Source of the DNA: Vicingaceae bacterium
GTDB taxonomy: Bacteria > Bacteroidota > Bacteroidia > Flavobacteriales_E > Vicingaceae
Direction: 5' to 3'
NCBI GenBank assembly: GCA_032251145.1
Contig: JAVVER010000001.1
Span: forward strand, 17,629-81,628
Length of the DNA: 64,000 nucleotides
In this document: positions 1 through 64,000 of the stretch, piece by piece
Layout of the letters: each line of letters starts with the position of its first letter
How positions within the stretch are numbered: the first letter of the stretch is position 1
Translations under genes and position numbers: made by a program
The notes under the pieces: generated by a model
What the model was told of the DNA's origin: nothing
What the model saw: the letters and a program-made list of their open reading frames with translations, nothing else
Database searches by the model: none

Positions 1-128
1 TCAACCGCAAAATCTAATTTCGCTCCTTCAACATTATAAGTGGTACCTCCTTGATTAAAATACAAGTAAGCAGCAACAGCTACAGCAAGTAATAAAACTA
101 GAATAATTAATTTGTTGTTATTTTTCAT
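1..128 (-). CDS. 5' fragment of a membrane-anchored protein that continues beyond the window (possibly the DUF4340-type protein that often follows gldG)
   Basis: Minus-strand ATG at 126-128, open to position 1: MKNNNKLIILVLLLAVAVAAYLYFNQGGTTYNVEGAKLDFAV, with an N-terminal hydrophobic anchor. The family guess rests only on its position downstream of gldFG. Confidence 0.4.
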   Translation of the reverse strand, partial: MKNNNKLIILVLLLAVAVAAYLYFNQGGTTYNVEGAKLDFAV

Positions 129-247
129 AATTTATATTTTTATTTTCATTTAATAACGATGAGCTTCACTCATCGCTTTATAAATCACGCTCCTTCGGAG
201 CTTGTATTAATTTAGTATATTTTCATCAATTGTGAGGCTAAATTATA

Positions 248-358
248 ATGTTCGAGTTGGAGGCTTTCGCAGTTTTGAAAATCAGGAGTTTACTTTTGTA
301 AATAACTGGTTTTTAAAACAAGTATAACGAACAAATCGGACATTATAAATAGTCTCTA
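248..358. repeat. 111-nt intergenic repeat, copy A (copy B at 36773-36883), with a 22-bp interrupted hairpin
   Basis: Gapless alignment to 36773-36883 gives 98/111 identical bases. Hairpin arms are 272-293 and 298-319, with loop TTTT. The last 3 nt (356-358) are the gldG stop codon. Confidence 0.8.
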
Positions 359-2095
359 TTTGGTGTATTTTCTCTTTCTATAAAAGAAATGAGCAATACC
401 AAACAGCAACATTATTCCTACGGGTAAAACCGTATTGAAAATCTGCCAAGTAACTTTTTCTTCTTTAATAATAGTATGGTCTAAAAGTCTTATTTTAAAT
501 TTCTTTGTTCTTACACTCATCAATCCATTGTCGTTACACAAATAATTCATTACGTTCAGCATAAAATCTGCATTACCATATTGTTGTTTGGTATATCTAT
601 CTAACCCTAAAGGCATGTATTCATTGGTACTTGGATTTACTGCATTTCTAGCAATATCGCCATCGGCAATAACTATCATTTTGTTAGGCTTACTTTTTTC
701 TCTAAAAGCAATTTCGTTGGCTTCTAAAATTTGTGGCGGCACTCTGTTTTTAAATACCGATTCAAAACTACCTTCGAGCAATGCCGCTGCAACTTGATGT
801 CCTTTATTAAATTGACTTTGGTCGGGTTCAAACCTTAAAAACGATAGACTTACCCTAGTTGGAGCACTTGATACTTTGGTGTATTGAGATGATTTTAAAA
901 GTCCAATCTTTGTAATCCCTGCTTTATTAATCGTATCAATGGTACTAGTAAATTCTCCCTTAACAGCATTAAGGTTGTTTACTATTGGATGACTGTTTGC
1001 GGGAGTTAATAGCGGAAAGAAATACCAAGGAAAAAGTTCTGTTTTGGGCTGATTTCCCACAGTTCCAGTAACAATCGGTATGGGTGCCGATTGCAAATCC
1101 TGAATAAGGTTAGTATTCACCCTAACACCATAGGTAAATAATTGGTCGTCTAAATTCAAATCTTGAGGAATAGCCATGGTAACATCCGAAGTTCTAAGAC
1201 TATCCATGCTAGCAAAAACGGGGTCTATCATCCAAACTACTTTTCCGCCATACATAATGTATTGATCGATAATAAATTTATCTTTTTCAGTGAATTTCTG
1301 TGTTGGTTTCGCAATAATAATAGCGTCATACTTCGGACGAACAACAAACTCCTGAGTAGAATCTTTCATGGTTCTTTCGGTAAGACTGAATAACTCTCCA
1401 TTTATTTTAATTCTGTCTATGCTATAAAATTCTGCTAAGGAAGTAGATAAAGAAGCTACTTCATATTTATTCAATTCTCCATGCCCATCAATAAAAGCAA
1501 TTTTAGGCTTTAATTCTGTGGTAAGATTGTAAATGGCATTGGCGATTTCATACTCCAATCCTTCAATAGAGCTATTTATCATATTAATAGGATTACTGCC
1601 TAATTTACTTTTTAACAACTGAACAGGAATTTCTTTTCCTTTATAAAAAAAGATAGCTCCTGGCCAAATCAGTTTATTAGAAAAGCCATCGGTAGTTTTT
1701 TCGTTTAAGTCTGTAGGTTGTAGTCCTTGTTTAAAAAGCTGCTGATAAATTTCTTTGGTAATTTTTTCGTCACCACTTTCGGCAGGATTGATAAATTCAT
1801 AATCTAAATTATCGTTAGAATATGCCCTGAACTCATCCAACATCTCCCGCGTTTCATCACGCATTTTTTTGTAGGCAGCAGGAAAATCTCCTTCTAAGTA
1901 AACTTTTACATAAACAATATCATCTAAGTTTTTTACTAATTCTTTAGAAGCATTAGAAAGCGAATATCTCTTTTCAGAGGTAAGGTCAAAACGCTCAAAA
2001 AGCAATGACGCTGAGAAGTTGATAAAGACAATCAGCAAAATTCCTATTGCTAACGAAGATAAATCTCTGTTTCTATTTGCGTTGTTTTTTACCAT
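356..2095 (-). CDS. gldG: gliding motility-associated ABC transporter substrate-binding protein GldG
   Basis: 579-aa ORF with N- and C-terminal TM anchors and a GldG/ABC-type uncharacterised transport system-like sequence. It overlaps the gldF stop by 7 nt, the conserved gldF-gldG arrangement. Confidence 0.8.
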   Translation of the reverse strand: MVKNNANRNRDLSSLAIGILLIVFINFSASLLFERFDLTSEKRYSLSNASKELVKNLDDIVYVKVYLEGDFPAAYKKMRDETREMLDEFRAYSNDNLDYEFINPAESGDEKITKEIYQQLFKQGLQPTDLNEKTTDGFSNKLIWPGAIFFYKGKEIPVQLLKSKLGSNPINMINSSIEGLEYEIANAIYNLTTELKPKIAFIDGHGELNKYEVASLSTSLAEFYSIDRIKINGELFSLTERTMKDSTQEFVVRPKYDAIIIAKPTQKFTEKDKFIIDQYIMYGGKVVWMIDPVFASMDSLRTSDVTMAIPQDLNLDDQLFTYGVRVNTNLIQDLQSAPIPIVTGTVGNQPKTELFPWYFFPLLTPANSHPIVNNLNAVKGEFTSTIDTINKAGITKIGLLKSSQYTKVSSAPTRVSLSFLRFEPDQSQFNKGHQVAAALLEGSFESVFKNRVPPQILEANEIAFREKSKPNKMIVIADGDIARNAVNPSTNEYMPLGLDRYTKQQYGNADFMLNVMNYLCNDNGLMSVRTKKFKIRLLDHTIIKEEKVTWQIFNTVLPVGIMLLFGIAHFFYRKRKYTK

Positions 2096-2820
2096 TTTCT
2101 GCTTGCCAATATGGTTTTCGTTAATAATAAAAACAAAAAGATAACACTTAAAAAGTAAATTACATCTCTGGAATCGATTACTCCTCTACTCATTGATCGA
2201 TAATGTTCATTGATTCCCAATTTTATAATAAATGCATCAATAGTCCCGAAAAGCTCTAACGCACTAATAGCATCGAAACCTGCATAGCAAAAGAAGCATA
2301 AAAATACTGCTATTAAAAAAGAGATGATTTGATTGTTGGTAATGGCACTGGCAAATAAGCCTATGGCAACAAATACGCTTCCTAAAAACAACAAGCCGAA
2401 ATAAGAACCCCAAGTTGCTCCTGTATCAATATTTCCGGGAGGACTCCCTAATTGGTAAACAGAATAAAAATAAACTAAAGTGGGTAAAAGTGAGAAAAAC
2501 ACCAATGAAAAACCAGCAATGTATTTAGCCAACACAATTTGGAAATCTGTAATTGGCTTGGTTAAAAGCAATTCTATGGTTCCTGTGCGGCTTTCTTCAG
2601 AAAACAAGCGCATGGTAATGGCGGGAATTAAAAACATAAATACCCAAGGACCAATATAAAAAAGAGAACCAATGCTAGAAAAGCCGTTGTCCAAAACATT
2701 ATAGTCGCCAGGGAAAACCCACATAAAGAGACCAATAGTAGTAAGAAACACAGCAATAACAATGTATCCGACTAATGAGCCTAAAAAACTTCTAATTTCT
2801 TTGTTGATGAGCGTTAGCAT
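2089..2820 (-). CDS. gldF: gliding motility-associated ABC transporter permease GldF
   Basis: 243-aa polytopic ABC-2 type permease. The N-terminus MLTLINKEIRSFLGSLVGYIV resembles GldF, and it lies directly upstream of gldG. Confidence 0.8.
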   Translation of the reverse strand: MLTLINKEIRSFLGSLVGYIVIAVFLTTIGLFMWVFPGDYNVLDNGFSSIGSLFYIGPWVFMFLIPAITMRLFSEESRTGTIELLLTKPITDFQIVLAKYIAGFSLVFFSLLPTLVYFYSVYQLGSPPGNIDTGATWGSYFGLLFLGSVFVAIGLFASAITNNQIISFLIAVFLCFFCYAGFDAISALELFGTIDAFIIKLGINEHYRSMSRGVIDSRDVIYFLSVIFLFLLLTKTILASRKW

Positions 2821-2934
2821 CTATCTTATTTCAGGTTTTTGTTGAAAAAAATCAAAAGTACAATTTTTTATGCGACTTAAAATTTAAAATTTGTTAATGA
2901 TAAGCCCCTTTTCGGAAAGTTTTTAAACTAATGC

Positions 2935-2964
2935 TTTGTAAGTGATTAAAAAATTGTAAATTTG
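2935..2964 (+). promoter_or_regulatory. Bacteroidota sigma-A type promoter for the tRNA (-33 TTTG, -7 TAAATTTG)
   Basis: TTTG at 2935-2938 and TAAATTTG at 2957-2964 (TAnnTTTG consensus), spaced 18 nt, about 45 nt upstream of the tRNA 5' end. Confidence 0.5.
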
Positions 2965-3008
2965 CACTCCATTTAGGGAGAGCGAGACAACTTTATTTAA
3001 AAATATAT

Positions 3009-3081
3009 CGCGGGGTAGAGCAGTTGGTAGCTCATCGGGCTCATAACCCGAAGGTCGTCCGTTCGAGTCGGGCCCCCGCTA
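3009..3081 (+). tRNA. initiator tRNA-fMet (anticodon CAT)
   Basis: Cloverleaf folded by hand: acceptor CGCGGGG/CCCCGCT, anticodon CAT at 3042-3044, and three consecutive G:C pairs closing the anticodon stem (G3037-3039:C3047-3049). Position 1:72 is unpaired (C:U). Close to E. coli tRNA-fMet. CCA is not encoded. Confidence 0.9.
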
Positions 3082-3085
3082 CTAA

Positions 3086-3112
3086 AACCTCAGATTACTC
3101 TGAGGTTTTTTT
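3086..3112 (+). terminator. Rho-independent terminator after the tRNA
   Basis: AACCTCAGA-TTAC-TCTGAGGTT hairpin (9 bp) followed by a T7 run. Confidence 0.8.
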
Positions 3113-3171
3113 GTTTATTGAATTTACATCATAAATTTATAATGTAAATTTGGAGCTTAAATTCAAAAGTT

Positions 3172-4797
3172 ATGAAACACTTTTCACTAACGGTTTTTTT
3201 AATAGCAAACACACTTTTAGCTTGGTCGCAATACAAACAACCTAAATTGGTTGTGGGCATTGTAGTAGATCAAATGCGTTACGATTACATTACTCGTTTT
3301 TGGAATAAATTTAGTGATAATGGGTTTAAAAAATTAATAAATAATGGGTTTAACTGCGAACAAACCCATTTCAACTATATGCCTACCTATACTGCTCCTG
3401 GTCATGCCTCAATTTTTACAGGAACTACACCAGCAAATCATGGTATTATTGCCAATACTTGGTACAACAAAACCAATAAGAGCAATACTTATTGTACAAC
3501 TGACGAAAACTTCGTATCTGTTGGCACAAGTACTGATATGGGAAAAATGTCACCCAATAAATTGTTGGTTACTACTGTTGCGGATGAGTTAAAAACCGCT
3601 AATAATCAATCTAAAGTAATAGGAATTTCTATTAAGGATAGGGGAGCTATATTACCTGTTGGCCACCTTGCTGATGCTGCCTACTGGTATGCGGGTGAAA
3701 ATGAAGGAAAATGGGTTTCGAGTACTTACTACATGCAACAATTACCTAAGTGGTTAAATGAATTAAATAAAAAAAATACTGCGAATACCTATTTACAACA
3801 ACCGTGGGAAACACTTTTGCCCATAAACGATTATACTGAAAGTATTGCCGATAATAACATTTACGAAGAAGTTTTTGAAGGCGAAAAAACTCCTGTTTTT
3901 CCACATAATTTACCAGCATTAAGAAGAACAAATAAAAATTACGATTTAATAAAATCAACTCCTTTTGGAAACACCATTCTGAAAGAGTTGGCTTTTGAGG
4001 TTATTAAAAATGAACAATTAGGTAAAGACCATATTACTGATATGCTTACCATTAGCTTCTCTTCAACAGATTATATAGGACATCAGTTTGGACCTTATTC
4101 CGTAGAAATTCAAGATACATATTTACGTTTAGACAGAGAAATTGCGGAGTTATTATTTTTTTTGGAAAAACAAGTAGGCGAAAATGAATTTATGGTATTT
4201 CTAACTGCCGACCATGGCGTGGTTAACGTGCCTCAACTTGCTATTGATAATCAACTTCCTGGTGGTTATTTTGAAGAAAAAAAAACTTTAGAGAAAATAA
4301 ATACACTGTTTTTTGAAATGTTTAATGTGCAAAAATTAGTGGAAAACTTATCAAATTACCAACTATTTTTTAATCATGCATTAATTAAAGAACATCAATT
4401 AAATTTAATTGATATAGAAAATGCAGCCGTTAATTTTATGTTAACACAAGAAGGAATTGTAAAAGCAGTTTCCTCAACCAATTTAAAAGCAACAGAATTT
4501 TCCGATAAAATTATGGGAAATGTACAAAGAGGATTTCATCAGGTTCGTTCGGGAGATGTACTGTTTGTACTTGCTCCAGGTTGGATAAATAAATGGAACA
4601 CCAAAGGAACCACACACGGTTCGCCATATAACTACGATACTCACGTACCTTTGCTTTGGTATGGAACCAATATTAAAAAAGGTGTTCGAAAAGAGCAGTT
4701 AGCTATTACAGATATTGCAACCACACTCTCTGTGTTGCTAAACATTTCTTTGCCAAGCTCTTGCGATGGAAGTGTGATTGAAGAGCTAATTAAATAA
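3172..4797 (+). CDS. pafA: alkaline phosphatase / nucleotide pyrophosphatase family protein (PafA-like), secreted
   Basis: 541 aa with a signal peptide. LVVGIVVDQMRYDYITRFW and TAPGHASIFTGT motifs are typical of AP-superfamily PafA/NPP enzymes. A TAAATTTG -7 box lies at 3145-3152. Confidence 0.75.
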   Translation: MKHFSLTVFLIANTLLAWSQYKQPKLVVGIVVDQMRYDYITRFWNKFSDNGFKKLINNGFNCEQTHFNYMPTYTAPGHASIFTGTTPANHGIIANTWYNKTNKSNTYCTTDENFVSVGTSTDMGKMSPNKLLVTTVADELKTANNQSKVIGISIKDRGAILPVGHLADAAYWYAGENEGKWVSSTYYMQQLPKWLNELNKKNTANTYLQQPWETLLPINDYTESIADNNIYEEVFEGEKTPVFPHNLPALRRTNKNYDLIKSTPFGNTILKELAFEVIKNEQLGKDHITDMLTISFSSTDYIGHQFGPYSVEIQDTYLRLDREIAELLFFLEKQVGENEFMVFLTADHGVVNVPQLAIDNQLPGGYFEEKKTLEKINTLFFEMFNVQKLVENLSNYQLFFNHALIKEHQLNLIDIENAAVNFMLTQEGIVKAVSSTNLKATEFSDKIMGNVQRGFHQVRSGDVLFVLAPGWINKWNTKGTTHGSPYNYDTHVPLLWYGTNIKKGVRKEQLAITDIATTLSVLLNISLPSSCDGSVIEELIK

Positions 4798-4979
4798 AAA
4801 CAAAACCTCCTATTTTTTTTACTTTTTTTAAACGTAGGTGTAATAGAAACCAAATAAGTTTTGTTATAAAGTTTTCATGTATATTCTTTAAAATTAAAGA
4901 AGATGTTAATTATGAAAACTAGAAGAAAAATCCCTCAAAAAATCCTTAAAGTTTTTTAGGATAGTAGTACTTTTGGGGT

Positions 4980-6066
4980 ATGATAACACAAGAGCAATTA
5001 AAAAAATTAGCTGATCGCCTGGAAGCGTTAAGGGGGTATCTTTGACATACCTGGGAAAACAATACAATTAGAAGAAGAACAGCAAAAAACTGAAGATCCT
5101 AACTTTTGGGACAACCCTGATGAAGCGGAAAAGCAACTTAAGGTAGTTCGCAATATAAAAGTTTGGGTAGATGCTTTTAATGAGCTTAAAACCATGTTAG
5201 GCGATTTAGAGGTGCTTTATGAATTCCATAAAGAAGGCGAAGCTACTGAAGAAGAAATCGACAATCAATACAACCTTACATTAGAAAAATTTGAAGATGT
5301 TGAATTTAAAAACATGCTTAGTTCTGATGAAGATAAACTAAGTGCTGTGCTTCAAATTACGGCTGGTGCTGGTGGTACCGAAAGTTGCGATTGGGCTTCC
5401 ATTCTGCTACGAATGTATAAAATGTGGGCTGAAAAAAACAACTACAAACTTACTACACTAGATTACCAAGATGGAGATGTTGCTGGCATAAAAACCGTTA
5501 CCATAGAAATTGAAGGCGATTACGCATTTGGTTACCTTAAAGGTGAAAATGGTGTACACCGTTTGGTGCGTGTAAGTCCATTTAATGCTCAAGGTAAGCG
5601 TATGACTTCCTTTGTTTCTGTTTATGTTTACCCTTTAGTTGATGATACTATTGATATTGTAATCAATCCTGCAGATATTACTTGGGATTTCGCTCGTTCG
5701 GGAGGTGCCGGAGGGCAAAATGTAAACAAAGTAGAAACAAAAGTAATACTTAAACACCTGCCTACTGGCATTATGATTACTAATTCAGAAACCCGTTCTC
5801 AATTAAAAAACAGAGAAAAAGCCATGCAGTTATTGAAATCGCAACTTTATGAAATTGAAATGCGAAAAAAACTGGAAGCTCGTTCTGAAATTGAAGATAG
5901 TAAAATGAAAATTGAATGGGGAGCTCAAATAAGAAGTTATGTGTTAGACGACAGAAGAGTTAAAGACCATAGAACCAATTTTACAGTGAACGACCCCGAT
6001 AAAGTATTGTCTGGCGAATTAGACGGTTTCCTGAAAGCTTATTTAATGATGTTTGGAAAAAATTAA
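4980..6066 (+). CDS. prfB: peptide chain release factor 2, requires a programmed +1 frameshift
   Basis: Frame-0 ORF ATG 4980 ... AGG GGG TAT CTT TGA (stop at 5043-5045). The +1 frame from 5044 is the same frame as ORF 5194-6066, which carries GGQ ([12 protein letters not shown]). The track ORF starts at an internal Met only. Confidence 0.9.
5031..5046 (+). promoter_or_regulatory. prfB autoregulatory +1 frameshift site
   Basis: AGGGGG (internal SD-like) - TAT - CTT TGA C, the canonical RF2 recoding cassette. Confidence 0.9.
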
Positions 6067-6114
6067 ATCAACGTAAAACTGAGGAACATTGCAACAGAAT
6101 TGAAAAAAAAGTAA

Positions 6115-6152
6115 CTCACCCCCAAGTTATCGAAAGATAACTTGGGGGTGAG
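6115..6152. terminator. perfect 17-bp stem-loop downstream of prfB (terminator-like; the U-tract is only on the minus-strand side)
   Basis: CTCACCCCCAAGTTATC-GAAA-GATAACTTGGGGGTGAG. An A8 run precedes it on the + strand, which reads as a T8 run after it on the - strand. Confidence 0.6.
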
Positions 6153-6268
6153 TCGAAATAAATTAATGAACAAATGAAACAAGCCATACCTAACTTTAAA
6201 CACACTCGTCAATGATTATTGGGTTTGTGTATTTAGAGGAGCTTGAGAGAATTTATAAACTATAAATC

Positions 6269-6607
6269 ATGAAAATATACCACAATCCAAGATGTAGTAA
6301 AAGCAGGGAAACTTTACAAATTATTCAAGATAAAGGTGTAGATGTTGAAATAATTGAATATTTAAAAGACATTCCATCAAAAACAGAATTGTTGGATGTA
6401 CTCAAAAAGTTAAAGCTAAATGCTGAAGACATTACTCGTAAAACTGAAACAGACTACAAAGAAAACTTTAAAGGAAAAAAACTATCTAACGAACAATGGG
6501 TAGAGGCTATGATTAAATTTCCTAAGTTAATAGAAAGACCAATAGTGGTAAAAGGGGATAAAGCCGTTGTTGGACGACCACCTGAAAAAGTAATAGAATT
6601 AATGTAA
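6269..6607 (+). CDS. arsC: ArsC/Spx-family arsenate reductase (glutaredoxin-type) protein
   Basis: 112 aa with N-terminal IYHNPRCSKSR catalytic-Cys motif, as in ArsC/YfgD. Confidence 0.7.
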   Translation: MKIYHNPRCSKSRETLQIIQDKGVDVEIIEYLKDIPSKTELLDVLKKLKLNAEDITRKTETDYKENFKGKKLSNEQWVEAMIKFPKLIERPIVVKGDKAVVGRPPEKVIELM

Positions 6608-6612
6608 AAGAA

Positions 6613-6780
6613 TTATTTATCTTCTTCTAAACCAGCCAATTCTCTTATAAAACGAGGGGCGATTTTGTTGATAAAGAATAATTTAAGCGAACCTGGGATA
6701 ACAACTGTAAACAAAAACATTAACACCCACATTGCTAAAAAGAAAATGAAGAAAAAGAATATCCAACCTAATGTTTGCAT
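6613..6780 (-). CDS. small hydrophobic membrane protein (55 aa), below the ORF-track cutoff
   Basis: Hand translation: MQTLGWIFFFFIFFLAMWVLMFLFTVVIPGSLKLFFINKIAPRFIRELAGLEEDK. One clear TM helix plus a charged tail. It fills an otherwise empty 256-nt gap. Confidence 0.4.
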   Translation of the reverse strand: MQTLGWIFFFFIFFLAMWVLMFLFTVVIPGSLKLFFINKIAPRFIRELAGLEEDK

Positions 6781-6863
6781 AACTAATAAGAATTAAATTT
6801 GTGCGTGTAAAAGTAAAAAATTAACTGCTAATAAATAAAATATTCATTAAAAAAATAAAAAAA

Positions 6864-8264
6864 ATGGAATACAGAATTGAAAAAGACACTATGGGAGAGG
6901 TAAAAGTGCCTGCCGATAAGTATTGGGGAGCACAAACAGAGCGTTCAAGAAATAACTTTAAAATTGGACCAGCTGCCTCTATGCCCCTAGAAATTGTTTA
7001 TGGTTTTGCTTATCTAAAAAAAGCTGCTGCTCATGCTAATTGCGAATTGGGCGTTTTAGCTCAAGAAAAAAGAGACTTAATTAGTCAAGTATGCGATGAA
7101 ATTTTAGCAGGTAAGCACGATGATCAATTTCCATTGGTGATTTGGCAAACAGGTTCTGGTACACAAAGTAATATGAACGTAAATGAGGTAGTTGCGAATA
7201 GAGCTCAAGAATTAGCAGGAGGAAAAATTGGAGAAGGAGAAAAAGCCATTCAACCTAATGATGATGTGAATAAATCCCAATCCTCAAACGATACTTTTCC
7301 TACAGGAATGCATATTGCTTGCTATAAAATGGTGGTGGAAAGAACCATTCCAGGTGTAGAAAAACTAAGAAATACGCTAAAAGAAAAATCGGAAGCTTTT
7401 AAAGATGTAGTAAAAATAGGTAGAACGCACCTTATGGATGCTACCCCACTAACTATTGGACAAGAATTTTCGGGATATGTTTCTCAATTAGACCACGGAA
7501 TTAAAGCGTTGAATAACACCTTAGCACATTTAGCAGAATTAGCTTTAGGTGGTACTGCTGTTGGTACCGGATTAAATACTCCTGCCGGTTATGATGTTTT
7601 GGTTGCTAAAAAAATTGCTGAATTTTCGGGCTTACCATTTATCACTGCTGAAAATAAATTTGAAGCGTTAGCTGCACACGATTCTCTTGTTGAAACACAT
7701 GGTGCTTTAAAACAACTGGCTGTAGCCTTAAATAAAATTGCTAACGATATTAGAATGATGGCTTCAGGACCACGCTCCGGAATTGGGGAATTAATCATTC
7801 CTGCAAACGAGCCTGGTTCTTCTATTATGCCAGGAAAAGTGAACCCAACACAATGTGAAGCGTTGACTATGGTTTGTGCTCAGGTAATGGGTAATGATGT
7901 TGCTATTACCGTTGGCGGAACGCAAGGACATTATGAGCTAAACGTGTTCAAACCAATGATGGCTTATAACTTATTGCAAAGTGCTGAATTAATTGGAGAT
8001 GCCTGCGTATCGTTTAATGATAATTGTGCTGTTGGTATTGAGCCCAACTACCCTGTAATTGAAAAATTATTAAATAACTCATTAATGTTAGTTACGGCTT
8101 TAAATACCAAAATTGGTTATTACAAAGCTGCCGAAATTGCTAATACAGCACACCAAAACGGAACAACACTAAAAGAAGAAGCCATACGTTTAGGTTATGT
8201 TACAGCCGAACAATATAATGAGTGGGTTAAACCAGAAGATATGATAGGAAGCTTGAAAGAATAA
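6864..8264 (+). CDS. fumC: class II fumarate hydratase
   Basis: 466 aa with [15 protein letters not shown] signature and full-length FumC-like sequence. Confidence 0.95.
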
Positions 8265-8310
8265 ATTGAAGATAATAAACATAAATTTTTCTTCTTATTT
8301 TTACAACATT

Positions 8311-8880
8311 ATGAATGAAACAAAAAACAGTGCAGTCCAAATTACGGATTGGGTAAATCATTATTCGGATGATCTTTATTCTTGGGCATACCATAAAACC
8401 TCAAACAAAGAATTAGCCGAAGATTTGGTGCAAGAAACCTTTATGGCGGCTTTTAAAGGGGTTGATAATTTTGAAGGAAACAGTTCTCCAAAAACTTGGC
8501 TTTTTAGAATTCTTAATAATAAAATTATAGATTATTATCGTCAGAAAAAGAATTTTAACCACACCTCTATAGATGAAAATGAAAGCATAAAAAATACTGA
8601 TAAACTTTTTGACGAAAATGGTCATTGGGAAACTCCTACCTCCTTTTCCGATAAAGAAGAACACTTATTAGATAACCCCGATTTTAATAAAATTTTAAAA
8701 AAATGCATAGACATTTTGCCCGAAAACTGGGCGTTTGCTATACGATATAAATACATTGTAGATAAAAGTGCTGTAGAAATTTGTAAGGAATTAAATATTT
8801 CTACGTCCAATTATTGGCAAATCATACATAGAGCAAAATTACAGCTTAAAGTATGTTTAGAAAAAAACTGGACTAACTAA
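8311..8880 (+). CDS. ECF-type RNA polymerase sigma-70 factor
   Basis: Region 2 (DLVQETFMAAFKG) and region 4 (HTH near ISTSNYWQIIHRAKLQLK) are present. The track start at 8266 is TTG, abutting the fumC stop, so I prefer ATG at 8311 (MNETKNS). Confidence 0.8.
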   Translation: MNETKNSAVQITDWVNHYSDDLYSWAYHKTSNKELAEDLVQETFMAAFKGVDNFEGNSSPKTWLFRILNNKIIDYYRQKKNFNHTSIDENESIKNTDKLFDENGHWETPTSFSDKEEHLLDNPDFNKILKKCIDILPENWAFAIRYKYIVDKSAVEICKELNISTSNYWQIIHRAKLQLKVCLEKNWTN

Positions 8881-8886
8881 AAAACT

Positions 8887-9162
8887 ATGAGCTTCTTAAA
8901 ACTATCCTGTAAAAAAGCCACCGAAATGGTGGAACAAGAAAAGATAGAATCCCTTTCTTTTGTTGACAAAGTAAAATTAAAACTACATTTATCTGTTTGT
9001 AAGGCTTGTCAAGGATACCAAAAACAAAGCCAACTGATAGATTCTTTTTTTAGTAGAGAAAATCATGAATTACATGATAATGAACTTGGAAAAGACATTC
9101 CGCTAGAAGAAAATCCAAAACTTAAAGAAGATATATTAGCAAAACTAAATCAAAAATTATGA
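8887..9162 (+). CDS. soluble zinc-binding (ZAS, HxxxCxxC) anti-sigma factor
   Basis: 91 aa with no TM segment. C8 ... H34-x3-C38-x2-C41. Lies immediately downstream of the ECF sigma. Confidence 0.65.
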   Translation: MSFLKLSCKKATEMVEQEKIESLSFVDKVKLKLHLSVCKACQGYQKQSQLIDSFFSRENHELHDNELGKDIPLEENPKLKEDILAKLNQKL

Positions 9163-9992
9163 ATTGTAAATTTCAATTAATTGCCATTTTTATTGGCTTG
9201 TTCTTCTCTTGCTCCTCTCCGCAACCCGAAAATGAAGAACCAATAACTGAAAAACAAGAAGAAGTTAAAGAAACTCCTAAACGAAAGTTTCCCAATGCTC
9301 TTGAAAACGGAAAGTTTTTAACAGTTGATGACAAACGCATGATGTATGGAGGAGAAGATTCTACTTGGCATTTTGATGTTTCTAATTTAACCTTAAAAGA
9401 AGAAAACTTTCATTTTGGAATTGGAAGAGAAAGGTTTCATGCACTTATCAAACCCGAATATATTTCTATAGAAGAAGCCGAAAAAGATACCGCTATTACT
9501 GATTCTTCACGGTTCTTATTTGTAAATATTAATGGCGATGTTCGTGCTTACAGTGTTGATTTATTAACCCACCACGAAATTGTAAACGATGTAGTAGGCG
9601 GAGAACCAATTATGGCTGCTTATTGTGTTTTGGCGGATTTGGGAGCTATTTATACCCGTAAACTTGGTGGCAAAGTGTTTACATTTGCGTTAAGCGGTTA
9701 TACCTATTTTGATGAAGAAGTTTGGGATGGGTTAGATGGTTTTGTTTTTTGGGATAGAGAAACCGAAAGCACTTGGTGGCCACTTATCGGGAAAGCTGTT
9801 TCAGGACCTATGCTTGAAACCAACTTAATAGAATACAATAAAGAAAGTTGGGAAGACATCACTTGGGCAGCAATTAAAGCCAAAAACATTCCTGATGTAA
9901 AAGTGCTAAAAAGTGGTCAAACTATGGAGCCACCTAAAACCTGGAAAAAATTTACCGAAAAAGACATAAAGGAAATTAAAGCTACTCTATGA
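9159..9992 (+). CDS. lipoprotein, possibly DUF3179 family
   Basis: Lipobox LFFSC. ATGA overlap with the anti-sigma gene. The family call is from memory of similar Bacteroidota proteins and was not verified. Confidence 0.4.
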   Translation: MNCKFQLIAIFIGLFFSCSSPQPENEEPITEKQEEVKETPKRKFPNALENGKFLTVDDKRMMYGGEDSTWHFDVSNLTLKEENFHFGIGRERFHALIKPEYISIEEAEKDTAITDSSRFLFVNINGDVRAYSVDLLTHHEIVNDVVGGEPIMAAYCVLADLGAIYTRKLGGKVFTFALSGYTYFDEEVWDGLDGFVFWDRETESTWWPLIGKAVSGPMLETNLIEYNKESWEDITWAAIKAKNIPDVKVLKSGQTMEPPKTWKKFTEKDIKEIKATL

Positions 9993-10360
9993 GTGTGGAG
10001 TTAATTTTTATTTACAATGCAAAATCAGGTTCTGTAAATTCCCTTATCGATATTTCGCATAAAATAATTTCTCCTTCAACTTACCCATGTTCTTTATGCT
10101 CCATTACTCATGGTAATTTCGGAGCAAAAGAACAATGGAAAAACTTTTTAAATGAGTTGAACGTAAATGCTACTTTTTTATACAAAAACCAACTCCAAAA
10201 AATAAGTTTTAAACCCAATCAAGTGCCGTGCGTCTTACTTAAAACCGAGCAAGAAAATATTCAAGAAATTATCACTGCTGAAGAACTAAACAGTTTTTCA
10301 ACATTATCAGAATTGATAACTGTTTTAAAATTGAGTTTATCTAAATTAAATGCTGAATAG
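9989..10360 (+). CDS. hypothetical small protein with a CxxC motif
   Basis: 123 aa, contains PCSLCSITHG. ATGA overlap with the upstream gene. Confidence 0.5.
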   Translation: MSVELIFIYNAKSGSVNSLIDISHKIISPSTYPCSLCSITHGNFGAKEQWKNFLNELNVNATFLYKNQLQKISFKPNQVPCVLLKTEQENIQEIITAEELNSFSTLSELITVLKLSLSKLNAE

Positions 10361-11246
10361 AAACTTGAAACATTTCAATAAAATAACAACCGCATTTGTT
10401 TTAACTAGTTTTTTAATAAGCTCATTTTTTTCATGCAAAAATGCTGACCCAGAAAATACTGAAATGCACCGACTGTGTGGTGCAGATTTTTGTTCGGCAA
10501 ATGGAGGTTATGAATTAACAACCCTTTTAGAAGACTCATTTATTTATCCTCCTGTTAAATTTGCAGTTCAGTTAATAAATGCCACTTCCACTAACAACAA
10601 TACCATTAACCCTAAAAATATTGAAAGTGAATTGAATTATGTTTTTAAAGAGGCAAACCTTTCATTCTTTGTTAACCCACACATTCATTTCTTACAAACC
10701 AATCACAATATCGACACCATTTTTAATGACAACACTATTAGAGATGCCATTTTACAGCAGTTTAACACTAAAAACAACATCAATATTTATATAGTAGCAA
10801 AAGGAAAATCGCTAAACGGTTACACCAATGTGTTGACAGAAAATTTTAACAGGTACAAAAATTCTCCTTTTAATTATCTGTTTATTAATGAAAAAGCCTT
10901 GTTCAATGGGAATACCATTCAACATGAGGTGGGGCATTTTTTCGGATTACAACACACTTTTGGTAAAAGTCCGGTAGAATTAAGTACCGATGAATTGCCT
11001 GATGGAACTAACTGTAAAGAATCGGGTGATTATGTTTGTGACACTCCTTCCGACCCTAATGGAAAAATTGATCAAAATTGCAACTTTTTAGGACTACATG
11101 ATGGCTCTGAATATCCTGTTAATCCTGATATCCATAATTTCATGAGTTACTACCCTTCTCACTGCAAAATGAAATTTTCATCTCTACAATATAAACTGAT
11201 GCACAATTTTGCCAACAAATACCGTAAATATCTCTCTACTTTATAG
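10350..11246 (+). CDS. metzincin zinc metalloprotease lipoprotein (M43/pappalysin-like)
   Basis: HEVGHFFGLQH matches the HExxHxxGxxH motif. Lipobox FFSC, and a Cys-rich C-terminal part. Confidence 0.7.
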   Translation: MLNRNLKHFNKITTAFVLTSFLISSFFSCKNADPENTEMHRLCGADFCSANGGYELTTLLEDSFIYPPVKFAVQLINATSTNNNTINPKNIESELNYVFKEANLSFFVNPHIHFLQTNHNIDTIFNDNTIRDAILQQFNTKNNINIYIVAKGKSLNGYTNVLTENFNRYKNSPFNYLFINEKALFNGNTIQHEVGHFFGLQHTFGKSPVELSTDELPDGTNCKESGDYVCDTPSDPNGKIDQNCNFLGLHDGSEYPVNPDIHNFMSYYPSHCKMKFSSLQYKLMHNFANKYRKYLSTL

Positions 11247-11300
11247 ACTTTTGTAAGGAATTTAAATTTATATCGACTAATCTTTTAAACTTTTTTAATT

Positions 11301-11636
11301 ATGGCAAATAACTATTACGATTCATCCGATTTAAAAAAATTTGGCGAAATAACCGAATGGAGCGAAGAACTAGGAGATAAGTTTTTCGAATATTACGGTA
11401 AAGTATTTGAAGAAGGTGCTTTATCTGCTCGTGAAAAATCATTAATTGCCTTAGCAGTTTCGCATGTAGTACATTGTCCGTATTGCATAGATGCTTACAC
11501 CAAAGATGGTTTGCAGCGAGGCATTACTAAAGAAGAAATGATGGAAGCCGTGCATGTTGGAGCTGCCATTCAAAGTGGTGCAACATTGGTACACGGTGTT
11601 CAAATGATGAATAAACACAAAAAACTTTCGATGTAA
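11301..11636 (+). CDS. arsenosugar biosynthesis-associated AhpD/CMD peroxidase-like protein
   Basis: 111 aa, CMD fold with HCPYC. Lies directly upstream of the ArsS-type radical SAM gene. Confidence 0.7.
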   Translation: MANNYYDSSDLKKFGEITEWSEELGDKFFEYYGKVFEEGALSAREKSLIALAVSHVVHCPYCIDAYTKDGLQRGITKEEMMEAVHVGAAIQSGATLVHGVQMMNKHKKLSM

Positions 11637-11639
11637 TTT

Positions 11640-12695
11640 ATGGCTACAAAATCATTGTTTGCAAGAAATAATAAACTCTCCGAACCCAAAGAACAATTGC
11701 GGTTTCTTTCTAATGGCATTTTTGCCGATGGAAAATTACCCTTGTTTGCCGAAAAATTGAAATCAAGCAAACAATTTCCGCTAAAACCCAACACCATAGA
11801 AATTCTGCAAATCAATGTTGGCTATATGTGCAATCAGGTTTGTGCCCATTGCCATGTAGATGCTGGTCCCGACCGTAAAGAAATTATGACCCGTGAAACC
11901 ATGCAGCAATGTTTGGATGTGATAAAAAATACCGGAGCTCATACACTCGATTTAACTGGTGGAGCACCCGAAATGAACCCAAATTTTAGATGGTTTGTTG
12001 AGGAAGCCTCAAAAATTGGTGTTAAGGATTTTATTGTTCGCTCCAATTTAACCATTATTCGCTCCAACCCAAAGTATTACGATTTGCCGGAGTTTTTCAA
12101 AAAACACAACATTCATGTAGTTTCTTCCATGCCACATTATACGCAAGACATGACCGACAGACAAAGAGGTAGCGGTGTTTTTAAGCTATCCATTAAAGCG
12201 TTGGAAGAACTAAATGCTGTGGGTTATGGAAAAGAAGGTAGCGGCTTACAACTCGATTTAGTGTATAACCCAACAGGGGCTTTTCTTCCTGCCGACCAAC
12301 AAGCATTGGAAAACGATTTTAAAAAAGCTTTAAAACGAGATTTCAATATTGAGTTTAACAACCTTTTTGCCATTACTAACTTACCCATAAGTCGCTTTTT
12401 GGAATACTTAATTGCTTCCGATAATTATGAAGAGTATATGTATGCGTTGGTAGAAGCATTTAACCCAACGGCTGTTGCTAATGTAATGTGTAAAAATACC
12501 ATTTCAGTAAGTTGGGACGGTTATTTGTACGATTGCGATTTTAACCAAATGTTAGATTTAAAAGTGGCAAGCAAAGTGCAGCACATTTCAGCATACAACG
12601 AAAAAATGCTACAAAACAGAGAAATTATTACTTCGCAACATTGTTATGGTTGCACTGCCGGGGCTGGTAGTAGTTGCCAAGGGAGTGTTGCCTAA
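11640..12695 (+). CDS. arsS: arsenosugar biosynthesis radical SAM protein ArsS
   Basis: CNQVCAHC (CxxxCxxC) radical SAM cluster plus the Cys-rich C-terminus CYGCTAGAGSSCQGS typical of the rSAM/Cys-rich (TIGR04167-type) family. Confidence 0.75.
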   Translation: MATKSLFARNNKLSEPKEQLRFLSNGIFADGKLPLFAEKLKSSKQFPLKPNTIEILQINVGYMCNQVCAHCHVDAGPDRKEIMTRETMQQCLDVIKNTGAHTLDLTGGAPEMNPNFRWFVEEASKIGVKDFIVRSNLTIIRSNPKYYDLPEFFKKHNIHVVSSMPHYTQDMTDRQRGSGVFKLSIKALEELNAVGYGKEGSGLQLDLVYNPTGAFLPADQQALENDFKKALKRDFNIEFNNLFAITNLPISRFLEYLIASDNYEEYMYALVEAFNPTAVANVMCKNTISVSWDGYLYDCDFNQMLDLKVASKVQHISAYNEKMLQNREIITSQHCYGCTAGAGSSCQGSVA

Positions 12696-12773
12696 AGAAA
12701 CAAAACATTAAGAAGTTAAGGGACATTAAGAAAAACATTTCATCAACTTAATGCCTTAATGGTAAAAAGAAAA
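12696..12773 (+). repeat. TTAAG/CTTAA triple-palindrome intergenic repeat, copy R1
   Basis: AGAAACAAAACATTAAGAAGTTAAGGGACATTAAG...CTTAATGCCTTAATGGTAAAAAG. Related copies at 32894-32970, 40531-40680, 46604-46680, 47098-47172 and 47209-47244. Confidence 0.8.
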
Positions 12774-13271
12774 ATGAAAAGAATAACTTACATATTATTA
12801 TTCCTAATAAACATGCAACAAACCATGGCTCAAAATACAGCATTTAAAAAAGTGTTAGACGACCATATTGCTCAAACTGTTCCTGTTATTTCGGTGGATT
12901 CTTTACACCAACACTTTGCTGAATTCACCGTTTTAGATACTCGTGAAATAGAAGAATTTGAGGTAAGCCACATCAAAAATGCTATTCATGTTGGATACAA
13001 TAATTTTTCCATCAAAAAAGTAAGTAAAGAAATCTCAACCAATAAACCCATTGTAGTTTACTGCTCTATTGGTTACCGAAGCGAAAAAATAGGGGAACAA
13101 CTTCAGAAAAAAGGGTATAACGTATATAACTTATACGGAGGAATTTTTCATTGGACTAACCAAGGTTATGAAGTAGTAAATTCAACAAAAAAAACGACTA
13201 AAAAAGTGCATGGCTACGATAAAAATTGGGGGATATGGCTAACGAAATCGGAGGTAGTTTATGGAAAATAA
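12774..13271 (+). CDS. secreted rhodanese-domain protein
   Basis: Active-site loop VVYCSIGYRSE and a signal peptide. The track start at 12759 lies inside repeat R1, so I prefer ATG at 12774 (MKRITYILLFL). Confidence 0.7.
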   Translation: MKRITYILLFLINMQQTMAQNTAFKKVLDDHIAQTVPVISVDSLHQHFAEFTVLDTREIEEFEVSHIKNAIHVGYNNFSIKKVSKEISTNKPIVVYCSIGYRSEKIGEQLQKKGYNVYNLYGGIFHWTNQGYEVVNSTKKTTKKVHGYDKNWGIWLTKSEVVYGK

Positions 13272-13908
13272 AAACTTACTTGTCGTTTTTGTAAAAAACA
13301 TCCGACTTGGGAAGGTAAAAACGCGTCTTGCCCAAACCATTGGCAATGAAAACGCTTTTTTAATCTATAAAGAACTGGTGAAAATTACCGAAAAAGCTAC
13401 CCAACAGCTTCAAAATTGTACTATTCAAATTTATTTTTCTGATGAAATTGAAGAAACCCAATGGGATAATTGTAAAAAATTTATTCAACAAGGCAATGAT
13501 TTAGGCGAAAAAATGCAACATGCTTTTCAGCAAGGGTTTACATCAGGATATGAAAAAATTGTTTTAATCGGTTCTGATTTGCCTGCTATTTCTGCATCCA
13601 TTATTCAACAAGGATTTGATGCATTAAATAGCAACGACATTGTTTTTGGTCCTGCCGAAGATGGAGGGTATTACCTTGTTGGGATGAATAAACTTCATCC
13701 TACTATTTTCCAAAACAAACCATGGAGCAATGAAGAATTATTATCGGTAACACTAAAGGAATTGTCAGGTTATAAACTACAACTGCTTCCATTTTTAAAC
13801 GATATAGATGTATATGAAGACCTAAAAAAACACCCTTTATTACTTCAACTAATTGAAAACCCCGAAACTTTAAACTTTAAACTTCAAACCTCAAACAATA
13901 AAATATGA
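13261..13908 (+). CDS. DUF2064 / TIGR04282-type arsenosugar-associated glycosyltransferase-like protein
   Basis: 215 aa with a nucleotide-diphospho-sugar transferase-like N-terminus (LVVFVKNIRLGKVKTRLA) and a DGGYYL motif. Overlaps its neighbours on both sides. Confidence 0.6.
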   Translation: MENKNLLVVFVKNIRLGKVKTRLAQTIGNENAFLIYKELVKITEKATQQLQNCTIQIYFSDEIEETQWDNCKKFIQQGNDLGEKMQHAFQQGFTSGYEKIVLIGSDLPAISASIIQQGFDALNSNDIVFGPAEDGGYYLVGMNKLHPTIFQNKPWSNEELLSVTLKELSGYKLQLLPFLNDIDVYEDLKKHPLLLQLIENPETLNFKLQTSNNKI

Positions 13909-14873
13909 GTTATTTAGAAACTACCAAAAATGTATATAAAGATGCCGCATTAACTCCTGATGTAGGCTTATGCTGTACTACCAACCCTATTTGGGAATTG
14001 CCTGGTTTAAAAATCCCAGTAATTATGCAACAAATGAATTACGGTTGTGGAAGCACTGTGCATGCCCGAGATTTAACCAACAATCCTAAAATTTTATATG
14101 TTGGCGTTGGTGGCGGAATGGAATTATTGCAGTTCGCCTATTTCTCTAGGCAAAATGCCGGAGTGGTAGGTGTTGATGTGGTAGATGAAATGCTAGAAGC
14201 TTCTAAAAAGAATTTTGTGGAAGCCGAAGAACTTAATCCTTGGTTTAAAAAAGAATTTGTTGACTTACGAAAGGGCGATGCACTCAACTTACCGTTAGAA
14301 GACAATAGTATAGATGTTGCTGCACAAAATTGTTTGTTCAATATTTTTAAAACAGAAGACTTAAAAAAAGCCATTGCCGAAATGTACCGAGTACTTAAAC
14401 CTCACGGCAGGTTGGTAATGAGCGACCCTACTTGCGAACAAACCATGAACGAAACACTAAGAAACGATGATCGATTAAGAGCCTTGTGTTTAAGCGGCAG
14501 CCTTCCCATCAAAGAATATATAAAAATGCTTACCGATGCCGGTTTTGGTACCATAGAAATTAGAGCCAGAAAACCTTACCGAATTTTATCGCCCAACCAT
14601 TATCCTACCGAAGAAATCATTTACATTGAGTCGATTGAAGTAGCAGCCATAAAAGACCCTATGCCCCAAGATGGCCCTTGTGTTTTTACTGGAAAAACTG
14701 CTATTTATTTTGGCAATGAGGATTTTTTCGATGATAAAAAAGGACACGTATTAATGCAAAATCAACCCTTGGCAGTTTGCGATAAAACCGCCCAAGCACT
14801 AAAAGATTTAGGTAAAAACGATATTTTTATCAGCGAAGCTACTTTTCATTATGATGGTGGAGGATGTTGTTAA
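13905..14873 (+). CDS. arsM: SAM-dependent arsenite methyltransferase
   Basis: SAM motif I (ILYVGVGGGMEL), N-terminal Cys pair (GLCC), and further conserved Cys (NCLFN, DPTC). Sits in the arsS context. Confidence 0.7.
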   Translation: MSYLETTKNVYKDAALTPDVGLCCTTNPIWELPGLKIPVIMQQMNYGCGSTVHARDLTNNPKILYVGVGGGMELLQFAYFSRQNAGVVGVDVVDEMLEASKKNFVEAEELNPWFKKEFVDLRKGDALNLPLEDNSIDVAAQNCLFNIFKTEDLKKAIAEMYRVLKPHGRLVMSDPTCEQTMNETLRNDDRLRALCLSGSLPIKEYIKMLTDAGFGTIEIRARKPYRILSPNHYPTEEIIYIESIEVAAIKDPMPQDGPCVFTGKTAIYFGNEDFFDDKKGHVLMQNQPLAVCDKTAQALKDLGKNDIFISEATFHYDGGGCC

Positions 14874-14884
14874 AATAAAAAAAT

Positions 14885-15997
14885 ATGATTTTAATTACAC
14901 TAATTATAGCCGTTTTATTTCTCTCTTACAGTAATGGAGCAAACGACAATTTTAAAGGTGTTGCTACATTATTCGGAAGTAAAACTACTAGCTACAAAAA
15001 AGCTATTTCTTGGGCATCTGTAACTACGTTTGCAGGTTCTATAGCAGCCATATTTTTAGCCCAAACATTAGTAAAAAACTTCTCCGGAAAAGGGCTTGTC
15101 CCTGATGAACTTATCCAAAATCCTGCTTTTGCCATTTCTATTGCTTTAGGAGCTGCATTAACTGTTTTTATTGCGACTAAAATTGGCATGCCCATTTCTA
15201 CTACACACGCTTTAGTTGGAGGACTTTTTGGAAGTGGAGTAATGGCTATCGGAACAGCTTTTAACTTTGCTAAATTGGGAAATACTTTTTTAATGCCGTT
15301 AATCGTTAGTCCGCTATTAGCAGCTTCACTTAGTTTAATCGTATATTTAATTTTTCGTAAAGCCAGAGTTGCGTTGGGTATAACCAAAGAAAGTTGTGTT
15401 TGTGTGTCAGAAAAACAAACCGTAATTCAAACCAATGATTTAAGTATAGCTTCTTCTCCAAACAACCAAATTGAATTTGCAAGTTGCAAGAAAGTTACCT
15501 CAGAGTTTTACGAAGGAACCATTTTTGGCATTACTGCACAAAAAATATTAGACTTACTCCATTTTTTCAGCTCAGGAGTAGTAAGTTTTGCACGTGGATT
15601 AAACGATACCCCTAAAATTGTAGGGTTATTAGTTGTTGTAAATACAATTAATATAGAGCTGGGCATGTTCCTAGTCGCTGTTGTTATGGTAATAGGCGGA
15701 TTATTAAATGCCAAAAAAGTGGGTGTTTTAATGAGTAAAAAAATTACACCAATGAACCACGGTCAAGGATTTACTGCCAATATGATAACAGGATTGTTGG
15801 TAACTACTGCCAGTATTCACGGTTTACCCGTTTCTACAACACATGTTTCAGTAGGGTCAATTTTTGGTATTGGTACAGTTACAAAAAAAGCAGACCTAAA
15901 AGTAATTTACAAAATTTTATTATCTTGGTTGTTAACACTTCCGATTGCAGCATTGTTGAGTGCAGTTTGTTATTGGGCACTAAATAATTATTTTTAA
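14885..15997 (+). CDS. PiT-family inorganic phosphate (and possibly arsenate) transporter
   Basis: 370 aa, polytopic. GANDNFKGVAT and a second GLNDTPK signature, the duplicated PHO4 motif. Confidence 0.8.
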   Translation: MILITLIIAVLFLSYSNGANDNFKGVATLFGSKTTSYKKAISWASVTTFAGSIAAIFLAQTLVKNFSGKGLVPDELIQNPAFAISIALGAALTVFIATKIGMPISTTHALVGGLFGSGVMAIGTAFNFAKLGNTFLMPLIVSPLLAASLSLIVYLIFRKARVALGITKESCVCVSEKQTVIQTNDLSIASSPNNQIEFASCKKVTSEFYEGTIFGITAQKILDLLHFFSSGVVSFARGLNDTPKIVGLLVVVNTINIELGMFLVAVVMVIGGLLNAKKVGVLMSKKITPMNHGQGFTANMITGLLVTTASIHGLPVSTTHVSVGSIFGIGTVTKKADLKVIYKILLSWLLTLPIAALLSAVCYWALNNYF

Positions 15998-16821
15998 TGA
16001 TGAGGTTGTTTTTTATATCCTTTTTATTACCGATAACTTTAGTATTTCATGTTAAAGCCCAAAGCCCATGGACGAAAGAAAAAGGCAAAGCCTATATTCA
16101 GTTGGGAGCTTCGGGTATTTTTTTTAATAAGGCCCGAATAAATGGAGATAAAGTAACTTTAGGTGAAGATTTTTCTGACATCACGGTTCAAGCTTACACA
16201 GAATATGGTATTACCAACAAGTTAGAAGCTCAAGCTGTTTTGCCTTATAAATTTTTGTATTCCAAAAACAAAGCATCTTCTACTACCAACAATTACAACA
16301 ATTTAGGAAACATCACGTTAGGGTTAAAATATTTGCTTTCAGACAAAAAATGGAAGTTAAGTGCAGGAGTTCAATATTCTCCTAAAACAAGTTCTTTTGA
16401 TAACAATTCAGGCTTTAGCACAGGATTTAATGCACATACCGTTTTGCCTTATATTACGATTGGTTCAAGCAAAGGAAAATGGTATTATTTTGGAAATATC
16501 GGTTATGGTTATCTTAACAATAATTATTCAGATTATTTACGTTTAGTGCTTGAAGCTGGATATAAATTTTCGGAAAAAGGCTATTTAATTTTTGCTGTTG
16601 ACACTAGAAACATCATCAATAAAGAAGCAGCTTTTTTAAATGACACCAATCAATCTATTTTTTATCTCGATCAACAAAATTATTATGGTGTTGGGTTAAA
16701 AGTAAATTATGAGTTTAAAAAGGATAAATTTGGCATCAATTCTTCTGTTTTTGGAGGAATAGATAACGATAATGTTGCCTTAGCTCCATCTTTTAATTTT
16801 GGGGTTTATGTTAAACTGTAG
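15997..16821 (+). CDS. outer-membrane beta-barrel protein, unknown function
   Basis: Signal peptide and alternating Tyr/Gly-rich strands. ATGA overlap with the PiT gene. Confidence 0.5.
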   Translation: MMRLFFISFLLPITLVFHVKAQSPWTKEKGKAYIQLGASGIFFNKARINGDKVTLGEDFSDITVQAYTEYGITNKLEAQAVLPYKFLYSKNKASSTTNNYNNLGNITLGLKYLLSDKKWKLSAGVQYSPKTSSFDNNSGFSTGFNAHTVLPYITIGSSKGKWYYFGNIGYGYLNNNYSDYLRLVLEAGYKFSEKGYLIFAVDTRNIINKEAAFLNDTNQSIFYLDQQNYYGVGLKVNYEFKKDKFGINSSVFGGIDNDNVALAPSFNFGVYVKL

Positions 16822-16824
16822 CAA

Positions 16825-17706
16825 ATGAATAACTACATTGATATAATTTCCAATTCGTACTCAGGTTATTGGAATTACCTGAAAAACGAAATCATGCTCA
16901 AAAATTCGTGGGATAATTACTTCTATGGGTTAATTATTATTTCGGCTATAGTGTTCTTATTAGAATTAATCTTTCCATGGCGAAAAAATCAACCCGTTAT
17001 TCGTAAAGATTTTTGGCTTGATACCTTTTACATGTTTTTCAACTTCTTTTTACTGAATTTAATTGTTTTTATAGCTCTTTCCAATGTGGCTGAACAACTT
17101 TTTAACGATTTTTTAGGCTTTTTCGGGATAACAGTAAACAGCTTTCAACTCATAGATATTGATGCGTTACCTAAAGTAATTGGACTGTTTATTTTCTTTG
17201 TTGTTAGTGATTTTATGCAATGGAACACCCACCGTTTGCTGCACCAATTTAATTTTTTATGGAATTTTCATAAAGTGCATCATTCGGTAAAACAAATGGG
17301 GTTTGCTGCCCACCTTCGCTACCATTGGATGGAACCTGTTATGTATAAATCATTGTTGTACATTCCCATTGCTTTAATTGGTGGGTTTGACGCTCAAGAT
17401 GTTGCCATTGTTCACTTTTTTGCCATTACTATTGGTCATCTTAATCATGCCAATATTGGTTGGGATTATGGAATTTTTAAATACATTTTAAACAATCCAA
17501 AAATGCATATATGGCATCACGCCAAGCAGCTTCCGGAAAATTTTAAAACCGGAGTAAATTATGGTATTTCTTTAAGTATTTGGGATTACCTTTTTAAAAC
17601 CAATTATATTCCTCACAGCGGAAAAGACATCGAACTCGGTTTTGAAAATGACGAGCAATTTCCTACCGATTTTATTCATCAGGAACTTTATCCGATGAAA
17701 AAATAA
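16825..17706 (+). CDS. fatty acid hydroxylase / sterol desaturase family membrane protein
   Basis: Histidine boxes HRLLH, HKVHH and HIWHH, with four or more TM segments. Confidence 0.75.
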   Translation: MNNYIDIISNSYSGYWNYLKNEIMLKNSWDNYFYGLIIISAIVFLLELIFPWRKNQPVIRKDFWLDTFYMFFNFFLLNLIVFIALSNVAEQLFNDFLGFFGITVNSFQLIDIDALPKVIGLFIFFVVSDFMQWNTHRLLHQFNFLWNFHKVHHSVKQMGFAAHLRYHWMEPVMYKSLLYIPIALIGGFDAQDVAIVHFFAITIGHLNHANIGWDYGIFKYILNNPKMHIWHHAKQLPENFKTGVNYGISLSIWDYLFKTNYIPHSGKDIELGFENDEQFPTDFIHQELYPMKK

Positions 17707-17713
17707 CTTTATT

Positions 17714-17737
17714 TTATTTAAGCATTTGCTTAAATAA
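17714..17737. promoter_or_regulatory. perfect 11-2-11 palindrome, candidate ArsR/SmtB operator overlapping the promoter
   Basis: TTATTTAAGCA-TT-TGCTTAAATAA. TTTG at 17725-17728 (within the palindrome) and TATCTTTG at 17752-17759 form -33/-7 boxes upstream of the ATG at 17779. Confidence 0.5.
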
Positions 17738-17778
17738 TTAATTTATTTTTATATCTTTGCATTATAAAGCATATAAAA

Positions 17779-18153
17779 ATGGAAAAAAATCAGTCGTGTT
17801 CAAGAATATTTGCCGATGAAAAGCAAATCAACAATTGTAAAATAAAGTTGCAAACCAACTCAAATGCCTTTGAGCAATTAAGCAGTCTGTTGGCTCTTGC
17901 AGGAAATGAAGTTCGATTGAAAATTTTGTTTTTGTTAGAAGAAGAACATGAACTTTGTCCTTGCGATATTGCTGATATGTTGGAAATGAGTATTCCTGCT
18001 ATTTCGCAACACCTTCGTAAATTGAAAGATGGAAACGTATTGCAGACCAGACGCTCGGGGCAGACTATTTATTATTCGCTTAAAGCAGAAAACTTAGCAT
18101 TGTTACAACCTTTTTTTCAACATATCAAGAACCCTGAAAAAGTTGCACTATGA
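17779..18153 (+). CDS. ArsR/SmtB family metalloregulator
   Basis: 124 aa, winged HTH (ISQHLRKLKDGNVL). ELCPCD metal-sensing Cys pair in helix 3. Confidence 0.8.
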   Translation: MEKNQSCSRIFADEKQINNCKIKLQTNSNAFEQLSSLLALAGNEVRLKILFLLEEEHELCPCDIADMLEMSIPAISQHLRKLKDGNVLQTRRSGQTIYYSLKAENLALLQPFFQHIKNPEKVAL

Positions 18154-18752
18154 ATAACCAAAACAAAAAACCACAAAAAGGAGCATTAGCCACAGGGATT
18201 TTAGCTGCTTTAGCTGCTTCATCGTGCTGCATTCCTCCTGTAATTGCAGCTATAGCTGGAGTTGGTGGAGCTGCCGGAGCTTTATCATGGATGGAGCCAC
18301 TCCGCCCTTATTTAATCGGATTAGCCGTAATAGCCATTGGTTACGCTTGGTACAGTCATTTAAAACCCAAAAAAGATGATGATTGCGGTTGCGAAATCGA
18401 AAAGCCAAAATTTTACCAAACTAAAGGATTTTTGGTGGGAATAACTTTGTTCGCCACTTTATCCATTACCTTTCCTTATTATTCAGGCATATTTTATCCA
18501 GATAGTCAACAAGAAGCAATTATTTCGGAGAATAGCAACATCCAAAAAGTTAATATCAGGATAGATGGTATGACTTGCGATGCTTGTCAACATCATGTAA
18601 ATAGTGCAGTAAATGCTTTACCTGGAATAGTGGCTGTAAATTCTTCTTACGAAAAAGGAAATGCCGAAGTGAAATTTGACAATACACAAACTACGGTTGT
18701 GGAAATAGAAAAAGCCATTAATTCAACAGGATATAACGTAATAAAAAAATAA
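18150..18752 (+). CDS. merTP: mercuric transport protein MerTP (MerT-like membrane part fused to an HMA/MerP domain)
   Basis: TM1 contains SSCCIPP. The C-terminal HMA domain has GMTCDACQ. ATGA overlap with the regulator gene. Confidence 0.75.
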   Translation: MNNQNKKPQKGALATGILAALAASSCCIPPVIAAIAGVGGAAGALSWMEPLRPYLIGLAVIAIGYAWYSHLKPKKDDDCGCEIEKPKFYQTKGFLVGITLFATLSITFPYYSGIFYPDSQQEAIISENSNIQKVNIRIDGMTCDACQHHVNSAVNALPGIVAVNSSYEKGNAEVKFDNTQTTVVEIEKAINSTGYNVIKK

Positions 18753-18756
18753 GATA

Positions 18757-18963
18757 ATGAAAACAGAACTCCATTCAACCATAGCTTGTCCTAATTGCGG
18801 ACATCAAAAAGAAGAAACCATGCCCACCGATGCTTGTCAGTATTTTTACGAATGCGAAAACTGCAAAACGGTTCTAAAACCAATCAATAATGATTGTTGT
18901 GTGTATTGTAGTTATGGAACAGTTCCTTGTCCACCTATTCAAGAAAATAAAAAGTGTTGTTGA
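18757..18963 (+). CDS. GDCCVxC-domain small Cys-rich protein (mercury-operon associated)
   Basis: 68 aa: CPNCGH, CQYFYECENC, NDCCVYCSYG, and terminal CC. All are Cys codons, with no in-frame TGA. Confidence 0.7.
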   Translation: MKTELHSTIACPNCGHQKEETMPTDACQYFYECENCKTVLKPINNDCCVYCSYGTVPCPPIQENKKCC

Positions 18964-19115
18964 AAAAAATCTAAAAACCTAATTATTAAAATTATCCATT
19001 GCTATTCTTGGATAAAAACTTTAAAAAAGACTTGACGGGTGTAAAAAAACAACTTTTTTTCAAGATTTAATTTTATATCAAAGCGATTGCTTAGTTTTGT
19101 TTTAATTAATTTATA

Positions 19116-19697
19116 ATGTCACGAACAAAATCATATTCAGAAAATACTGTACTCGAAAATGCTATGCACGTATTTTGGGAAAATGGTTATGAAGCTACAT
19201 CGGTACGTTTGTTGGAAAAGGAAATGGGTATCAACCAATTTTCTATATATGCTTCTTTTAAAAACAAAAAAACACTATTTATTCGTTCTTTAAAGCAATA
19301 TAAAGAATATGTAAAAATTCATGTTTTTAAAAACCTTTTACAAGAAAATGCAGGGTTAACAGATTTAGAGTTTTTTTTATATCAAGCTGCAGAATCTGAC
19401 ATAACACATAAGAAAAAAATTGGTTGTTTCGTTGTAAATACAACCGCAGAATTAGGAAACAGTGATGAAGAAATTACTCAAGAACTCCAACAGTATTATC
19501 AGTTTATTTTTAACATGCTTAAAAATGTGTTAACCAATGCTATTCGAAAAAAAGAAATTCCTTCATCTACTAATATAGAACAACAGTCCAATTTTTTTAT
19601 AGGAGTAATGCAAAGTGTTTCTGTAGCTTCAAAAACAATGAATAAACAACAATTATCCGACTTTATAAAAATTGCAATTAATCAAGTAAAACAATAG
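19116..19697 (+). CDS. TetR/AcrR family transcriptional regulator
   Basis: N-terminal HTH (GYEATSVRLLEKEMGINQFSIYASFKNK). A TAGTTTTG -7 box lies at 19092-19099. Confidence 0.8.
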   Translation: MSRTKSYSENTVLENAMHVFWENGYEATSVRLLEKEMGINQFSIYASFKNKKTLFIRSLKQYKEYVKIHVFKNLLQENAGLTDLEFFLYQAAESDITHKKKIGCFVVNTTAELGNSDEEITQELQQYYQFIFNMLKNVLTNAIRKKEIPSSTNIEQQSNFFIGVMQSVSVASKTMNKQQLSDFIKIAINQVKQ

Positions 19698-19718
19698 ATA
19701 AATCAAAAATTAAAAAAC

Positions 19719-20282
19719 ATGGCAGAATTTAAATTACACACCTTTGAAACAGCTCCTGAAGCATCAAAACCATTATTAGAAGAAGCGATAAATCAAAATG
19801 GCTTTATTCCTAATTTATACGGAATTATGGCAGAATCGCCTGAGTTATTAAAAGCTTATCGTCAAATGGCAGATTTGTTTAATGCAACTTCTTTTAGCCC
19901 AGTTGAAAAAAATATAGTTTGGCTAACTATTAGTTACCAAAACAAATGTCATTATTGTATGACCATTCATTCAATGGTTGCAAATATGTTTAAATTACCT
20001 GAAAGTATGGTTGATGCTTTGCGTAACAACAAACCACTAACTGATACAAAACTAGAATCGTTAAGAAAATTTACCATATTACTTGTTGAAAAAAGAGGTT
20101 GGGCTTCTGATGAAGATGTACAGGAATTTTTATCGGCAGGATATTCAAAAAAAAATGTATTAGAATTAGTTGTTGGTGTAGGTCAAAAAATCATTAGTAA
20201 CTATGTAAATCATTTAGCAAACACTCCTCTTGACGATAAAATAGTTGATTTTAAATGGGAAGCAAACACCGTTACCAATTAA
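19719..20282 (+). CDS. carboxymuconolactone decarboxylase / AhpD-like family protein
   Basis: 187 aa with a CHYC motif in a CMD-like helix context. Confidence 0.7.
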   Translation: MAEFKLHTFETAPEASKPLLEEAINQNGFIPNLYGIMAESPELLKAYRQMADLFNATSFSPVEKNIVWLTISYQNKCHYCMTIHSMVANMFKLPESMVDALRNNKPLTDTKLESLRKFTILLVEKRGWASDEDVQEFLSAGYSKKNVLELVVGVGQKIISNYVNHLANTPLDDKIVDFKWEANTVTN

Positions 20283-20346
20283 TTGTTTTATTTTTTAGTA
20301 AATGGATAAACAATTATTCATAAAAGTAGAAGCTAACTTATTTTGA

Positions 20347-20384
20347 CCTTTCTTTGAAAATCACATCTTATTTTCAAAGAAAGG
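20347..20384. terminator. bidirectional terminator hairpin between convergent genes
   Basis: CCTTTCTTTGAAAAT-(8 nt)-ATTTTCAAAGAAAGG, a 15-bp perfect stem. Confidence 0.65.
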
Positions 20385-20425
20385 ACGATAAGAAAAATAC
20401 CACATCACTAAATAATAAAAACCCA

Positions 20426-21445
20426 CTAATATAGATATTTTAAATACTGTTTTTTGATGGTATTTTCTGCAGGTTTGTTTTGTGGAGTAAACCTATTATT
20501 TGAAGTACCTCCTGCTATACTATAATTGGCATACCATTTCCACATAAACCCGCCTAAAAACCATTTCTCATCCCAAAACTGATTAAATAAGGCTTGTAAG
20601 GCAGAAGACTGCAGCAGAAGATTTACTTCGCCTTCTTTTCTATCTGAACTCCATGGTTCTTTGGTTGAAAAATTAATACTTCTATAACCAAACTCTGTAA
20701 ACAATACAGGTTTTTTGGTAATCTTAACAACTTGTTCTATTGATTTTTTATGTGCTTTCCATCCTTTTTCAATTTCAGAAACCGATGGGTTTTTCTTTTC
20801 ACTCAATGGAAAATAAGCATCAATACCTACAATATCTAACTGATTCCACATTAAAATTTTATCAAACTCATCCCAATTGGCAGCGTAAGTTAATTTGCCT
20901 TTATAAATTTTTCTTACTTCAACAACTAAGTTATTCCAATAAGACGGGCGGTATTTTACAAAATTCATTAACTCAGTACCTACACAAAATAGCTCGACAT
21001 TTAACTCTTGAGCCAACCGAGCATAGTTTAATATAAATTTCGAATACGAATTTTCTAAGGTTTTCCAATCTTGCTCGTTCGACATTTCAATAAAACCAGT
21101 GTATTTACCATGCCCTACCCATAGTTGAGGCTTTAACATTACTCTTAATTTTTGTGATTTTAATAGGCTAATGTATTGCGTAATACCTACACTAGTTTCT
21201 CCAAACCATTGTCTTTGAGCATTAAAGTAAATCTGAGGTTGGTTTACATCTTTAACAAACCCAAACGGACTAACCGCTACAAAATTAGCATGTATATTTT
21301 TTATTGGTAAAAGTTGTTCAACCTGAAGCGAATCGTTTGAAGAAACTAAACTAATCCCATTAATTTTTTTAGTTTGAGCATTTATATTACTGATAAAAAA
21401 AACAGTAAATAAACAACCAACTAGAGCATGTTTTAAAATTATCAA
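20426..21445 (-). CDS. secreted TIM-barrel glycoside hydrolase-like protein (clan GH-A-like; family uncertain)
   Basis: 339 aa with a signal peptide. The pattern NWDEF ... LFTEFGY resembles the acid/base and nucleophile Glu strands of GH-A enzymes. Confidence 0.45.
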   Translation of the reverse strand: MIILKHALVGCLFTVFFISNINAQTKKINGISLVSSNDSLQVEQLLPIKNIHANFVAVSPFGFVKDVNQPQIYFNAQRQWFGETSVGITQYISLLKSQKLRVMLKPQLWVGHGKYTGFIEMSNEQDWKTLENSYSKFILNYARLAQELNVELFCVGTELMNFVKYRPSYWNNLVVEVRKIYKGKLTYAANWDEFDKILMWNQLDIVGIDAYFPLSEKKNPSVSEIEKGWKAHKKSIEQVVKITKKPVLFTEFGYRSINFSTKEPWSSDRKEGEVNLLLQSSALQALFNQFWDEKWFLGGFMWKWYANYSIAGGTSNNRFTPQNKPAENTIKKQYLKYLY

Positions 21446-21459
21446 GTTAACCAGTTTTT

Positions 21460-22353
21460 TTAAATTAACAAATACCTAACACCAAAATTATACGACTCTC
21501 CTAAACCTGCTCCTCTAGCTTGGAAAAAATTAGAATAAGACATTTCTAAGGTAATATTATTAAATAATTGCATTTTAAAACCTAACCCAGCTAAGGTATA
21601 GCCTTGTGCAAAATTATTTCCTAAATCTATTAGTTCAAAATGCTGAAGATAGATTAAAGCAGTATATTTTGACGTAATAAAATAACTTAAAAATGCACTT
21701 ACTGGAATACCTAAGCTATTGTTTGCATAACGCTCACCAACATTCTGAAATTGGTTAGCATCTTTAGCTTTTCCTCCAAAATTAAAAGCAAAATCAATTT
21801 CACTAAAAAGTTGAAATTTTCTACCAGGAAAAGTTTTATCATAAAAAAGTCTGTTTTCAAAAACATAACTTCTTTTATCTAAAAAAAAACGGGGTTGATC
21901 TTCAAAAATAGGGGCAAAAAATGAAGTTTGAACCGTGAAATTTTTAACCTCTTTGTTGGGTTGCCATTTTAAACTAATACCAACACTAGTTAATGCTCTT
22001 GCTGAATTGTTTTTATTATCAATAAATTTAAGCGGACTCCAACGGTTTTCATTAATGGTATTAGATTTAAAGTTAAAAATAAAACCAAGGTTGGCATTAG
22101 ATTTTTGAGAAACACCAGTAAATACCTCAAAAGTGGTAGTGAAAAAATTAGAGCGAGGTTCATTTATTATTACTCCGTTATCTTCTCTCTTGTTTTGAGT
22201 AAACAAACTATTAAAAACTTTGATATCCCAATTTTGGTCTTTAATTAATTGCGATGGTGTAAATTTTTGCAAATTACTTTGTGAAGTATCTGCTTGAGCA
22301 AATCCATAAAAAGAAATACTCCAAAATAATACTACTAATAAAGATTGTTTCAT
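21460..22353 (-). CDS. outer-membrane beta-barrel protein, unknown function
   Basis: Signal peptide, alternating strand pattern and an aromatic-rich C-terminus. Confidence 0.5.
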   Translation of the reverse strand: MKQSLLVVLFWSISFYGFAQADTSQSNLQKFTPSQLIKDQNWDIKVFNSLFTQNKREDNGVIINEPRSNFFTTTFEVFTGVSQKSNANLGFIFNFKSNTINENRWSPLKFIDNKNNSARALTSVGISLKWQPNKEVKNFTVQTSFFAPIFEDQPRFFLDKRSYVFENRLFYDKTFPGRKFQLFSEIDFAFNFGGKAKDANQFQNVGERYANNSLGIPVSAFLSYFITSKYTALIYLQHFELIDLGNNFAQGYTLAGLGFKMQLFNNITLEMSYSNFFQARGAGLGESYNFGVRYLLI

Positions 22354-22493
22354 TATTAATTAAACGCTGTAAGGTTAAAATTAAAGACTTTTTTATATAA
22401 TTACCAAATATACAATTAGTCGTAAAAACAATAAATCCTTACATATTGTCAGTTTAGCTTTTGGTAATCGTCTTTTAAGGAAACTCATCTAAT

Positions 22494-23249
22494 ATGAAAA
22501 AACAAAAAATAACTTTTACCAACAAAAAAGGACTAGAGTTAGCAGCCCTAATAGAAATACCAGAAAACGATATTAAAGGGTTTGCTGTATTTGCTCATTG
22601 TTTTACTTGCAACAAGAACCTAACTGCAGTAACCAACATAGGTAGAGCTTTAAACGCTAACGGAATAGCCGTTTTGCGATTCGATTTTACTGGATTGGGT
22701 GAGAGCGAAGGCGAGTTTGAAAACACCAATTTTTCGTCAAATGTGGATGATTTAATTTCAGCAGCAGAATATCTAGAAAAAAATTATGAAGCTCCAAGTA
22801 TTTTAATAGGACATTCATTAGGCGGTGCAGCTGTTATTTTTGCAGCTAAACAATTACCAGGTATTAAAGCTGTTGCTACTGTTGGAGCACCTTCCAACCC
22901 AAAGCATGTTGCTCATTTATTCAAATCGGGTATAGATGAAATTAACCAAAAAGGAGAAGCTCTTTTATCTATAGGGGGAAGAGATTTTAAAATTCAAAAG
23001 CATTTTTTGGAAGATATTAACGAGCAAAACATGGCACAAACTGTAAAAGATATGAATAAGGCCTTGTTGGTACTTCACTCACCACAAGATACTACCGTTG
23101 GAATAGAAAATGCAGCTCAAATTTATCAGGCAGCTTGGCATCCAAAAAGTTTTATTTCATTAGATGGAGCCGACCACTTATTGTCTAAAAAAGAAGATTC
23201 GCAATACGTTGGACAAATGATAGCCAATTGGTCGGTAAGATACATATAA
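22494..23249 (+). CDS. alpha/beta hydrolase
   Basis: GHSLGG nucleophile elbow and a late DH (GADHLL) catalytic His. Confidence 0.75.
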   Translation: MKKQKITFTNKKGLELAALIEIPENDIKGFAVFAHCFTCNKNLTAVTNIGRALNANGIAVLRFDFTGLGESEGEFENTNFSSNVDDLISAAEYLEKNYEAPSILIGHSLGGAAVIFAAKQLPGIKAVATVGAPSNPKHVAHLFKSGIDEINQKGEALLSIGGRDFKIQKHFLEDINEQNMAQTVKDMNKALLVLHSPQDTTVGIENAAQIYQAAWHPKSFISLDGADHLLSKKEDSQYVGQMIANWSVRYI

Positions 23250-23259
23250 AAACAAAAAA

Positions 23260-24183
23260 ATGAACGCTTTAGTAATTTCTGGTGGAGGTAGTAAAGGAGC
23301 TTTTGCAGGTGGCATAGCAGAATACCTTATTAACACAAAAAAAAATCAATACGATATTTTTGTAGGAAGCTCTGTAGGAAGTTTGTTAATTAGTCAGTTA
23401 GCAATCAACAACATTGATAAGATAAAAAAAACCTTTACCAGTATTTCTAACAGTGATATTTTTAATATTTCTCCTTTCATCGTTAATAAAAAAGAAGAAA
23501 TTCCAAGCATACGAATAAACCATTTTAATACTTTAAGAGCGTTTTTAAAGGGGTGCAATACCTTTGGCGAGAGCAAAAACTTAAGAAAGTTAATTGAAAA
23601 AGTACATTCCGAAAGCGAATTTGATTTACTTAAGAAGTCAAAAAAAGTATTTTTTACTGTTTCTAACCTTACAGAAAATAAAGTAGAATATATTGATGCA
23701 TCTACTTGTACATACAACGATTATTGCGACTGGATGTGGGCTTCTGCTAATTACGTTCCGTTTATGAGTTTGATGACAAAAAACGGCAAACAATATGCCG
23801 ATGGTGGTTTCGCGTGTCATGTTCCAGTATTACAGGCAATTAATAATGGAGCAACCAATATAGACGTGATTATTTTAGACGAAGAAATTAACGAAAATAT
23901 AACCCATCCTGCTTACAACAATCCTTTCCAATCGTTAATGGGAGTTTTTACGTTTATGACAAATCAAATTGCACTAAAAGATATTTTGATAACAAAACTC
24001 GAAGGGCGACAATCTCAAATTGATATAAAATTTTGGTATCCGCCTAAAAACATAACCAATAACCCACTTTATTTCAACTCCAAATTAATGACAAAATGGT
24101 GGGATGATGGCTATGAAAGAGCTAAAACTACTCCGCCAATTTGTTACTGTTTTATGGATAACGGAGATTTAAAAATTATGTAA
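23260..24183 (+). CDS. patatin-like phospholipase
   Basis: GGGSKG oxyanion motif, GSSVG (GxSxG) and DGG catalytic Asp. Confidence 0.8.
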   Translation: MNALVISGGGSKGAFAGGIAEYLINTKKNQYDIFVGSSVGSLLISQLAINNIDKIKKTFTSISNSDIFNISPFIVNKKEEIPSIRINHFNTLRAFLKGCNTFGESKNLRKLIEKVHSESEFDLLKKSKKVFFTVSNLTENKVEYIDASTCTYNDYCDWMWASANYVPFMSLMTKNGKQYADGGFACHVPVLQAINNGATNIDVIILDEEINENITHPAYNNPFQSLMGVFTFMTNQIALKDILITKLEGRQSQIDIKFWYPPKNITNNPLYFNSKLMTKWWDDGYERAKTTPPICYCFMDNGDLKIM

Positions 24184-24215
24184 TCAATACAACTAAATAA
24201 TCAAATAAATAAAAC

Positions 24216-25721
24216 ATGAAAGTAAGAGAAACATTTATCCTATTATCAATAATTATAATTGCCTCAATTGTAGGTTTATCTTTTGTTTGGCAACCCATTC
24301 TGTGGAGTTTTATTCTTTTTGGACCACTAATTTTGTTGGGTTACTCTGATATTCTTCAAAACAAACAAACCATAAAAAAGAATTTTCCAGTTATTGGTCA
24401 TTTTAGGTATATTTTAGAAAAGATACGACCTGAAATTATGCAATATTTTGTTGAAACAGATACCGAAGGAACTCCCATAAACAGAATTTTTAGGTCATTA
24501 ATTTATCAACGATCAAAAAAAGTAAATGATACTACGCCTTTTGGAACAAGGATGGATGTTTATAGAACAGGCTATGAATGGATGGATCATTCTGTTTATG
24601 CAAAAAGCGGACATGATTTAGACAACTCCCCAAGAGTATTAGTTGGAGGAAAAGATTGTAAAAAACACTATTCGGCAAGTATTTTAAATATCTCAGCCAT
24701 GAGTTTTGGTGCGTTAAGTCAAAATGCTGTACTGGCAATGAATACTGGAGCAAAAATGGGTGGGTTTGCTCACAATACAGGAGAAGGCGGAATTAGTCCC
24801 TACCACAAAAAACCAGGCGGAGATTTAATTTGGCAAATTGGTACGGGTTATTTTGGTTGTAGAACAAAAGAAGGCAATTTTTGCCCAGATACATTCCAAA
24901 AAAATGCGACTATAGAGAATGTAAAAATGATAGAAATAAAACTATCTCAAGGAGCAAAACCAGGGCATGGGGGAATTTTACCGGCAAGTAAAAATACCGA
25001 AGAAATTGCTGCTATAAGACACGTAGCACCTTTTACTGATGTTCATTCGCCTCCTGGACATAAAGCTTTTAATAATGCAGAAGGTTTAATGCTCTTTATC
25101 AAACAATTAAGAGATTTGTCGGGTGGAAAACCTATCGGATTCAAATTATGTGTTGGTAAAAAGCAAGAATTTATCGACTTTTGTGAGGCAATGCTAAAAA
25201 CAGGCATTAAACCTGATTTTATTACAGTTGATGGCGGAGAAGGAGGAACTGGAGCTGCTCCTGTTGAGTTTTCTAACTCATTAGGAATGCCGCTTAGAGA
25301 TGGATTAGCATTTGTTGTTGATACTCTTAAGAAATACAATTTAAAAGAAGAAATTAAAGTAGTTGCTTCTGGAAAAATATTCACAGGATTTCATATTGCT
25401 AGAGTAATTGCTTTAGGAGCAGATATGGTAAACAGTGCAAGAGCTATGATGATGGCAGTGGGTTGTATTCAAGCTTTACAATGTAACACCAACACTTGTC
25501 CGGTTGGTGTTGCCACACAAAACAAAAGCCTAATGAAAGGGTTAAATGTAAATGATAAATCGGTAAGGGTGGCTAATTTTCATGCTGAAACCGTAAAAAG
25601 TTTTGTAGAATTACTAGCTGCTTCGGGCTTATCAAAACCTGAAGAATTATCAAGGGTACATATAAACAGAAGAGTTTCTGAAACTAAAGTGATGAAATAC
25701 AGCGAAATATATCCTGAATAA
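24216..25721 (+). CDS. FMN-binding glutamate synthase family protein (GltB domain-2-like), membrane-anchored
   Basis: 501 aa, N-terminal TM helices, with ITVDGGEGGTGAAP and QGAKPGHGG motifs. Confidence 0.8.
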   Translation: MKVRETFILLSIIIIASIVGLSFVWQPILWSFILFGPLILLGYSDILQNKQTIKKNFPVIGHFRYILEKIRPEIMQYFVETDTEGTPINRIFRSLIYQRSKKVNDTTPFGTRMDVYRTGYEWMDHSVYAKSGHDLDNSPRVLVGGKDCKKHYSASILNISAMSFGALSQNAVLAMNTGAKMGGFAHNTGEGGISPYHKKPGGDLIWQIGTGYFGCRTKEGNFCPDTFQKNATIENVKMIEIKLSQGAKPGHGGILPASKNTEEIAAIRHVAPFTDVHSPPGHKAFNNAEGLMLFIKQLRDLSGGKPIGFKLCVGKKQEFIDFCEAMLKTGIKPDFITVDGGEGGTGAAPVEFSNSLGMPLRDGLAFVVDTLKKYNLKEEIKVVASGKIFTGFHIARVIALGADMVNSARAMMMAVGCIQALQCNTNTCPVGVATQNKSLMKGLNVNDKSVRVANFHAETVKSFVELLAASGLSKPEELSRVHINRRVSETKVMKYSEIYPE

Positions 25722-25742
25722 AAATCAGTAAAAATCTAATTT

Positions 25743-26894
25743 ATGAGCAATTCCCTTTTAACAGAAGTAGAAAAACACGTTTTTAACTTGTTTAAGCAAG
25801 GCAGCAATGCTAAACTAGTTTACCACAACTTTAAACACACCAACGAGGTGGTTAAAAATGTAAAAGAAATTGCTGCTGCAGAAAAAATTAGTGACGAAGA
25901 GTTGGAATTGGTTTTAATTGCGGCTTGGTTTCATGATATTGGTTACCTAACCACTTGCGAAAATCATGAGCAATTGGGGGTAGAAGAAGCTACTCGTTTT
26001 TTACAACAACAAAATTTTTCCTCAGAAAAAATAAAAGTGGTTGCTGATTGCATATTGGCTACTAAGTTAGGCACCGAACCTACTAATTTATTACAAGAAA
26101 TTATATGTGATGCCGATATGACTGGATTGTCAAAATCGGATTACTCCGAGCGTACTCAACTTTTAAGAGCCGAATGTTGTGTAATTAAAAATGAAGAATT
26201 TGAAGAAGATGAATGGTTAAAAAAAGAAATAGTCTTTTTGTCTAACCATAAATACTACACCAAATATGCACTATTAAATTTTAATGAACCTAAATATAAA
26301 AACCTACTACAAAAAGAAAAAGAATTAGATAAAATAGAAAAAAAGCTGAGCAAAGTAGAATCTCCTGAAAAAGGAATTGAAACCATGTTTAGAACGGCAC
26401 TAAAAAACCACATGGAATTGAGTGCTATTGCCGATAACAAAGCCAATATTATGCTAAGTATTAATGCTTTAGTAATTTCAATAGTGGTTTCATCCTTAAT
26501 CTCAAAATTTGATAAGCATCCTGAGTTTATTGTTCCAACAGTCCTTATGCTTGTTGTATGTCTAATTGCTATTGTTTTAGCAACCCTTTCCACCAAACCT
26601 AAAATTACGGAAGGAAAATTTACTACTGATGATGTGAAAAAGAGAAAGGCAAACTTATTGTTTTTTGGAAATTTTCACAGCATGGAGTTAACAGACTACG
26701 AGTGGGGAATGAAAGAAATTATGAAAGATAAAGAGTATTTGTACTCTTCATTAATCAGAGATTTATACTTTTTAGGCGTTGTGTTAGCAAAAAAATACAC
26801 CTATCTCAGGTGGTGTTATACCGTTTTTATGTACGGAATGATTTTAAGCGTTGGAGTTTATGCGGTTGCTATTTTATTTACCAATCATCATTAA
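25743..26894 (+). CDS. HD-domain phosphohydrolase fused to a PycTM/DUF5706-like membrane module
   Basis: H...HD...D (FKHTNE, WFHDIGY, CDADM) in the N-terminal half. C-terminal half: MFRTALKNHMELSAIADNKANIMLSINALVISIVVS followed by further TM helices. Confidence 0.65.
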   Translation: MSNSLLTEVEKHVFNLFKQGSNAKLVYHNFKHTNEVVKNVKEIAAAEKISDEELELVLIAAWFHDIGYLTTCENHEQLGVEEATRFLQQQNFSSEKIKVVADCILATKLGTEPTNLLQEIICDADMTGLSKSDYSERTQLLRAECCVIKNEEFEEDEWLKKEIVFLSNHKYYTKYALLNFNEPKYKNLLQKEKELDKIEKKLSKVESPEKGIETMFRTALKNHMELSAIADNKANIMLSINALVISIVVSSLISKFDKHPEFIVPTVLMLVVCLIAIVLATLSTKPKITEGKFTTDDVKKRKANLLFFGNFHSMELTDYEWGMKEIMKDKEYLYSSLIRDLYFLGVVLAKKYTYLRWCYTVFMYGMILSVGVYAVAILFTNHH

Positions 26895-27958
26895 TTCTCT
26901 CGCTCTAATATACCTTTAAAATTATTGATAGATTTGGTAAACGATTTTCGCATTGCTTCTTTAAACATTCTATTTAAGAAGGTGTTTTTAAAGAAAATAT
27001 CCATAGAAAGTTTTACCGTATGTTCATTAATAGGCTCAATAGTGAAAACATGGCTTGAGGTTGGTAAAAAACCTCCATTAATAACCCTTTCGGCATAAAT
27101 AATTTTGTTGTCTTGGGTGGCTTTGTTTTCTGAGGTAATTATGTTTAATGAATTAAAAGGCAATAAACATTCGTGTTGTGTTCCAATTCGAGGTACTTTA
27201 GTTTGGTCAAACTTTACTTTTTTTAACCCAACAATCCATTCTTTTTTTCGGTTGAGGTCTTTTAGTAGTTCATGTGCTTTTTCTAAAGAGGTTTGTATAT
27301 TGGTTTCAATATGAACAATAGGGTTGTCTATTGCTATTTCTGGTCTTGGAGCTGGTTCTGGAATTCTGTTCAAAAGTTCTTTTAAATAAGAAAAAAAATA
27401 GTTTACCTCTCCCAAATCTTCATAAAACGAATTGCCTTTAGAAAAATTTTTCCAATTATTAGCTTCGCCATTATCTATTAAACTTTCGGTAATTAATAAA
27501 TATTCGTGTACCTCTAAATCATTCTTCATCAGCTTATGCACTTTGGTTACATCTGGTCCCATTAATTGCAGATGACCCACAATATGTCGTTCTACAATGT
27601 TGCCATAATGCACCACAAATTTTAAAGTAAGTTCTTGGGTATGAGAACAAGATCCACAATCACAAATTCGATCTCTTTCATAAAGTTTTAGGTGTTGGTG
27701 AAATGCCAAAAACATCTTTTCGCACTGGTCGTAAATTTCTTTTACAGATGGTTTTTTACCAACGCGATAAAAAAGTACCGCATCGCCTTCAATTTCGGCA
27801 ACTTTAAGCCCTAATGTATTGTTTTTAATAATAATTTCGAGCAGCTCAGCTACAATGTGTGTTGCATGAATAATCTCAGTATCGTTTACAAAACGAGTAA
27901 AACCACTAATATCAGGTATTAGGAGTAAGGATTTCTTTAAAGTATCGTCTATTTGCAA
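26891..27958 (-). CDS. class III nucleotidyl cyclase-like (DUF2652-type) domain fused to a C-terminal SRPBCC-like domain
   Basis: PDISGFTRF (DIxGFT metal Asp) and EIEGDAVLFY (GDA metal Asp), then VHYGNIV...MGPDVTKVHKL. Its stop codon overlaps the stop of the convergent HD gene (TTAA, 26891-26894). Confidence 0.6.
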   Translation of the reverse strand: MQIDDTLKKSLLLIPDISGFTRFVNDTEIIHATHIVAELLEIIIKNNTLGLKVAEIEGDAVLFYRVGKKPSVKEIYDQCEKMFLAFHQHLKLYERDRICDCGSCSHTQELTLKFVVHYGNIVERHIVGHLQLMGPDVTKVHKLMKNDLEVHEYLLITESLIDNGEANNWKNFSKGNSFYEDLGEVNYFFSYLKELLNRIPEPAPRPEIAIDNPIVHIETNIQTSLEKAHELLKDLNRKKEWIVGLKKVKFDQTKVPRIGTQHECLLPFNSLNIITSENKATQDNKIIYAERVINGGFLPTSSHVFTIEPINEHTVKLSMDIFFKNTFLNRMFKEAMRKSFTKSINNFKGILEREN

Positions 27959-28068
27959 AAGAAAAGAGATTAGTTTTAAGTAACAAATTTAAGCTTATTT
28001 CAACTATATAAATGTAATATTGATAGTGAAAAATCATTAATATATTATAATAAATAAAATTAACTATA

Positions 28069-30099
28069 ATGAACAAATATTTCGACCGAGAATTAAGTTG
28101 GTTATCATTTAATTACAGGGTTTTACAAGAAGCCATCAATCCTAAAGTTCCACTAATTGAGCGTATTCGGTTTTTGGCAATATTTTCTTCCAATTTAGAT
28201 GAGTTTTATCGGGTTCGTGTAGCGTCTTATATGCATTTGCTTAAATTACAAGAAATTGAAGGTGTGCCTAAAGACGAAAAAGCAAAAAAACTACTCAAAA
28301 AAATTAAAAAGACGGTAAAAAAACAACAGGTTGAATTTGGTCATATTTACAGAAATGAACTCATTCCGCTTTTACAAAAAGAAAATATTTTTATTATTAA
28401 TGATAAAGACGTAACAAAAGAGCAGCAAAAGTTTTTAGCTCCTTATTTTAACGAAAAAATTAAACCCTTTCTTCAAGTAACAGAGTTAGATGCTAGTGCT
28501 ACTACATTTTTAAAAGATAAAGGCTTGTACCTTACTGTTAGTAGCCAGAATGCCCACAACACTTTTTATTTAATTAATTTACCAACCGATAAAACAGAGC
28601 GTTTTATTAAACTACCCACAAACACCAATCAAGAAATTATTATTTTACTTTCTGATGTGATACGTGTTTTTATTAACGAACTTATTCCAAATTTAAAGAA
28701 TCCTAATTGTTTTGCCATTAAATTAAGTAGAGATGCCGAATTGTATTTAGAGGAAGAAATTGCAGAAACCGTAAAAGGAAAAATATTAAACAGCTTAAAC
28801 AAACGAAAAATTGGCGACCCCTCTCGTTTTCTATACGATGAAAGCATGCCCAAGGAAACCCTAAAGGTATTGCGAAAATATTTAGGACTAAAAAAAGATG
28901 AACTGGTTCCTGGTGGTAGATACCATAATTTTAATGATTTTTTTAAACTTCCTATTAAAGGAAATCCTTCACTTTTTTATGACGATTTGCCTACGTTAAA
29001 ACACCATGAATTAGATAATTACCCCTCCATTTTTGAAGCCCTTCAGCAAAAAGAATTTGCATTGCATTTTCCATATCAACAATACGACTATGTGCTCAAT
29101 TTTGTTGAACAAGCCAGTATCGACAATGCGGTGCTTGAAATAAACATTACCCTTTACCGTGTTGCCAAAGAATCTCGAATTTGTAAAGCATTGATTGTAG
29201 CTGCCAAAAATGGAAAAAAAGTTACGGTTTTTAGTGAATTAAAAGCCCGATTTGATGAAGAGTTAAATATGAAATGGGCAAGTGAAATGAAAGCAGCAGG
29301 TGTTAGTGTTATTTATAGTTTTGAGGAGTTGAAAGTACACTCTAAAATTTGTTTAATTAAACGACAAGAAGGTAAAAAAGTAGTGAACTACGCCTATTTT
29401 GGAACAGGTAACTTTAATGAAGATACTTCAAAAATTTATTGCGATCATGCTTTATTAACTTCTGATAGTCAATTAACCAGCGAACTAGGAAATGTTTTTA
29501 GCTTCTTAAAAGGAGAAATTAAACAGCCTACTTTTAATCATTTGCTAGTTGCCCCGTTTAATTTACGCCAAGAGTTTGAACACCTAATAGATGCTGAAAT
29601 TGAACACGTTAAAAACGGAAAAATTGGCAAAATGGTGCTTAAAATGAATAGCTTGGAAGATAAACAAATGATTAAAAAACTATACGAGGCAAGTAATGCA
29701 GGAGTTAAAATAATCATTATTGTAAGAGGTATTTGTTGTTTAATTCCAGGTGTAGATGGCATGAGCAAAAACATTAAAGTAATTAGTATAATTGACCGAT
29801 ATTTAGAGCATGGAAGAATTTATTTGTTTCATAACAATGGCGATGAAAAACTGTATTTGGCTTCGGCAGATTGGATGAAAAGAAACTTAAGTCACAGGGT
29901 AGAAGTGGCTTTTCCTGTTTACAACACAACGCTAAAAAATGAGATAAAGAAATTAATCTCACTTCAACTAAAAGACAATGTAAAAGCAAGAAACCTGAAT
30001 AGAACACAAAGCAATCCTTATAAAAAATCTACATCAACAACCAGCGTGAGAGCTCAATACGATTTTTATGATTATTTAAAGCCCCAATTCCTTTCGTAA
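28069..30099 (+). CDS. ppk1: polyphosphate kinase 1
   Basis: 676 aa. The N-terminus FDRELSWLSFNYRVLQEA and the two PLD-like HxK regions (VHSKICLI, LEHGRIYLF) are typical of PPK1. Confidence 0.95.
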   Translation: MNKYFDRELSWLSFNYRVLQEAINPKVPLIERIRFLAIFSSNLDEFYRVRVASYMHLLKLQEIEGVPKDEKAKKLLKKIKKTVKKQQVEFGHIYRNELIPLLQKENIFIINDKDVTKEQQKFLAPYFNEKIKPFLQVTELDASATTFLKDKGLYLTVSSQNAHNTFYLINLPTDKTERFIKLPTNTNQEIIILLSDVIRVFINELIPNLKNPNCFAIKLSRDAELYLEEEIAETVKGKILNSLNKRKIGDPSRFLYDESMPKETLKVLRKYLGLKKDELVPGGRYHNFNDFFKLPIKGNPSLFYDDLPTLKHHELDNYPSIFEALQQKEFALHFPYQQYDYVLNFVEQASIDNAVLEINITLYRVAKESRICKALIVAAKNGKKVTVFSELKARFDEELNMKWASEMKAAGVSVIYSFEELKVHSKICLIKRQEGKKVVNYAYFGTGNFNEDTSKIYCDHALLTSDSQLTSELGNVFSFLKGEIKQPTFNHLLVAPFNLRQEFEHLIDAEIEHVKNGKIGKMVLKMNSLEDKQMIKKLYEASNAGVKIIIIVRGICCLIPGVDGMSKNIKVISIIDRYLEHGRIYLFHNNGDEKLYLASADWMKRNLSHRVEVAFPVYNTTLKNEIKKLISLQLKDNVKARNLNRTQSNPYKKSTSTTSVRAQYDFYDYLKPQFLS

Positions 30100-30975
30100 C
30101 AAACTGTCTTTTACTGCATTTTTTGTCCAATAAGCATTTTTTAGCGTGTTGATTTTGGTTGCTTTGGTGGTTAATTTTTCGGCTTTATCGCCCCAACCAC
30201 TCACATAAGTTTCTTCCCAACTTTCTATGGCGTAGGGAAATACATTTTGATAATGAATGGTTAGCGTTCTTTCCAGCTCAGGATAATAAATGCTGTAAAT
30301 GGTAAGGTTTTTTTCGATTGCAGTAGAAATTTCTGCACGATAAGCTTTAAGCTCTTTGTGCATTAATCTCACATAAAAAAGAGAAGGAATAAGTTTTGTT
30401 TTTCCTGTTGGCAACATTTCAGGGTTGGTTCTTATTCTCAACCAAATTTCATCTTCCAATACATCATTCGGGATAGAAGAAGTGTTATCGCCTTCACTTT
30501 CAAAATAAGAAAATGAATTAACATTCCATTTATTTTTTCTTTGGTTGAGTTGAGTAAAAGCATGTCCGCACCACTCTTGAGCCGAACTGGTTGCTTTAAT
30601 AAGCGGTTTGCTTAAATCATCAATAGGGAGAAATAAGGAATTCATCATAGAATACGGGTAAATTCCGGTATTGAATTTCTTGGTAAAATTTAGTTTTAAT
30701 ACCAAAAAATCGTTTGGTGTTGGATTATCGGCTTTTACTTGTTTTTCTTTTGAAAACGGTTCGGTAACATAAATTAATACGGCATTTCCCTGTCGGATTT
30801 CTCCGTAACGAGCTTGTTCCAATTTATAGGAAGTAATTTCTGCTTCGTTGTTAAACCAATAGTTGTTAAAAGCGGTTGATGTTTTTTCAATAATTTCAGT
30901 TTGCTTTTCGGGATTAGTAAAGCTACAAGCCGATAACAAGCCTATGATAGTAATAAATTTTAGTGTTGATTTCAT
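30076..30975 (-). CDS. lipoprotein, unknown function (last gene of the giant-OMP operon)
   Basis: Lipobox LLSAC. Its 3' end overlaps ppk1 by 24 nt, convergently. Confidence 0.55.
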   Translation of the reverse strand: MKSTLKFITIIGLLSACSFTNPEKQTEIIEKTSTAFNNYWFNNEAEITSYKLEQARYGEIRQGNAVLIYVTEPFSKEKQVKADNPTPNDFLVLKLNFTKKFNTGIYPYSMMNSLFLPIDDLSKPLIKATSSAQEWCGHAFTQLNQRKNKWNVNSFSYFESEGDNTSSIPNDVLEDEIWLRIRTNPEMLPTGKTKLIPSLFYVRLMHKELKAYRAEISTAIEKNLTIYSIYYPELERTLTIHYQNVFPYAIESWEETYVSGWGDKAEKLTTKATKINTLKNAYWTKNAVKDSLLRKELGL

Positions 30976-30989
30976 AAAAAATGGTTAGA

Positions 30990-31964
30990 TTATATTTTCA
31001 AAATTAAGCCTAAACTTCCGTAATAAAAATGCCTTCCTCTGGTAGTTTCTGCAGTAATTAAATGGTGCCTAAAAAAAGTGGTAAATCTTTTTCTCGAAAA
31101 ATTAATAGCTGCGGAAACATCTACATTTACTCGGTGCATACCTTCTGTATTCATGTTATTATTTTCTCCAAAAAATCGTCCTTGTATGGTTGCTTTGTAG
31201 CCCCAAGTTACCAAATGAGCCCCGAAATCTAAAAAAAATTCACTTTCCGGTGGCGTGTCATTATGTGTTAAGTTGGTATTGTAAAAAAAGGTATTTTCTA
31301 TGCTGTTAAACTTTCCGAAACGCCCCATAAAACCTTGTTTAAAATAAGTAGCTTGCGTTCCCAAACTGGCACTTGTTTGCGAATGAATGTCAAATTTTCC
31401 AAACGATAGTAAAGGAAGATTAAACCCTACTCCAATGTTTGCTGCCACTTCATTTTGCACTTGGTTGTCCCATGCTTCAAACTTGGGATTGTTAATTAAC
31501 ACATGAAAATTATCTTGTAATTTTTCAGCTCCTGAAGCAGGTCCTAAAATGCCAATAGTTAAACTAATAAACGTAAGTGATTTTTGATTAGCGATAGTAA
31601 TTTTATTCTCGGCAAATAACCAACCTGCATACGGTCTGTCAAATTCTACAAAAACACCATTTACTTTTTTATCACGATCTTGGTCGGAGGTGTAGCCTTC
31701 TATTCCTGCATGCCAGTTTACTATTACTTTTTCTAAATTCGGTTTTAGTTTTTTAGCTAATTCAACTATTTTGCTATCATTTTTAGCTAGTTTTCTATAA
31801 TCGAAATGCAATCCAAAAGAGTAATACCTGTCGGCAACTTTTCGTTTAAAAGTTAAAATATCATTGTCTTTTTGAAGCTGAATTTCTTGGTCGTACATTT
31901 TCTTCTGAGCCCACAAATCAGAGCTGAGTAATAAGAGTAAGATGCCAATAAATCTAAATTTCAT
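30990..31964 (-). CDS. LpxR-like (DUF2219) outer-membrane lipid A deacylase family protein
   Basis: Signal peptide, N-terminal DNDILTF...DRYYSFG motif like LpxR family proteins, and a beta-barrel pattern. Confidence 0.5.
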   Translation of the reverse strand: MKFRFIGILLLLLSSDLWAQKKMYDQEIQLQKDNDILTFKRKVADRYYSFGLHFDYRKLAKNDSKIVELAKKLKPNLEKVIVNWHAGIEGYTSDQDRDKKVNGVFVEFDRPYAGWLFAENKITIANQKSLTFISLTIGILGPASGAEKLQDNFHVLINNPKFEAWDNQVQNEVAANIGVGFNLPLLSFGKFDIHSQTSASLGTQATYFKQGFMGRFGKFNSIENTFFYNTNLTHNDTPPESEFFLDFGAHLVTWGYKATIQGRFFGENNNMNTEGMHRVNVDVSAAINFSRKRFTTFFRHHLITAETTRGRHFYYGSLGLILKI

Positions 31965-31983
31965 TTTTTATCTAAATATATAT

Positions 31984-32871
31984 TTACAGTTTCCAATTTA
32001 ATGTTAACCCTGTAGCATTTCCATACCTAAATGGAGCAACAGACAAATTAGATTCTTTGTTTTTCTTTTTATGTAAATGTGGCACTAACCAACCCACAGA
32101 AGCACCAATGGCATAGCCAACAATTACATCGGAAGGAAAATGGTTTCCGGCATCTACCCTAAGATAAGCCATAGCGGCTGGAAGTGTTAAAGCAACTGTC
32201 CAAATTCCAACGCCAACTCCTTTTCTCATGTTAGGATGATAATCATGAATTACCTTAGCCATAAAAACAGAGAAAGCTGCGGTTTGTGCCGTATGTCCCG
32301 AAAAAAAAGATAACCTGCTGTTAGATGCTGTTCTAGCATCAAAAGAAAATTTGTCGCTATAAACTAATGGTCGGGTTCTGTTAAAGGTATATTTTGCATT
32401 CATGGTTAGCCCAGATGTTATGGCAAATACTTCAACTGCCATTATTCCAAGTCGTCCAATATCTTTTCCAGTGTGGTGATTGCTAAAAAAGAATAGAGGT
32501 AAGGCTAATTCCGAATAGAGTAAAATATCACTTAGTTTTTTAGAGCTTTTATCATCATTGTAAATAGCAACTCTGTCAAAACGATTTACTTCATCAGGAT
32601 TTAATTGGTTCAGCTCATTAAGAGTAAAAGCTGATTTTCCGTTATATTCTCTTAAAATTAACCCAGAACTAAGTAAACCTATACCAGCAACAAAAAATGG
32701 AATTTCTTTTTTAAAATTTATCTCATAAGGCGATTCGTTGGTGTGTTCGCCATTGACGCAATAGTTACAAATATGACCTGTTTTATTCAAGTTTACATCC
32801 TGAGCTTTTAGCTGACTAAAAAGCGTTAAAATAGACGTAAGTGTTAAAATTATTTTTTTAATTCTATACAT
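31984..32871 (-). CDS. PAP2 family lipid phosphatase
   Basis: KYTFNRTRP, SGHTA and RVDAGNHFPSDV match KxxxxxxRP / SGH / SRxxxxxHxxxD. The track start at 32907 lies inside a repeat, so I prefer ATG at 32871 (MYRIKKIILTL signal peptide). Confidence 0.8.
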   Translation of the reverse strand: MYRIKKIILTLTSILTLFSQLKAQDVNLNKTGHICNYCVNGEHTNESPYEINFKKEIPFFVAGIGLLSSGLILREYNGKSAFTLNELNQLNPDEVNRFDRVAIYNDDKSSKKLSDILLYSELALPLFFFSNHHTGKDIGRLGIMAVEVFAITSGLTMNAKYTFNRTRPLVYSDKFSFDARTASNSRLSFFSGHTAQTAAFSVFMAKVIHDYHPNMRKGVGVGIWTVALTLPAAMAYLRVDAGNHFPSDVIVGYAIGASVGWLVPHLHKKKNKESNLSVAPFRYGNATGLTLNWKL

Positions 32872-32893
32872 AGTTATTATAGTTTTACTATTT

Positions 32894-32970
32894 CTTTTTC
32901 CTACCATTTAGGCATTAAGATTATTAAGGTTTGTTTTTAATGGTTCTTAATTTCTTAATGGTTATTTAAT
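32894..32970 (-). repeat. TTAAG/CTTAA triple-palindrome intergenic repeat, copy R4
   Basis: The reverse complement aligns with 46604-46680 along its length. The right half AACCTTAATAATCTTAATGCCTAAATGG is almost identical. Confidence 0.8.
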
Positions 32971-35900
32971 TTAAAACAAAAATCCCATTTTAAGTATAAA
33001 TAAATTTTCTTCTGACGAAACAGCGTAAGAAGCATTAATTACCAACATATCAAAAGGACTCATCCAAACACCGCCACCAACACTGTTGTGCCATTTGGTT
33101 GATGTATCGTTGCTTGTCCAAACTCTACCTAAATCAAAAAAACCAAGTACGCCCAATTGACCAGGAAATAAATACGATTTAAAATTGGTGAGTTTTATGC
33201 GTAAATCCTGATTAAAAGTTAAACTACTTCTTCCCGAAAAGCGATCTCTTCTAAACCCTCTTAAATCGCCATTACGGTGGTTCCTGTTTTGAGCCCCAAT
33301 GGTTGCTGCTTGAAAAAATTCAAATTTATCCACCAAATGAACGCCTTTTACATTGGAAGAAAAAACCACATTTTTTCCGAAAGGCAAATACATGGCAAAT
33401 TGCGACTCTAACCTTCCAAAATGTAAACTTGCATTTTCTGCTTCTCTTTCCCAACTTCCGCTAACATGAAAATTAATTCCTCGTGTAGGGATTACTTTAC
33501 TATCGGTATTATTGAAAGAATATTGTAATTCCATGCCTAAATAATTTCGTGCTGAAAGGCTGCTTACATAATTGGAAGCTAAATCGCTTGTTATAAATCT
33601 ATCTTCAGACGCCTCTACATCAATGTGTTGGTATTTTGGTCCAAATTTAATTTCATTAAATTTCCCTACATTATGCACCAACATTGGTTGAAATTTAATT
33701 TCGTTAAATCGCACTAAGTGAAATGAGTTGTCTTCGCCATTTACTACTTGAGTTTCGTTACCTAAACCATAAAAATTAGTGGTACTATTGGGGGCGTTTA
33801 CAGACGCATCAATATCTAAGTCTAATTTTTTAATTAAATCAACAAATTTTCCATCATATTCAATATTAAAGCTATTGGTCTTCAACGCTCTATTGGCAAC
33901 AAACCGATTAAAATGAGCATAAGGTTTTTTTCTAAATCCGTGTTTGGTAATGGCAACTCCACCACCTAAAAACAAGCCATCATCAATATTATAACCTACA
34001 AATAATTGTGGAATAAGCATATCGTATTTAAACTCTTTCCTGTCGTATTCGTTAATCATTTTTTGATGCGAAACCAAGTTTTTTAATTCGTTGTTTTTTT
34101 CGCAAACTACTATGTTTTCTTCTTTTTTAGTATCATAATATTTTGTTTTTTTACGAAGTCCTTTTACGTTAGAAATGTCGGTAATTTCATCGTTGCCTTC
34201 TCCGCCAATTATTCGCACTAAAATTCCTTTGTTCACTTCTCCTTCTATGGTAAAAACATCTTTTCCGCCCAAGCCATAAATGCGTATTTCTTTGGTTTCA
34301 AAACGATTAAAATCTCTGCTGTAATACAAACTGCCTTTTTCTCCTTTTTTTAGGTGATATACTTTTACAGAAGTGATGGTATCATTTACTCTAACAATTT
34401 CAAATTTTTCAGCTTTATTACTTCCCACCACATTTACGTGTTTTGCCAGTACATAATAATATCTTTCGGCAAATTCTTGTAATTTATCTCTTCTCGAAAG
34501 CAATTTTGCAGTAATTTCTTCGCCATCAAGTTTATAAATGGTATCGGGCCAGAGTTTAATGGCATTAATAATCACACTATCGGTTAAGTTTTGTTGCATT
34601 TCGGCAGCCAAATCAAGCCATTCTTGTTTGTCTAACCGAGTTAAAAATGAACGGTCGATGTATCTTCCATTAAAATTCATCCCACTAATATCACGAATAT
34701 CGTAATCGAAATGCTGGAGTTTCCGAACCACCCATTTTCTTCCTGCCAAACGAGGAATTAAGCCATCAAACTTTACAAAAGCTTGGTCTCTATCTCTCGG
34801 AATTGGAATGTAGTATTTGTTGTTATCAATTAAATGGCTGCAATGCTCATGGTTTTCTTTTGCACAAGTATATTCAGCCCAACGCCATTGGTCTTCGTGC
34901 CTGTCCCAATCGCCAATAAGCATATCAAACAAACGATTTCGGAGCATTTCTTCCTCATCAACAACAAAATTATGATCATCTAACACCTTATGAATTAATT
35001 TTTGAGAATTGATGGCATTGGTGGTGTAACCAAAGTTTCCGGTTGAAGAAACATCTTTGGCAGCACGTTGCTCAAACAACATGAGTTGGTTGGCAAAATC
35101 TTCACGATATTCCAACAAGTGAGGGTCGTTTGGCACAGCAACTAGCTGTGGTTTAGAATGTAAAATACCCACTGCTTCTGCCATTGGCGGAATAACAAAA
35201 GCACTGTAAGGATGAGCAGTAGAAATTTGATCTTGCACCACTTCGGCAGCTGCGGTATTTCTTAATTCTTCGGGCAATGCTGCTGATGGGTCTTTTTGTA
35301 TGGATCGAAAAACATATTCGTTGCCATTTTCGGCTTTTAATCGGAGCGATTTAGTTTGTTGTCCGCCACCTCGCTGAATTGGTGTTAAACCTCCATAGGT
35401 ATTATGAATGTCAATTGTTGGCACTTCAACAGGAGTTTGCCATGCTTTTCGGTAATGTTCGCCCAGCAAAAACTTTTTCATAAAACTTGCTTCATAGTTT
35501 TCACCTGGGATTAATGTCATTGTTTTTGGAATACTTAATGTATCGGTAATATCAACATCTTCTTTACTTTCTTTTTGCTTTGCTTCAACCAAAATTTTGC
35601 TAAAAATAAGTTCCGATTTTTCGTTGGAAATTTGCCACGTTTCCATTAAAACAGCACCAGAATTAAGTACAATTAATTTAAAAAAACCTTTTTCTTCGGC
35701 AGAAAAATCAGGTGTTTTTAGTTGCTTAACGGGTGTTGTTTTACTTCCCGAACCACTTACAATATAATGGTGGTTTTGTTGTTCTGTTTTATCAAAATAT
35801 TGCAAATTATGTTCATGCCCGGCAGCATAAATCAGGTTTGGATGAAATTTAAAAACGTGCTGCAGTTCGCTAATCATTTCTTGGTATTCGGCATGGTTTA

Positions 35901-36699
35901 CATCTTGCAGATTGCCAATTTTTTTGCGATACAAAGGATAAATTGATCCTAAAATAGGCAGCGGAAGGTATAAATTTTTATTAAGATTAGTAAGTGGAAA
36001 AAGATGATCGGAAAAAGTAGCATAACCATTGTGTTCGCCTTTAGTCATTAACGGATGATGCCCTACAATTAAAACGGTTTTGTCCGTATTTTCTTCTAAA
36101 ATGTCTTTAATACTTGCAATTACATCGGCTTTGGTTTCTTCATCACAAGCTCCAGTTTCTATAGGCCCTTTTTCGTATTGATGCAGCCACCACTGTGTGT
36201 CAATGGCAATAATCACCATTTTTTTACTTATTTTTACTTTGTATGGGCCTGGACAGCCTCTTTCGGGAATTAACACGTCTTTTACATTAAAAGCATTTTC
36301 TAAATATTTTTGTTGATGATTGATATAGCTCAATCCGTTGCGATTACCTTGGTTCCAATCGTGATTGCCTGGAATAAAATAAATGGTTGACTTTAGCTCT
36401 TTTAACCGATTGATTTGATAATCAATTATCGCTTTAGCTTGTTCGTGATTTTTTTTGTTTTTTGGCGGAATTCCATTTGGATAAACATTATCTCCCAAAA
36501 AGAAAATGGTGCTTTTTTCTTCAATGGTTTTTGCTTGTTGAATTAATTCATTAAAAACGGCTTGTGTTTTTTCTTTTGGTTCACCAGCATCGCCTACTAA
36601 AAAGATAACATGATCAATACTGTCTTTATGTTGAGTAAAGGCTTTGCTAATTAGTAAAAAACTAAAAAAGAGGAGTGTGATATGATGTTTCGTGTTCAA
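32971..36699 (-). CDS. giant OM protein, paralog 3: metallophosphoesterase (intact motifs) + DRHxDNW module + Omp85-type barrel
   Basis: 1242 aa. TTG start is forced, since there is an in-frame stop 12 nt upstream and no earlier ATG. Signal peptide present. GDAG, GDNVYPNG, GNHDW, GHHP, GHEH. Central LIGDWDRHEDQWRW and PRDRDQAF. C-terminus RGFRRDRFSG ... GGGVWM ... MGFLF. Confidence 0.75.
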   Translation of the reverse strand: MNTKHHITLLFFSFLLISKAFTQHKDSIDHVIFLVGDAGEPKEKTQAVFNELIQQAKTIEEKSTIFFLGDNVYPNGIPPKNKKNHEQAKAIIDYQINRLKELKSTIYFIPGNHDWNQGNRNGLSYINHQQKYLENAFNVKDVLIPERGCPGPYKVKISKKMVIIAIDTQWWLHQYEKGPIETGACDEETKADVIASIKDILEENTDKTVLIVGHHPLMTKGEHNGYATFSDHLFPLTNLNKNLYLPLPILGSIYPLYRKKIGNLQDVNHAEYQEMISELQHVFKFHPNLIYAAGHEHNLQYFDKTEQQNHHYIVSGSGSKTTPVKQLKTPDFSAEEKGFFKLIVLNSGAVLMETWQISNEKSELIFSKILVEAKQKESKEDVDITDTLSIPKTMTLIPGENYEASFMKKFLLGEHYRKAWQTPVEVPTIDIHNTYGGLTPIQRGGGQQTKSLRLKAENGNEYVFRSIQKDPSAALPEELRNTAAAEVVQDQISTAHPYSAFVIPPMAEAVGILHSKPQLVAVPNDPHLLEYREDFANQLMLFEQRAAKDVSSTGNFGYTTNAINSQKLIHKVLDDHNFVVDEEEMLRNRLFDMLIGDWDRHEDQWRWAEYTCAKENHEHCSHLIDNNKYYIPIPRDRDQAFVKFDGLIPRLAGRKWVVRKLQHFDYDIRDISGMNFNGRYIDRSFLTRLDKQEWLDLAAEMQQNLTDSVIINAIKLWPDTIYKLDGEEITAKLLSRRDKLQEFAERYYYVLAKHVNVVGSNKAEKFEIVRVNDTITSVKVYHLKKGEKGSLYYSRDFNRFETKEIRIYGLGGKDVFTIEGEVNKGILVRIIGGEGNDEITDISNVKGLRKKTKYYDTKKEENIVVCEKNNELKNLVSHQKMINEYDRKEFKYDMLIPQLFVGYNIDDGLFLGGGVAITKHGFRKKPYAHFNRFVANRALKTNSFNIEYDGKFVDLIKKLDLDIDASVNAPNSTTNFYGLGNETQVVNGEDNSFHLVRFNEIKFQPMLVHNVGKFNEIKFGPKYQHIDVEASEDRFITSDLASNYVSSLSARNYLGMELQYSFNNTDSKVIPTRGINFHVSGSWEREAENASLHFGRLESQFAMYLPFGKNVVFSSNVKGVHLVDKFEFFQAATIGAQNRNHRNGDLRGFRRDRFSGRSSLTFNQDLRIKLTNFKSYLFPGQLGVLGFFDLGRVWTSNDTSTKWHNSVGGGVWMSPFDMLVINASYAVSSEENLFILKMGFLF

Positions 36700-36772
36700 G
36701 GTTTCAAGTTATTTTAAGTTTCTTCATTTTATAATTTATTCGCTTAATTCGTTCTCAAAAGACTGAACTAAT

Positions 36773-36883
36773 ATGTTAGAGTTCGAGGCTTTCGTAGTTT
36801 TGGAAATCAGGAGTTTACTTTCGTAAATGACTGGTTTTCAAAACAAGAATAACGAAGAAATCGGACATATTAGACAGTCTCTA
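36773..36883. repeat. 111-nt intergenic repeat, copy B
   Basis: 98/111 identical to 248-358. Hairpin arms are 36797-36818 and 36823-36844. The last 3 nt are the stop codon of paralog 2. Confidence 0.8.
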
Positions 36884-39800
36884 ATTAAAAGATTTTCCGA
36901 GACTAAACAATACAAAAACATTTTCTTCGTCAGAATGAGCTACCGATAAATTAAAAGTAAACTGTTCGTCTAAAAATCCCCAATAAATTCCACCACCGTA
37001 GGCACTGTGCCATTTGTTGGACAAATCTAAATCATCATAAATTCTACCGGTATCAAAAAAAGCTTTTATTCCCATTTTCATGGGTAAAAATGAAGTGGTA
37101 AAGTTAGCCAATTGTATGCGTAGTTCATTGTTTAAAAACAGGGTAGATTTCCCTGTAAATCTGTTTCTTCTAAACCCTCGCAAATTGTTGTTGCTACCCA
37201 AAAAAACCATATTGTAAAAAGGAATGTTTCCTTCGCTTATGGAACCTCCAGCTTTTGTGGCTAAAGTGATGGGAGATGGAATTCTTGCAGTTAAATAATG
37301 TTCTATAAATCCTTTAAAAATGTGGTAATCGGTTTTTTCGGAAACTACTTGTCCGTTTTGGTATTCGCTAACCAGTCGAACTCCCGACTCTGGAAGGTTA
37401 GAACGGTCTCTAAAATCTAAATCTAATCCTGCGGTGCTAACAATAATATCATTTCCTCTTGTTCCAAAAATGAGTGAAGAACTGTTTTCATCGGTTGCAG
37501 TAAAAAGTGTATTATCAGAAATTTGTGCAGAGTTGTACTCGTATTGAGTGGAGATATAAAAACTGCTTTTTTTACGAAAATCTCTAATTAAACCAAGGTG
37601 TGCCGAATAAGTGTTGTAAGTGGTTTTGTAATAATCAGCCGCACTCAAACTATCATCCTTTACCGTGTTGTTTCCTAAACCATAAAAGCTAGTTAGTTTG
37701 TTGTGGTTAGCTACTAACCCACCAACATTTACATCCCATTTGTGTAATACATGTCGGAACCTGCTGCTGTATTCAAAAATATTATTTTGTTCGGTGCTTA
37801 CTTCTAAATTAAATTTGTGCTTGGTAGAATAATCGGTGTTTTTGTAGTTTTCCCGTTGAGTAAAAACAACTCCTACACTAGTTCCAAAGCCATTGTCGGC
37901 ATTGTAGTTAAGCGAAAACAAAGGTAAATACCTGTTGTATTTAAATTTGGTGGGTTGGAAATCGTATAAATCTTCATTCCAAGTATTTATTTGCTTTGCT
38001 TCTGTTCCTAAAAACGAGTTTTCGTTAGTAGATTTCTCATAAACATAGGTTTGTTTACCAAGTGTTTTTACAGAAGAGCTATCCAAAATAACATCATCAC
38101 CTTTTCCGCCAACAATAATGATGGGTATGGATTTTTTCGCTTTACCTTTTAGCACAAAAATATCTTTACTGCCTAATCCATAAAGTCTAATTTCTTTGGT
38201 TTCTGATGGAAAAAATGTACGATGATAAAGTTGTTTCGTGCCTTTATGATGATTATCAACATCAAATATCCCAACATCAACCGTACCTGACGGATTTCTA
38301 GTAATTTCAAAAAATTCTTTTTCGTTCGTTCCAACAACATCTACTTGTTTGGCTAAAAGAAGATAATATTCTTCGGCATATTTATCCAAATCTTTTATTC
38401 TACTTTTTAATTTTTCGGCTATGGTTTTTCCCGATAGTTCATAAATTTCTTTGGGCAATGTTTGAGCAGCAATATCAATTAAACTATCGTTTAGCGAATG
38501 TTGAATGTAATCGCTTGCTTCCAGCCAATCTTTTCGGGTCATTTCGTTGGTTAACAACCTATCTTGTGGGGTTGCTACAAACATCAAACTTTTAACATCA
38601 TTAATTTTATATCCAAAATTTTCTCCTGCTTCTAGTATCCATTTTCTATCTAACAACCAAGGAATTATTCCATCCCATTGAACAAAAACTAGATCTCTAT
38701 CTCTTGGAATTGGTCGATAAAAAACGCCTGTATCGGTTTTGTAACCTGCCCATTTCCAATTGTCTTGATGTTTACCATGGTCGCCCACCAAAATATCAAA
38801 AACCCTGGCTTTGGTATATTCTTTTGCATCAATTTTATGATTTTGCTTGTCGTAGCGTTTTTTGTTTAACTCATGACTTTGGAGCAAGTAATCAGCATTA
38901 GCGAAAGCATTTTTTATCTTTTTAGGATTTTTTTGGTGATCTTCTAACGTACCTAACATTCCGCTATATTTATTGTAAATACCCAATTTAGGATGAGAAG
39001 GCAATACAAAAAGCTCAGGCTGAGCATGCAAAATAGAAGTGTTATCTAATAGTTTGCTTACAATTAATCCTCCGTAAGGATGCTGCATAGAAACATTATC
39101 TTGCAATTGGCGAGCTAATAAGGAGTGTTTTAGTTCGGCACTTAATCCTCTGGTAGCATCTTTATTTACCGAACGAAAAGTATAAGCAAAACCATCATTT
39201 CCAATCATTTTTACAGAAGTGGTTTGGTGTCCGCCACCTCTGTCGTAAGCAACTAATCCGTTTTTGGTGGTATCCATGTTTAAAATGGGCACTTCAACAA
39301 AAGTATTCCAACTTTTACGGTAATGTGTTCCTATAATAAACTTTCTAAAACGAGAGGCGTCATAATTTCCTGCATTAACTAAAGCTACATCTTCATTTTC
39401 AGGAAAATAAGTAGAAGACACATCTTTTAAACAACTTTTGTTGGCATAGTTTTCAGGAATGTCGTTTTTGCTCGAATCTAAAAGCGATTTGTAAAGCATT
39501 ACGCTTTTATCTAGCTCAAATTTTTCGTTTGTATAGTGGTAATTATGACTAACCACCGAGCCATCAATATTGTAATTTACTTTAGTGATGCTTGGTTTAG
39601 AAGTAGAATAAACGGCAAACCTTGTTTTTCTACCTTTTTTAGATGATTCTGGTAAACCGTTATTGATAAAATAGTTGTCAAAATCCTTAATTATTTGCGT
39701 GTTGTATTCGTGTGCCGAAAAATAAATTACCCCACTTTTTACCGACATCCTATTTAAAATTTTTTCTCTTATGGGATTAAAATGGGAGTTAATGATGTCT

Positions 39801-40525
39801 TTTTTTCCTCCAATATTTTGATGGTAATAGGTTTTAAAACTTCCATAAACAGGTGGAAATAAATGATTTGTAAAAGGCAGGTTTCCTTGTTCTACTAAAG
39901 GGAAATGCCCGGCTATAATTAAGTTTTTATCTTCGGTTTCTGCCAAGGCATTTTCTATCTCAATAATAAAATCTTTGGGGGTGTTTATATCGCAATTGGC
40001 ATTTACTACTTCTGGTTTTTTATAAGGATGATTCCACCATTGGGTATTGATTACCATCAACAACAAATTACTATCTAGCTCAATAAGTTCTGGACCGGGA
40101 CAACCCTTATCCAACACCCATTTAATGTTTTTAAATCCTTTGTATTCAACTAAATTTTCTAAGTATTTCACTTTTTTAATTCCTTTTTTACCCGAGTTAT
40201 CCCAATCTCTATCGCCAGCAACAACAATGGTTTGTGTGTTTGGAATTCCAGACAATTCGTTCAAAAAATTATACAACGGTAAGGAATCATTTTTTAAAAA
40301 TGCTGAACCATTTTTTTTGATTAAATCGCCATTTAAGATTAAAAGGGCAGGTAATTTTTCTTGAGCAATCAATGTTTTTAAAGCTGCTGCATAAGTAGGT
40401 TTATTTTTAATATCAACCACATTACCGATATTAATTACCTGATAATAAGGAACAACTTCAGTACTTTGCGAAAAAATACTTTTAGCAAAAAGGGATAGCA
40501 GCAATATTATAAAAAGTTGTTTCAT
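36881..40525 (-). CDS. giant OM protein, paralog 2: degenerate metallophosphoesterase + DRHxDNW-like module + Omp85-type barrel
   Basis: Same layout as paralog 3, but with motifs GDRDW, GHFP, AHEY and GDHGKHQDNWKW. The track start at 40543 lies inside a repeat, so I prefer ATG at 40525 (MKQLFIILLLSLF signal peptide). Confidence 0.75.
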   Translation of the reverse strand: MKQLFIILLLSLFAKSIFSQSTEVVPYYQVINIGNVVDIKNKPTYAAALKTLIAQEKLPALLILNGDLIKKNGSAFLKNDSLPLYNFLNELSGIPNTQTIVVAGDRDWDNSGKKGIKKVKYLENLVEYKGFKNIKWVLDKGCPGPELIELDSNLLLMVINTQWWNHPYKKPEVVNANCDINTPKDFIIEIENALAETEDKNLIIAGHFPLVEQGNLPFTNHLFPPVYGSFKTYYHQNIGGKKDIINSHFNPIREKILNRMSVKSGVIYFSAHEYNTQIIKDFDNYFINNGLPESSKKGRKTRFAVYSTSKPSITKVNYNIDGSVVSHNYHYTNEKFELDKSVMLYKSLLDSSKNDIPENYANKSCLKDVSSTYFPENEDVALVNAGNYDASRFRKFIIGTHYRKSWNTFVEVPILNMDTTKNGLVAYDRGGGHQTTSVKMIGNDGFAYTFRSVNKDATRGLSAELKHSLLARQLQDNVSMQHPYGGLIVSKLLDNTSILHAQPELFVLPSHPKLGIYNKYSGMLGTLEDHQKNPKKIKNAFANADYLLQSHELNKKRYDKQNHKIDAKEYTKARVFDILVGDHGKHQDNWKWAGYKTDTGVFYRPIPRDRDLVFVQWDGIIPWLLDRKWILEAGENFGYKINDVKSLMFVATPQDRLLTNEMTRKDWLEASDYIQHSLNDSLIDIAAQTLPKEIYELSGKTIAEKLKSRIKDLDKYAEEYYLLLAKQVDVVGTNEKEFFEITRNPSGTVDVGIFDVDNHHKGTKQLYHRTFFPSETKEIRLYGLGSKDIFVLKGKAKKSIPIIIVGGKGDDVILDSSSVKTLGKQTYVYEKSTNENSFLGTEAKQINTWNEDLYDFQPTKFKYNRYLPLFSLNYNADNGFGTSVGVVFTQRENYKNTDYSTKHKFNLEVSTEQNNIFEYSSRFRHVLHKWDVNVGGLVANHNKLTSFYGLGNNTVKDDSLSAADYYKTTYNTYSAHLGLIRDFRKKSSFYISTQYEYNSAQISDNTLFTATDENSSSLIFGTRGNDIIVSTAGLDLDFRDRSNLPESGVRLVSEYQNGQVVSEKTDYHIFKGFIEHYLTARIPSPITLATKAGGSISEGNIPFYNMVFLGSNNNLRGFRRNRFTGKSTLFLNNELRIQLANFTTSFLPMKMGIKAFFDTGRIYDDLDLSNKWHSAYGGGIYWGFLDEQFTFNLSVAHSDEENVFVLFSLGKSFN

Positions 40526-40530
40526 TATTT

Positions 40531-40680
40531 GTTTTTCTATCATTAAGGCATTAAGGTTATTAAGTGTTTGTTCTTAATGTTTCTTAACTTCTTAATGGTT
40601 TAATTATTTGTTTACTATTTTTTTCCACCATTAAGGCATTAAGTTTATTAAGGTTTTTTTCTTAATTCGTAATTCTCAAA
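40531..40680 (-). repeat. two tandem copies (R5, R6) of the TTAAG/CTTAA intergenic repeat
   Basis: 40531-40613 and about 40614-40680. Both contain CATTAAGGCATTAAG(G/T)TTATTAAGG, the reverse complement of the conserved right half. Confidence 0.75.
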
Positions 40681-40688
40681 TCGTACAT

Positions 40689-43600
40689 TTATATGATTAA
40701 TCCCAGTCCAATTTTTAAGAAAGCCTTTTGCTCATCAGAATATTCTACATTAACTTGTATGGTTATGTAATCTTTACTGATGGGTGTTAAATAAATTCCT
40801 CCGCCATAACCGTTGTGCCATTTTTTTTCTGTGAAGCTTTCATTTTCAACTATCTGACCAACATCTAAAAACGCATTTAAGCCGTAATACATAGGCAAAA
40901 AGCTCGATTTACTTTTTCCTAAATGGAAACGCAAATCGGTATTAACATAGTTGGTTGCCTCACCCGAAAACCGATTTTGTAAATATCCACGCAAGTGATA
41001 CGATTGCCCTATGCTGGCTAAATGATAAAAAGGAATGTTTTTGCCAAAAGTTCTTTCTGTTCCAGCTTTAACACCGAGTGTAATAGGAATAACAATGCGT
41101 GTAGTACTGTAATAACTAATTTCTGCACTTGTTTTGCCAAATGCTTTAGACGTTGTAAAAAGCGATTTATTTTCTAAAGTAACCCGAATACCTTTAGTGG
41201 TAAAGCTTGGGCTATCTCTAAAATCGAGGTCGAATTTTATTTCTCCACCTGTAGCATTGGTTGGTTCTAATTGTGGATTAGGAAACACATCAAAAAACGA
41301 TTGGTCGGAATGTCCTTTACTCAATAATTCGCTAACTGCATTAAGGGATATAAAGCTTCTTCGTAAAAAACGATAGGTAATTCCTCCCTTTAAAATAGCA
41401 CCTTGATACCTGGCTTTGTAATACCCTGCATCTTCCAGCGAATCTACTAAAACGGTTTTGTTGCCTACGCCATAAAAACTATAAAAAGGAAAGAAAGCAC
41501 CTAACTCAGCATTTCCGTTGAGGTAAAAATCGGAGTTACCAATATTTCTTTCAGTTTGCAAGGAAAAATAATTACTTCCGCCTGTGGTAGAAAATAGCTT
41601 CACATCGTGCAAGGTTTTGTATAATTTGTTGGCATAGCCAAAGCGTTTCATTTGCAAATTTATTCCACCACCAAAACCATCGTCAGGGTTTACTACTAAT
41701 AATGGAATTGGCAAGTAAGTATTGTATTTAAATGCGTCTTGATCAAATTCGTTTAACCTACTTTTTTCAGATAAAATGGTTCGAGTTTCTTTGCTTTTTT
41801 CGGTAAGCACATTGTTAGGATAATCGTAAATTAATGTTTTTTTAGTACCAAAACGCACGTTGGATTCGTCAATTACATTGTCATTACCATCGCCTCCCAT
41901 AATTCTTACTAAAATACTCTTGTTGCTTGTTCCATATACATAAAAACTATCGGCTTTAGCTAACCCAAACAAACGAATTTCTTTGGTTTCGTTAGGATAA
42001 AAAGTTCTGTTTAATAACACATTAGAAGTATCTTCTTTAGCGTACATACTCACTTCAACAGCTCCTGAAGGTAACCGATTTATCTTAAAAAACTCTGCTT
42101 TATTGGTGCCAACAATGTCAACTTCTTTAGAAAGTAACAAGTAATGTTTTTCTACAGCTTTATTTAATTCTGTTTTTCGTTTCTTCAATTTTTCGGCAAT
42201 TTCTTTTCCCGATTTTTCTTGCAGCGGCTCAGGAAAAGCAAGTTTGGCATCATCAATAACTTCGTCAGTAATTTGTGCATTAATGGTTTTAGCAGCTTTT
42301 AGCCAAGCTTGTTTATCCATACCCGATAAAAGCAGCCTATCTAAATGAGAACCTTTAATGGTTAAGCTTTTTATGCCAGTAAAGTGGTTGTTAAAATTTT
42401 CCCGAAAAGGAATTGCCCAATCTCTATCAGCCAAATAATAAAAGAAGCCATTCATTCTTGAAAAAGCGTGGTCTCTATCTTTCGGGTAAGGTTTGTAGGT
42501 GGTAATGCCTTGTTCGTTTTTATAGCCTATCCATTTCCAATTGTCTTGATGCCTGTCCCAATCGCCAATTAAAATATCAACAACTCTGGCTTCGGCATAT
42601 TGCATGGTATCAATATTGGTTTTTGGCGATTTATAAATTTTTTGAAGTAAACTCAAACTGCTTTTCACTTGGTCGGCTTGTTGGTAGCTTTTTGTTATAT
42701 CGTCTAATTCGGTAGGTTTGGGTTCTAACATTCCATACATTCCCGAAAACTGACTTCTAAAATCACCTAATTTTTCTGAGTCGGGCATAATGTAAAGTTT
42801 AGGAGTACCGTGATAAAGATTGGTTGCGTCTAGCAACTTTGCAACAAACAATGCACCGTATGGATGTTGAGTGGCAGTCATATCTTGCATAATGTTTGCC
42901 ACTAAATCAATCCGCAATTCAAAAGGAATGGCTTTTATGGGGGTTTTGTCGATAGAACGGAAAGCATATTTTCTTCCATCTTTATCAACAAATTGAAGCG
43001 AAATGGTTTGTAAACCACCTCCTTTTTTTAGAGGAGTAAGTCCGCCAAAGGTGGTGTCTAAATCAAGTGTTGGAATAGTTACGGGTGTTGTCCACGCATC
43101 GCGATATAAAGAACCGAAAAAAAGTTGTTTAAATTTTGATGCTTTGTAATCTCCTGCAACAATACTGTCGTTGGTAAAGTGTTTTAATTCGGCATTAGAT
43201 TTTATTTTATTTTTAAAAATATGTGTTTTCTTTTTACTTTCCAGCACAACACTTTTTGCTAACTCAAAGTTGTTTTCTTTTTTATCTAACACAAAAAACT
43301 TACTTACAATTGGCGTATTTTTTTGAATTTCTAACTTAACAAAACCAGTATTGTTGGTTTTAAAAATGGTGTTTTCTAAAGCACTAACTTGAGCACTTTT
43401 TACCAAGTTTCCTGAAATGATTTGATAGTTATAGTTCAAATTTAGCAACTGCATATCGTATTCGTGAGCCGAGCACATCACTACATTTTCGTGTTTTAAT
43501 AATACATCTTTAATTTCTTTGATGTAAAGCTGATATTGGTCGTTGCTTAAATCTTGAACAGAACCTATATTTTGACGATAGCAATGATAAAACGTACCAT

Positions 43601-44336
43601 ATAAAGGAATGAAAGTTTTATTATCAGGGTCGCTATGCGAAAACGGGAAAAATTGCCCCATAAAATTGGAGTTGCCACCATAAACTCCACCCGAAGTAAC
43701 GGGATGATGTGTTATAAAAATTACCTTTCTGTTTCCAGCATTTTCTATAGCAGCATCTAGTTCGTCTAAAATTTCAATTTTTAAAATCTCTTTACATTCA
43801 GAATCTATAGGAAGCACTTTTCGGTAAGGGTGTAGCCACCACTGAGAGTTAATGGCAATTATTCTAATATCATCTCCAATATCTTTTACATAAGGTCCTG
43901 GACAATCATTTTTTGGAAAAAAGATATTTTCGCCAAGTAGTTTTTTATAGGATTTCTGTAACGAACTTACTGTGTCTAAACCGTAATAACCAGAATTATC
44001 CCAATCTAAATCTCCAGTAACGGCTATGATTTCTGCCCCTTTTTCTTTTACTTTTTTAAGAAAATCGGATAGTATTTTGGTGTTTTCGGGCAAATCTTGA
44101 CGAACATCTCCTAAAAGCAGTAGTGTGAAAGGTTTTCCGTTTTGTTCTTGATGTAAAAAGCCTTCAAATTGTGTTAATCTTTCGGGGAGTTTAGTTCCAT
44201 TAAGATTACCTAAAACATAAATGTTGTTTTGAGCAATAACCAAATTTATAGATAGTATTAATACTACAAAGCTTAGTAAAAAGTGATGCAATTTATGAAT
44301 TACATTAATATTAATTTTGAAAGCAGAATTCTTCAT
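40689..44336 (-). CDS. giant OM protein, paralog 1: degenerate metallophosphoesterase + DRHxDNW module + Omp85-type barrel
   Basis: 1215 aa with a signal peptide. GDLDW, THHP, AHEY. LIGDWDRHQDNWKW and PKDRDHAF. C-terminus RGYLQNRFSG ... GGGIYL. Its ATG overlaps the stop of the upstream PAP2_3 gene (TAATG). Confidence 0.75.
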   Translation of the reverse strand: MKNSAFKININVIHKLHHFLLSFVVLILSINLVIAQNNIYVLGNLNGTKLPERLTQFEGFLHQEQNGKPFTLLLLGDVRQDLPENTKILSDFLKKVKEKGAEIIAVTGDLDWDNSGYYGLDTVSSLQKSYKKLLGENIFFPKNDCPGPYVKDIGDDIRIIAINSQWWLHPYRKVLPIDSECKEILKIEILDELDAAIENAGNRKVIFITHHPVTSGGVYGGNSNFMGQFFPFSHSDPDNKTFIPLYGTFYHCYRQNIGSVQDLSNDQYQLYIKEIKDVLLKHENVVMCSAHEYDMQLLNLNYNYQIISGNLVKSAQVSALENTIFKTNNTGFVKLEIQKNTPIVSKFFVLDKKENNFELAKSVVLESKKKTHIFKNKIKSNAELKHFTNDSIVAGDYKASKFKQLFFGSLYRDAWTTPVTIPTLDLDTTFGGLTPLKKGGGLQTISLQFVDKDGRKYAFRSIDKTPIKAIPFELRIDLVANIMQDMTATQHPYGALFVAKLLDATNLYHGTPKLYIMPDSEKLGDFRSQFSGMYGMLEPKPTELDDITKSYQQADQVKSSLSLLQKIYKSPKTNIDTMQYAEARVVDILIGDWDRHQDNWKWIGYKNEQGITTYKPYPKDRDHAFSRMNGFFYYLADRDWAIPFRENFNNHFTGIKSLTIKGSHLDRLLLSGMDKQAWLKAAKTINAQITDEVIDDAKLAFPEPLQEKSGKEIAEKLKKRKTELNKAVEKHYLLLSKEVDIVGTNKAEFFKINRLPSGAVEVSMYAKEDTSNVLLNRTFYPNETKEIRLFGLAKADSFYVYGTSNKSILVRIMGGDGNDNVIDESNVRFGTKKTLIYDYPNNVLTEKSKETRTILSEKSRLNEFDQDAFKYNTYLPIPLLVVNPDDGFGGGINLQMKRFGYANKLYKTLHDVKLFSTTGGSNYFSLQTERNIGNSDFYLNGNAELGAFFPFYSFYGVGNKTVLVDSLEDAGYYKARYQGAILKGGITYRFLRRSFISLNAVSELLSKGHSDQSFFDVFPNPQLEPTNATGGEIKFDLDFRDSPSFTTKGIRVTLENKSLFTTSKAFGKTSAEISYYSTTRIVIPITLGVKAGTERTFGKNIPFYHLASIGQSYHLRGYLQNRFSGEATNYVNTDLRFHLGKSKSSFLPMYYGLNAFLDVGQIVENESFTEKKWHNGYGGGIYLTPISKDYITIQVNVEYSDEQKAFLKIGLGLII

Positions 44337-45133
44337 TAGGATATTTTTCTTAACCCGAGTTTGCTTGAATTTACAAGCTGTAAATTTATCACTTTAACTT
44401 TCTTAGCTAGGTATAAAAAAGGATATGGTAAGAGCACTACAATTCCTCCTACAATAGCATCCATAAAAAAATGATTGCCGGTAACAACTATTACCAAAAG
44501 CACAAATATAGGGTAAAGGAGCAACAACCAAGTAGTAATTTTATTTTTAGTTAAAAAAGCAACAACAACACCAATAAGCAAAGCATTTCCAAAGTGCATG
44601 GATGGTACTGCGGCATATTGATTAAATAATCCAGAAAAAACACCCGAATAAAGATTTACATCACTTATTTTAAGTAAGGTATCGGTAAAACCAATATCAT
44701 TCAACATTCTGGGAGGGGCACACGGAAAATTAACATAAAAATACAAGGTAAGTGTATTGGCTAGTAAAAAGCCATTTCTCACAAATTTATAGTGAGTCTT
44801 TTTTTGATGATACAGCCAAACGAAAAAAGCTATAGTAATCGGTAAATGAGCTGTTACGTAAAATTTATTTAATATGGTTACTAATAAATGAGAATTAAGA
44901 AAATATTGTTGAATATCAATTTCATAAAAGATGCCTAACATCATTTCAATGTCCACTAAAAAATGAGCATTATGAAAAGCAGTTTGCTCATCACCAATGG
45001 CAAAATACCTAGATATTTTATAAAAGACCAAAAACAATAAAAAAATTAGTAACTCCTTTAATCCTTTATTTTTCAAAGATAAATACAAATATTTTGAATA
45101 GAATTCGTTGATGGTTTGATGTGAAAAAGTCAT
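44336..45133 (-). CDS. PAP2_3 (Aur1/inositol-phosphorylceramide synthase-like) membrane phospho-headgroup transferase
   Basis: AAVPSMHFG and TGNHFFMDAIVGG motifs, polytopic. The track start at 45316 would overlap the divergent gene at 45254, so I prefer ATG at 45133 (MTFSHQ). Confidence 0.65.
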   Translation of the reverse strand: MTFSHQTINEFYSKYLYLSLKNKGLKELLIFLLFLVFYKISRYFAIGDEQTAFHNAHFLVDIEMMLGIFYEIDIQQYFLNSHLLVTILNKFYVTAHLPITIAFFVWLYHQKKTHYKFVRNGFLLANTLTLYFYVNFPCAPPRMLNDIGFTDTLLKISDVNLYSGVFSGLFNQYAAVPSMHFGNALLIGVVVAFLTKNKITTWLLLLYPIFVLLVIVVTGNHFFMDAIVGGIVVLLPYPFLYLAKKVKVINLQLVNSSKLGLRKIS

Positions 45134-45253
45134 ATTAAATGCAAATAAATTTTTGAAAAGATAGACGATTGAAAATACTTTCCTGACATTAAAATCAAAT
45201 TTTGTAAGGTTTTCCGCTTTATTGCGACTAATTTTGGGAAACAAATTTTTTCT

Positions 45254-46603
45254 ATGAGTAAAGAACATATTGTCATTATTGGAAATGGTATTTCGGGAGT
45301 TTCTGCCGCACGTCATATCAGAAAGCTATCCGATAAAAAAATTACCATTATTTCTGCCGAAACTGATTACTTCTTTTCAAGAACAGCTTTGATGTATGTT
45401 TACATGGGACACATGAAGTTTGAACACACACAACCCTACGAACCTTGGTTTTGGAAGAAAAATAACATTGAGCTTAAAAAAGCTTTTGTGAAAACGGTTG
45501 ATACTGCAAACAAAACACTTGTTTTTGATACCGCTGAAACCATGAGTTATGATAAATTAATTATTGCTACGGGTTCAAAACCGAACAAATTTGGTTGGCC
45601 TGGACAAGATGCTGACGGGGTAATGGGCATGTATCATAAACAAGATTTAGAAAATTTAGAAAAATATGCTCCAAACAATAAAGCATGTAAAAGAGCGGTA
45701 ATTGTTGGCGGTGGATTAATAGGTATTGAACTAGCCGAAATGCTTGTTAGCCGAGCTATTCCCGTAACTTTTTTGGTAAGAGAAAACAGTTTTTGGAGCA
45801 AAGTACTTCCAAAAGAAGAATCAGCAATGATTAATAAACATATTCTTGAGCATCATATCGATTTACGGCTAAATACTAATCTTAAAGAAATTAAAGCTGA
45901 TGAAAACGGCAAAGTAAAATCCGTAATTATTGAAGAAACTGGTGAAGAACTGCCTTGCAATGTGGTTGGACTTACAGCTGGAGTTTCACCCAATATTGAT
46001 TTTTTAAAAGATTCGGGAATAACCTTAGGAAGAGGCGTCAAAGTAAACCGATTTTTAGAAACCAATGTGCCAGATGTTTTTGCTATTGGTGATTGTGCCG
46101 AACAACACGAACCTATTGGAGAAAGAAGAGCCATTGAAGCAGTTTGGTACACTGGAAGAATGATGGGTGAAACAGTAGCTCAAACCATTTGTGGAAATAA
46201 ATTGGCTTACCAACCCGGACATTGGTTTAATTCGGCTAAATTTTTAGATATTGAATATCAAACTTACGGTTGGGTATGGGCGGAACCTAAAGAAAACGAA
46301 AAACATTTTTATTGGGAACACGAAAGCGGTAAAAAATCTATTCGTTTGAGTTATGATAAAAACACCCACGAATTTATTGGTGTAAACAATTTTGGAATTA
46401 GAATGCGACACGAGTTCTTTGACAAAATGCTTACCGAAAAACAATCTGTGGAGTATGTGTTGGAACATTTAGCTGATGCCAACTTCGACCCCGAATTTTA
46501 CCAATTGCACGAGGCGGAAATTGTTGCCAAATTCAATAAAGAAAACAATACCAATATTACATTGAAAAAGAAAAATTGGAAACGAATTTTTTCGATGTCT
46601 TAA
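45254..46603 (+). CDS. NAD(P)/FAD-dependent (pyridine nucleotide-disulfide type) oxidoreductase
   Basis: Two Rossmann motifs (IVIIGNGISG, AVIVGGGLIGIE) and a GD motif (AIGDCAE). Confidence 0.8.
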   Translation: MSKEHIVIIGNGISGVSAARHIRKLSDKKITIISAETDYFFSRTALMYVYMGHMKFEHTQPYEPWFWKKNNIELKKAFVKTVDTANKTLVFDTAETMSYDKLIIATGSKPNKFGWPGQDADGVMGMYHKQDLENLEKYAPNNKACKRAVIVGGGLIGIELAEMLVSRAIPVTFLVRENSFWSKVLPKEESAMINKHILEHHIDLRLNTNLKEIKADENGKVKSVIIEETGEELPCNVVGLTAGVSPNIDFLKDSGITLGRGVKVNRFLETNVPDVFAIGDCAEQHEPIGERRAIEAVWYTGRMMGETVAQTICGNKLAYQPGHWFNSAKFLDIEYQTYGWVWAEPKENEKHFYWEHESGKKSIRLSYDKNTHEFIGVNNFGIRMRHEFFDKMLTEKQSVEYVLEHLADANFDPEFYQLHEAEIVAKFNKENNTNITLKKKNWKRIFSMS

Positions 46604-46680
46604 AGAAACAAATCATTAAGAAATTAAGGAACATTAAGAATTAAAACCTTAATAATCTTAATGCCTTAATGGTAAAAAAG
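46604..46680 (+). repeat. TTAAG/CTTAA triple-palindrome intergenic repeat, copy R2
   Basis: Starts directly after the stop codon, as R1 does (TAAAGAAACAAA). Three ATTAAG units are mirrored by three CTTAAT units. Confidence 0.85.
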
Positions 46681-46688
46681 AAAAATTA

Positions 46689-47093
46689 ATGACAAAAAAA
46701 GAAGTAACACAATTATCTTATGAAATAATAGGTTGTGCAATAACCGTTCATAAAGAACTTGGTCCAGGGTTATTAGAAAGTGTATATGAACAATGTTTGA
46801 AATATGAATTAATTAAAAATGGATATAAAGTAACGCAGCAATTAATCGTTCCAGTAATTTATAATGAACTCGAAATGGAGGTTAATTTAAGAGTTGATTT
46901 ATTAGTTAATGATGTTGTTGTTATAGAATTAAAAGCAGTAGAAAATATTCTTCCTGTTCATGAAGCTCAATTATTAACCTATATGAAATTATTAAAAAAA
47001 CCTCAGGGGTTATTAATAAATTTTTACACTGATAATATTGCAAAATCTAAAAAACCATTTGTTAATGAGTATTTTTCTCAATTGCCTGATTAA
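46689..47093 (+). CDS. GxxExxY family protein (PD-(D/E)xK nuclease-like fold)
   Basis: 134 aa with GPGLLESVYEQCL (GxxExxY) and a later DLLV...IELK block. Confidence 0.75.
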   Translation: MTKKEVTQLSYEIIGCAITVHKELGPGLLESVYEQCLKYELIKNGYKVTQQLIVPVIYNELEMEVNLRVDLLVNDVVVIELKAVENILPVHEAQLLTYMKLLKKPQGLLINFYTDNIAKSKKPFVNEYFSQLPD

Positions 47094-47097
47094 AAAT

Positions 47098-47244
47098 AGA
47101 AAACCATTGAGAAATTAAGAAAAATTAAGAGCTAAAACCTTAATAATCTTAATGCCTTAATGGTGAAAAAAGATGATAAATTGAAACCTTTTATAAAGTA
47201 AGAACAATAACCTTAATCAACTTAATTCCTTAATGGTAAAAAAA
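47098..47244 (+). repeat. TTAAG/CTTAA repeat copy R3 (47098-47172) plus right-half copy R3b (47209-47244)
   Basis: The R3 right half AAAACCTTAATAATCTTAATGCCTTAATGGT is identical to R2. R3b is AACCTTAATCAACTTAATTCCTTAATGGTAAAAAAA. Confidence 0.8.
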
Positions 47245-47255
47245 TAAAAAAAACT

Positions 47256-48233
47256 ATGAAATCAATTAGCTTAACTCTTATCCTTTTTGGATTTATCAGT
47301 TGCGGAAATAGCAACAATACACACCAAGAATCAAACACTACTAACACAACTGAAAATATTGTGTCTGAACAACCTATTGAAGCTGCTCAAGAAGTTGAAG
47401 CAACAAAAGAAGAAGAACTTGTTACCGAAGTTACAGAAGAAGAAACAGTTGAAAGTTTGAAACCAGAAACTTCAAGTCCTAAACCTCAAACTCCAAACAA
47501 AAAACCTGTAACTGAAGCTAAACCTCAACCAACTATTGAAGAAACACTTCCTGAACCTGAAAAAGAAATTGTGGTAAACGACAAACCCAATCATCAAGCA
47601 TGGGATGAACTCGCTAAAAAATACGTTACGGCAAATGGAAAAGTAAATTACAACGGCTTTAAATCTGAATTAGATAAATTAAAAAAATACATTGATTATT
47701 TGGGTGAAAATCCTGTAAAATCTACTTGGAGTAAAAACGAAGAGTTGGCTTATTGGTTTAATCTTTACAATGCTTCAACGGTTTATTTAATTGCTTCTAA
47801 TTATCCAACTTCTAGCATTACCAAGTTGGAAAAAGGCAAACCTTGGGACAAAAAATTCATTAAATCGGGCGATAAAACCTACTCGCTCAACGACATTGAA
47901 AATGTTATTGTTCGTCCGAAATTCAACGAACCCCTAGTGCATGTTGCTTTCAACTGTGCAGCAGTTTCTTGCCCTATTTTGCTCAATGAAGCTTTTGTTG
48001 CCGAAAAACTAACTACTCAGCTTACTAAACAAGCAAAAAATTGGGTAAATGATGCATCAAAAAATGAACTTTCTGCCGACAAAATTAAAGTAAGCCAAAT
48101 TTTCGATTGGTACAAAGCTGATTTCGATAAAGTGGGCGGTGTAATTGGTTTTATCAATAAATACAGCACAACGAAAATAAACGAAAACGCAAAAATTTCT
48201 TACTTAGAATACAACTGGAATTTAAACGAATAA
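47256..48233 (+). CDS. DUF547-domain lipoprotein with an acidic/Pro-rich linker
   Basis: Lipobox FISC. AYWFNLYNAS and HVAFNCAAVSCPIL are typical DUF547 motifs. Confidence 0.75.
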   Translation: MKSISLTLILFGFISCGNSNNTHQESNTTNTTENIVSEQPIEAAQEVEATKEEELVTEVTEEETVESLKPETSSPKPQTPNKKPVTEAKPQPTIEETLPEPEKEIVVNDKPNHQAWDELAKKYVTANGKVNYNGFKSELDKLKKYIDYLGENPVKSTWSKNEELAYWFNLYNASTVYLIASNYPTSSITKLEKGKPWDKKFIKSGDKTYSLNDIENVIVRPKFNEPLVHVAFNCAAVSCPILLNEAFVAEKLTTQLTKQAKNWVNDASKNELSADKIKVSQIFDWYKADFDKVGGVIGFINKYSTTKINENAKISYLEYNWNLNE

Positions 48234-48237
48234 TATA

Positions 48238-49830
48238 ATGAAGAGTATCAAAACCATAGGATTAATTATATTTTTAATAGCACTGAGCATTTTTACCGCT
48301 CTACTTTTTATTGGAAAATACGAACTTTCTGAAAACACCTTTACCAACTTTATTGAAAACAAAGGCATTAAAAGTGAGCTATTTATACAAAGCATAGAGC
48401 AAAAAGTGGTTGGAAACGAATTTTCCAGTCAATTTGCCATGTCGGGTGCAATTATTCATTCGTTAGAAGAAGCTAACAACACGCACAAAACCAATCAAGA
48501 ATGGGATAAAGTAATTTGGGACAAACCACATAATTTATCTTACGAGCTCATAAAACCATCTGGAAAAGGATTTGTTTATGAGAATAAAGGCTTGTTTTGG
48601 CTGCTCACTTTCGGGTTAGGAATTATTGGAGCGTTACTTTTTATTCTTCCCAATGTAATTTTAATGGGAGGTCCTGGAATTAAAAATAATGGTATTTATC
48701 ATAGTACTGCTACCAACAGAGGTTGGATAGGAATATTGGCTTTTATTTATTTAGTTGGCTTTTATGTGTTGCTATATTTTAATGCCGATTATGTAGTCAA
48801 TTGGACGTATGTTGTTGACCCCATCAGTTTGGGCCTTAGCGGAAATTTAGCCAGTCAGTGGTTTTTATACGGCTTTTTGTATTGCACAGTAATGACAGTT
48901 ATGGCGGTTCGTATGTACATCAAATACCGCCACAACAAATATCAAATAGTGCGAACTACTTCAGTGTTGTTTTTTCAGATAGGGTTTGCTTTTTTAATTC
49001 CAGAAATTTTAGTTCGTTTCAACCAACCTTATGTTGATTTTAAAAATGCCTTTCCATTAGACTACGATTTCTTTTTCGATTGGAATCTCAACAACTTAAT
49101 GGCAAGCGGCAACATGGGTATTTTTATTTTGGTTTGGGGCTTGGCACTTACCTTGATTATTGTTCCTGTATTGGTTTATTTTTACGGTAAAAGATGGTAT
49201 TGCTCTTGGGTTTGTGGTTGCGGAGGATTAGCCGAAACATTGGGAGATCCTTACCGTCAACTTTCAAGCAAAAAAATGGTTGCTTGGAAAATTGAACGAT
49301 GGTTAGTGCATGGTGTGTTGGTTTTTGCTCTTTTGATGACCATTTTTTCGCTTTACTCTTATTTTTCGGGGGCAGATAGTTTAATGGGAATTAAAACCAA
49401 AGATGTAGAATATTATTACGGATTTTTAATAGGCTCTATATTCGCAGGCGTAATTGGAACAGGTTTTTACCCCATTTTAGGCAACAGAGTTTGGTGCCGA
49501 TTTGGCTGTCCGCTTGCCGCATATATGGGCTTAGTACAGCGTTTTAAATCTCGTTTTAGAATTACCACCAATGGCGGACAATGTATTTCTTGTGGAAATT
49601 GCTCAACCTATTGCGAACAAGGAATTGATGTGAGGGCTTATGCTCAAAAAGGAGAAAATATTATCCGTGCAAGCTGTGTAGGTTGTGGCGTTTGTGCTGC
49701 TGTTTGTCCTCGTGGCGTATTAAAATTAGAAAACGGACCAGAAGAAGGTAGAATAAAGTCTGTTGAAATTCCTTTAGGAAACGATATTGATTTAATAAAA
49801 ATGATGAATGATAGAAAAAATGCTTCGTAG
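48238..49830 (+). CDS. polytopic membrane 4Fe-4S (polyferredoxin-like) protein
   Basis: CSWVCGCG, CRFGCP, CISCGNCSTYC and CVGCGVCAAVCP motifs, with multiple TM helices. Confidence 0.75.
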   Translation: MKSIKTIGLIIFLIALSIFTALLFIGKYELSENTFTNFIENKGIKSELFIQSIEQKVVGNEFSSQFAMSGAIIHSLEEANNTHKTNQEWDKVIWDKPHNLSYELIKPSGKGFVYENKGLFWLLTFGLGIIGALLFILPNVILMGGPGIKNNGIYHSTATNRGWIGILAFIYLVGFYVLLYFNADYVVNWTYVVDPISLGLSGNLASQWFLYGFLYCTVMTVMAVRMYIKYRHNKYQIVRTTSVLFFQIGFAFLIPEILVRFNQPYVDFKNAFPLDYDFFFDWNLNNLMASGNMGIFILVWGLALTLIIVPVLVYFYGKRWYCSWVCGCGGLAETLGDPYRQLSSKKMVAWKIERWLVHGVLVFALLMTIFSLYSYFSGADSLMGIKTKDVEYYYGFLIGSIFAGVIGTGFYPILGNRVWCRFGCPLAAYMGLVQRFKSRFRITTNGGQCISCGNCSTYCEQGIDVRAYAQKGENIIRASCVGCGVCAAVCPRGVLKLENGPEEGRIKSVEIPLGNDIDLIKMMNDRKNAS

Positions 49831-50314
49831 TTTACTATTTAAAAAATCCTTACTTTTTTTATTGTTTTTAATGTGCTTTTCGGTGTTAAAAGCTCAAAAG
49901 ATCTATGAAATAAACTATTTTAATAACGGCAATGTAAAATCGCATGGCTGGATAAATAATGGAATAAAGGATGGTTATTGGAAATTCTATTACGAAAATG
50001 GCTATTTAAAACATGAAGGTCATTTTTCTCAAAATCAAAAACACAATTACTGGTTTTATTATGAAACTAACGGCAAAAAAGTTAAAGAAGGACATTATGA
50101 TAGTGGGAAAAAGACAAAATGGTGGAGTTTCTATAATAATAAAGGATTGGTATCTCATAAATGCCAATATTCAAAAGATAAAAAAAACGGATACAGTATA
50201 ATTTATCTCAACAATAAACCTATAAAGGTGGAATATTATGAAGATGATAATAAAACAAACGAATGGGATGATTATTTTTCATTTCGCAAAGATAATCCAG
50301 TTATAAATCTTTAA
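49808..50314 (+). CDS. MORN-repeat variant (YwqK-like) secreted protein
   Basis: Repeated G-W-x-Y/F-Y-x-N-G-x-K-x-E-G-H units. An alternative start at 49820 is possible. Confidence 0.6.
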   Translation: MIEKMLRSLLFKKSLLFLLFLMCFSVLKAQKIYEINYFNNGNVKSHGWINNGIKDGYWKFYYENGYLKHEGHFSQNQKHNYWFYYETNGKKVKEGHYDSGKKTKWWSFYNNKGLVSHKCQYSKDKKNGYSIIYLNNKPIKVEYYEDDNKTNEWDDYFSFRKDNPVINL

Positions 50315-50322
50315 AAACGTAA

Positions 50323-51015
50323 ATGAACCCAATTATAAAAGTAATTATCCCAGCTTTTAATGAGCAAAATTCCATTGCTCATGTTATTAACGATATTCCA
50401 AATTCGGTTAATGAAGTCATTGTGGTGAACAATAATTCGTCAGATAAAACGGGTGAAAATGCAAAAAATGCTGGAGCAACCGTACTATCTGAAAACAATC
50501 CTGGTTACGGATATGCTTGTTTAAAAGGTATGGATTACATCGCAAAGCAAACTCAACAGCCCGATATAGTTGTTTTTTTAGATGGCGATTATTCCGATTA
50601 TCCCGAGCAACTTACTCAAATTGTAGCTCCAATAATTCATAACGATATTGATTTTGTGATTGGTGCAAGAGTTAAACACTTAAGAGAAGCTGGTTCCATG
50701 ACTCCTCAACAAGTTTTTGGAAATTGGTTAGCCACTTTTTTAATGAAATGGTTCTTCCGTTCTACTTTTACCGATTTAGGCCCTTTTAGAGCCATAAAAT
50801 ATGAAAAATTACTTGCTCTTAATATGCAAGACAAAACCTACGGTTGGACAGTAGAAATGCAACTCAAAGCATTGAAACAAAAAATGAGTTATACAGAAAT
50901 ACCCGTGAAATATAGAAACCGAATTGGCGTATCAAAAGTTTCGGGAACGGTTAAAGGGTCTGTTATGGCAGGAATAAAAATATTAAGTTGGATTTTTAAA
51001 TACAGTTTTAAATAA
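50323..51015 (+). CDS. GT2 glycosyltransferase (polyprenol-phosphate glycosyltransferase-like)
   Basis: VIIPAFNE, FLDGDYSD (DxD). 230 aa. Confidence 0.7.
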   Translation: MNPIIKVIIPAFNEQNSIAHVINDIPNSVNEVIVVNNNSSDKTGENAKNAGATVLSENNPGYGYACLKGMDYIAKQTQQPDIVVFLDGDYSDYPEQLTQIVAPIIHNDIDFVIGARVKHLREAGSMTPQQVFGNWLATFLMKWFFRSTFTDLGPFRAIKYEKLLALNMQDKTYGWTVEMQLKALKQKMSYTEIPVKYRNRIGVSKVSGTVKGSVMAGIKILSWIFKYSFK

Positions 51016-52509
51016 ATGATAATAGCAACAATCATCATTATTATATACACATTGGCTTTGCTGCTCATCTTTTTTTATGCGTTGGCTCAGCTCAATTTGT
51101 TGTTTAATTACATCAAATACAAAAAAGAAACTAAACATCAAGTTAAACTTGAGTTGTCTGTTTTTAAAGAATTGCCTATGGTTACCATTCAGCTTCCGGT
51201 TTATAACGAAATGTATGTAATGGAACGGTTACTCAACAATATTGCTCAAATAGATTATCCAAAAGATAAATTGGAAATACAAGTATTGGATGATTCAACT
51301 GATGAATCTTTAGAAACTACCAAAACACAAATTGAGGCACTGCAAAAAACTGGCTTAGACATTCAACACATTACTAGAAAAGACAGAAAAAACTTTAAAG
51401 CTGGAGCATTAAAAGAAGGTTTAGTAACAGCAAAAGGCGAATTTATTGCCATTTTTGATGCTGATTTTCTCCCTCAAAAAGATTGGTTAAAACTCACTCT
51501 CCCCTATTTTATTGATGAGAAGATTGGCGTAGTGCAAACCCGATGGGGACATCTGAATAAAGATTATTCTATGCTCACAAAAGTACAAGCTTTTGCATTG
51601 GATTTACATTTTACTTTAGAACAGGTTGGCAGAAACAGTCAGCAGCATTTTATCAACTTTAACGGTACTGCTGGTATTTGGCGTAAAAGCTGCATTTTAG
51701 ATGCTGGAAATTGGCAAGGCGACACCCTAACCGAGGATTTAGATTTAAGCTACAGAGCCCAACTCAACAAATGGAAGTTCAAATATTTAGAAGATGTAGA
51801 AACACCTGCCGAATTACCAATTATTATTAGTGCTGCTCGCTCGCAGCAATTTAGGTGGAACAAAGGTGGTGCTGAAAATTACCAAAAAATGATTAGGAAA
51901 GTTTTTGCTTCTAACAACATCTCATTAAAAACAAAATGGCATGCTGCTTTTCATTTACTCAACAGCACCATGTTTTTTACCATTTTAGTTATTGCTTTAT
52001 TAAGCGTTCCCATTTTATATATTAAAGCTTGGTATCCAGAGTTGAAGTATGTATTTTACATCATGGCATTTTTCCTGATGAGTACGCTTATTTTCTTTTG
52101 TTGTTATTGGGAAATGTTTAAACAAATTTATGGCGGTGGTTGGAAAAAGTTTTTTGTATTTATTGGTCGATTTTTTGCCTTTTTTTCCATTGCTATGGGC
52201 TTTTCGTGGAACAATACCGTTGCCATTTTAGAAGGTCATTTGGGTAAAAAAAGTGCCTTTATTCGCACCCCAAAATTTAATATCAATGCTGTTTCCGATA
52301 AATGGACCGGTAACAAATACATTACCAACAAAATTTCGCTTAACACCATTATAGAAGGATTATTGATGCTCTATTTTGCTTTTGGCTTATACAGTGCCTT
52401 TGTTGTAAAACCCGAAGGACAAGATTTTGGTATGTTCCCCTTTCATTTGATGTTGTTTGCAGGATTTGCGTATGTGTTTTTTAGCTCTGTTTTTAGTCGT
52501 GTTAAATGA
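51016..52509 (+). CDS. processive GT2 beta-glycan synthase-like membrane glycosyltransferase
   Basis: LDDSTD, FDADF, TEDLDLS and QQFRW (the D,D,D,QxxRW set), with N- and C-terminal TM helices. Confidence 0.75.
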   Translation: MIIATIIIIIYTLALLLIFFYALAQLNLLFNYIKYKKETKHQVKLELSVFKELPMVTIQLPVYNEMYVMERLLNNIAQIDYPKDKLEIQVLDDSTDESLETTKTQIEALQKTGLDIQHITRKDRKNFKAGALKEGLVTAKGEFIAIFDADFLPQKDWLKLTLPYFIDEKIGVVQTRWGHLNKDYSMLTKVQAFALDLHFTLEQVGRNSQQHFINFNGTAGIWRKSCILDAGNWQGDTLTEDLDLSYRAQLNKWKFKYLEDVETPAELPIIISAARSQQFRWNKGGAENYQKMIRKVFASNNISLKTKWHAAFHLLNSTMFFTILVIALLSVPILYIKAWYPELKYVFYIMAFFLMSTLIFFCCYWEMFKQIYGGGWKKFFVFIGRFFAFFSIAMGFSWNNTVAILEGHLGKKSAFIRTPKFNINAVSDKWTGNKYITNKISLNTIIEGLLMLYFAFGLYSAFVVKPEGQDFGMFPFHLMLFAGFAYVFFSSVFSRVK

Positions 52510-53846
52510 ATATAAAAAACAATTCCATTCTATTTTACACCTTAACTGGTTTAAGTGCAATAGGCTACTTTCTATTTGCTTATCATACCCAACGAGCCGA
52601 TTTTGCTAATGTTTTTGTTATCTACGCTGCTTTGTTTTTGTTGTTTGTTGGAATGTATCAAACTCAAAAAAACAATTTTTTAACCTTAGCTGGTGTTGGT
52701 ATTTTATTCCGAATTATTTTTTTTGTTGCCATACCTAATTTATCCCAAGATTTTTATCGATTTATTTGGGATGGAAGAATGCTTTTAAATGGATTTAATC
52801 CCTATTTATTTACCCCCGAATCGTTTATACAAAGTGGAGAATTGCCTATCAACCAAGCCCAAGAACTTTATGAAGGAATGGGTCAACTAAACGGCAGTAA
52901 CTTCACCAACTATCCGCCTATCAATCAGCTTTGTTTTGTGTTGGCAAATTTGTTTGGCACCAATTCTATTTTAGGAAGTGTTATTGGGCTTCGTTTCCAA
53001 ATTATTTTAGCAGATATTGGTATTTTATATTTCGGAAAAAAATTACTCGAAAAACTTCATTTACCTGTTTCTGCTATTTTCCTGTATTTTCTAAACCCTT
53101 TTATTATTATTGAACTTACAGGCAATTTACATTTTGAAGGGGTGATGCTCTTTTTTTTAGTCTGGTCGTTGTATTTATTACATACCCAAAAATGGAAATG
53201 GGCGGCAATAGTATTAGCACTTTCTGTTTCGGTAAAGCTCATACCATTAATTTTTCTACCCTTGTTTTATCAACGATTTAAACTCAAGCAACTACTTGTT
53301 TTTTATGGAATCACGCTTATTGCTATTGCCCTACTTTTTATTCCTTTTTTTAATACGGTTTTTATTGCCAATTATTCGCAGAGCGTGGGTTTATGGTTTA
53401 GATCTTTTGAATTTAATGCCAGTTTTTATTATTTAGCACGAGCCATTGGCTATCAAATTAGCGGATATAATCAAATTGCTATAATTGGTAAAATAATTCC
53501 TTTAGTTGTTATTTTAATTGTTTTAATATTTTCATTCTTTCGAGAAAATAAAACTTCCCAGCAACTTATTACAGTTATGTTGCTAAGTTTGAGTGTTTAT
53601 TTCTTTTTAAGTACCACCGTTCATCCTTGGTATGTTGCTACGTTGGTTTTGTTAAGTGTATTTTCCAAATATAGGTTTGCTTTGGTATGGAGTTTCGCTG
53701 TTATTTTAAGTTATTCTGCTTATACTAACAATCAGTTTAACGAAAATTTGTGGTTAGTTGCCTTAGAATATTCGTTGGTACTGGGATGGTTTATTTGGGA
53801 GTTGTTTTTAAGTAATAAACACAGCCACATTGCTTATAAACAGTAA
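52506..53846 (+). CDS. polytopic GT-C-like membrane protein (DUF2029/mannosyltransferase-like)
   Basis: 446 aa with about 11 TM helices. ATGA overlap with the GT2 synthase gene. Confidence 0.5.
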   Translation: MNIKNNSILFYTLTGLSAIGYFLFAYHTQRADFANVFVIYAALFLLFVGMYQTQKNNFLTLAGVGILFRIIFFVAIPNLSQDFYRFIWDGRMLLNGFNPYLFTPESFIQSGELPINQAQELYEGMGQLNGSNFTNYPPINQLCFVLANLFGTNSILGSVIGLRFQIILADIGILYFGKKLLEKLHLPVSAIFLYFLNPFIIIELTGNLHFEGVMLFFLVWSLYLLHTQKWKWAAIVLALSVSVKLIPLIFLPLFYQRFKLKQLLVFYGITLIAIALLFIPFFNTVFIANYSQSVGLWFRSFEFNASFYYLARAIGYQISGYNQIAIIGKIIPLVVILIVLIFSFFRENKTSQQLITVMLLSLSVYFFLSTTVHPWYVATLVLLSVFSKYRFALVWSFAVILSYSAYTNNQFNENLWLVALEYSLVLGWFIWELFLSNKHSHIAYKQ

Positions 53847-53943
53847 GGCACTCAGTTTTTTTCCTTAATAATAAAAAATAAAATGTAAGGAAATAAAAAA
53901 CCTTTCGTCTGTTCATCCAAACAAAATTAAAATAAAAAAAAAG

Positions 53944-54423
53944 ATGAACTCAACAACCAAAAAAAGATTAAAAATAATTGCATTTCTTGGCCTAGGCGGA
54001 ATTGTAATTGCTGCAGGCATAGTAATTTATTTATTTAACATGCCTCACAGAGATGTAAAAGCAACTGCTGCAGACTATAGTATTAATGCCGAAGAAATTG
54101 TAGCAGAGTATTTAAAAGATGCTTTGGCAGCAAATGAAAAATATCTTGATGCAGAAGGAGAATCTAAAATATTAGCTGTTAATGGAGTAATAAATGAAAT
54201 TACAGAGGATTTTAATGGAGATAAAGTAGTGTTGTTGAAATCGGACCAAATGGAAGCAGGAGTTAGCTGTACATTTACCCCAGAAACCAACACGCAAGCA
54301 GCCAATTTTAAAGTTGGTGACAAAGTAATTATTAAAGGAGTTATTCGCTCGGGAGCAAGTTACGATGAAGATTTGGAAATGTACGAGCACGTAATTATGG
54401 AAAAAAGTAGTATTCAACAATAA
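53944..54423 (+). CDS. membrane-anchored OB-fold (tRNA_anti-like) protein
   Basis: N-terminal TM helix, 159 aa. The family call is tentative. Confidence 0.4.
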   Translation: MNSTTKKRLKIIAFLGLGGIVIAAGIVIYLFNMPHRDVKATAADYSINAEEIVAEYLKDALAANEKYLDAEGESKILAVNGVINEITEDFNGDKVVLLKSDQMEAGVSCTFTPETNTQAANFKVGDKVIIKGVIRSGASYDEDLEMYEHVIMEKSSIQQ

Positions 54424-54459
54424 TAAATAATAATAAAAACCATTTAAAAATTAAAAATC

Positions 54460-55017
54460 ATGAAAAAAACAATGCTAACCATTATGGCTGTAGCTGCAAT
54501 CAGTTTAACTGCCATGTCGCAAAAATTAGTAACTTCAAAATCTAACATCAAGTTTCACTCGCATACCGCAGCAGAAGATATTGAAGCAAACAACACTAAA
54601 GCTGTTGGAACGATAGATACAAAAACAGGAGAAGTGGTGTTTTCAGTACCAATGCAAGCTTTTGAATTTGAAAAATCATTGATGCAAAAACATTACAACA
54701 GCCCTAAATTTTTGGACACAAAACAATTTCCTAAAGCAAAATTAACAGGTAAAATAACTAATTTATCAAGTGTAAATTTTACAAAAGATGGTACTTATAC
54801 AGTAACAGTAAAAGGAGAGATGGACATGCACGGAGTTAAGAATCCAATTGAAGAACAAGCAACCATTACTATTAAAAATGGAGTAGTTTCGGTAGATACA
54901 AAATTTAAAATTGTATTGGCAGATTATAAAGTTGCATTTGAAAAAGGTAAGCCTTCAACTAACATCGCAAAAGAAGTTGAAGTAACAGTTAGTGCTGATT
55001 ATCAAGCTAAAAGCTAA
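54460..55017 (+). CDS. YceI family periplasmic protein
   Basis: Signal peptide, 185 aa. IKFHSHT ... GEMDMHGV is typical of YceI. Confidence 0.7.
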   Translation: MKKTMLTIMAVAAISLTAMSQKLVTSKSNIKFHSHTAAEDIEANNTKAVGTIDTKTGEVVFSVPMQAFEFEKSLMQKHYNSPKFLDTKQFPKAKLTGKITNLSSVNFTKDGTYTVTVKGEMDMHGVKNPIEEQATITIKNGVVSVDTKFKIVLADYKVAFEKGKPSTNIAKEVEVTVSADYQAKS

Positions 55018-55026
55018 TTCTAAAAC

Positions 55027-55072
55027 AACCCATTAAGCAAATTGTATTAATTATTTGTTTAGTGGGTTTTTA
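55027..55072 (+). terminator. Rho-independent terminator
   Basis: 16-bp stem (55027-55042 / 55053-55068, including two G:U pairs) followed by TTTT. Confidence 0.65.
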
Positions 55073-55086
55073 AAACCTTAAAAACC

Positions 55087-55545
55087 ATGAAGAACTTGAT
55101 TTACCCCATAATTATACTAGCCATTGCAAGCATTTTATTTTTTGCTTTTAAAAGCCCTAATGTAGATTTCAACAAAGATTCTCATGAAGGAATTCAATTC
55201 TATAAAGGAGCTTGGCAAGAAGCACTAGAAAAAGCTGAAAAAGAAAATAAAATTATTTTTCTTGATGTTTATGCAACTTGGTGTGGTCCATGTAAAAAGC
55301 TAAAAGCTTATACTTTTTCTGATGCTACAGTAGGTAGTTTTTATAACAATAACTTTATAAATGTGGCAGTTGATGGTGAAAAAGGCGAGGGCATTGAATT
55401 AGCAAAGAAATATAGTGTAAGAGCTTATCCGACACTTTTGTTTATAAATTCTTCAGGAGAAATAGTTCATAGAACAGCTGGTTATCATAAAGCAAATGAT
55501 TTTAATGAATTAGGTGAACTGGTAGTAAAAAACATTAAAAGATAA
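55087..55545 (+). CDS. exported thioredoxin-family protein
   Basis: WCGPC active site and an N-terminal anchor. Confidence 0.8.
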   Translation: MKNLIYPIIILAIASILFFAFKSPNVDFNKDSHEGIQFYKGAWQEALEKAEKENKIIFLDVYATWCGPCKKLKAYTFSDATVGSFYNNNFINVAVDGEKGEGIELAKKYSVRAYPTLLFINSSGEIVHRTAGYHKANDFNELGELVVKNIKR

Positions 55546-55552
55546 CTAAACT

Positions 55553-56191
55553 ATGAAATTAACATTAGTAAATACCGCCATTATATTATTAATTATGATA
55601 GGATCAGGAAATATTTTCGGACAGGGTAAAAATAAAGAGAAAAAAGAACCGCAAGGATTAGCCATTGGTGATACAGTTGCAAACTTTACAACCATAGATG
55701 CAGATAGTAATTTGTATGTTTTTGAAAATATGATTAAAAAAGGACCAATAGTGGTTATTTTTATTCGTGGTCAGTGGTGTCCTATTTGTAACCGACACAT
55801 GAGTCAGCTACAAGATAGTCTGCAAGCGGTTTACAAAAAAGGAGCTAACGTTGTGGTAATCTCTCCAGAAAAACCCGAATATATTAATAAAACAATTGAA
55901 AAAACCAGAGCTCAATTTACCATACTTTACGATGAAAACCAAAAAATTTCAGACGCGTTTGATGTAACTTTTGAACCCAGTGGAAAAGACAAAATGATTT
56001 ACAATACTGTACTTGGAGCCAAACTAAAAGATGCTCATACTGATGATTCTGAAAGACTTCCTGTACCTGCCACATTTATAATTGATACCAATAAAAAAAT
56101 TGTTTGGAGACATTTTGACACCAACTATAAAAATCGTTCTACTGTAAAAGAAATTTTAGAAAACATTCCCGAAAAAAAGATTAAAAACTAA
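55553..56191 (+). CDS. exported AhpC/TSA-redoxin family protein
   Basis: WCPICN motif and a signal peptide. Confidence 0.7.
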   Translation: MKLTLVNTAIILLIMIGSGNIFGQGKNKEKKEPQGLAIGDTVANFTTIDADSNLYVFENMIKKGPIVVIFIRGQWCPICNRHMSQLQDSLQAVYKKGANVVVISPEKPEYINKTIEKTRAQFTILYDENQKISDAFDVTFEPSGKDKMIYNTVLGAKLKDAHTDDSERLPVPATFIIDTNKKIVWRHFDTNYKNRSTVKEILENIPEKKIKN

Positions 56192-56198
56192 CTAATTT

Positions 56199-56729
56199 AT
56201 GGAAAGGCCAACTCAAGGAAATAACGTTGTTGATTTTGAAATGGAGGATTATTATGGGAAAATGATAAACCTTTCCGATTTTAAAGGTAAAAAAATTTAC
56301 TTAAGCTTTTTTAGAGAAGCATCATGCCCGTTTTGTAATCTAAGGGTTCATCAACTTATTAAAAGATACCAAGAGTTTAAAGATAAAAACATTGTGATTA
56401 TCACTTTTTTTGCCTCATCAAAAGAAGAAATTGCAAATTATGCAGGAAAACAACAAGTACCTTTTATTATTATTCCTGATGCAGATTCATTAATGTATAA
56501 AAAATACAATATAAAACAATCTTCATTAGGAATGATTAAAACCATGACAAATCCAATTAAAATGTTAGAAGTTATGTTTAGTAAGTATTTTAATCTAAAT
56601 GCCCTGAAATCAAAACCAATTTTACCAGCAGATTTTTTAATTGATGAAAATCAACAAATTTATAGAGCATTTTATGGCAAAGATTTCGGAGATCATCTTA
56701 CTTTTGAAGAAATTTTAAATTGGAAGTAA
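56199..56729 (+). CDS. peroxiredoxin-like family protein
   Basis: SCPFCN motif in an AhpC/TSA-like context. Confidence 0.65.
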   Translation: MERPTQGNNVVDFEMEDYYGKMINLSDFKGKKIYLSFFREASCPFCNLRVHQLIKRYQEFKDKNIVIITFFASSKEEIANYAGKQQVPFIIIPDADSLMYKKYNIKQSSLGMIKTMTNPIKMLEVMFSKYFNLNALKSKPILPADFLIDENQQIYRAFYGKDFGDHLTFEEILNWK

Positions 56730-57286
56730 TGTCAAAAATTAAAGTAATACAACACGAGGAAGCCACTGGAAGGCTTAAAGAAATTTATGATGAATTGGTT
56801 GGTAAAAGAGGCAAACTAGCTGAGGTTCATAAAATACAAAGTTTACGACCAGAAAGCATTGTTAAACATATAGACCTTTATTTGGAAATTATGTTTACAA
56901 AATCTGAACTGTCTCGTGCCGAAAGAGAAATGATGGCTGTGGTTGTTTCTGCAGCTAATAACTGCTATTACTGTCAAATACACCATGCCGAAGCACTTAA
57001 CCATTACTGGAAAGATGAGCAAAAAGTAGAGCTTTTTAGAATAAGTTACAACTCGGTACCACTTTCTAAAAAAGAAAAATTATTGTGTGATTATGCAAAA
57101 GAATTAACATTACAACCAGCTATTGATAGTGGAATTGTTGAAGAATTGAAACAATTAGGGTTATCTGATTCAGCTATTTTAGACGCTACTTTGGTAGTGG
57201 CATATTTTAATTTTGTTAATCGAATTGTGCTTTCTTTAGGGGTTAATTTAGAAGAAAAAAACAATGCAGTTGGATATAAATATTAA
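56729..57286 (+). CDS. CMD-domain peroxidase-related enzyme (AhpD-like)
   Basis: NCYYCQIHH motif. The track start at 56720 is TTG, so I prefer ATG at 56729, which overlaps the upstream stop (TAATG). Confidence 0.7.
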   Translation: MSKIKVIQHEEATGRLKEIYDELVGKRGKLAEVHKIQSLRPESIVKHIDLYLEIMFTKSELSRAEREMMAVVVSAANNCYYCQIHHAEALNHYWKDEQKVELFRISYNSVPLSKKEKLLCDYAKELTLQPAIDSGIVEELKQLGLSDSAILDATLVVAYFNFVNRIVLSLGVNLEEKNNAVGYKY

Positions 57287-57288
57287 AC

Positions 57289-57801
57289 ATGAAGTTTTAT
57301 AATTACTACATATTATTAATCTTACCCTTATTTCTTGGCTTTTCAAACCCAACCAAAAACAACAATGCATCTTTGTTTAAAATTGAAAGAAGCAAAGATG
57401 CGAATCAAATATTTTATGATGTTCATTTTATTGAAAAAAACAAGCTAGATTTAAAAAATCCTATTAGCATATATTGGATTAGAAATACTGAAGGTGGCAA
57501 AATAAAACCGCTAACTTGGATTCAACAAAACTATGCTTATGGGTTAGAATTTACAAAAACTTCTGAGAAAATGGCTCAATTTCATTTTGTATCTTATGAC
57601 AAAAGAAGTTTTACACTAAAACAAGTTGGAAAAGAATGTTTTAAAGTTTTTACACAACTAAATGATAAAGAAGTTATTGTAAATCGTATTTTTATACAAA
57701 TAGATGGTGGCACATTTTGGTTTCCAAAAATTTCTAAAGTAGAATTACATACACAAGACCCTACAACAAAAAAAGAAATTGTTGAAATAATTAACCCTTA
57801 A
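57289..57801 (+). CDS. secreted small protein (possibly DUF4833)
   Basis: Signal peptide, 170 aa. The family call is from memory only. Confidence 0.4.
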   Translation: MKFYNYYILLILPLFLGFSNPTKNNNASLFKIERSKDANQIFYDVHFIEKNKLDLKNPISIYWIRNTEGGKIKPLTWIQQNYAYGLEFTKTSEKMAQFHFVSYDKRSFTLKQVGKECFKVFTQLNDKEVIVNRIFIQIDGGTFWFPKISKVELHTQDPTTKKEIVEIINP

Positions 57802-57815
57802 GAATATATACTCTA

Positions 57816-59267
57816 ATGAAACTACCTTTTTCAGCCATAGACACTAAAATGGAAGCAAACAAAAAAGATATTATTTTAACTAAACTGTTTAAACATATTG
57901 AAAATGAAGTTAAAGAATCATTTTTAGATGACACACTTGTTGTAAACTATCAAGAACCTCAATCTCTCAGAGAAAAAATTAATTTTTCAGTACAAAGAAG
58001 CGGAACTTCTGATGAAGAGTTTATTGAACTAATGAATAGTTATATGAACTATTCAGTAAAAACCAACCACAAACAGTTTTTTAATCAACTTTTTTCTGGG
58101 TTTAATTTTCCGGCATTTATAGGAGAAGTAATTACTACATTAACAAACACATCAATGTACACCTATGAGGTTGCTCCAGTAGCAACATTAATAGAGCAAG
58201 AAATGGTTAAGTTAATGAATTATTATACTGGTTATGAAAATGGAGATGGCATTTTTTTAAGTGGAGGAAGTAATGCCAATTTAATAGCAATGTTTTCAGC
58301 TCGAAATCACGCATTGTCTGAAATAAAAAACAACGGAGTTAATGCGTCAAACAAGCAATTAGTAGCATTTGTAAACGAACAAGCTCACTACTCTTTTGAG
58401 GTTGCTGGTAATTTATTGGGCATAGGGGTTAAAAACATAAAAAAAATACAAGCAGATAACTATGGAAGAATGATTCCTGAAAAACTTGAAGAAGCTATCA
58501 ATCTTTCTTTATCAAACAACGAACACCCATTCTTTGTGGCAGCTACCTGCGGAACAACAATCTTAGGAGCTTATGACCCTTTAAATGAATTGGCAGCTAT
58601 ATGTAAAAAACACCAAATTTGGCTACATGCCGATGGTTCTTTTGGCGGCTCTATAATTTTATCTAACCAACATAAATATTTAATTGAGGGTATAGAAAAA
58701 ACAGATTCTTTCACATGGAACCCTCATAAGCTAATGAATATTCCGTTAATCTGTTCCGCCTTATTGGTAAACAAAAAAGGGGTGTTAGAAGAGAATATTA
58801 CAGACATGGATACCAATTATATTTTTCATAACGAAAGCGATATTCAAGATTTGGGCAAAAAATCTGTACAATGTGGTAGGAGGGTAGATGCAGTTAAACT
58901 ATGGTTTGCATGGAAATATTTTGGATTAGAAGGTTATGAAAACCAAATTAATCAATTAATTGATTTAGCTACTTATGCCGAAAATTATGTAAATATTCAT
59001 CCTAACTTAGAGTTAATGTTTACTCGTCAATCTTTTACAGTATGTTTTAGATATACTTCTAATAAAATTACAAATAGTAATAACTTCAATCTTTTATTGA
59101 GAGAACAACTTCGTAAAAAAGGATTATCTGCTGTAAACTATGCCACAATTAACAATCAACTTTTTATAAGGTGGGTAATAACCAACCCTAGCTTAGAGTA
59201 TAAGGATATTGATGTGTTTTTTAACAATTTTTTAAAAGAAGCTAACGAACTTGAAAAGCAATATTAA
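57816..59267 (+). CDS. group II PLP-dependent amino-acid decarboxylase (GAD/CSAD/DDC-like)
   Basis: SFTWNPHKLMN (PLP lysine), SGGSNANL and HADGSFGG motifs. 483 aa. Confidence 0.8.
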   Translation: MKLPFSAIDTKMEANKKDIILTKLFKHIENEVKESFLDDTLVVNYQEPQSLREKINFSVQRSGTSDEEFIELMNSYMNYSVKTNHKQFFNQLFSGFNFPAFIGEVITTLTNTSMYTYEVAPVATLIEQEMVKLMNYYTGYENGDGIFLSGGSNANLIAMFSARNHALSEIKNNGVNASNKQLVAFVNEQAHYSFEVAGNLLGIGVKNIKKIQADNYGRMIPEKLEEAINLSLSNNEHPFFVAATCGTTILGAYDPLNELAAICKKHQIWLHADGSFGGSIILSNQHKYLIEGIEKTDSFTWNPHKLMNIPLICSALLVNKKGVLEENITDMDTNYIFHNESDIQDLGKKSVQCGRRVDAVKLWFAWKYFGLEGYENQINQLIDLATYAENYVNIHPNLELMFTRQSFTVCFRYTSNKITNSNNFNLLLREQLRKKGLSAVNYATINNQLFIRWVITNPSLEYKDIDVFFNNFLKEANELEKQY

Positions 59268-59901
59268 ACATAACGGATTTGCTATTGCCATTGCATGGCC
59301 AGAGACTTTATGCAAACAAGCTGGTGCTTGGTACGATGGTTTAATGAATAGTTTAAAGATAAGCAAGAATAATTACTACAAAGTAGGGCATGCTGCAGTA
59401 GTATTAATTAATGCTCAAACAAACAAATGTCATTATTTCGATTTTGGCAGATACCATACTCCTTATGGCTATGGCAGAGTGCGAGATGAAATTACTGATC
59501 ATGATTTAATTCTGAAAACGTCTCCTGTAATTAAAAGCAATACTATTGAAAATATAGATTCCATTTTAAACGAATTATTAAACAATCCTTCTTGTCATGG
59601 TAACGGGTATTTATTAGCTTCTTATACTTCGGTAACATTTGAAAAAGCTTATGCAAAAGCTAAACAAATGCAACAAAAAGGAGTAATAAAATATGGCCCT
59701 TTTGAGCCAAACGGCACGAATTGCTCTAGGTTTGTTAGGTCGGTAGTTTTATCGGGTAAACCAAAATTCACTTACCAACTTAAATTATTAACCCCTTATT
59801 CTGTTAGCCCAACACCAAAAACAAATGTATTGTCGCTTTCAAATAAACTCATATTATTTCCCGAAGAAAGTACCCTTTTTAAAAATATTGCAATAGCATG
59901 A
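59251..59901 (+). CDS. hypothetical protein with permuted NlpC/P60 (LRAT/YiiX-like) motif order
   Basis: VGHAAVVLI and a second His 14 residues later come first, then GTNCSRFV (compare DCSGFV / NCEHFV) about 110 aa downstream. TTG start overlaps the decarboxylase gene by 17 nt. The next in-frame ATG is at codon 32. Confidence 0.45.
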   Translation: MKSNIKHNGFAIAIAWPETLCKQAGAWYDGLMNSLKISKNNYYKVGHAAVVLINAQTNKCHYFDFGRYHTPYGYGRVRDEITDHDLILKTSPVIKSNTIENIDSILNELLNNPSCHGNGYLLASYTSVTFEKAYAKAKQMQQKGVIKYGPFEPNGTNCSRFVRSVVLSGKPKFTYQLKLLTPYSVSPTPKTNVLSLSNKLILFPEESTLFKNIAIA

Positions 59902-60191
59902 GTTTACAATCTACCTTATTACCGCCCCAAAAACCTCAACATATCCCTGCCGAAAGCCAATGGTTAGCAGGAGAAGGAGCTGGTTCGTGGTTTTGTATTG
60001 AATTACAAAACAACCAATATAAAGTTACTCGCTATTCTCCCGAAGGAAATATAGAATGTGAAGGATTTTTTAGTTGCAAAACAACGGGTTTTGATATTAT
60101 TAAAACCTATGAATTTGTACACTTATCTCATTGTCAAAACGTTACTATCCATCAAAACAGTGTTGTTTTTTCTTTTGAAAGAATAAATTAG
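59898..60191 (+). CDS. hypothetical small protein
   Basis: 97 aa. ATGA overlap with the upstream gene. No motif recognised. Confidence 0.45.
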   Translation: MSLQSTLLPPQKPQHIPAESQWLAGEGAGSWFCIELQNNQYKVTRYSPEGNIECEGFFSCKTTGFDIIKTYEFVHLSHCQNVTIHQNSVVFSFERIN

Positions 60192-60198
60192 TTGTAAA

Positions 60199-61344
60199 CT
60201 ATATCAAACTTTCAGCAAAAGCTCTGGTTTGTTTATCAGTTGCTACATAATCCTCATAAGTTGGTTGAGCGATGAAAGTAACCTGTTCCATGCACTTTTG
60301 ATTGATTTCGGCAATGTCTAAAAACTTAATTTTGTCTTTTAGGAAAGCTTCAACAGCTACTTCATTAGCGGCATTTAAAATACAAGCCATATTGCCTCCT
60401 TTTTCCAAGGCATTAAATGCCAATTGTAAGTTTAAAAATGTTTCGGCATCAGGTTTTTCAAAGGTTAATTCAGGGTAATCCATAAAATTAAACCTTGGCG
60501 ATTTTGAGCTTAATCGTTGAGGAAACGAAAGCGCATATTGTATAGGATGTTTCATGTCGGGCAAGCCAAGCTGAGCTTTCATGCTGCCATCTTCAAATTG
60601 AACTAAAGAATGTACAATAGATTGCGGATGAACGATAACATCAATTTGTTCGGGTTTTAAGTTAAATAACCATTTGGCTTCTATTACTTCTAAGCCTTTA
60701 TTCATCAATGTTGCTGAATCTATGGTGATTTTTGCTCCCATATCCCAGTTGGGATGTTTTAAGGCTTGCTCTTTGGTAATATGTTGTAGTTCATGACGTT
60801 TTTTTCCTCTAAACGGTCCACCCGAAGCAGTTAAATAAATTTTCTCAATTTTATTTTGAAACTCCCCTACCAAACACTGAAAAATAGCCGAATGTTCTGA
60901 ATCTACAGGCAAAATAGCTACCTTGTTTTCAATGGCTAATTTATTGATTAACTCTCCGGCAACTACCAAGGTTTCTTTGTTAGCCAACGCGATGGTTTTT
61001 TTAGCTTTTATAGCATTAATAGTGGGCAATAATCCTGCATAACCTACCAAAGCTGTCAAAACAACATCAATGTCGTCCATTTCTACTACCTGAGCCAATG
61101 CGGCTGTTCCTGCATAAGTCTTAATATCGTGTTCCCAAAGGGCTTCTTCTACTTTTTTATACTTAGCTTCATCGGCAATAACTACCACATTAGGTTTAAA
61201 TTTTATGGCTTGTGCTATTAATAAATCTGCATTGCCATTGGCAGTAAGCACTTCTACCTGAAACTTATCAGCATGTTCTTCTATAACTTCAAGGGCTTGA
61301 GTTCCTATAGAACCAGTAGAACCTAAAATGGCAATTTTTTTCAT
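60199..61344 (-). CDS. dxr: 1-deoxy-D-xylulose-5-phosphate reductoisomerase
   Basis: 381 aa. ILGSTGSIG NADPH motif and LANKE, DSEHSAIFQ, NKGLE signatures. Confidence 0.95.
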   Translation of the reverse strand: MKKIAILGSTGSIGTQALEVIEEHADKFQVEVLTANGNADLLIAQAIKFKPNVVVIADEAKYKKVEEALWEHDIKTYAGTAALAQVVEMDDIDVVLTALVGYAGLLPTINAIKAKKTIALANKETLVVAGELINKLAIENKVAILPVDSEHSAIFQCLVGEFQNKIEKIYLTASGGPFRGKKRHELQHITKEQALKHPNWDMGAKITIDSATLMNKGLEVIEAKWLFNLKPEQIDVIVHPQSIVHSLVQFEDGSMKAQLGLPDMKHPIQYALSFPQRLSSKSPRFNFMDYPELTFEKPDAETFLNLQLAFNALEKGGNMACILNAANEVAVEAFLKDKIKFLDIAEINQKCMEQVTFIAQPTYEDYVATDKQTRAFAESLI

Positions 61345-61390
61345 ATTTTTCTAACCAAGACGCAAGGATGCAGTTTTTTCAATTATAAAC

Positions 61391-62716
61391 TTACTTTTTT
61401 AACGATTTTTGCTTTATTTCGTTAAGTAATGTTTCTTTTGCTTGTCTATAAGATTTTATGTTAAGGTAACTTCCATTACCAAGTTCAGCAATAGTTAACA
61501 TTGATTTTTCAGTCCATTTTTCATTTTTTACACCAACAACCGAAACATTAATTCCATTGCTTGTGTTTTGTTCAACATTCGCTTTATCTTTTTTACTTAG
61601 GTTAAATACACCGTCTGTTGCTATAATAATAAGGTTATTTCCTTCGGTAAGTTTGTTTTGATATGCTATTTCATAGGCTTTTTCAAGACCTTGAGCTCCT
61701 TCTGTTCTCCCTCCAGCAGATAAATCTTGGATAATTTCGGTAATTTGGGCTTTGTCTTTTACAAATTGAGAAGCTAAAACAACATCAACAGTTGAGGCGT
61801 AAGTTACAATTGCCAACCTGTCAATAGAACGTAATCCGTTTAACAATTCTATCATAGCAGCTTTAAGCAAATCCATTCTACCCTCTAACTTCATCGAAAC
61901 AGAAGCATCTATTAAAAAAACGATGTTGTTTTCGGCATATAATCCAACCGGCATTGCTGATGTTGAAATAGTATCTTCAGGTTCTGGGGTAAATTCAGGC
62001 TCAACAATAACATCAGCCTGTTCAACAATTATAGGTTCTTCAGAAGGTTCTCCCAAATAGAAAATGATTTCTTTTAAATTATCTTGATGCACTTCAACAG
62101 CTTGTTCGCTATAACCGTACCCGTTGGCACTTGCCACTATATAATATACATCATTTTTTAAGGTTTGATTGGTTTCTCCGGCTCTGTTTGTTCTTAGTTC
62201 TTTGTAAATTAATCCATCCCAAATAATTTCTACCAATGCATTAGGAATAGGTTGTTTGGTAGTATTATCAATTACTTTTATAGCAATTTCAGTATGGATA
62301 TCTTCGGGTTGTTTGATCGTTTCAAAATCAGGACATTCTAAGGATTCATTTATATCAGCTGTTTTGGCAATACCTTCAATAGTAAATGTAATCGGATGGT
62401 TCTGAACACTTGTCCAAACGGGAATATCAGCCTTATAAGCTCCTTTTCTTTTGGGCGTATATTTTATTCTGATAATTACTGAGCTATCGGGCTGAATGGT
62501 TTTAGTAGTTACTTTTACATCCACACCATAAGGTTCTTCAATTTTGGTAATTTCAGCCGCAACTTTTCCGGCATTAGTAACTGTAAAATCAATATATTTT
62601 TTATCCTCTTTATTAATTTCACCGAAATTATGCGTGGATTTATCGAACACCAACTGAGCAACAGCAGCCTGAATACTAAATAAAAAAATAATATGTAATA
62701 AAAGTGCCTTTCTCAT
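61391..62716 (-). CDS. secreted multidomain protein: DUF1573-like + carboxypeptidase-regulatory-like + VWA domain
   Basis: HNFGEI...FTVTNAG in the N-terminal domain. VWA MIDAS motif DASVSM ... TDG. Confidence 0.65.
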   Translation of the reverse strand: MRKALLLHIIFLFSIQAAVAQLVFDKSTHNFGEINKEDKKYIDFTVTNAGKVAAEITKIEEPYGVDVKVTTKTIQPDSSVIIRIKYTPKRKGAYKADIPVWTSVQNHPITFTIEGIAKTADINESLECPDFETIKQPEDIHTEIAIKVIDNTTKQPIPNALVEIIWDGLIYKELRTNRAGETNQTLKNDVYYIVASANGYGYSEQAVEVHQDNLKEIIFYLGEPSEEPIIVEQADVIVEPEFTPEPEDTISTSAMPVGLYAENNIVFLIDASVSMKLEGRMDLLKAAMIELLNGLRSIDRLAIVTYASTVDVVLASQFVKDKAQITEIIQDLSAGGRTEGAQGLEKAYEIAYQNKLTEGNNLIIIATDGVFNLSKKDKANVEQNTSNGINVSVVGVKNEKWTEKSMLTIAELGNGSYLNIKSYRQAKETLLNEIKQKSLKK

Positions 62717-62956
62717 TGGTTAACAATTGCTTTTAATAAGCCCATTTTTAAACTAAAAGTTTGCCAAAGTTACAATTTGTTTTTTAGTTAAATTGGGTTT
62801 AAGATAACTTAGAATTTATAAAAAATAGTATTTCTGTTTATGTATTATGAAAAATAAAAATCACTAAGCTGAAGCGTTAAAATTTTAATAGAGAGCTAAG
62901 TAATTGCCGAGAAAAACAGCTAATTTCCAATTTCTAACCTCCAATAATTAATTTCC

Positions 62957-63574
62957 CTAATCTTTACTAAAATGTTTGTGATAATCTTGTTGGCTTCTTT
63001 TTATTACCTCCAACGCTTCTTCTTTTCCATAAACATGGCTAATTTCTACATTGGCTTTTTCCTCTCCGGGAATAGATTTATAAGTCAAAAAATAGTGTTT
63101 TAGTCGGTTGATTAATGATGGAGGACATGCTAAAATATCGTTCCATTTGGCATACACCTCATCACCTTTAAGAATGGCTATAATTTTATCATCCGCTTCG
63201 TTGTTGTCTATCATTCTGAATCCGCCTATAGGAATAGCAGGAACAATAATATTTCCATGCGTAATGTTTCTTTCGGTTAACACACAAATATCTAAGGGGT
63301 CTCCATCTCCTAAAACGCTGGTTTTGCCTGTTTTTTCCATACAAAAAGCAGCTACCTGCTCAGCACAATACGTTTGCGGAACAAACCCATACAAAGCCGG
63401 AACAATGTTCGAGAACTTTTGTGGTCGGTCAACTTTTAAAAATCCAGAAGCTTTATCTACTTCATATTTTACTGAATCACTAGGTGTCATTTCTATAAAC
63501 GACATTACCATTTCAGGAGCTTGTTCTCCAATAAAAATCCCGTGCCACGGGTGTGCTTGATATTTTTTTTTCAT
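62957..63574 (-). CDS. ppa: family I inorganic pyrophosphatase
   Basis: 205 aa. DGDPLD and YE.D-type acidic clusters are typical of soluble PPase. Confidence 0.75.
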   Translation of the reverse strand: MKKKYQAHPWHGIFIGEQAPEMVMSFIEMTPSDSVKYEVDKASGFLKVDRPQKFSNIVPALYGFVPQTYCAEQVAAFCMEKTGKTSVLGDGDPLDICVLTERNITHGNIIVPAIPIGGFRMIDNNEADDKIIAILKGDEVYAKWNDILACPPSLINRLKHYFLTYKSIPGEEKANVEISHVYGKEEALEVIKRSQQDYHKHFSKD

Positions 63575-63581
63575 TCTAATT

Positions 63582-64000
63582 CTACTCTAAAATTTTGATT
63601 ATTTTTAATTCATTCCTTCTGTTTACAGCATAAAGCCGTTCTTTTTCATCCGAACTTTCTGTTTTAGAAATAAGCTCCTCTGAAATTATTGGTTGTTCTT
63701 CACCATAGCCTTTAAAGGTTAATCTTGATGAATCTATTCCTAATGAAATTAGTTTTCTTACAATACTTTCTGCTCTTTTTTCTGATAATTTTAAGTTATA
63801 CTCACTAGATCCTCTTGAATCGGTGTGACTACCAACTTCAATAATTAAATTAGGATGTTGATTCATAAATATAACTATACTATCAATAATAGTATCTTCA
63901 ACATTATTTCCCAACCTAAAGCAAGTACTATAATCTAAAGGAGCAATTCTATGAATAGCTCCAACAACAAAATCTTTATCGCTGTATTCAAAAGTAACTT
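63582..64000 (-). CDS. OmpA-family (peptidoglycan-associated) protein, 3' part; continues beyond the window
   Basis: GSHTDSRGSSEYNLKLSEKRA OmpA C-terminal domain signature. The frame stays open upstream of the track TTG start, out to position 64000. Confidence 0.75.
   Translation of the reverse strand, partial: VTFEYSDKDFVVGAIHRIAPLDYSTCFRLGNNVEDTIIDSIVIFMNQHPNLIIEVGSHTDSRGSSEYNLKLSEKRAESIVRKLISLGIDSSRLTFKGYGEEQPIISEELISKTESSDEKERLYAVNRRNELKIIKILE

What the first reader, a model, noticed from the sequence alone, without database searches (positions are those of the whole stretch)
25743..27958. Convergent, stop-codon-overlapping pair: cyclase-like/SRPBCC protein and HD + PycTM-like membrane protein
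Seen: the 355-aa minus-strand protein carries the two metal-Asp motifs of class III nucleotidyl cyclases (PDISGFTRF; EIEGDAVLFY) and a matching beta-strand/helix pattern (VHYGNIV...MGPDVTKVHKL). However, the canonical transition-state Asn/Arg (xVNxAxR) is not evident, and a CDCGSCSH insert is present. Its C-terminal ~150 aa looks like a ligand-binding SRPBCC/START fold. The 383-aa plus-strand protein has an HD phosphohydrolase domain fused to a membrane module (SAIADNKANIMLSINALVISIVVS...) resembling the TM effector domain of Pycsar systems. The two genes share a TTAA at 26891-26894 that serves as a stop codon on both strands. Established: Pycsar pairs a class III-type cyclase with a TM or TIR effector, but co-directionally, and HD domains include cyclic-nucleotide phosphodiesterases. 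Inference: a ligand-gated (SRPBCC) nucleotide-second-messenger generator paired with a membrane effector or degrader. A patatin phospholipase gene lies 1.5 kb upstream. This could be housekeeping signalling rather than defence.
Basis: partly seen in the sequence, partly recalled or inferred. Interest (0 to 1): 0.7.

Follow-up and report, generated by a model that had tools for sequence, protein, structure and literature searches.

The report
Cyclase-like gene beside HD membrane protein
Two uncharacterised chromosomal genes of a Bacteroidota bacterium, a probable signalling-nucleotide cyclase with a ligand-binding domain and a membrane phosphohydrolase related to a phage-defence pore protein, most likely belong to a housekeeping signalling module next to the polyphosphate kinase gene and not to a phage-defence system.

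Summary
ORF + 25743-26894 encodes HD (PF01966) fused to a PycTM/DUF5706 three-helix membrane module (PF18967, E 1e-35). ORF - 26891-27958 encodes DUF2652 (E 5e-45), which models as a class III cyclase fold plus a C-terminal START/SRPBCC fold. The two genes share TTAA as stop codons.

The Pycsar-like defence reading is not supported:
- No PycC-type cyclase profile matches.
- Both genes evolve about as slowly as the neighbouring ppk1.
- Both are absent from phages and nearly absent from plasmids.

Synteny is partial. Only 5 of 52 fully flanked DUF2652 loci carry HD-PycTM within 5 kb, and only 1 of 26 HD-PycTM loci carries DUF2652. The usual partners of HD-PycTM are a 1,200-aa metallophosphoesterase-Omp85 protein (20/26) and PPK1 (11/26).

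This neighbourhood does repeatedly recruit class III-type cyclases of several architectures: DUF2652-START, GC-TPR and shorter GC proteins. One of these (L117) has the same convergent geometry as the window.

Best reading: a housekeeping cNMP input to an HD-3TM/PPK1/envelope module. DUF2652 as cyclase-like was published in 2016, without biochemistry. Interest is moderate; I class it as a new variant of a known kind.

The parts
25743..26894 (+). HD-3TM gene (383 aa): N-terminal HD phosphohydrolase fused to a C-terminal PycTM/DUF5706 (pJV1-SpdB3-type) three-helix membrane module
   Evidence: ORF. Pfam HD and PycTM. PADLOC PycTM/2TM effector models. 100% identical to an NCBI MAG Vicingaceae protein, P0121. 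AF2 pLDDT 86.
25830..26117 (+). HD domain (aa 30-125); H32, H64-D65, H75-E76 and D123-A-D125 are invariant in 21 homologues
   Evidence: Pfam. Alignment A2. Foldseek hits to 2pq7, 2pjq, YpgQ and YedJ; PDE5A only weakly.
26355..26891 (+). 3TM module (aa 205-383): amphipathic helix with GIETMFR, ADNKAN at the start of TM1, TM2, a ~70-aa loop with NLLFFGNF that is predicted to be cytoplasmic, and TM3
   Evidence: 1,779 representative clusters match at E<=1e-3; the closest are mostly ~400-aa proteins with the module at the C-terminus.
26891..27958 (-). DUF2652-START gene (355 aa): class III cyclase-like domain plus a C-terminal SRPBCC/START domain
   Evidence: ORF. Pfam DUF2652. AF2 pLDDT 89.6, pTM 0.81. 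Foldseek hits to class III cyclases and PYR/PYL/START proteins. 100% identical to an NCBI MAG protein, P0001.
27479..27958 (-). Cyclase-like domain (aa 1-160): metal Asp D16 and D59, E55 and Q131 at the specificity positions, K113/H117/G119, T138 at the Asn position, K142 at the Arg position
   Evidence: Alignment A1. hhalign against canonical cyclase domains, E 1.3e-4. Foldseek hits to 4yut, 5oyh, 2w01 and 1wc1, E ~2e-7. PMC4886424.
27647..27664 (-). CxCxxC motif (C99, C101, C104), invariant together with H87; a putative Zn or redox site inserted in the cyclase-like domain
   Evidence: Invariant columns of A1. The metal site is an inference.
26894..27331 (-). SRPBCC/START domain (aa 210-355) with invariant G259, H262, C264 and E290
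   Evidence: Foldseek hits to 3k90, 3kay, 7tmu and 5z8o, E 4e-8 to 4e-7, TMt 0.66-0.78. A1.
26891..26894 (.). TTAA shared by the two convergent stop codons
   Evidence: Not conserved as such in relatives.
27959..28068 (.). 110-bp divergent intergenic region between the DUF2652 gene and ppk1. The divergent arrangement is conserved in L001, L002, L008, L161, L162 and L163.
28069..30099 (+). Polyphosphate kinase 1, a conserved neighbour of both genes
   Evidence: Pfam PP_kinase domains. Neighbour census.
32971..36699 (-). Metallophosphoesterase + Omp85 outer-membrane protein (1242 aa), the most frequent neighbour of HD-PycTM elsewhere
   Evidence: Pfam. Present in 20/26 fully flanked HD-PycTM loci.
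22494..25721 (+). Co-directional genes upstream of HD-3TM: alpha/beta hydrolase, patatin and a Glu_synthase-like FMN protein, with gaps of 10, 32 and 21 nt. They are probably co-transcribed with HD-3TM.
   Evidence: The abH-GltS-HD-PycTM order is kept in L163, without patatin.

Best explanation
These are two vertically inherited housekeeping genes of a loosely conserved gene neighbourhood around ppk1 in FCB-group bacteria (Bacteroidota, Calditrichota, Ignavibacteriota, Gemmatimonadota).

The core of that neighbourhood is the HD-3TM inner-membrane protein, PPK1 and a large outer-membrane metallophosphoesterase-Omp85 protein. The core repeatedly recruits a class III-type nucleotidyl cyclase, and in this genome that role is filled by DUF2652-START.

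Proposed mechanism:
1. A small hydrophobic ligand binds the START domain and controls the cyclase-like domain, probably as a homodimer with two metal-binding Asp residues. The fold and residues are shown; the regulation is inferred.
2. The domain makes a cyclic mononucleotide. A purine nucleotide is favoured by the E55 / K-or-Q131 pair. This step is inferred and was predicted in PMC4886424.
3. The nucleotide acts on HD-3TM. Its C-terminal module is homologous to the cNMP-activated 3TM effectors of Pycsar and Pucsar. The nucleotide either gates the oligomeric membrane module or is hydrolysed by the HD domain as a built-in off-switch. This step is inferred.
4. The output concerns phosphate, polyphosphate or envelope physiology, not abortive infection. 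This is inferred from gene context.

The convergent, stop-overlapping layout reflects tight gene packing, not a defining feature.
For: Domains and folds.

Catalytic motifs are conserved in 21 homologues and map onto canonical cyclase motifs.

The arrangement PPK1(-)|DUF2652(+)|HD-PycTM(-) is kept in relatives at 83-42% identity. This was read directly in L161 (51%), L162 (44%) and L163 (69%) (identities), and in L001 and L002. The 83% relative is inferred from matching contig lengths in the two hit lists.

Other lineages place the two genes co-directionally (L003, L011, L043, L158, L159) or a few kb apart (L020, L097). Shuffled order with retained proximity across phyla argues for a functional link.

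5/52 DUF2652 loci have HD-PycTM within 5 kb, against about 0.25% expected for one random gene in a 4-Mb genome.

Canonical PF00211 cyclases replace DUF2652 in the same neighbourhood:
- L117: convergent and overlapping with HD-PycTM.
- L167: HD-PycTM followed by a cyclase, co-directional.
- L040 and L162: PPK1 followed by a cyclase.
- L102: a cyclase followed by PPK1.
- L144 and L147: a cyclase next to MPE-Omp85.
- L166: two cyclases and two cNMP-binding proteins around HD-PycTM-PPK1.

11/99 cluster loci carry a canonical cyclase, against 2/67 non-cluster loci, Fisher p=0.048. 6/26 fully flanked HD-PycTM loci have some class III-type cyclase.

Housekeeping character: identity to the window in L001/L002/L008 is 63/45/43% for HD-PycTM and 68/52/48% for PPK1. 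There were no phage hits, and only 6 plus 2 non-mobilizable megaplasmid hits.
Against: - No enzymology exists for DUF2652, for this HD subfamily or for any HD-fused 3TM protein.
- Most HD-PycTM loci (20/26) have no cyclase within 8 kb, and most DUF2652-START genes (about 85%) sit in unrelated contexts, for example between holB-like and pgk in Flavobacteriaceae.
- The enrichment of canonical cyclases is only marginally significant and is not corrected for phylogeny.
- The transition-state Asn is missing.
- The HD fold is closest to YpgQ/YedJ-type hydrolases, not to cNMP phosphodiesterases.
- Where a nucleotide would bind in the 3TM module is unknown, even for the defence homologues (10.64898/2026.08.12.744502).
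Confidence: 0.42

Rival explanations
1. No direct functional link. The two genes are neighbours by descent in one clade. HD-3TM works with PPK1 and MPE-Omp85 independently of cyclic nucleotides. DUF2652-START signals to targets elsewhere, such as CRP/FNR-type cNMP-binding regulators.
For: HD-PycTM loci carry MPE-Omp85 in 20/26 and PPK1 in 11/26, but DUF2652 in only 1/26. DUF2652-START has no constant neighbour in about 85% of genomes. In the NJ tree the association is concentrated mainly in one broad DUF2652 clade.
Against: The association recurs in separate branches and phyla with different gene order and orientation, including probable operons (L003, L158, L159). Unrelated canonical cyclases and cNMP-binding genes occupy equivalent positions. 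The 3TM module is homologous to cNMP-activated effectors.
Confidence: 0.35
2. A Pycsar-like abortive-infection defence system. A phage-triggered cyclase makes a cNMP that opens the PycTM-like pore and kills the cell.
For: The PycTM Pfam profile and the PADLOC PycTM and CBASS-2TM effector profiles match the C-terminal module. A cyclase-fold gene is adjacent. NCBI names homologues 'Pycsar system effector family protein'.
Against: - No PycC or other defence cyclase profile matches DUF2652.
- The flanking genes are housekeeping (ppk1, LpxR, PAP2, Glu_synthase-like), and no mobile-element or defence gene was identified among the genes examined from 19.7 to 44.3 kb.
- Both proteins evolve as slowly as PPK1. 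Immune cyclases are reported to evolve fast (10.64898/2026.08.12.744502).
- Neither gene was found in phages, and both are nearly absent from plasmids.
- HD-3TM usually lacks any adjacent cyclase.
Confidence: 0.04
3. DUF2652 is not a cyclase. It is a cyclase-fold protein with another activity or a purely regulatory role, for example a ligand- or redox-sensing START/Zn protein. The HD domain acts on non-cyclic substrates such as NTPs, polyP or (p)ppGpp.
For: The Asn is missing and the Arg is replaced by Lys in this protein. An invariant CxCxxC/His insert is absent from canonical cyclases. The sequence-profile similarity to PF00211 domains is weak (probability 54%). The HD fold is nearest to the NTP pyrophosphohydrolase YpgQ, and the protein is linked to PPK1.
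Against: Both metal Asp residues, the GD motif, the K/HxG strand and the K/R at the Arg position are invariant or nearly so. Active class III cyclases that lack the Asn are known (PMC4886424). Canonical cyclases substitute in the same neighbourhood.
Confidence: 0.18

Closest known systems
Pycsar / Pucsar (cyclase + PycTM/PucTM 3TM effector; Tal et al. 2021, recalled from my own knowledge; bioRxiv 10.64898/2026.08.12.744502)
   Same: A class III-fold cyclase gene lies next to a gene whose membrane module is homologous, over its full length (aa 219-378), to PycTM and CBASS 2TM effectors.
   Different: - The cyclase is DUF2652, not PycC.
- It carries a START domain and a Cys3-His insert.
- The effector has an N-terminal HD hydrolase.
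- The genes are convergent.
- The context is housekeeping, evolution is slow, and no mobile-element link was found.
- The partner gene is usually absent.
DUF2652 'nucleotide cyclase-like proteins' (Ramakrishnan et al. 2016, Biol Direct, PMC4886424)
   Same: Same Pfam family. Same predicted residues (D,D / E,K / H,R-type) and the same guanylate-cyclase-like prediction for Bacteroidetes members. One HD (PF01966) neighbour was already listed there (HSW_3799 next to W8FCI6).
   Different: That paper treated the ~360-aa Bacteroidetes proteins as single-domain. Here the C-terminal half is shown to be a START/SRPBCC fold. The HD neighbour is shown to carry a PycTM-type module, and the pair to sit in a ppk1/MPE-Omp85 neighbourhood.
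Physiological class III adenylyl/guanylyl cyclases with sensor domains (e.g. Cya2 2w01, CyaC 1wc1, OaPAC 4yut)
   Same: Fold, metal Asp pair, and a sensor domain fused to the catalytic domain.
   Different: The sensor is a C-terminal START domain. The Asn is absent. There is a CxCxxC insert. Sequence similarity is only marginal at profile level.
YpgQ/YedJ-type stand-alone HD phosphohydrolases (5dqw, 3gw7, 2pq7)
   Same: HD fold and metal-binding motif.
   Different: Here the HD domain is fused to a 3TM membrane module. The substrate is unknown.

Membership tests
Pycsar | PycC-type pyrimidine cyclase | tested here: not met
   PADLOC scan of the 355-aa protein at E<=0.1 gave only chance-level JetA and Cas10 hits. 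Pfam gives DUF2652, not Guanylate_cyc.
Pycsar | Effector with a PycTM membrane module (or CNBD-TIR) | tested here: met
   PF18967 E 1.1e-35. PADLOC PycTM E 1.6e-18 over 12-155 of 160 profile positions.
Pycsar | Two-gene co-directional operon, with patchy, mobile or defence-island distribution and fast evolution | tested here: not met
   The genes are convergent in the window. The flanks are housekeeping. HD-PycTM identity tracks PPK1 identity across phyla. There were 0 phage and 6 megaplasmid hits.
Pycsar | Protection against phage through a cNMP signal | not testable with these tools
   Needs phage challenge assays and nucleotide LC-MS.
Class III nucleotidyl cyclase | [quoted passage not shown] | tested here: met
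   AF2 model pLDDT 89.6. Foldseek probability 1.0 to 4yut, 5oyh, 2w01 and 1wc1, about 200 aligned columns, TMt 0.6-0.69.
Class III nucleotidyl cyclase | Two metal-binding Asp residues | tested here: met
   D16 (>=90% of sequences) and D59 (invariant) in 21 homologues. D16 aligns with the first canonical metal Asp in hhalign; around D59 the hhalign register is offset, so that assignment rests on the GD motif.
Class III nucleotidyl cyclase | Transition-state Asn and Arg (xVNxAxR) | tested here: not met
   T138 aligns with Asn. K142 (K or R in the family) aligns with Arg. Active cyclases that lack the Asn exist (PMC4886424).
Class III nucleotidyl cyclase | Cyclase activity | not testable with these tools
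   No biochemical report was found for DUF2652.
DUF2652 (PF10851) | Pfam gathering score | tested here: met
   152.7 bits against a cut-off of 22.1.
SRPBCC/START | Helix-grip fold with a ligand cavity | tested here: met
   Foldseek E 4e-8 to PYR1/PYL1 and to YPO0625 (TMt 0.77). By sequence, Polyketide_cyc2 scores 17.3 bits, below the 27.4 cut-off. The ligand is unknown.
HD phosphohydrolase | H...HD...D metal motif and HD fold | tested here: met
   PF01966 33.9 bits against 22. H32, H64-D65 and D125 are invariant. Foldseek hit to 2pq7, E 8e-4.
Cyclic-nucleotide phosphodiesterase (HD-type) | Specific similarity to cNMP or c-di-NMP PDE subfamilies | tested here: inconclusive
   PDE5A appears only at E 0.03-0.1, below YpgQ/YedJ-type hydrolases. 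HD-GYP appears at E>0.3.
PycTM / pJV1-SpdB3 3TM family (PF18967) | Pfam gathering score and three TM helices | tested here: met
   122.7 bits against 27.2. In the AF2 model, DSSP helices 210-255, 260-284 and 330-381 contain the three hydrophobic TM segments. Family description from 10.64898/2026.08.12.744502.

The most novel reading that the evidence does not exclude
The HD-3TM protein is the physiological, slowly evolving counterpart of the Pycsar/Pucsar pore effector. Together with PPK1 and the outer-membrane metallophosphoesterase-Omp85 proteins it would form an envelope-spanning phosphate or polyphosphate module of FCB-group bacteria. That module would be switched by cyclic nucleotides from dedicated cyclases, one of which (DUF2652-START) senses a lipid-like ligand. 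This would be a first cellular function for the PycTM fold, a first link between cNMP signalling and polyphosphate metabolism in Bacteroidota, and a plausible evolutionary source of the defence effector.
Probability: 0.2. Interest if true: 0.75.

Novelty: new variant of a known kind. Interest (0 to 1): 0.45.

Why it matters
Both families are large and have no experimental function. The DUF2652-START family returned more than 2,000 hits and the HD-PycTM family more than 7,500 in a database clustered at 90% identity.

Databases now label the HD-3TM proteins 'Pycsar system effector'. That label would mislead defence-system censuses, because the evidence here points to a housekeeping role.

If the link between cyclase, HD-3TM and PPK1 is real, it offers a tractable entry into cNMP signalling in Bacteroidota, into how polyphosphate metabolism is regulated there, and into how defence effectors were recruited from cellular membrane proteins.

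Tried and rejected
- Sequence search of DUF2652-START against PDB chains gave no hit at E<=10. The fold search was needed.
- Literature searches for DUF5706, PF18967/PF10851, and 'polyphosphate kinase + Omp85 + metallophosphoesterase' returned nothing. The SLATT/HD/cyclase search returned nothing relevant.
- The terminator and promoter scan around the convergent junction found a hairpin at 26812-26798 (-) inside the HD-3TM gene. Site counts were not above the shuffles, and the sigma-70 consensus does not apply to Bacteroidota.
- The ~800-aa protein that flanks HD-PycTM in 30 loci has no Pfam hit and no PDB sequence hit.
- Patatin as part of the system was rejected. It has no homologue in any of the 160 related loci scanned, and its CBASS_lipase score is 27 bits against a cut-off of 200.
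- The TTAA overlap as a special feature was rejected. Another convergent overlap lies 3 kb away, and the junction varies in relatives.
- The plasmid contexts H3 and H7 were uninformative.
Full report
OBSERVATION. The window comes from a MAG of a Vicingaceae bacterium (Bacteroidota). Both proteins are 100% identical to NCBI entries on an 82-kb contig. ORF + 25743-26894 (383 aa) and ORF - 26891-27958 (355 aa) exist as described, and TTAA at 26891-26894 provides TAA on both strands.

DOMAINS OF THE PLUS-STRAND PROTEIN. It has an HD domain (PF01966, E 4e-8, aa 30-125) and a PycTM/DUF5706 domain (PF18967, E 1.1e-35, aa 255-365). PADLOC PycTM and CBASS '2TM' effector profiles match aa 219-378 almost end to end (best E 1.6e-18). 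The C-terminal ~165 aa is therefore a complete homologue of the defence membrane effectors.

An alignment of 21 homologues shows an intact HD metal motif (H32, H64-D65, D123-A-D125). The membrane module has invariant motifs: GIETMFR, ADNKAN and NLLFFGNF. The AF2 model (pLDDT 86) is all-helical, and its long helices 210-255, 260-284 and 330-381 contain the three TM segments. Its HD part is closest to 2pq7, 2pjq, YpgQ and YedJ, and matches PDE5A only weakly. The membrane module matches nothing in the PDB copy.

DOMAINS OF THE MINUS-STRAND PROTEIN. It is DUF2652 (PF10851, E 5e-45), with a sub-threshold Polyketide_cyc2 hit at aa 219-349. There are no PDB sequence hits.

The AF2 model (pLDDT 89.6, pTM 0.81) matches class III cyclases over about 200 columns (OaPAC 4yut, RhGC 5oyh, Cya2 2w01, CyaC 1wc1; E ~2e-7). 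Its C-terminal half matches START/PYR-PYL/Bet v 1 proteins (E 4e-8).

In 21 homologues D59, E55, K113, H117, G119, G134, V137 and H141 are invariant, and D16 is kept in at least 90%. A profile-profile alignment with 11 canonical PF00211 domains taken from related loci gives E 1.3e-4 and probability 54%. It places PDISGFT on the first metal-Asp motif, LKFVVHYG on the RIGIHxG strand, T138 on the transition-state Asn and K142 on the Arg.

H87, C99, C101 and C104 (CxCxxC) are invariant. I infer a Zn or redox site. G259, H262, C264 and E290 in the START domain are also invariant.

That DUF2652 is cyclase-like, and that the Bacteroidetes members look guanylate-cyclase-like (D,D / E,K / H,R), was published computationally in 2016. 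That paper also lists one HD neighbour (PMC4886424). No biochemical study was found.

ARE THE TWO GENES A PAIR? The close relatives I could read keep the order PPK1(-)|DUF2652(+)|HD-PycTM(-). In L163 (69% identity) the convergent ends are 4 nt apart, in L161 (51%) they overlap by 36 nt, and in L162 (44%) they overlap by 4 nt. L001 and L008 overlap by 26 and 20 nt, and L002, L071 and L018 have gaps of 28, 99 and 121 nt.

Outside this group the picture changes. Among 80 genome loci that encode DUF2652-START relatives (one genome per species), only 10 have HD-PycTM within 8 kb. Among the 52 with at least 5 kb on both sides, 5 have it within 5 kb. In Flavobacteriaceae the gene sits between a holB-like gene and pgk.

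In the reverse direction, among 80 metagenome loci chosen by similarity to HD-PycTM, 3 contain DUF2652. Among the 26 with full flanks, 1 does.

The residual association is still far above the roughly 0.25% expected for a random gene. It also recurs in separate DUF2652 branches and in other phyla, with different order and orientation:
- co-directional in L003, L011, L043, L158 and L159;
- Calditrichia in L008;
- Melioribacteraceae in L020;
- Longimicrobiales in L043.

THE REAL NEIGHBOURHOOD. The frequent partners of HD-PycTM in fully flanked loci are:
- a ~1,200-aa metallophosphoesterase + Omp85 outer-membrane protein (20/26);
- PPK1 (11/26);
- an ~800-aa protein with no Pfam hit here (9/26);
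- a SixA-like histidine phosphatase (7/26);
- an SdiA-regulated/phytase-like lipoprotein (7/26);
- a NUDIX protein (3/26).

The window has PPK1 110 bp upstream of, and divergent from, the DUF2652 gene. It also has LpxR, PAP2 and three tandem MPE-Omp85 paralogues. 13 of the 80 DUF2652 loci contain at least one of HD-PycTM, PPK1 or MPE-Omp85, again in shuffled order. Isolate genomes agree. Reichenbachiella has MPE-Omp85, an SdiA-regulated-like gene, HD-PycTM and PPK1 without DUF2652.

CYCLASES RECUR IN THIS NEIGHBOURHOOD. Canonical PF00211 cyclases, confirmed with Pfam, lie next to the cluster in several loci:
- L117: convergent and overlapping with HD-PycTM, the same geometry as in the window.
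- L167 (Fulvitalea pFA2): HD-PycTM followed by a cyclase, co-directional.
- L040 and L162: PPK1 followed by a cyclase.
- L102: a cyclase followed by PPK1.
- L144 and L147: adjacent to MPE-Omp85.
- L001, L002 and L129: within the locus.
- L166: two GC-TPR cyclases and two cNMP-binding proteins surround HD-PycTM-PPK1.

11 of 99 cluster loci carry a canonical cyclase, against 2 of 67 loci without the cluster (Fisher one-sided p=0.048). 6 of 26 fully flanked HD-PycTM loci have a DUF2652 or a PF00211 gene. The statistics are modest and not corrected for phylogeny. The substitution of unrelated cyclase architectures in equivalent positions is nevertheless the best argument that a cyclic nucleotide feeds into this module.

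DEFENCE OR HOUSEKEEPING?
- No defence cyclase profile matches.
- The flanks are housekeeping genes.
- HD-PycTM identity to the window (63, 45 and 43% in L001, L002 and L008) tracks PPK1 identity (68, 52 and 48%). Immune cyclase clades, in contrast, are reported to evolve faster than physiological ones (10.64898/2026.08.12.744502).
- Neither protein has a phage hit. HD-PycTM occurs on 6 and DUF2652 on 2 of 72,556 plasmid records, all non-mobilizable large replicons.
- Searching the 3TM module alone against 1.84 billion representatives gives 1,779 hits. The closest 150 are mostly ~400-aa proteins with the module at the C-terminus, the length and position expected for the HD-fused form; their HD domains were not checked individually.
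- The preprint places PycTM in the broader 'pJV1-SpdB3 3TM' family and shows that a PucTM forms a hexameric cylinder with a ~15 A channel.

Homology to PycTM therefore does not imply defence.

MECHANISM. My best-supported reading (confidence about 0.4) is as follows. DUF2652-START is a ligand-regulated cyclase-type enzyme. Its product acts on the HD-3TM protein, either by gating the membrane module or by being hydrolysed by the HD domain. The output concerns phosphate, polyphosphate or envelope physiology.
- Shown: folds, motifs, gene contexts, and distribution.
- Inferred: the enzymatic activity, the identity of the nucleotide, the ligand, the coupling between the two proteins, and the physiological output.

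The main rival (about 0.35) is that the adjacency has no direct mechanistic meaning. Defence is unlikely (about 0.04).

OTHER POINTS. HD-3TM is the last gene of a tightly spaced co-directional array: alpha/beta hydrolase, patatin, a Glu_synthase-like protein, then HD-3TM, with gaps of 10, 32 and 21 nt. L163 keeps this array without patatin, and patatin has no counterpart in the 160 related loci scanned, so it is incidental. The TTAA overlap is ordinary, since PPK1 and the next convergent ORF overlap by 24 nt.

VERDICT. The domain interpretation is right. The defence and 'dedicated pair' interpretations are not supported. The finding is better described as two members of an uncharacterised, conserved ppk1-centred neighbourhood that repeatedly recruits cyclases. 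Interest is moderate (0.45). I class it as a new variant of a known kind.

Noticed in passing
window 32971-36699, 36881-40543, 40689-44336 (all - strand): Three tandem paralogues (~30% pairwise identity, 1215-1242 aa) of a metallophosphoesterase + Omp85 outer-membrane protein. This family is the most frequent neighbour of HD-PycTM in other genomes (20/26 fully flanked loci). No literature was found.
   Followed up: partly
L081-L160, L165 (e.g. L128 9207-11579, L132 6948-7442, L099 1721-2575): There is a conserved uncharacterised neighbourhood around ppk1 in FCB-group bacteria. It contains HD-PycTM, MPE-Omp85, PPK1, an ~800-aa protein with no Pfam or PDB match, a SixA-like His_Phos_1 protein, an SdiA-regulated/phytase-like lipoprotein and a NUDIX protein. 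All are phosphate-related chemistries.
   Followed up: partly
L117 8001-10513; L167 7989-10679; L166 2852-14992; L040 11774-15810; L162 4508-7586: Canonical class III cyclases (GC-TPR of ~650 aa and X-GC of 360-460 aa) and cNMP-binding proteins sit immediately next to HD-PycTM or PPK1. In L117 a cyclase is convergent and overlapping with HD-PycTM, as DUF2652 is in the window.
   Followed up: yes
window 22494-26894 (+): Alpha/beta hydrolase, patatin, a Glu_synthase-like FMN protein and HD-3TM form a co-directional array with gaps of 10, 32 and 21 nt, probably one operon. The patatin gene is missing from the same array in L163 and scores far below the CBASS lipase cut-off.
   Followed up: partly
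window 30990-32907 (-): LpxR (lipid A 3'-O-deacylase family, E 5e-41) and a PAP2 phosphatase lie between ppk1 and the MPE-Omp85 genes. PAP2 recurs in L001, L002, L096, L132, L161 and L163, which hints at outer-membrane lipid remodelling in the same neighbourhood.
   Followed up: no
window 27647-27664 and 27697-27699 (- strand; aa 99-104 and H87); aa 259-290 of the same protein: An invariant H87 + C99xC101xxC104 motif lies inside the cyclase-like domain, and invariant G259/H262/C264/E290 lie in the START domain. Both look like possible metal or redox sites. Neither is discussed in the 2016 DUF2652 paper sections that I read.
   Followed up: no
window 30076-30099: PPK1 (+, ends 30099) and the convergent ORF 30076-30975 (-) overlap by 24 nt. 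Convergent 3' overlaps are common in this compact genome.
   Followed up: yes
P0197, P0224, P0237; plasmid hits H1, H3: NCBI annotation names HD-fused PF18967 proteins 'Pycsar system effector family protein', although their context is housekeeping. This is a likely source of false positives in defence-system surveys.
   Followed up: partly

Follow-up and report, generated by a model that had tools for sequence, protein, structure and literature searches.

What do three consecutive proteins of about 1,200 residues, each with a phosphoesterase-like domain, a kinase-like module and an outer-membrane barrel, do for the cell that encodes them? The question arises from a 64,000-nt window (the whole stretch of DNA analyzed here) of a Vicingaceae bacterium, a marine flavobacterium (GCA_032251145.1, contig JAVVER010000001.1, positions 17,629-81,628, forward strand). 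Window positions 30076..45133 carry, on the minus strand, a PAP2_3 gene, the full-length paralogs A, B and C, a PAP2 gene, an LpxR-like gene and a gene for a lipoprotein. The features of the locus and its surroundings are as follows.

44336..45133, minus strand: PAP2_3 (Aur1-like) membrane phosphotransferase gene (Pfam PF14378, 2e-36; sequence read)
40689..44336, minus strand: paralog A, 1215 aa, with signal peptide, altered-site PAP-like domain, kinase-fold module, all-beta domain and Omp85 barrel
40546..40599, minus strand: dispersed intergenic hairpin repeat, copy just 3' of A
36881..40543, minus strand: paralog B, 1220 aa (or 1214 aa if an inner ATG is used), same layout as A (Pfam ShlB, 1.6e-7)
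32971..36699, minus strand: paralog C, 1242 aa, TTG start, with complete PAP ligand and kinase-fold motif sets
32910..32962, minus strand: the same hairpin repeat, copy just 3' of C
31984..32907, minus strand: PAP2 phosphatase, directly downstream of C (Pfam PAP2, 5e-19)
30990..31964, minus strand: LpxR-like outer-membrane protein (Pfam LpxR, 5e-41; Salmonella LpxR 3fid, 5e-4)
30076..30975, minus strand: 299-aa lipoprotein of unknown family (lipobox LLSAC)
28069..30099, plus strand: polyphosphate kinase PPK1, convergent with the cluster (Pfam, four PPK domains)
26891..27958, minus strand: DUF2652 protein (Pfam, 5e-45)
25743..26894, plus strand: HD-PycTM inner-membrane protein (Pfam HD and PycTM; PADLOC PycTM, 1.6e-18)

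The reading-frame layout described in a first-pass annotation of this DNA is present as claimed, including the TAATG in which the PAP2_3 stop overlaps the ATG of A. The PAP2_3 frame was mechanically called at 44336..45316 (minus strand). Because this longer frame overlaps a divergent oxidoreductase gene, the likely start is the ATG at 45133, giving a protein of 265 aa that contains the motifs AAVPSMHFG and GNHFFMDAIVGG. The PAP2, LpxR-like and lipoprotein genes follow C on the same strand, as had been reported, at gaps of 63, 19 and 14 bp, respectively. A Pfam search with the 299-aa lipoprotein returned no match. The HD-PycTM protein has a cytoplasmic HD domain and three C-terminal TM segments (Pfam, TM scan).

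The three paralogs align over their full length with the same layout, and signal peptides are found in A, B and C, in line with the earlier reading. Full-length alignments give 34% identity for A/B and 30% for both A/C and B/C (29-35% overall), and the A-B-C tandem recurs in relatives, supporting the view that the paralogs are deeply diverged. Paralog A has a 100% identical counterpart in a Vicingaceae MAG, and relatives that keep the A-B-C-PAP2 order encode A orthologs 67-78% identical to paralog A. Profile searches and structure models compared by Foldseek recovered all three modules of the proposed architecture. We refer to the family as MKO, our shorthand for metallophosphoesterase, kinase-fold and Omp85. 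The domains of A and C, all on the minus strand, are placed as follows.

43242..44231, minus strand: A, PAP-like (GAP50-like) domain, aa 36-365 (motif table; Foldseek GAP50 3tgh, 4.6e-7)
42129..43175, minus strand: A, protein-kinase-like module, ~aa 388-736 (DSSP of the full-length model)
41772..42125, minus strand: A, all-beta linker domain with GGxGxD motif, ~aa 738-855 (11 strands, no helices, high pLDDT)
40692..41720, minus strand: A, 16-strand Omp85 barrel, ~aa 873-1215 (16 strands in the full-length model)
35590..36633, minus strand: C, purple-acid-phosphatase (PAP)-type metallophosphoesterase domain, ~aa 23-370 (GDAG, GDNVY, GNHD, GHH, GHEH)
34435..35532, minus strand: C, protein-kinase-like module, aa 390-755 (AF2 pLDDT 90.7, pTM 0.90)
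32974..34017, minus strand: C, Omp85 barrel with terminal GFLF, ~aa 895-1242 (Pfam Omp85, 3e-12)

Pfam, NCBIfam and Foldseek concur on the Omp85/BamA/TamA-type barrel that had been proposed for the C-terminus. All three paralogs match NCBIfam Omp85_fam and carry the predicted RG[FY]..[ND]RF.G and GGG[IV][YW] motifs. The barrel of A matches Sam50, TamA and BamA in Foldseek (E down to 4.9e-9; TM-score 0.76 against the TamA barrel), and that of C has a profile match to F. nucleatum BamA (9ccg, 3e-11). The likeness to BamA, TamA and Sam50 extends to the L6 RG[FY] and beta-13 FxDxG motifs and a C-terminal aromatic residue. Unlike those proteins, MKO proteins have large enzyme-like N-terminal domains and no BAM- or TamB-type partners encoded nearby, and the full-length model contains no POTRA domain. 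The all-beta domain of A occupies the POTRA position; a profile search with it against the PDB was uninformative. PlpD and FplA, patatin-like Omp85 proteins formerly termed type Vd autotransporters, likewise join an N-terminal enzyme domain to a C-terminal 16-strand Omp85 barrel. Their enzyme domain is an unrelated patatin lipase, however, whereas MKO proteins carry the PAP phosphatase and kinase fold; PlpD has a POTRA where MKO has the all-beta domain; and MKO proteins are about twice as long. PlpD dimerizes, and its enzyme domain has been shown to be periplasmic (PMC11116518), which suggests that envelope enzymes can be anchored by repurposing the Omp85 scaffold.

A metallophosphoesterase block had been assigned to each paralog, and this holds for all three at the level of the fold but not of the active site. 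In paralog C the five PAP motifs are complete, down to the Tyr ligand, and its domain matches Pfam Metallophos (1.7e-7) and profiles of mammalian PAP/TRAP (ACP5) at ~4e-9; the PAP ligands are 99-100% conserved among 120 orthologs of the C type. Only C, among the three, keeps all seven metal ligands. Five of the eight tabulated site residues are replaced in A and B, four of these being metal ligands, and A no longer has the Fe(III)-site ligands (numbered as in C: D37N, Y73 lost, H297Y) and also carries N112D and H113L. The A/B-type substitution patterns are conserved (motif table), and altered-site proteins form a clade of 59 that includes no C-type member. By these sequence criteria, A and B are members of an old subfamily with a conserved altered phosphatase site, and the remodeled site of A probably does not hydrolyze. 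GAP50, a PAP-fold protein that structurally matches the model of A, is described as a membrane anchor devoid of the metal ligands; if so, a pseudo-phosphatase status of A and B would have a precedent. PAPs work alone and in soluble form; in MKO proteins the domain forms the N-terminal part of an outer-membrane protein of 1,200 aa, and some family members do without it. An invariant Cys pair (C149/C185) was counted as evidence of export, along with the signal peptides and the L6 RG[FY] and FxDxG motifs.

The AF2 model and Foldseek also agree with the earlier description of a conserved, kinase-like central module. The model of C matches CtkA (3.6e-6), PI4KII-alpha (2e-4) and CotH (2.5e-4); these kinases account for all nine matches at E <= 0.001, and nearly all among the 50 matches listed are kinase-fold proteins. 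TM-scores against known kinases are moderate (0.43-0.55), and kinase-family profile matches fall below curated thresholds (CtkA, E = 0.078; Pfam PI3_PI4_kinase, E = 0.016, the latter for A). As modeled, the module has an atypical protein-kinase-like fold closest to CtkA/HipA, PI4KII-alpha and CotH. Its catalytic loop has the signature G-[ND]-[FW]-D-R-H-x-x-N-W in common with H. pylori CtkA, and both have a metal-binding Asp further downstream (CtkA alignment). Among 114 diverse representatives, each pair at most 50% identical, the GGG loop, R465, K469, E543, D592, D597, D599-R-H, Q/N604 and D636-R-D638 are invariant. Paralog A retains an intact DRHxDN loop, and B has an altered catalytic loop (D599G and R600K) with loss of the catalytic Asp. 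Two points speak against a working kinase. In C-type proteins, Gln stands in for the metal-binding Asn of kinases, and we know of no ATP pool in the periplasm, so that an enzyme there would have no obvious phosphoryl donor. Known CtkA/HipA/PI4KII-type enzymes work with ATP, either in the cytoplasm or as injected proteins, whereas the MKO module lies behind a signal peptide and is tethered to the outer membrane, a location that matters because bacteria are not thought to have ATP there.

The three proteins are paralogs within a large uncharacterized family of enzyme-bearing Omp85 proteins, with ~3,100 clusters at 50% identity across Bacteroidota. Members without the phosphatase measure 857-886 aa and have both signal peptide and barrel, and the existence of this shorter form indicates that kinase fold plus barrel is the family core. 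The first-pass annotation knew of no characterized protein with the three-part fusion; we found none in searches for one, nor a published description of an MKO-type fusion in a literature search. What is new relative to that annotation is the ligand loss in A and B, the size of the family and its short form, the phylum-wide partners, and the absence of PAP2_3 and LpxR at distant loci.

These partners emerged from the loci around 80 family members in reference genomes, whose relatedness inflates all neighbor counts. The most conserved was the HD-PycTM gene, found at 66 of 80 loci. In 59 of 79 genomes it is the direct neighbor of the MKO gene; in L096 it lies 2 bp upstream of a phosphatase-less variant. 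An SdiA-regulated/phytase-like protein was found at 40 of the 80 loci, PPK1 within 10 kb at 32 (at least five orders; also in L086-L090), and DUF2652 at nine (also in close relatives). In most cases the c298 gene lies right against the MKO gene, at distances between -4 and +20 bp. Many neighbors are transcribed divergently or convergently relative to the MKO gene. All functional links between MKO proteins and partners come from gene neighborhood.

On balance, we think it somewhat probable that these proteins are an outer-membrane-anchored enzyme family acting on a phosphoryl substrate of the envelope. The 16-strand barrel would anchor the protein, and the ~800 N-terminal residues would hang from barrel strand 1 on the periplasmic side, although they could instead be surface-exposed. 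The invariant core of this region would be the CtkA/HipA/PI4KII-like domain with its fully conserved catalytic-type residues, ahead of which the long form adds a PAP domain. The most likely function would be phosphoryl transfer and phosphate-ester hydrolysis on a substrate located where the outer membrane faces the periplasm, probably together with an inner-membrane partner, the protein in which a PycTM membrane module is joined to a cytoplasmic HD phosphohydrolase. Genes related to phosphate and polyphosphate (for PPK1, a SixA-like phosphatase and the phytase-like propeller protein), rather than lipid genes, dominate the family-wide setting; in the window, however, the HD-PycTM gene is ~6 kb from C and not adjacent, which counts against this explanation. 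In the conserved tandem of the Vicingaceae lineage, C is a canonical family member and, judged by its residues, a catalytically complete enzyme. A keeps the kinase-type site only, and B has lost key residues of both sites, so that A and B are probably regulatory, scaffolding or substrate-binding partners of C.

The first-pass annotation had instead proposed that A-B-C, PAP2_3, PAP2 and LpxR form an outer-membrane machine remodeling or exporting phospholipid, sphingolipid or lipid A head groups. In such a machine, the kinase fold would be a lipid kinase like PI4KII, and the PAP domain would remove phosphate from lipid phosphates. The translational coupling of PAP2_3 to A and the close spacing of the genes after C fit this proposal, as do the placement of PAP2 directly downstream in every examined clade relative with sequence beyond the tandem, the presence of a membrane lipid kinase, PI4KII-alpha, among the top fold matches, and the expected position of the domains at the inner leaflet of the outer membrane. 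Yet the lipid-phosphate setting, real in the window, does not extend to the family: PAP2_3, LpxR and the lipoprotein each occurred at none of the 80 distant loci and PAP2 at eight, so that the suggested co-occurrence proved lineage-specific. Even among relatives, PAP2_3 lies upstream of A only in the nearest (L091), other genes taking its place in L093 and L086-L090. Periplasmic domains would be remote from lipid A, which occupies the outer leaflet, and the fold likeness is no better for lipid than for protein kinases, the best match, CtkA, being a protein kinase. Since the phylum-wide partners are not lipid enzymes, the remodeling idea is only partly supported, and we consider a dedicated lipid machine unlikely.

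PAP-type enzymes are typically secreted phosphate-scavenging phosphatases, and Omp85 members such as FhaC translocate proteins. The barrel might therefore act as a type V-like self-exporter, moving both domains to the surface, where the phosphatase would scavenge phosphate from external organophosphates for storage as polyphosphate via the linked PPK1. Linkage to PPK1 and the phytase-like protein agrees with this, and extracellular ATP would remove the donor problem. We nevertheless regard it as quite improbable: the phosphatase is dispensable, given the phosphatase-less forms and altered A/B sites, scavenging leaves the kinase-fold invariance unexplained, and we know of no case in which ~800 folded residues cross a 16-strand barrel unless an extended substrate of the TpsA kind is involved. 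Moreover, PlpD, the prototype of the idea, retains its enzyme domain in the periplasm (PMC11116518). That the barrel itself is the functional part, as a BamA/TamA-like insertase or partner-protein translocase with regulatory or vestigial enzyme-like domains, seems very improbable. The L6 and beta-13 motifs typical of active Omp85 proteins are kept and the structure is close to TamA, BamA and Sam50, but POTRA is absent, no conserved TpsA- or TamB-like partner lies near MKO genes, and the strongest constraint falls on the kinase-fold catalytic-type residues and PAP ligands, which would be unexpected in vestigial domains.

The lipid-related genes nonetheless have a place within the clade of the window. 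Direct placement of PAP2 after the MKO gene, or after the last tandem gene (L081-L090, L092, L093), is limited to this flavobacterial clade, and LpxR occurs only in family-level relatives. It is only in this clade that PAP2 and LpxR joined the locus, which may indicate a lipid phosphate substrate here. The immediate co-directional neighbors in the window (PAP2_3, PAP2, LpxR) are lipid-related, which fits the lipid view for this lineage and runs against our favored explanation. A 304-aa homologue of the 299-aa lipoprotein occupies the same position in L083-L085.

Seven ORFs run in one direction on the minus strand of the window (30076..45316), three of which encode tandem paralogs of about 1,200 aa, here called A, B, and C. 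The ORFs, their Pfam matches, and the full-length alignments of the paralogs (30-34% identity end to end) agree with the first-pass annotation as to this cluster, in which the stop codon of the PAP2_3 gene overlaps the ATG of the next gene as TAATG.

Genes of the cluster (window coordinates)
44336..45133, minus, PAP2_3 (Pfam, 2e-36)
40689..44336, minus, paralog A (1215 aa)
36881..40543, minus, paralog B (1220 aa)
32971..36699, minus, paralog C (1242 aa)
31984..32907, minus, PAP2 (Pfam, 5e-19)
30990..31964, minus, LpxR-like gene (Pfam, 5e-41)
30076..30975, minus, gene for a 299-aa lipoprotein (lipobox LLSAC)

The paralogs belong to a family that we call MKO, for metallophosphoesterase, kinase fold, and Omp85. 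The AlphaFold2 model of full-length mature A (pLDDT 81.7, pTM 0.75) contains five parts: a domain resembling purple acid phosphatases (PAPs), a disordered linker, a kinase fold, an all-beta domain, and 16 long barrel strands. The barrel matches Sam50, TamA, and BamA in Foldseek (E down to 4.9e-9; TM-score 0.76 against the TamA barrel), the C-terminal third of a profile of 61 family members matches F. nucleatum BamA (9ccg, 3e-11), and Pfam Omp85/ShlB and NCBIfam Omp85_fam matches further support membership of the Omp85 superfamily. The hallmarks of Omp85 proteins are (V/I)RG(F/Y) in loop 6 and (F/Y)xDxG in strand 13; all three paralogs carry RG[FY] in the loop that joins barrel strands 11 and 12, and the motif residues R1147, G1148, D1189, and G1191 are invariant across the family. 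All three paralogs have signal peptides, and there is an invariant Cys pair in the phosphatase domain, both of which fit an exported protein. That these are exported proteins with Omp85 hallmarks is firm. The segment before the barrel in the A model has 11 strands and no helices (pLDDT about 90), an all-beta structure that rules out a POTRA domain; a profile search with this segment found no POTRA, and its sole match, to YncM (E = 0.02), is uninformative. The Omp85 subfamily "noNterm" likewise lacks POTRA domains (PMC4104836).

The N-terminal third of the family profile matches mammalian PAPs and GAP50 (about 4e-9 to 4e-8), matches which indicate a calcineurin-like alpha/beta sandwich, and the phosphatase domain of A is similar to GAP50 in Foldseek (4.6e-7, TM-score 0.63). 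PAP-type enzymes are recognized by seven metal ligands in the motifs GDxG, GDxxY, GNH(D/E), VxxH, and GHxH. Only C has them all (D37, D70, Y73, N112, H214, H295, and H297), together with the catalytic H113, and these eight residues are 99-100% conserved in 120 C orthologs. A and B instead show the pattern ND-D[LR]HHY, with D37N, loss of Y73, N112D, H113L/R, and H297Y (C numbering) in common, so that all three Fe(III)-site ligands are gone and the M(II)-site residues are kept. The metallophosphoesterase block described for each paralog in the first-pass annotation thus stands as a fold and, as a complete metal site, applies to C alone.

The central module could not be identified by sequence alone: the middle third of the family profile had no match in the profile search, the phmmer and hmmsearch matches in PDB and Pfam all fell below threshold, and structure prediction was required. 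The AlphaFold2 model of this module in C (aa 390-755, from a 33-sequence alignment; pLDDT 90.7, pTM 0.90) has nine Foldseek matches in the PDB with E <= 0.001, all of them kinases, and nearly all of the 50 matches listed are kinase-fold proteins. The top matches are CtkA (3.6e-6; TM-scores 0.43/0.55), PI4KII-alpha (2e-4), and CotH (2.5e-4), with Rio2, HipA/HipT, and COQ8 among the weaker ones. This agrees with two faint sequence signals, a profile match to CtkA (E = 0.078) that aligns GNFDRHNGNW with GDWDRHxDQW, and a sub-threshold PI3_PI4_kinase match in A only (E = 0.016, 15.6 bits against a cut-off of 27.1). None of the paralogs matches the curated HipA_C model. A defense-system reading was also considered and set aside; in PADLOC, the kinase loop shows no more than weak matches to PDC-M03A (E about 1e-4).

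Kinases of this kind are characterized by a D-x-H-x-x-N catalytic loop, a downstream metal-binding Asp, a Gly-rich loop, and a conserved Lys. These elements are present in A, with the loop DRHQDN, and in C, where the loop is DRHEDQ and Asn is replaced by Gln; B, with GKHQDN, has lost the catalytic Asp (D599G, R600K) and falls outside the pattern. Across 114 diverse representatives, including long and short forms of the family, the GGG loop, R465, K469, E543, D592, D597, D599-R-H, Q604, and D636-R-D638 are all near-invariant. The site is under strong constraint, and this speaks for an active site in working order.

The lesions in A and B are non-random, since the residue patterns recur across 231 homologs: DDYNHHHH with DRHxDQ (C-type), ND-D[LRHK]HHY with DRHxDN (A-type), and ND-D[RK]HH[YK] with G[RK]HxDN (B-type). 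In a neighbor-joining tree, A and B sit in a clade made up of 59 altered-site proteins, among which there is no protein of the C type. From the lost residues, the recurrent patterns, and this clade, A and B belong to an ancient, conserved subfamily whose members are probably pseudo-phosphatases; B is probably a pseudo-kinase as well. The triplet would offer a natural mutational series for pseudo-enzyme evolution, with one complete enzyme, one remodeled phosphatase site, and one protein in which both sites are remodeled. Copy number and arrangement of the paralogs differ by lineage, with single genes, tandem doubles, tandem triples, and divergent pairs. One reference-genome locus (L021) has two MKO genes on the same strand about 7 kb apart, another locus (L090) has two tandem copies, and in L083-L084 a divergent 1201-aa paralog lies upstream of C.

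The family is large. Paralog A is 100% identical to a protein from a Vicingaceae MAG, and a word-indexed search found more than 4,000 C-type proteins, which their sources name just "BamA/TamA family outer membrane protein" or "metallophosphoesterase." Among reference species, no fewer than 588 have such a gene, in Cytophagales, Chitinophagales, Flavobacteriales, Sphingobacteriales, Bacteroidales, Saprospirales, and Rhodothermales and also in Chlorobiota. An exhaustive search with an HMM of the kinase-fold module gave 3,136 clusters at 50% identity (1,611 at E <= 1e-30), in two architectures: the form of about 1,200 aa and a shorter one of 857-886 aa, whose module begins near residue 40. Because the short forms lack the phosphatase and keep a signal or lipoprotein signal peptide and the C-terminal barrel, the invariant core is the kinase fold plus barrel, and the phosphatase is an add-on. 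We did not find a published description of the fusion in the literature searched, where accounts in subscription journals could be missed; a 2014 survey of Omp85 proteins (PMC4104836) and a 2026 preprint on kinase-fold discovery make no mention of it. The Riemerella metallophosphoesterase "MPPE" was rejected as a characterized relative, being a T9SS-secreted effector with a different architecture.

The first-pass annotation suggested that the triplet and its neighbors could be a machine that remodels or exports lipid head groups. Within 10 kb of the family gene in 80 reference genomes (raw counts that ignore phylogeny, with neighbors clustered from mechanical ORF calls), PAP2_3, LpxR, and the 299-aa lipoprotein were each found at 0 of 80 loci and PAP2 at 8, and a lipid machine is not sustained as a family-wide explanation. 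The most frequent neighbor, at 66 of the 80 loci, is a membrane protein that we call HD-PycTM (window homolog 25743..26894, plus strand); in 59 of 79 loci, it adjoins the MKO gene, mostly divergently, or is separated from it only by a c298 gene. The latter, encoding a SdiA-regulated/phytase-like family of about 298 aa (PF06977), is present at 40/80 loci, directly upstream of the MKO gene on the same strand with gaps mainly of -4 to +20 bp. PPK1 is found at 32/80 loci in at least five orders and in several orientations, and DUF2652 at 9/80. Other recurrent neighbors are a DUF6268 barrel, a SixA-like phosphatase, a membrane class III cyclase, and a YeeD-like protein of about 800 aa. No homologs of c298 or of the DUF6268, YeeD-like, and SixA-like proteins were found in the window.

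HD-PycTM consists of an N-terminal HD phosphohydrolase domain without a signal and three C-terminal TM segments, and the membrane module matches the 2TM effectors of Pycsar and CBASS systems (PADLOC, 1.6e-18). Beside an MKO gene without the phosphatase (L096), HD-PycTM is encoded 2 bp upstream. A Pycsar system pairs a pyrimidine cyclase gene with an effector bearing a cNMP-binding domain; the N-terminal domain here is HD instead, and in only 13 of 66 loci is the direct neighbor of HD-PycTM a cyclase-like gene (class III cyclase or DUF2652). Unlike mobile defense islands, HD-PycTM keeps a fixed chromosomal position across Bacteroidota. It could be a housekeeping relative of Pycsar-type effectors.

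By Omp85 topology, the N-terminal domains of MKO proteins would be periplasmic and tethered to the outer membrane, as in PlpD, the precedent for an Omp85 scaffold carrying a periplasmic enzyme (PMC11116518). Their residues suggest that they transfer phosphoryl groups and hydrolyze phosphate esters on a substrate in the envelope, and gene linkage points to possible cooperation with inner-membrane HD-PycTM and a tie to polyphosphate or phosphate metabolism. We know of no periplasmic ATP pool, and this is the chief difficulty for any kinase model. A lipid phosphate substrate would fit the recruitment of PAP2 and LpxR to the locus in the clade of the window; the lipid reading of the first-pass annotation therefore keeps a place as a lineage-specific, if unlikely, possibility. 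The MKO family might be the outer-membrane half of an unrecognized trans-envelope phosphoryl-transfer system, a distinctly doubtful proposal. The exported kinase-fold enzyme would be catalytically active in an ATP-free periplasm with a non-canonical donor. The donor could be polyphosphate, supplied by the linked PPK1, or else nucleotides that HD-PycTM releases or processes; the membrane module of HD-PycTM is akin to pore-forming Pycsar/CBASS effectors. The kinase-fold enzyme would add a phosphoryl group to an envelope component and the PAP domain would take it off, and pseudo-enzymes of the A and B types would assemble into hetero-oligomers through which the active C subunit is regulated.

Omp85 proteins have so far been regarded almost solely as protein insertases or translocases. 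The closest characterized analogs of MKO are PlpD and FplA, which also carry an enzyme on an Omp85 barrel; theirs is an N-terminal patatin-like lipase, whereas A, B, and C have no Patatin match in Pfam, and they have a single POTRA before the barrel, whereas the modeled MKO barrel has none. Singly, the MKO domains resemble PAPs or GAP50 and the CtkA, HipA, and PI4KII kinases, yet the latter likeness fails curated kinase-family thresholds by sequence. We regard MKO as a new fusion within an already known kind, the enzyme-bearing Omp85 proteins, with a predicted function. It would be a second, much larger class of these (about 3,100 clusters and at least 588 reference species in Bacteroidota and relatives), with chemistry unlike that of PlpD. 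A conserved catalytic-type kinase site in a presumably ATP-less compartment raises the question of which phosphoryl donor is used, or what other activity the fold may have. The HD-PycTM pairing and PPK1 linkage provide genetic entry points in tractable soil and marine Bacteroidota, and the central domain, for which there is no Pfam or NCBIfam model, marks an annotation gap.

Within the cluster, the intergenic gaps are 145 bp (A-B), 181 bp (B-C), 63 bp (C-PAP2), and then 19 and 14 bp. A scan for sigma-70 promoters and terminators turned up no site in the cluster gaps and a lower overall count than shuffled sequence did, and the Bacteroidota -7 motif TAnnTTTG is absent from every gap; these scans do not decide co-transcription. 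Given the gap sizes, the lack of such motifs, and hairpin repeats directly 3' of A and of C, co-transcription is plausible, though it may be punctuated. The repeats are copies of a dispersed intergenic element of about 55-60 nt with TTAAG/CTTAA units, which folds as a three-tier hairpin.

Hairpin repeat copies (window coordinates)
12704-12765, plus, copy
32910-32962, minus, copy
40546-40599, minus, copy
40634-40652, minus, half copy beside the preceding one
46612-46670, plus, copy
47103-47165, plus, copy
47212-47230, plus, copy

Each copy closely follows a stop codon on its 3' side, shares the orientation of the gene upstream, and lacks a U-tract; folding energies range from -8.5 to -20 kcal/mol, with z-scores of about -3 to -7, and no copies would be expected by chance. 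The repeat has no Rfam match, the only one in the window being a tRNA gene at 3009-3081 (+). The repeat resembles REP elements and may mark sites where transcripts end or are processed. Direct copies flank a 134-aa PD-(D/E)XK (PDDEXK_3) gene at 46689-47093 (+), and the nearest relative (L091) lacks this gene at the same position, its oxidoreductase and DUF547 genes being 54 bp apart. The gene and its flanking repeats look like a small insertion cassette. A 105-aa ORF antisense within paralog B (40047-40364, +) is most likely spurious.

In relatives, PAP2, a 147-aa gene, and LpxR come next after C orthologs of 85-92% identity and, where the contig reaches (L083-L085), so do a 304-aa gene, DUF2652, and HD-PycTM. 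Relatives with an A ortholog 67-78% identical to that of the window retain A-B-C-PAP2; a Crp-family gene and then LpxR follow downstream in L093, and the L092 contig stops at PAP2. PAP2_3 is upstream of A in L091 only. More distant A-type genes (54-62% identity) occur in one or two copies before PAP2, a convergent PPK1, DUF2652, HD-PycTM, and YeeD. Farther along the window, 47256-53846 (+) encodes a DUF547 protein, a 530-aa membrane protein with Fer4 clusters, a 168-aa ORF, two GT2 glycosyltransferases, and a GT87-like membrane protein. All of these genes but the last lie in the same order beside PAP2_3 in L091, and the run looks like an uncharacterized envelope glycan or lipid cluster. On the other side, 20426-25721 encodes a GH113 glycoside hydrolase, an alpha/beta hydrolase, a patatin-like phospholipase, and a glutamate-synthase-domain protein, the last of which also adjoins HD-PycTM or paralog A in relatives (L083-L084, L093).

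Follow-up and report, generated by a model that had tools for sequence, protein, structure and literature searches.

The three tandem genes considered here code for members of the uncharacterised Omp85 'Metallo' class, and we propose that they are ancient paralogs from two subfamilies: a canonical one (P0001), in which the metallophosphoesterase (MPE) domain keeps a complete purple acid phosphatase (PAP) site, and a variant one (P0002 and P0003), in which this site is changed in a conserved manner. The reading that we favor, with a probability of about 0.55, is that the variants are functional in their own right, with an MPE pocket that is weak, inactive or of altered chemistry, and that the trio arose by the accumulation, specific to this lineage, of a canonical copy and two variants next to the envelope-lipid enzymes PAP2 and LpxR. 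The genes lie in the window (the whole stretch of 64,000 nucleotides that was analysed), in a run of genes on the same strand:

30076..30975, minus strand: predicted lipoprotein, 299 aa, without family match; final gene of the run
30990..31964, minus strand: LpxR-family outer-membrane protein (lipid A deacylase family; Pfam PF09982, 5.3e-41)
31984..32907, minus strand: PAP2 lipid-phosphate phosphatase, downstream of P0001 (Pfam PF01569, 5.2e-19)
32971..36699, minus strand: P0001 (paralog 3 of the preliminary description), ORF of 1242 aa, canonical member
36881..40543, minus strand: P0002 (paralog 2), ORF of 1220 aa, typical member of the variant clade
40689..44336, minus strand: P0003 (paralog 1), ORF of 1215 aa, from a narrower sub-lineage within the variant clade
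44336..45316, minus strand: PAP2_3-family membrane phosphatase or transferase, upstream of P0003 (Pfam PF14378, 2.2e-36)

The three co-linear ORFs are on the minus strand, and their coordinates agree exactly with the preliminary description. The three genes are in tandem and separated by narrow gaps, in which no terminator-like site was found, and the stop of the PAP2_3-family gene overlaps the start of P0003. The pairwise identity of the three proteins is approximately 31% over the full length. They are all built on the same plan: a signal peptide, a PAP-like MPE domain, a domain with a CtkA/CotH/PI4K-like kinase fold, an all-beta linker and an Omp85 barrel. The domains that were delimited are the following:

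35545..36627, minus strand: P0001 MPE domain, residues 25-385 (Pfam Metallophos, TRAP/PAP5 alignment)
34450..35517, minus strand: P0001 kinase-like domain, residues 395-750 (AF2 pLDDT 93.6, pTM 0.93; Foldseek)
34060..34449, minus strand: P0001 all-beta linker, residues 751-880 (AF2 secondary structure), with two GGxGxD-like repeats
32974..34059, minus strand: P0001 Omp85-type beta-barrel, residues 881-1242 (Pfam PF01103, 3.4e-12)
39389..40462, minus strand: P0002 variant MPE domain, with N41, D73, Tyr deleted, D111-R112 (GDRDW), H213, H278 and Y280
38357..39385, minus strand: P0002 kinase-like domain, with K461, D588, G590 (replacing the DRH Asp), H592, N595 and D615-R-D617
43170..44228, minus strand: P0003 variant MPE domain, with N44, D77, Tyr deleted, D109-L110 (GDLDW), H210, Y219, H291 and Y293
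42135..43166, minus strand: P0003 kinase-like domain, with an intact DRHQDN (D594, H596, N599) and D620-R-D622

The barrel of P0002 matches ShlB (PF03865) at 1.6e-7, the NCBIfam model Omp85_fam aligns to the three proteins, each time below its cut-off, and a search of the PDB with the family profile finds 9ccg (1e-9) and BamA barrels (about 1e-6). These matches, together with that of P0001 to PF01103, identify the C-terminal domain as an Omp85-type barrel. Pfam detects no POTRA in any of the three proteins, and the AF2 model of residues 751-880 of P0001, which leaves out the last ~40 residues before the barrel, has no POTRA-like beta-alpha-alpha-beta-beta pattern in the linker.

The Omp85 'Metallo' subfamily was defined bioinformatically in Bacteroidota, by the combination of a PF00149 domain and an Omp85 barrel (Heinz & Lithgow 2014, PMC4104836), and P0001 fits it directly. 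That study terms PF00149 a 'metalloprotease' domain and reports conservation at the genus level only, whereas PF00149 is the calcineurin-like phosphoesterase family, and the proteins described here span many families of the class; thousands of homologs of P0001 are found in Bacteroidota. The kinase-like middle domain, and the existence of a subfamily that lacks the PF00149 signature, are not mentioned there. Shorter relatives (approximately 860 aa) that consist of a kinase-like domain and a barrel, without the MPE domain, also exist.

Insertase and translocase are the roles for which Omp85 proteins are known. From PlpD it has recently become clear that the scaffold can bear a periplasmic enzyme as well, and the present family extends this picture with a phosphatase and a kinase fold, both of them enzyme-like domains. 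PlpD is a homodimer whose periplasmic enzyme domain is carried by the barrel, and a link to the homeostasis of outer-membrane lipids is reported for it (PMC11116518). Like the patatin-Omp85 proteins PlpD and FplA ('type Vd'), the proteins described here have an N-terminal enzyme domain and an Omp85 barrel, and we use PlpD as a working model for the topology and for a possible dimerisation, although it carries a patatin phospholipase and POTRA, in contrast to the MPE, kinase fold and all-beta linker found here. By analogy, both soluble domains most likely face the periplasm, below the barrel. The type Vd (PlpD-like) autotransporter was itself rejected as an identification, since there is no patatin match and the N-terminal domain is an MPE.

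P0001 matches the Pfam Metallophos model PF00149 (E=1.7e-7, 32.3 bits for a cut-off of 21.5); neither P0002 nor P0003 does. Its best sequence match in the PDB is the mammalian-type PAP (TRAP/ACP5; 1ute, 2bq8, 1war; profile E ~3e-8), which has neither the kinase-like domain nor the outer-membrane barrel of P0001. The alignment identifies the seven PAP ligands of P0001 as D37, D70, Y73, N112, H214, H295 and H297, and its second-shell histidines as H113 and H223, the latter being aligned to the 'AEH' His of TRAP. Since all of these residues are kept, P0001 is most likely an active phosphoesterase of the Fe(III)/M(II) type. The preliminary description was right that only P0001 keeps the metal-binding set: over the seven ligand positions P0002 and P0003 read N, D, deletion, D, H, H, Y, and the alignment with characterised MPEs (TRAP/PAP5) and homologs reveals no intact set of ligands in either. 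They retain only D70, H214 and H295 (P0001 numbering), plus an Asp instead of Asn at the fourth M2 position. Here and below, the assignment of ligands to M1 (trivalent) and M2 (divalent) is carried over from PAP structures, and we assume that it holds for these paralogs.

These differences are not peculiar to the window. We aligned 292 full-length proteins with MAFFT, a sample that is skewed to the best matches of the three query proteins, and built a tree with FastTree. The variants, including P0002 and P0003, form a monophyletic clade of 163 proteins (support 1.0), and 115 of the 129 proteins outside it have the canonical signature DDYNHHHHH. The motif strings of P0001 (VGDAGEP, GDNVYPNG, GNHDW, GHHP, GHEH), P0002 (GNVVD, NGDLIKKNG, GDRDW, GHFP, AHEY) and P0003 (GNLNG, GDVRQD, GDLDW, THHP, AHEY) fall in the same columns, so the differences between the sites are not an artefact of the alignment; all the strings quoted in the preliminary description are indeed present, and the altered residues are at true metal-ligand positions.

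In the variants, the motif I Asp is replaced by Asn, a 4-residue deletion takes away the motif II Tyr ligand, GNH becomes GD(R) and a second-shell His becomes Tyr, while the motif II Asp, the motif IV His and the first His of motif V are retained. The corresponding counts among the 163 proteins, in P0001 numbering, are N37 157, D70 161, Tyr deletion 160, D112 160, R113 138, H214 163, Y223 140 and H295 158; position 297 is variable. Within the MPE domain, D37N, N112D and the Y73/G76 deletion are the sole columns in which each clade is at least 90% conserved and the two clades disagree. The position of His223 is Tyr in P0003 and deleted in P0002. P0003 has Leu110 where most variants have Arg, and this position varies in its subclade (L/I/K/H); the orthologs of P0003 in genus g186 have R. 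The preliminary description did not include the change of motif I, the deletion in motif II and the loss of His223, and it was mistaken in taking the first residue of GHxH for a lost ligand: this Gly is not a ligand, it is G, S or A across the variant clade, and its change to Ala is irrelevant. The lost ligand is instead the last His, where these two proteins have Tyr.

On the PAP-based assignment, the M1 half-site of the variants is dismantled (Asp to Asn, Tyr ligand deleted, last His variable), the four M2 positions (Asp, Asn to Asp, His, His) are predicted to stay metal-competent, and neither catalytic histidine is kept: most members have Arg and Tyr at these positions. Judging from these residues, P0002 and P0003 are unable to form the canonical dimetal centre and should not be filed as PAPs; their chemistry is probably not that of a PAP. 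It may be that a second metal site has been rebuilt, the candidates being the Asp at +3 of motif I, which is conserved in 116 of the 163 variants, and Tyr223 or Tyr297, in which case the variants could still be dimetal hydrolases.

This leads to a second interpretation, according to which the variant MPE domain has remained a hydrolase that is mononuclear or has rebuilt its second site, and acts on another phospho-substrate (a lipid head-group diester or pyrophosphate would be examples), the trio providing three specificities. The four M2 positions that are kept or conservatively changed, the new conserved Arg and Tyr that line the site, the strong selection on the variant MPE domains, the variants that stand alone at a conserved locus and the proximity of the lipid-phosphate enzymes PAP2, PAP2_3 and LpxR all agree with it. 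Against it stands the loss of the Asp of motif I, of the Tyr ligand, of the final His and of the two general-acid histidines, single changes at such ligand or general-acid positions being enough to lower the activity of characterised MPEs by orders of magnitude; P0003 has in addition lost the Arg, at a position that varies in its subclade. We therefore consider this interpretation possible, if doubtful. In the reading that we favor, the variant MPE domain would most likely have little or no catalytic activity and serve as a pocket for a single metal and/or a phosphate group, or else its chemistry would be altered; the function that is common to variants and canonical copies would rest with the kinase-like domain and the barrel.

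The fold itself is predicted to be intact. The AF2 model of the N-terminal domain of P0002 (pLDDT 91.4) has the alpha-beta-beta-alpha MPE sandwich, which we extend to P0001 and P0003 by homology. The best 45 Foldseek matches of this model in the PDB all have the MPE fold: GAP50 comes first (1.2e-11), then kidney-bean PAP, GpdQ and Rv0805, and the list also includes UshA, LpxH, VPS29, Dbr1, MPE-fold subunits of polymerases and PP1. GAP50 of Plasmodium and Toxoplasma (3tgh) is also the best MPE match of the family profile (2.2e-9). GAP50 is a membrane-anchored protein with a PAP fold in which most catalytic residues are not conserved; TgGAP50, for which no activity was detected, serves as an anchor (PMC2172186), and the activity of PfGAP50 is disputed (PMC8949495). 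The PAP fold and a loss of ligands are seen in the variants as well, but the pattern of loss is different (in GAP50, Asp replaces the motif IV His and motif V reads 'GHDNN'), and GAP50 is eukaryotic and devoid of kinase-like domain and barrel. VPS29 (3psn), the scaffold protein of retromer, is at rank 31 of the matches. In this MPE-fold protein the motif III Asn is Asp and the next His is replaced, as in the variants; unlike the outer-membrane paralogs, it is small, cytosolic and eukaryotic.

The existence of such scaffolds is one argument for a strict form of the model of the preliminary description, in which P0001 is the only catalytic subunit of an obligate outer-membrane hetero-oligomer and P0002 and P0003 are dead scaffolds. 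The close, co-oriented genes with no terminator-like site in the gaps and the dimerisation of PlpD are others. The order of the trio is conserved in two genomes (G007, G010) and in a metagenome contig (L004), G001 has all three types although not in one tandem array, and canonical and variant copies co-occur in G000, G001, G007, G010, L004, Zobellia G321, G119 and G156. However, the only family member in each of two genomes that are 97-98% complete (G339, G340) is a variant, and a third (G341) has two variants and no canonical copy. In these three genomes the variant occupies a conserved locus with PAP2, ppk1 and HD-PycTM. A large distance separates the variant from the canonical copies in Zobellia and G119, and the variant is alone at the loci L005, L020 and L021. 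The variant thus needs no 'active' partner, and variant-only genomes do not support the idea that one active subunit and two scaffolds form an obligate complex. Moreover, the substitutions of the active site are conserved rather than drifting. For these reasons we regard the model as unlikely. What stands of the idea of one enzyme and two pseudo-enzymes is that P0002 and P0003 lack the canonical dimetal site and that GAP50 is the best structural match of P0002; the conserved alternative set of residues, the strong selection, the variant-only genomes and the kinase-like domain speak against the rest. Mixed dimers are possible, by analogy with PlpD, but not required.

The substitution rates show that purifying selection acts as strongly on the variant MPE domains as on the canonical one: the dN/dS values of the MPE domain, compared to the G007 orthologs (dS 0.3-0.6), are 0.095 for P0001, 0.099 for P0002 and 0.096 for P0003. 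Five positions of the site are at least 96% conserved in the variant clade, where the mean pairwise identity of the MPE domain is just 36%. It is therefore very unlikely that P0002 and P0003 are losing their N-terminal domains by neutral decay, with only the kinase-like domain and the barrel being of importance; the predicted fold (pLDDT 91) is also at odds with this. It is true that relatives devoid of MPE domain exist, and that conservation of the variant MPE is somewhat lower (32 columns conserved to at least 90%, compared to 56 in the canonical MPE; mean pairwise identity 0.356 and 0.414), which fits a partial relaxation. Complete degenerations have also occurred within the canonical clade, and there the sites are scrambled (NN-NKYQQK, EDFNERYHR, GDYHDHYLQ) by independent losses. 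The residues of the variants, on the contrary, form an alternative set that has been conserved and marks out an old monophyletic clade, a pattern that random decay does not produce. Together with the purifying selection and the standalone occurrence, this suggests that the variants are functional on their own. The family, which is widespread in Bacteroidota and unstudied, thus comprises two old subfamilies, one with a textbook PAP site and one with a site that has been coherently rebuilt, is kept by selection and can stand alone: a natural experiment on the repurposing of a dimetal phosphoesterase site.

Regarding the middle domain, no Pfam kinase model matches it above threshold; P0003 gives a weak PI3_PI4_kinase match (E=0.036). 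The AF2 model of P0001 and the Foldseek search nevertheless identify a bilobal kinase fold: CtkA (3akl) is the first PDB match (E=2e-6), followed by CotH (5jd9), Rio2 and PI4KIIalpha (4hnd), these four with probability 1.0 and E=2e-6 to 8e-4, and the best 50 matches are protein kinases or kinase-fold small-molecule phosphotransferases (best TM 0.56, target-normalised). The domain contains a Gly-rich loop and a catalytic loop of the type DRHxxN/Q, and its Lys and DRD are invariant, features that resemble those of atypical kinases, but the identity is only 10-15% and the domain is predicted to be outside the cytoplasm. In P0001, the landmarks are the GGGxQT loop, K469, GDWDRHEDQW (596-605) and PRDRDQAF (634-641), the roles of the residues being assigned by motif spacing alone. 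K469, D597, H601, D603, D636 and D638 show almost no variation. All 129 proteins of the canonical clade have the DRH Asp599, whereas 137 of the 163 variants have Gly or Ser in its place (P0003 keeps the Asp); at position 604, Gln is found in the canonical clade and Asn in the variants. Compared to kinases, and on this assignment, the canonical copies have Gln for the metal-binding Asn, and most variants, including P0002, have Gly or Ser for the catalytic Asp. Because all three proteins carry this highly conserved domain, it is premature to call any of them a 'pseudo-enzyme' as a whole. A kinase fold in an ATP-poor compartment counts against the reading that we favor.

The neighborhood of the genes points to a testable link to envelope lipid-phosphate enzymes and to polyphosphate genes. 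A PAP2 gene follows the family gene in L004, L024 and L077-L080 and flanks it in L049, and L004 also has an LpxR-family gene. A gene for an HD-domain membrane protein adjoins the family gene in 28 of 31 loci, and ppk1 is nearby in about half. One may speculate, although we believe it to be a long shot, that the proteins form a periplasm-facing phosphoryl-processing machine tied to polyphosphate metabolism: the variant site would be a single-metal phosphate receptor lined by Arg and Tyr, the kinase fold would dispense with cytoplasmic ATP and act, for instance, on or together with polyphosphate or lipid phosphates, and PlpD-like mixed dimers would combine hydrolysis and binding.

Last, a word of caution: annotation pipelines label the variants merely 'BamA/TamA family'.

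Three co-oriented genes encode the paralogs discussed here, which combine a metallophosphoesterase (MPE) domain, a kinase-like domain, a beta linker and an Omp85 barrel:

P0001, 32971-36699, minus strand, ORF of 1242 aa (paralog 3 of the preliminary description)
P0002, 36881-40543, minus strand, ORF of 1220 aa (paralog 2)
P0003, 40689-44336, minus strand, ORF of 1215 aa (paralog 1)

They are the only family copies in this genome and align end to end with a pairwise identity of about 31%. Pfam detects Metallophos and Omp85 in P0001, ShlB only in P0002 and no domain in P0003; NCBIfam Omp85_fam aligns with the C-terminus of all three. The top PDB sequence matches of P0001 are mammalian purple acid phosphatases (PAP; TRAP/ACP5), GDNVY aligning with GDNFY, GNHD with GNHD, GHHP...GEH with GHYP...AEH, and GHEH with GHDH. 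The preliminary description had reported that only P0001 keeps the full set of metal-binding motifs; each motif string it quoted is found in the translations, and the observation stands after small corrections. Its reading, one active enzyme and two pseudo-enzyme paralogs, is right in that only P0001 can be of the PAP type, but P0002 and P0003 have not decayed and do not depend on a partner: they belong to an old, conserved subfamily of variants, not described before, in which one half-site has been rebuilt.

Three database searches gave 319 homologs; the 292 full-length ones were aligned, and a tree was built from them with FastTree. It groups P0002 and P0003 in one clade of 163 proteins (support 1.0); the remaining 129 include P0001, and 115 of them have the full signature D37/D70/Y73/N112/H113/H214/H295/H297 (P0001 numbering). 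The variant clade has N37 (157/163), D70 (161/163), a four-residue deletion that takes out Y73 (160/163), D112 (160/163), R113 (138/163), H214 (163/163) and H295 (158/163), position 297 being mixed (Y in 44, H in 32 and K in 28 of the 163). The second-shell residue 223, which aligns with the histidine of the TRAP "AEH" motif, is His in 124/129 canonical proteins and Tyr in 140/163 variants; P0003 has this Tyr (Y219), and in P0002 it is deleted. Across the MPE domain as a whole, columns that reach 90% conservation in each clade but in a different state are confined to D37N, N112D and the Y73/G76 deletion. The 292-protein alignment thus places no intact canonical ligand set in P0002 or P0003, the differences are real, and the ligand positions of the variant clade are a fixed alternative set, not a scrambled one.

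In PAPs such as the kidney-bean enzyme and pig uteroferrin, Fe(III) is bound by the motif I Asp, the Tyr, the last His and the bridging motif II Asp, and the divalent metal by that same bridging Asp together with the Asn of motif III, the His of motif IV and the first His of motif V. According to this assignment, the variants have no trivalent half-site and neither of the general-acid histidines, and retain all four divalent-site positions in a metal-competent form. In P0002 these four are D73, D111, H213 and H278, with R112 following D111. From these residues we infer that the variant site is occupied by metal and has lost catalysis.

Some copies within the canonical clade have degenerated independently: the third Zobellia copy (L008, G321:C1:3459500-3464200; site NN-NKYQQK), a copy on contig G196:C33 (L016; EDFNERYHR) and copies of genus g38 (L028/L029; GDYHDHYLQ). 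Their MPE sites are scrambled, unlike the variant pattern, and their kinase-like motifs remain of the canonical type.

Selection was estimated for each domain by comparison with the orthologs of the trio in the congeneric genome G007 (dS 0.3-0.6). The N-domains span residues 25-385 in P0001, 28-385 in P0002 and 37-389 in P0003. The dN/dS of the MPE domain is 0.095 in P0001, 0.099 in P0002 and 0.096 in P0003, which indicates that purifying selection is as strong on the variants as on the canonical domain. The kinase-like domain, the most conserved domain of each protein, has values of 0.03-0.06 in all three. Clade-wide, the variant MPE is somewhat less conserved than the canonical one, with a mean pairwise identity of 0.356 versus 0.414 and 32 versus 56 columns in which conservation reaches at least 90%.

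If P0002 and P0003 were scaffold subunits of an obligate hetero-oligomer, variants should not occur without a canonical copy. Of the genomes and contigs with variants, the first eight examined (G000, G001, G007, G010, L004, Zobellia G321, G119, G156) also have a canonical copy; in the last three of them it is sometimes megabases away or on another contig. Zobellia galactanivorans is a case of dispersed canonical and variant copies. The rule is refuted by a sister genus of the same family. Two of its genomes, G339 and G340 (97-98% complete), each contain one family member, which is P0003-like, has the signature ND-DRHYHY and adjoins PAP2, ppk1 and HD-PycTM genes; G341 has one P0003-like and one P0002-like copy but lacks a canonical one; in G343 the sole copy is canonical, flanked by PAP2_3 and PAP2 genes. 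Variants can therefore hold the conserved locus alone. This speaks against an obligate assembly in which two scaffold subunits accompany an active one, and in favour of variants with a function of their own. The pattern of one canonical and two altered genes recurs in the orthologous operons of G007, G010 and L004, but not in the variant-only genomes.

The metagenomic relative L004 (about 66% identity) has the trio in the same order, together with PAP2, LpxR and ppk1, and the trio is likewise present in G007 and G010. G001 has all three types, the P0003-like gene lying on the strand opposite the canonical gene and the P0002-like gene being a fragment on a separate contig. Within genus g1, to which G001, G007 and G010 belong, the family occurs in 4 of 11 genomes, with a complete tandem trio in 3; it was not found in the other 7, complete or near-complete assemblies among them, which suggests an accessory cluster that comes and goes as a unit. 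In a set of 301 genomes drawn evenly from the class, 45 have a family match; this search scored two candidates per genome, so that copy numbers are lower bounds, and types were assigned from locus DNA. The modules also exist separately: PAP-like MPE genes (about 390-410 aa) and kinase-like genes (about 495 aa) stand alone, and the kinase-like domain is joined to the barrel in proteins of about 860 aa; G141 and G304 have an MPE gene about 2.5 kb upstream of a gene of the latter kind. The loci with separate modules are:

G141:C1:22668-28662
G304:C7:55867-61853
G189:C18:84848-86146
G046:C1:182495-183793
G025:C52:92354-93367

AF2 models were made of the P0002 N-domain and the P0001 middle domain and inform on the folds. 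The structural matches of the former (pLDDT 91.4) are exclusively of the MPE fold: Plasmodium GAP50 comes first (E=1.2e-11), ahead of the PAPs of kidney bean and sweet potato, GpdQ and Rv0805. GAP50 adopts the PAP fold and serves as a membrane anchor, with most of its catalytic residues not conserved; no activity was detected for the Toxoplasma protein (PMC2172186), and that of the Plasmodium one is under dispute (PMC8949495).

The middle domain matched nothing in a PDB single-sequence search and no Pfam family with E up to 10, apart from a weak PI3_PI4_kinase match in P0003; its fold was recognised solely from the AF2 model of P0001 (pLDDT 93.6, pTM 0.93) and Foldseek. All of the top 50 matches are protein kinases or small-molecule phosphotransferases with a kinase fold, including CtkA of H. 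pylori (E=2e-6), CotH of B. cereus, Rio2 and PI4KIIalpha. The domain has a GGGxQT loop, an invariant lysine (K469), an invariant DRD and a "GDWDRHxDQW" loop that resembles the DRHxxN motif of PI3/4-kinases. The canonical clade has D599 and Q604 in 129/129 proteins; the variants have N604 in 162/163 and Gly or Ser at 599 in 137/163. The catalytic-loop string is GKHQDN in P0002, and P0003 retains DRHQDN. Only P0001 has a 12-residue Cys/His-rich insertion, CAKENHEHCSHL, directly after the catalytic-loop motif (34831-34866, residues 612-623); it is the sole low-confidence stretch of the model (block pLDDT about 61). Our literature search found no paper on this kinase-like domain or on the variant subfamily.

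Residues 751-880 of P0001 are all-beta, with two GGxGxD-like repeats (34183-34278, residues 808-839); repeats of this kind also occur at residue 812 of P0002 and residue 814 of P0003. These RTX-like sequences, for example YGLGGKDVF and IGGEGNDEI, lie in the linker that joins the kinase-like domain to the barrel and hint at a calcium-binding beta-roll. No POTRA domain was detected in family proteins. The C-terminus is an Omp85-type barrel, closest in sequence to that of PDB entry 9ccg. The PF00149-Omp85 fusion was catalogued in 2014 as the uncharacterised "Metallo" subfamily of Omp85 and called a metalloprotease (PMC4104836), which is a mis-description of PF00149. PlpD, another Omp85 enzyme fusion, is a homodimer that faces the periplasm (PMC11116518); by analogy, the soluble domains here would be periplasmic, and mixed dimers of family proteins are possible. 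A Riemerella anatipestifer "metallophosphoesterase with phosphatase activity" was rejected as a characterised homolog, since reviews describe a T9SS-secreted effector, not an Omp85 fusion.

In the putative operon, a PAP2_3 gene precedes the trio, its stop overlapping the start of P0003, and a PAP2 gene, an LpxR-family gene and a lipoprotein gene follow at short distances; no terminator-like site was found in the intergenic gaps. A sigma-70 promoter scan gave fewer matches than shuffled sequences, such a scan being uninformative for Bacteroidota. HD-PycTM, DUF2652 and ppk1 genes lie just downstream:

30076-30975, last gene of the same-strand run, predicted lipoprotein of 299 aa with an LSAC lipobox and no Pfam match
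28069-30099, ppk1
25743-26894, HD + PycTM membrane protein

The 3' ends of the convergent lipoprotein and ppk1 genes overlap by 24 nt. The neighbourhood of canonical members is conserved across the class (L048-L076, L023, L024, L077-L079). In the 8-kb flanks of 31 canonical-clade loci, a homolog of the HD + PycTM protein adjoins the family gene in 28, an SdiA-regulated/YjiK-like gene (PF06977) is directly upstream in about 20, ppk1 is within 8 kb in 13, as in the window, and DUF2652 is present in 6. Solitary variant copies (Zobellia, L020, L021) have no HD-PycTM, SdiA-regulated/YjiK-like or ppk1 neighbours. The neighbourhood suggests that the physiological substrates may be envelope lipid phosphates or related to polyphosphate.

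Last, ATTAAG.../...CTTAAT repeat elements occupy the gaps before the PAP2 gene (32894-32970) and before P0002 (40531-40688), and their 3' end, CTTAATGCCT(T/A)AATG, provides the ATG at which P0002 (40543) and the PAP2 gene (32907) are annotated to start. The gap before P0001 (36700-36880) differs from them in appearance.
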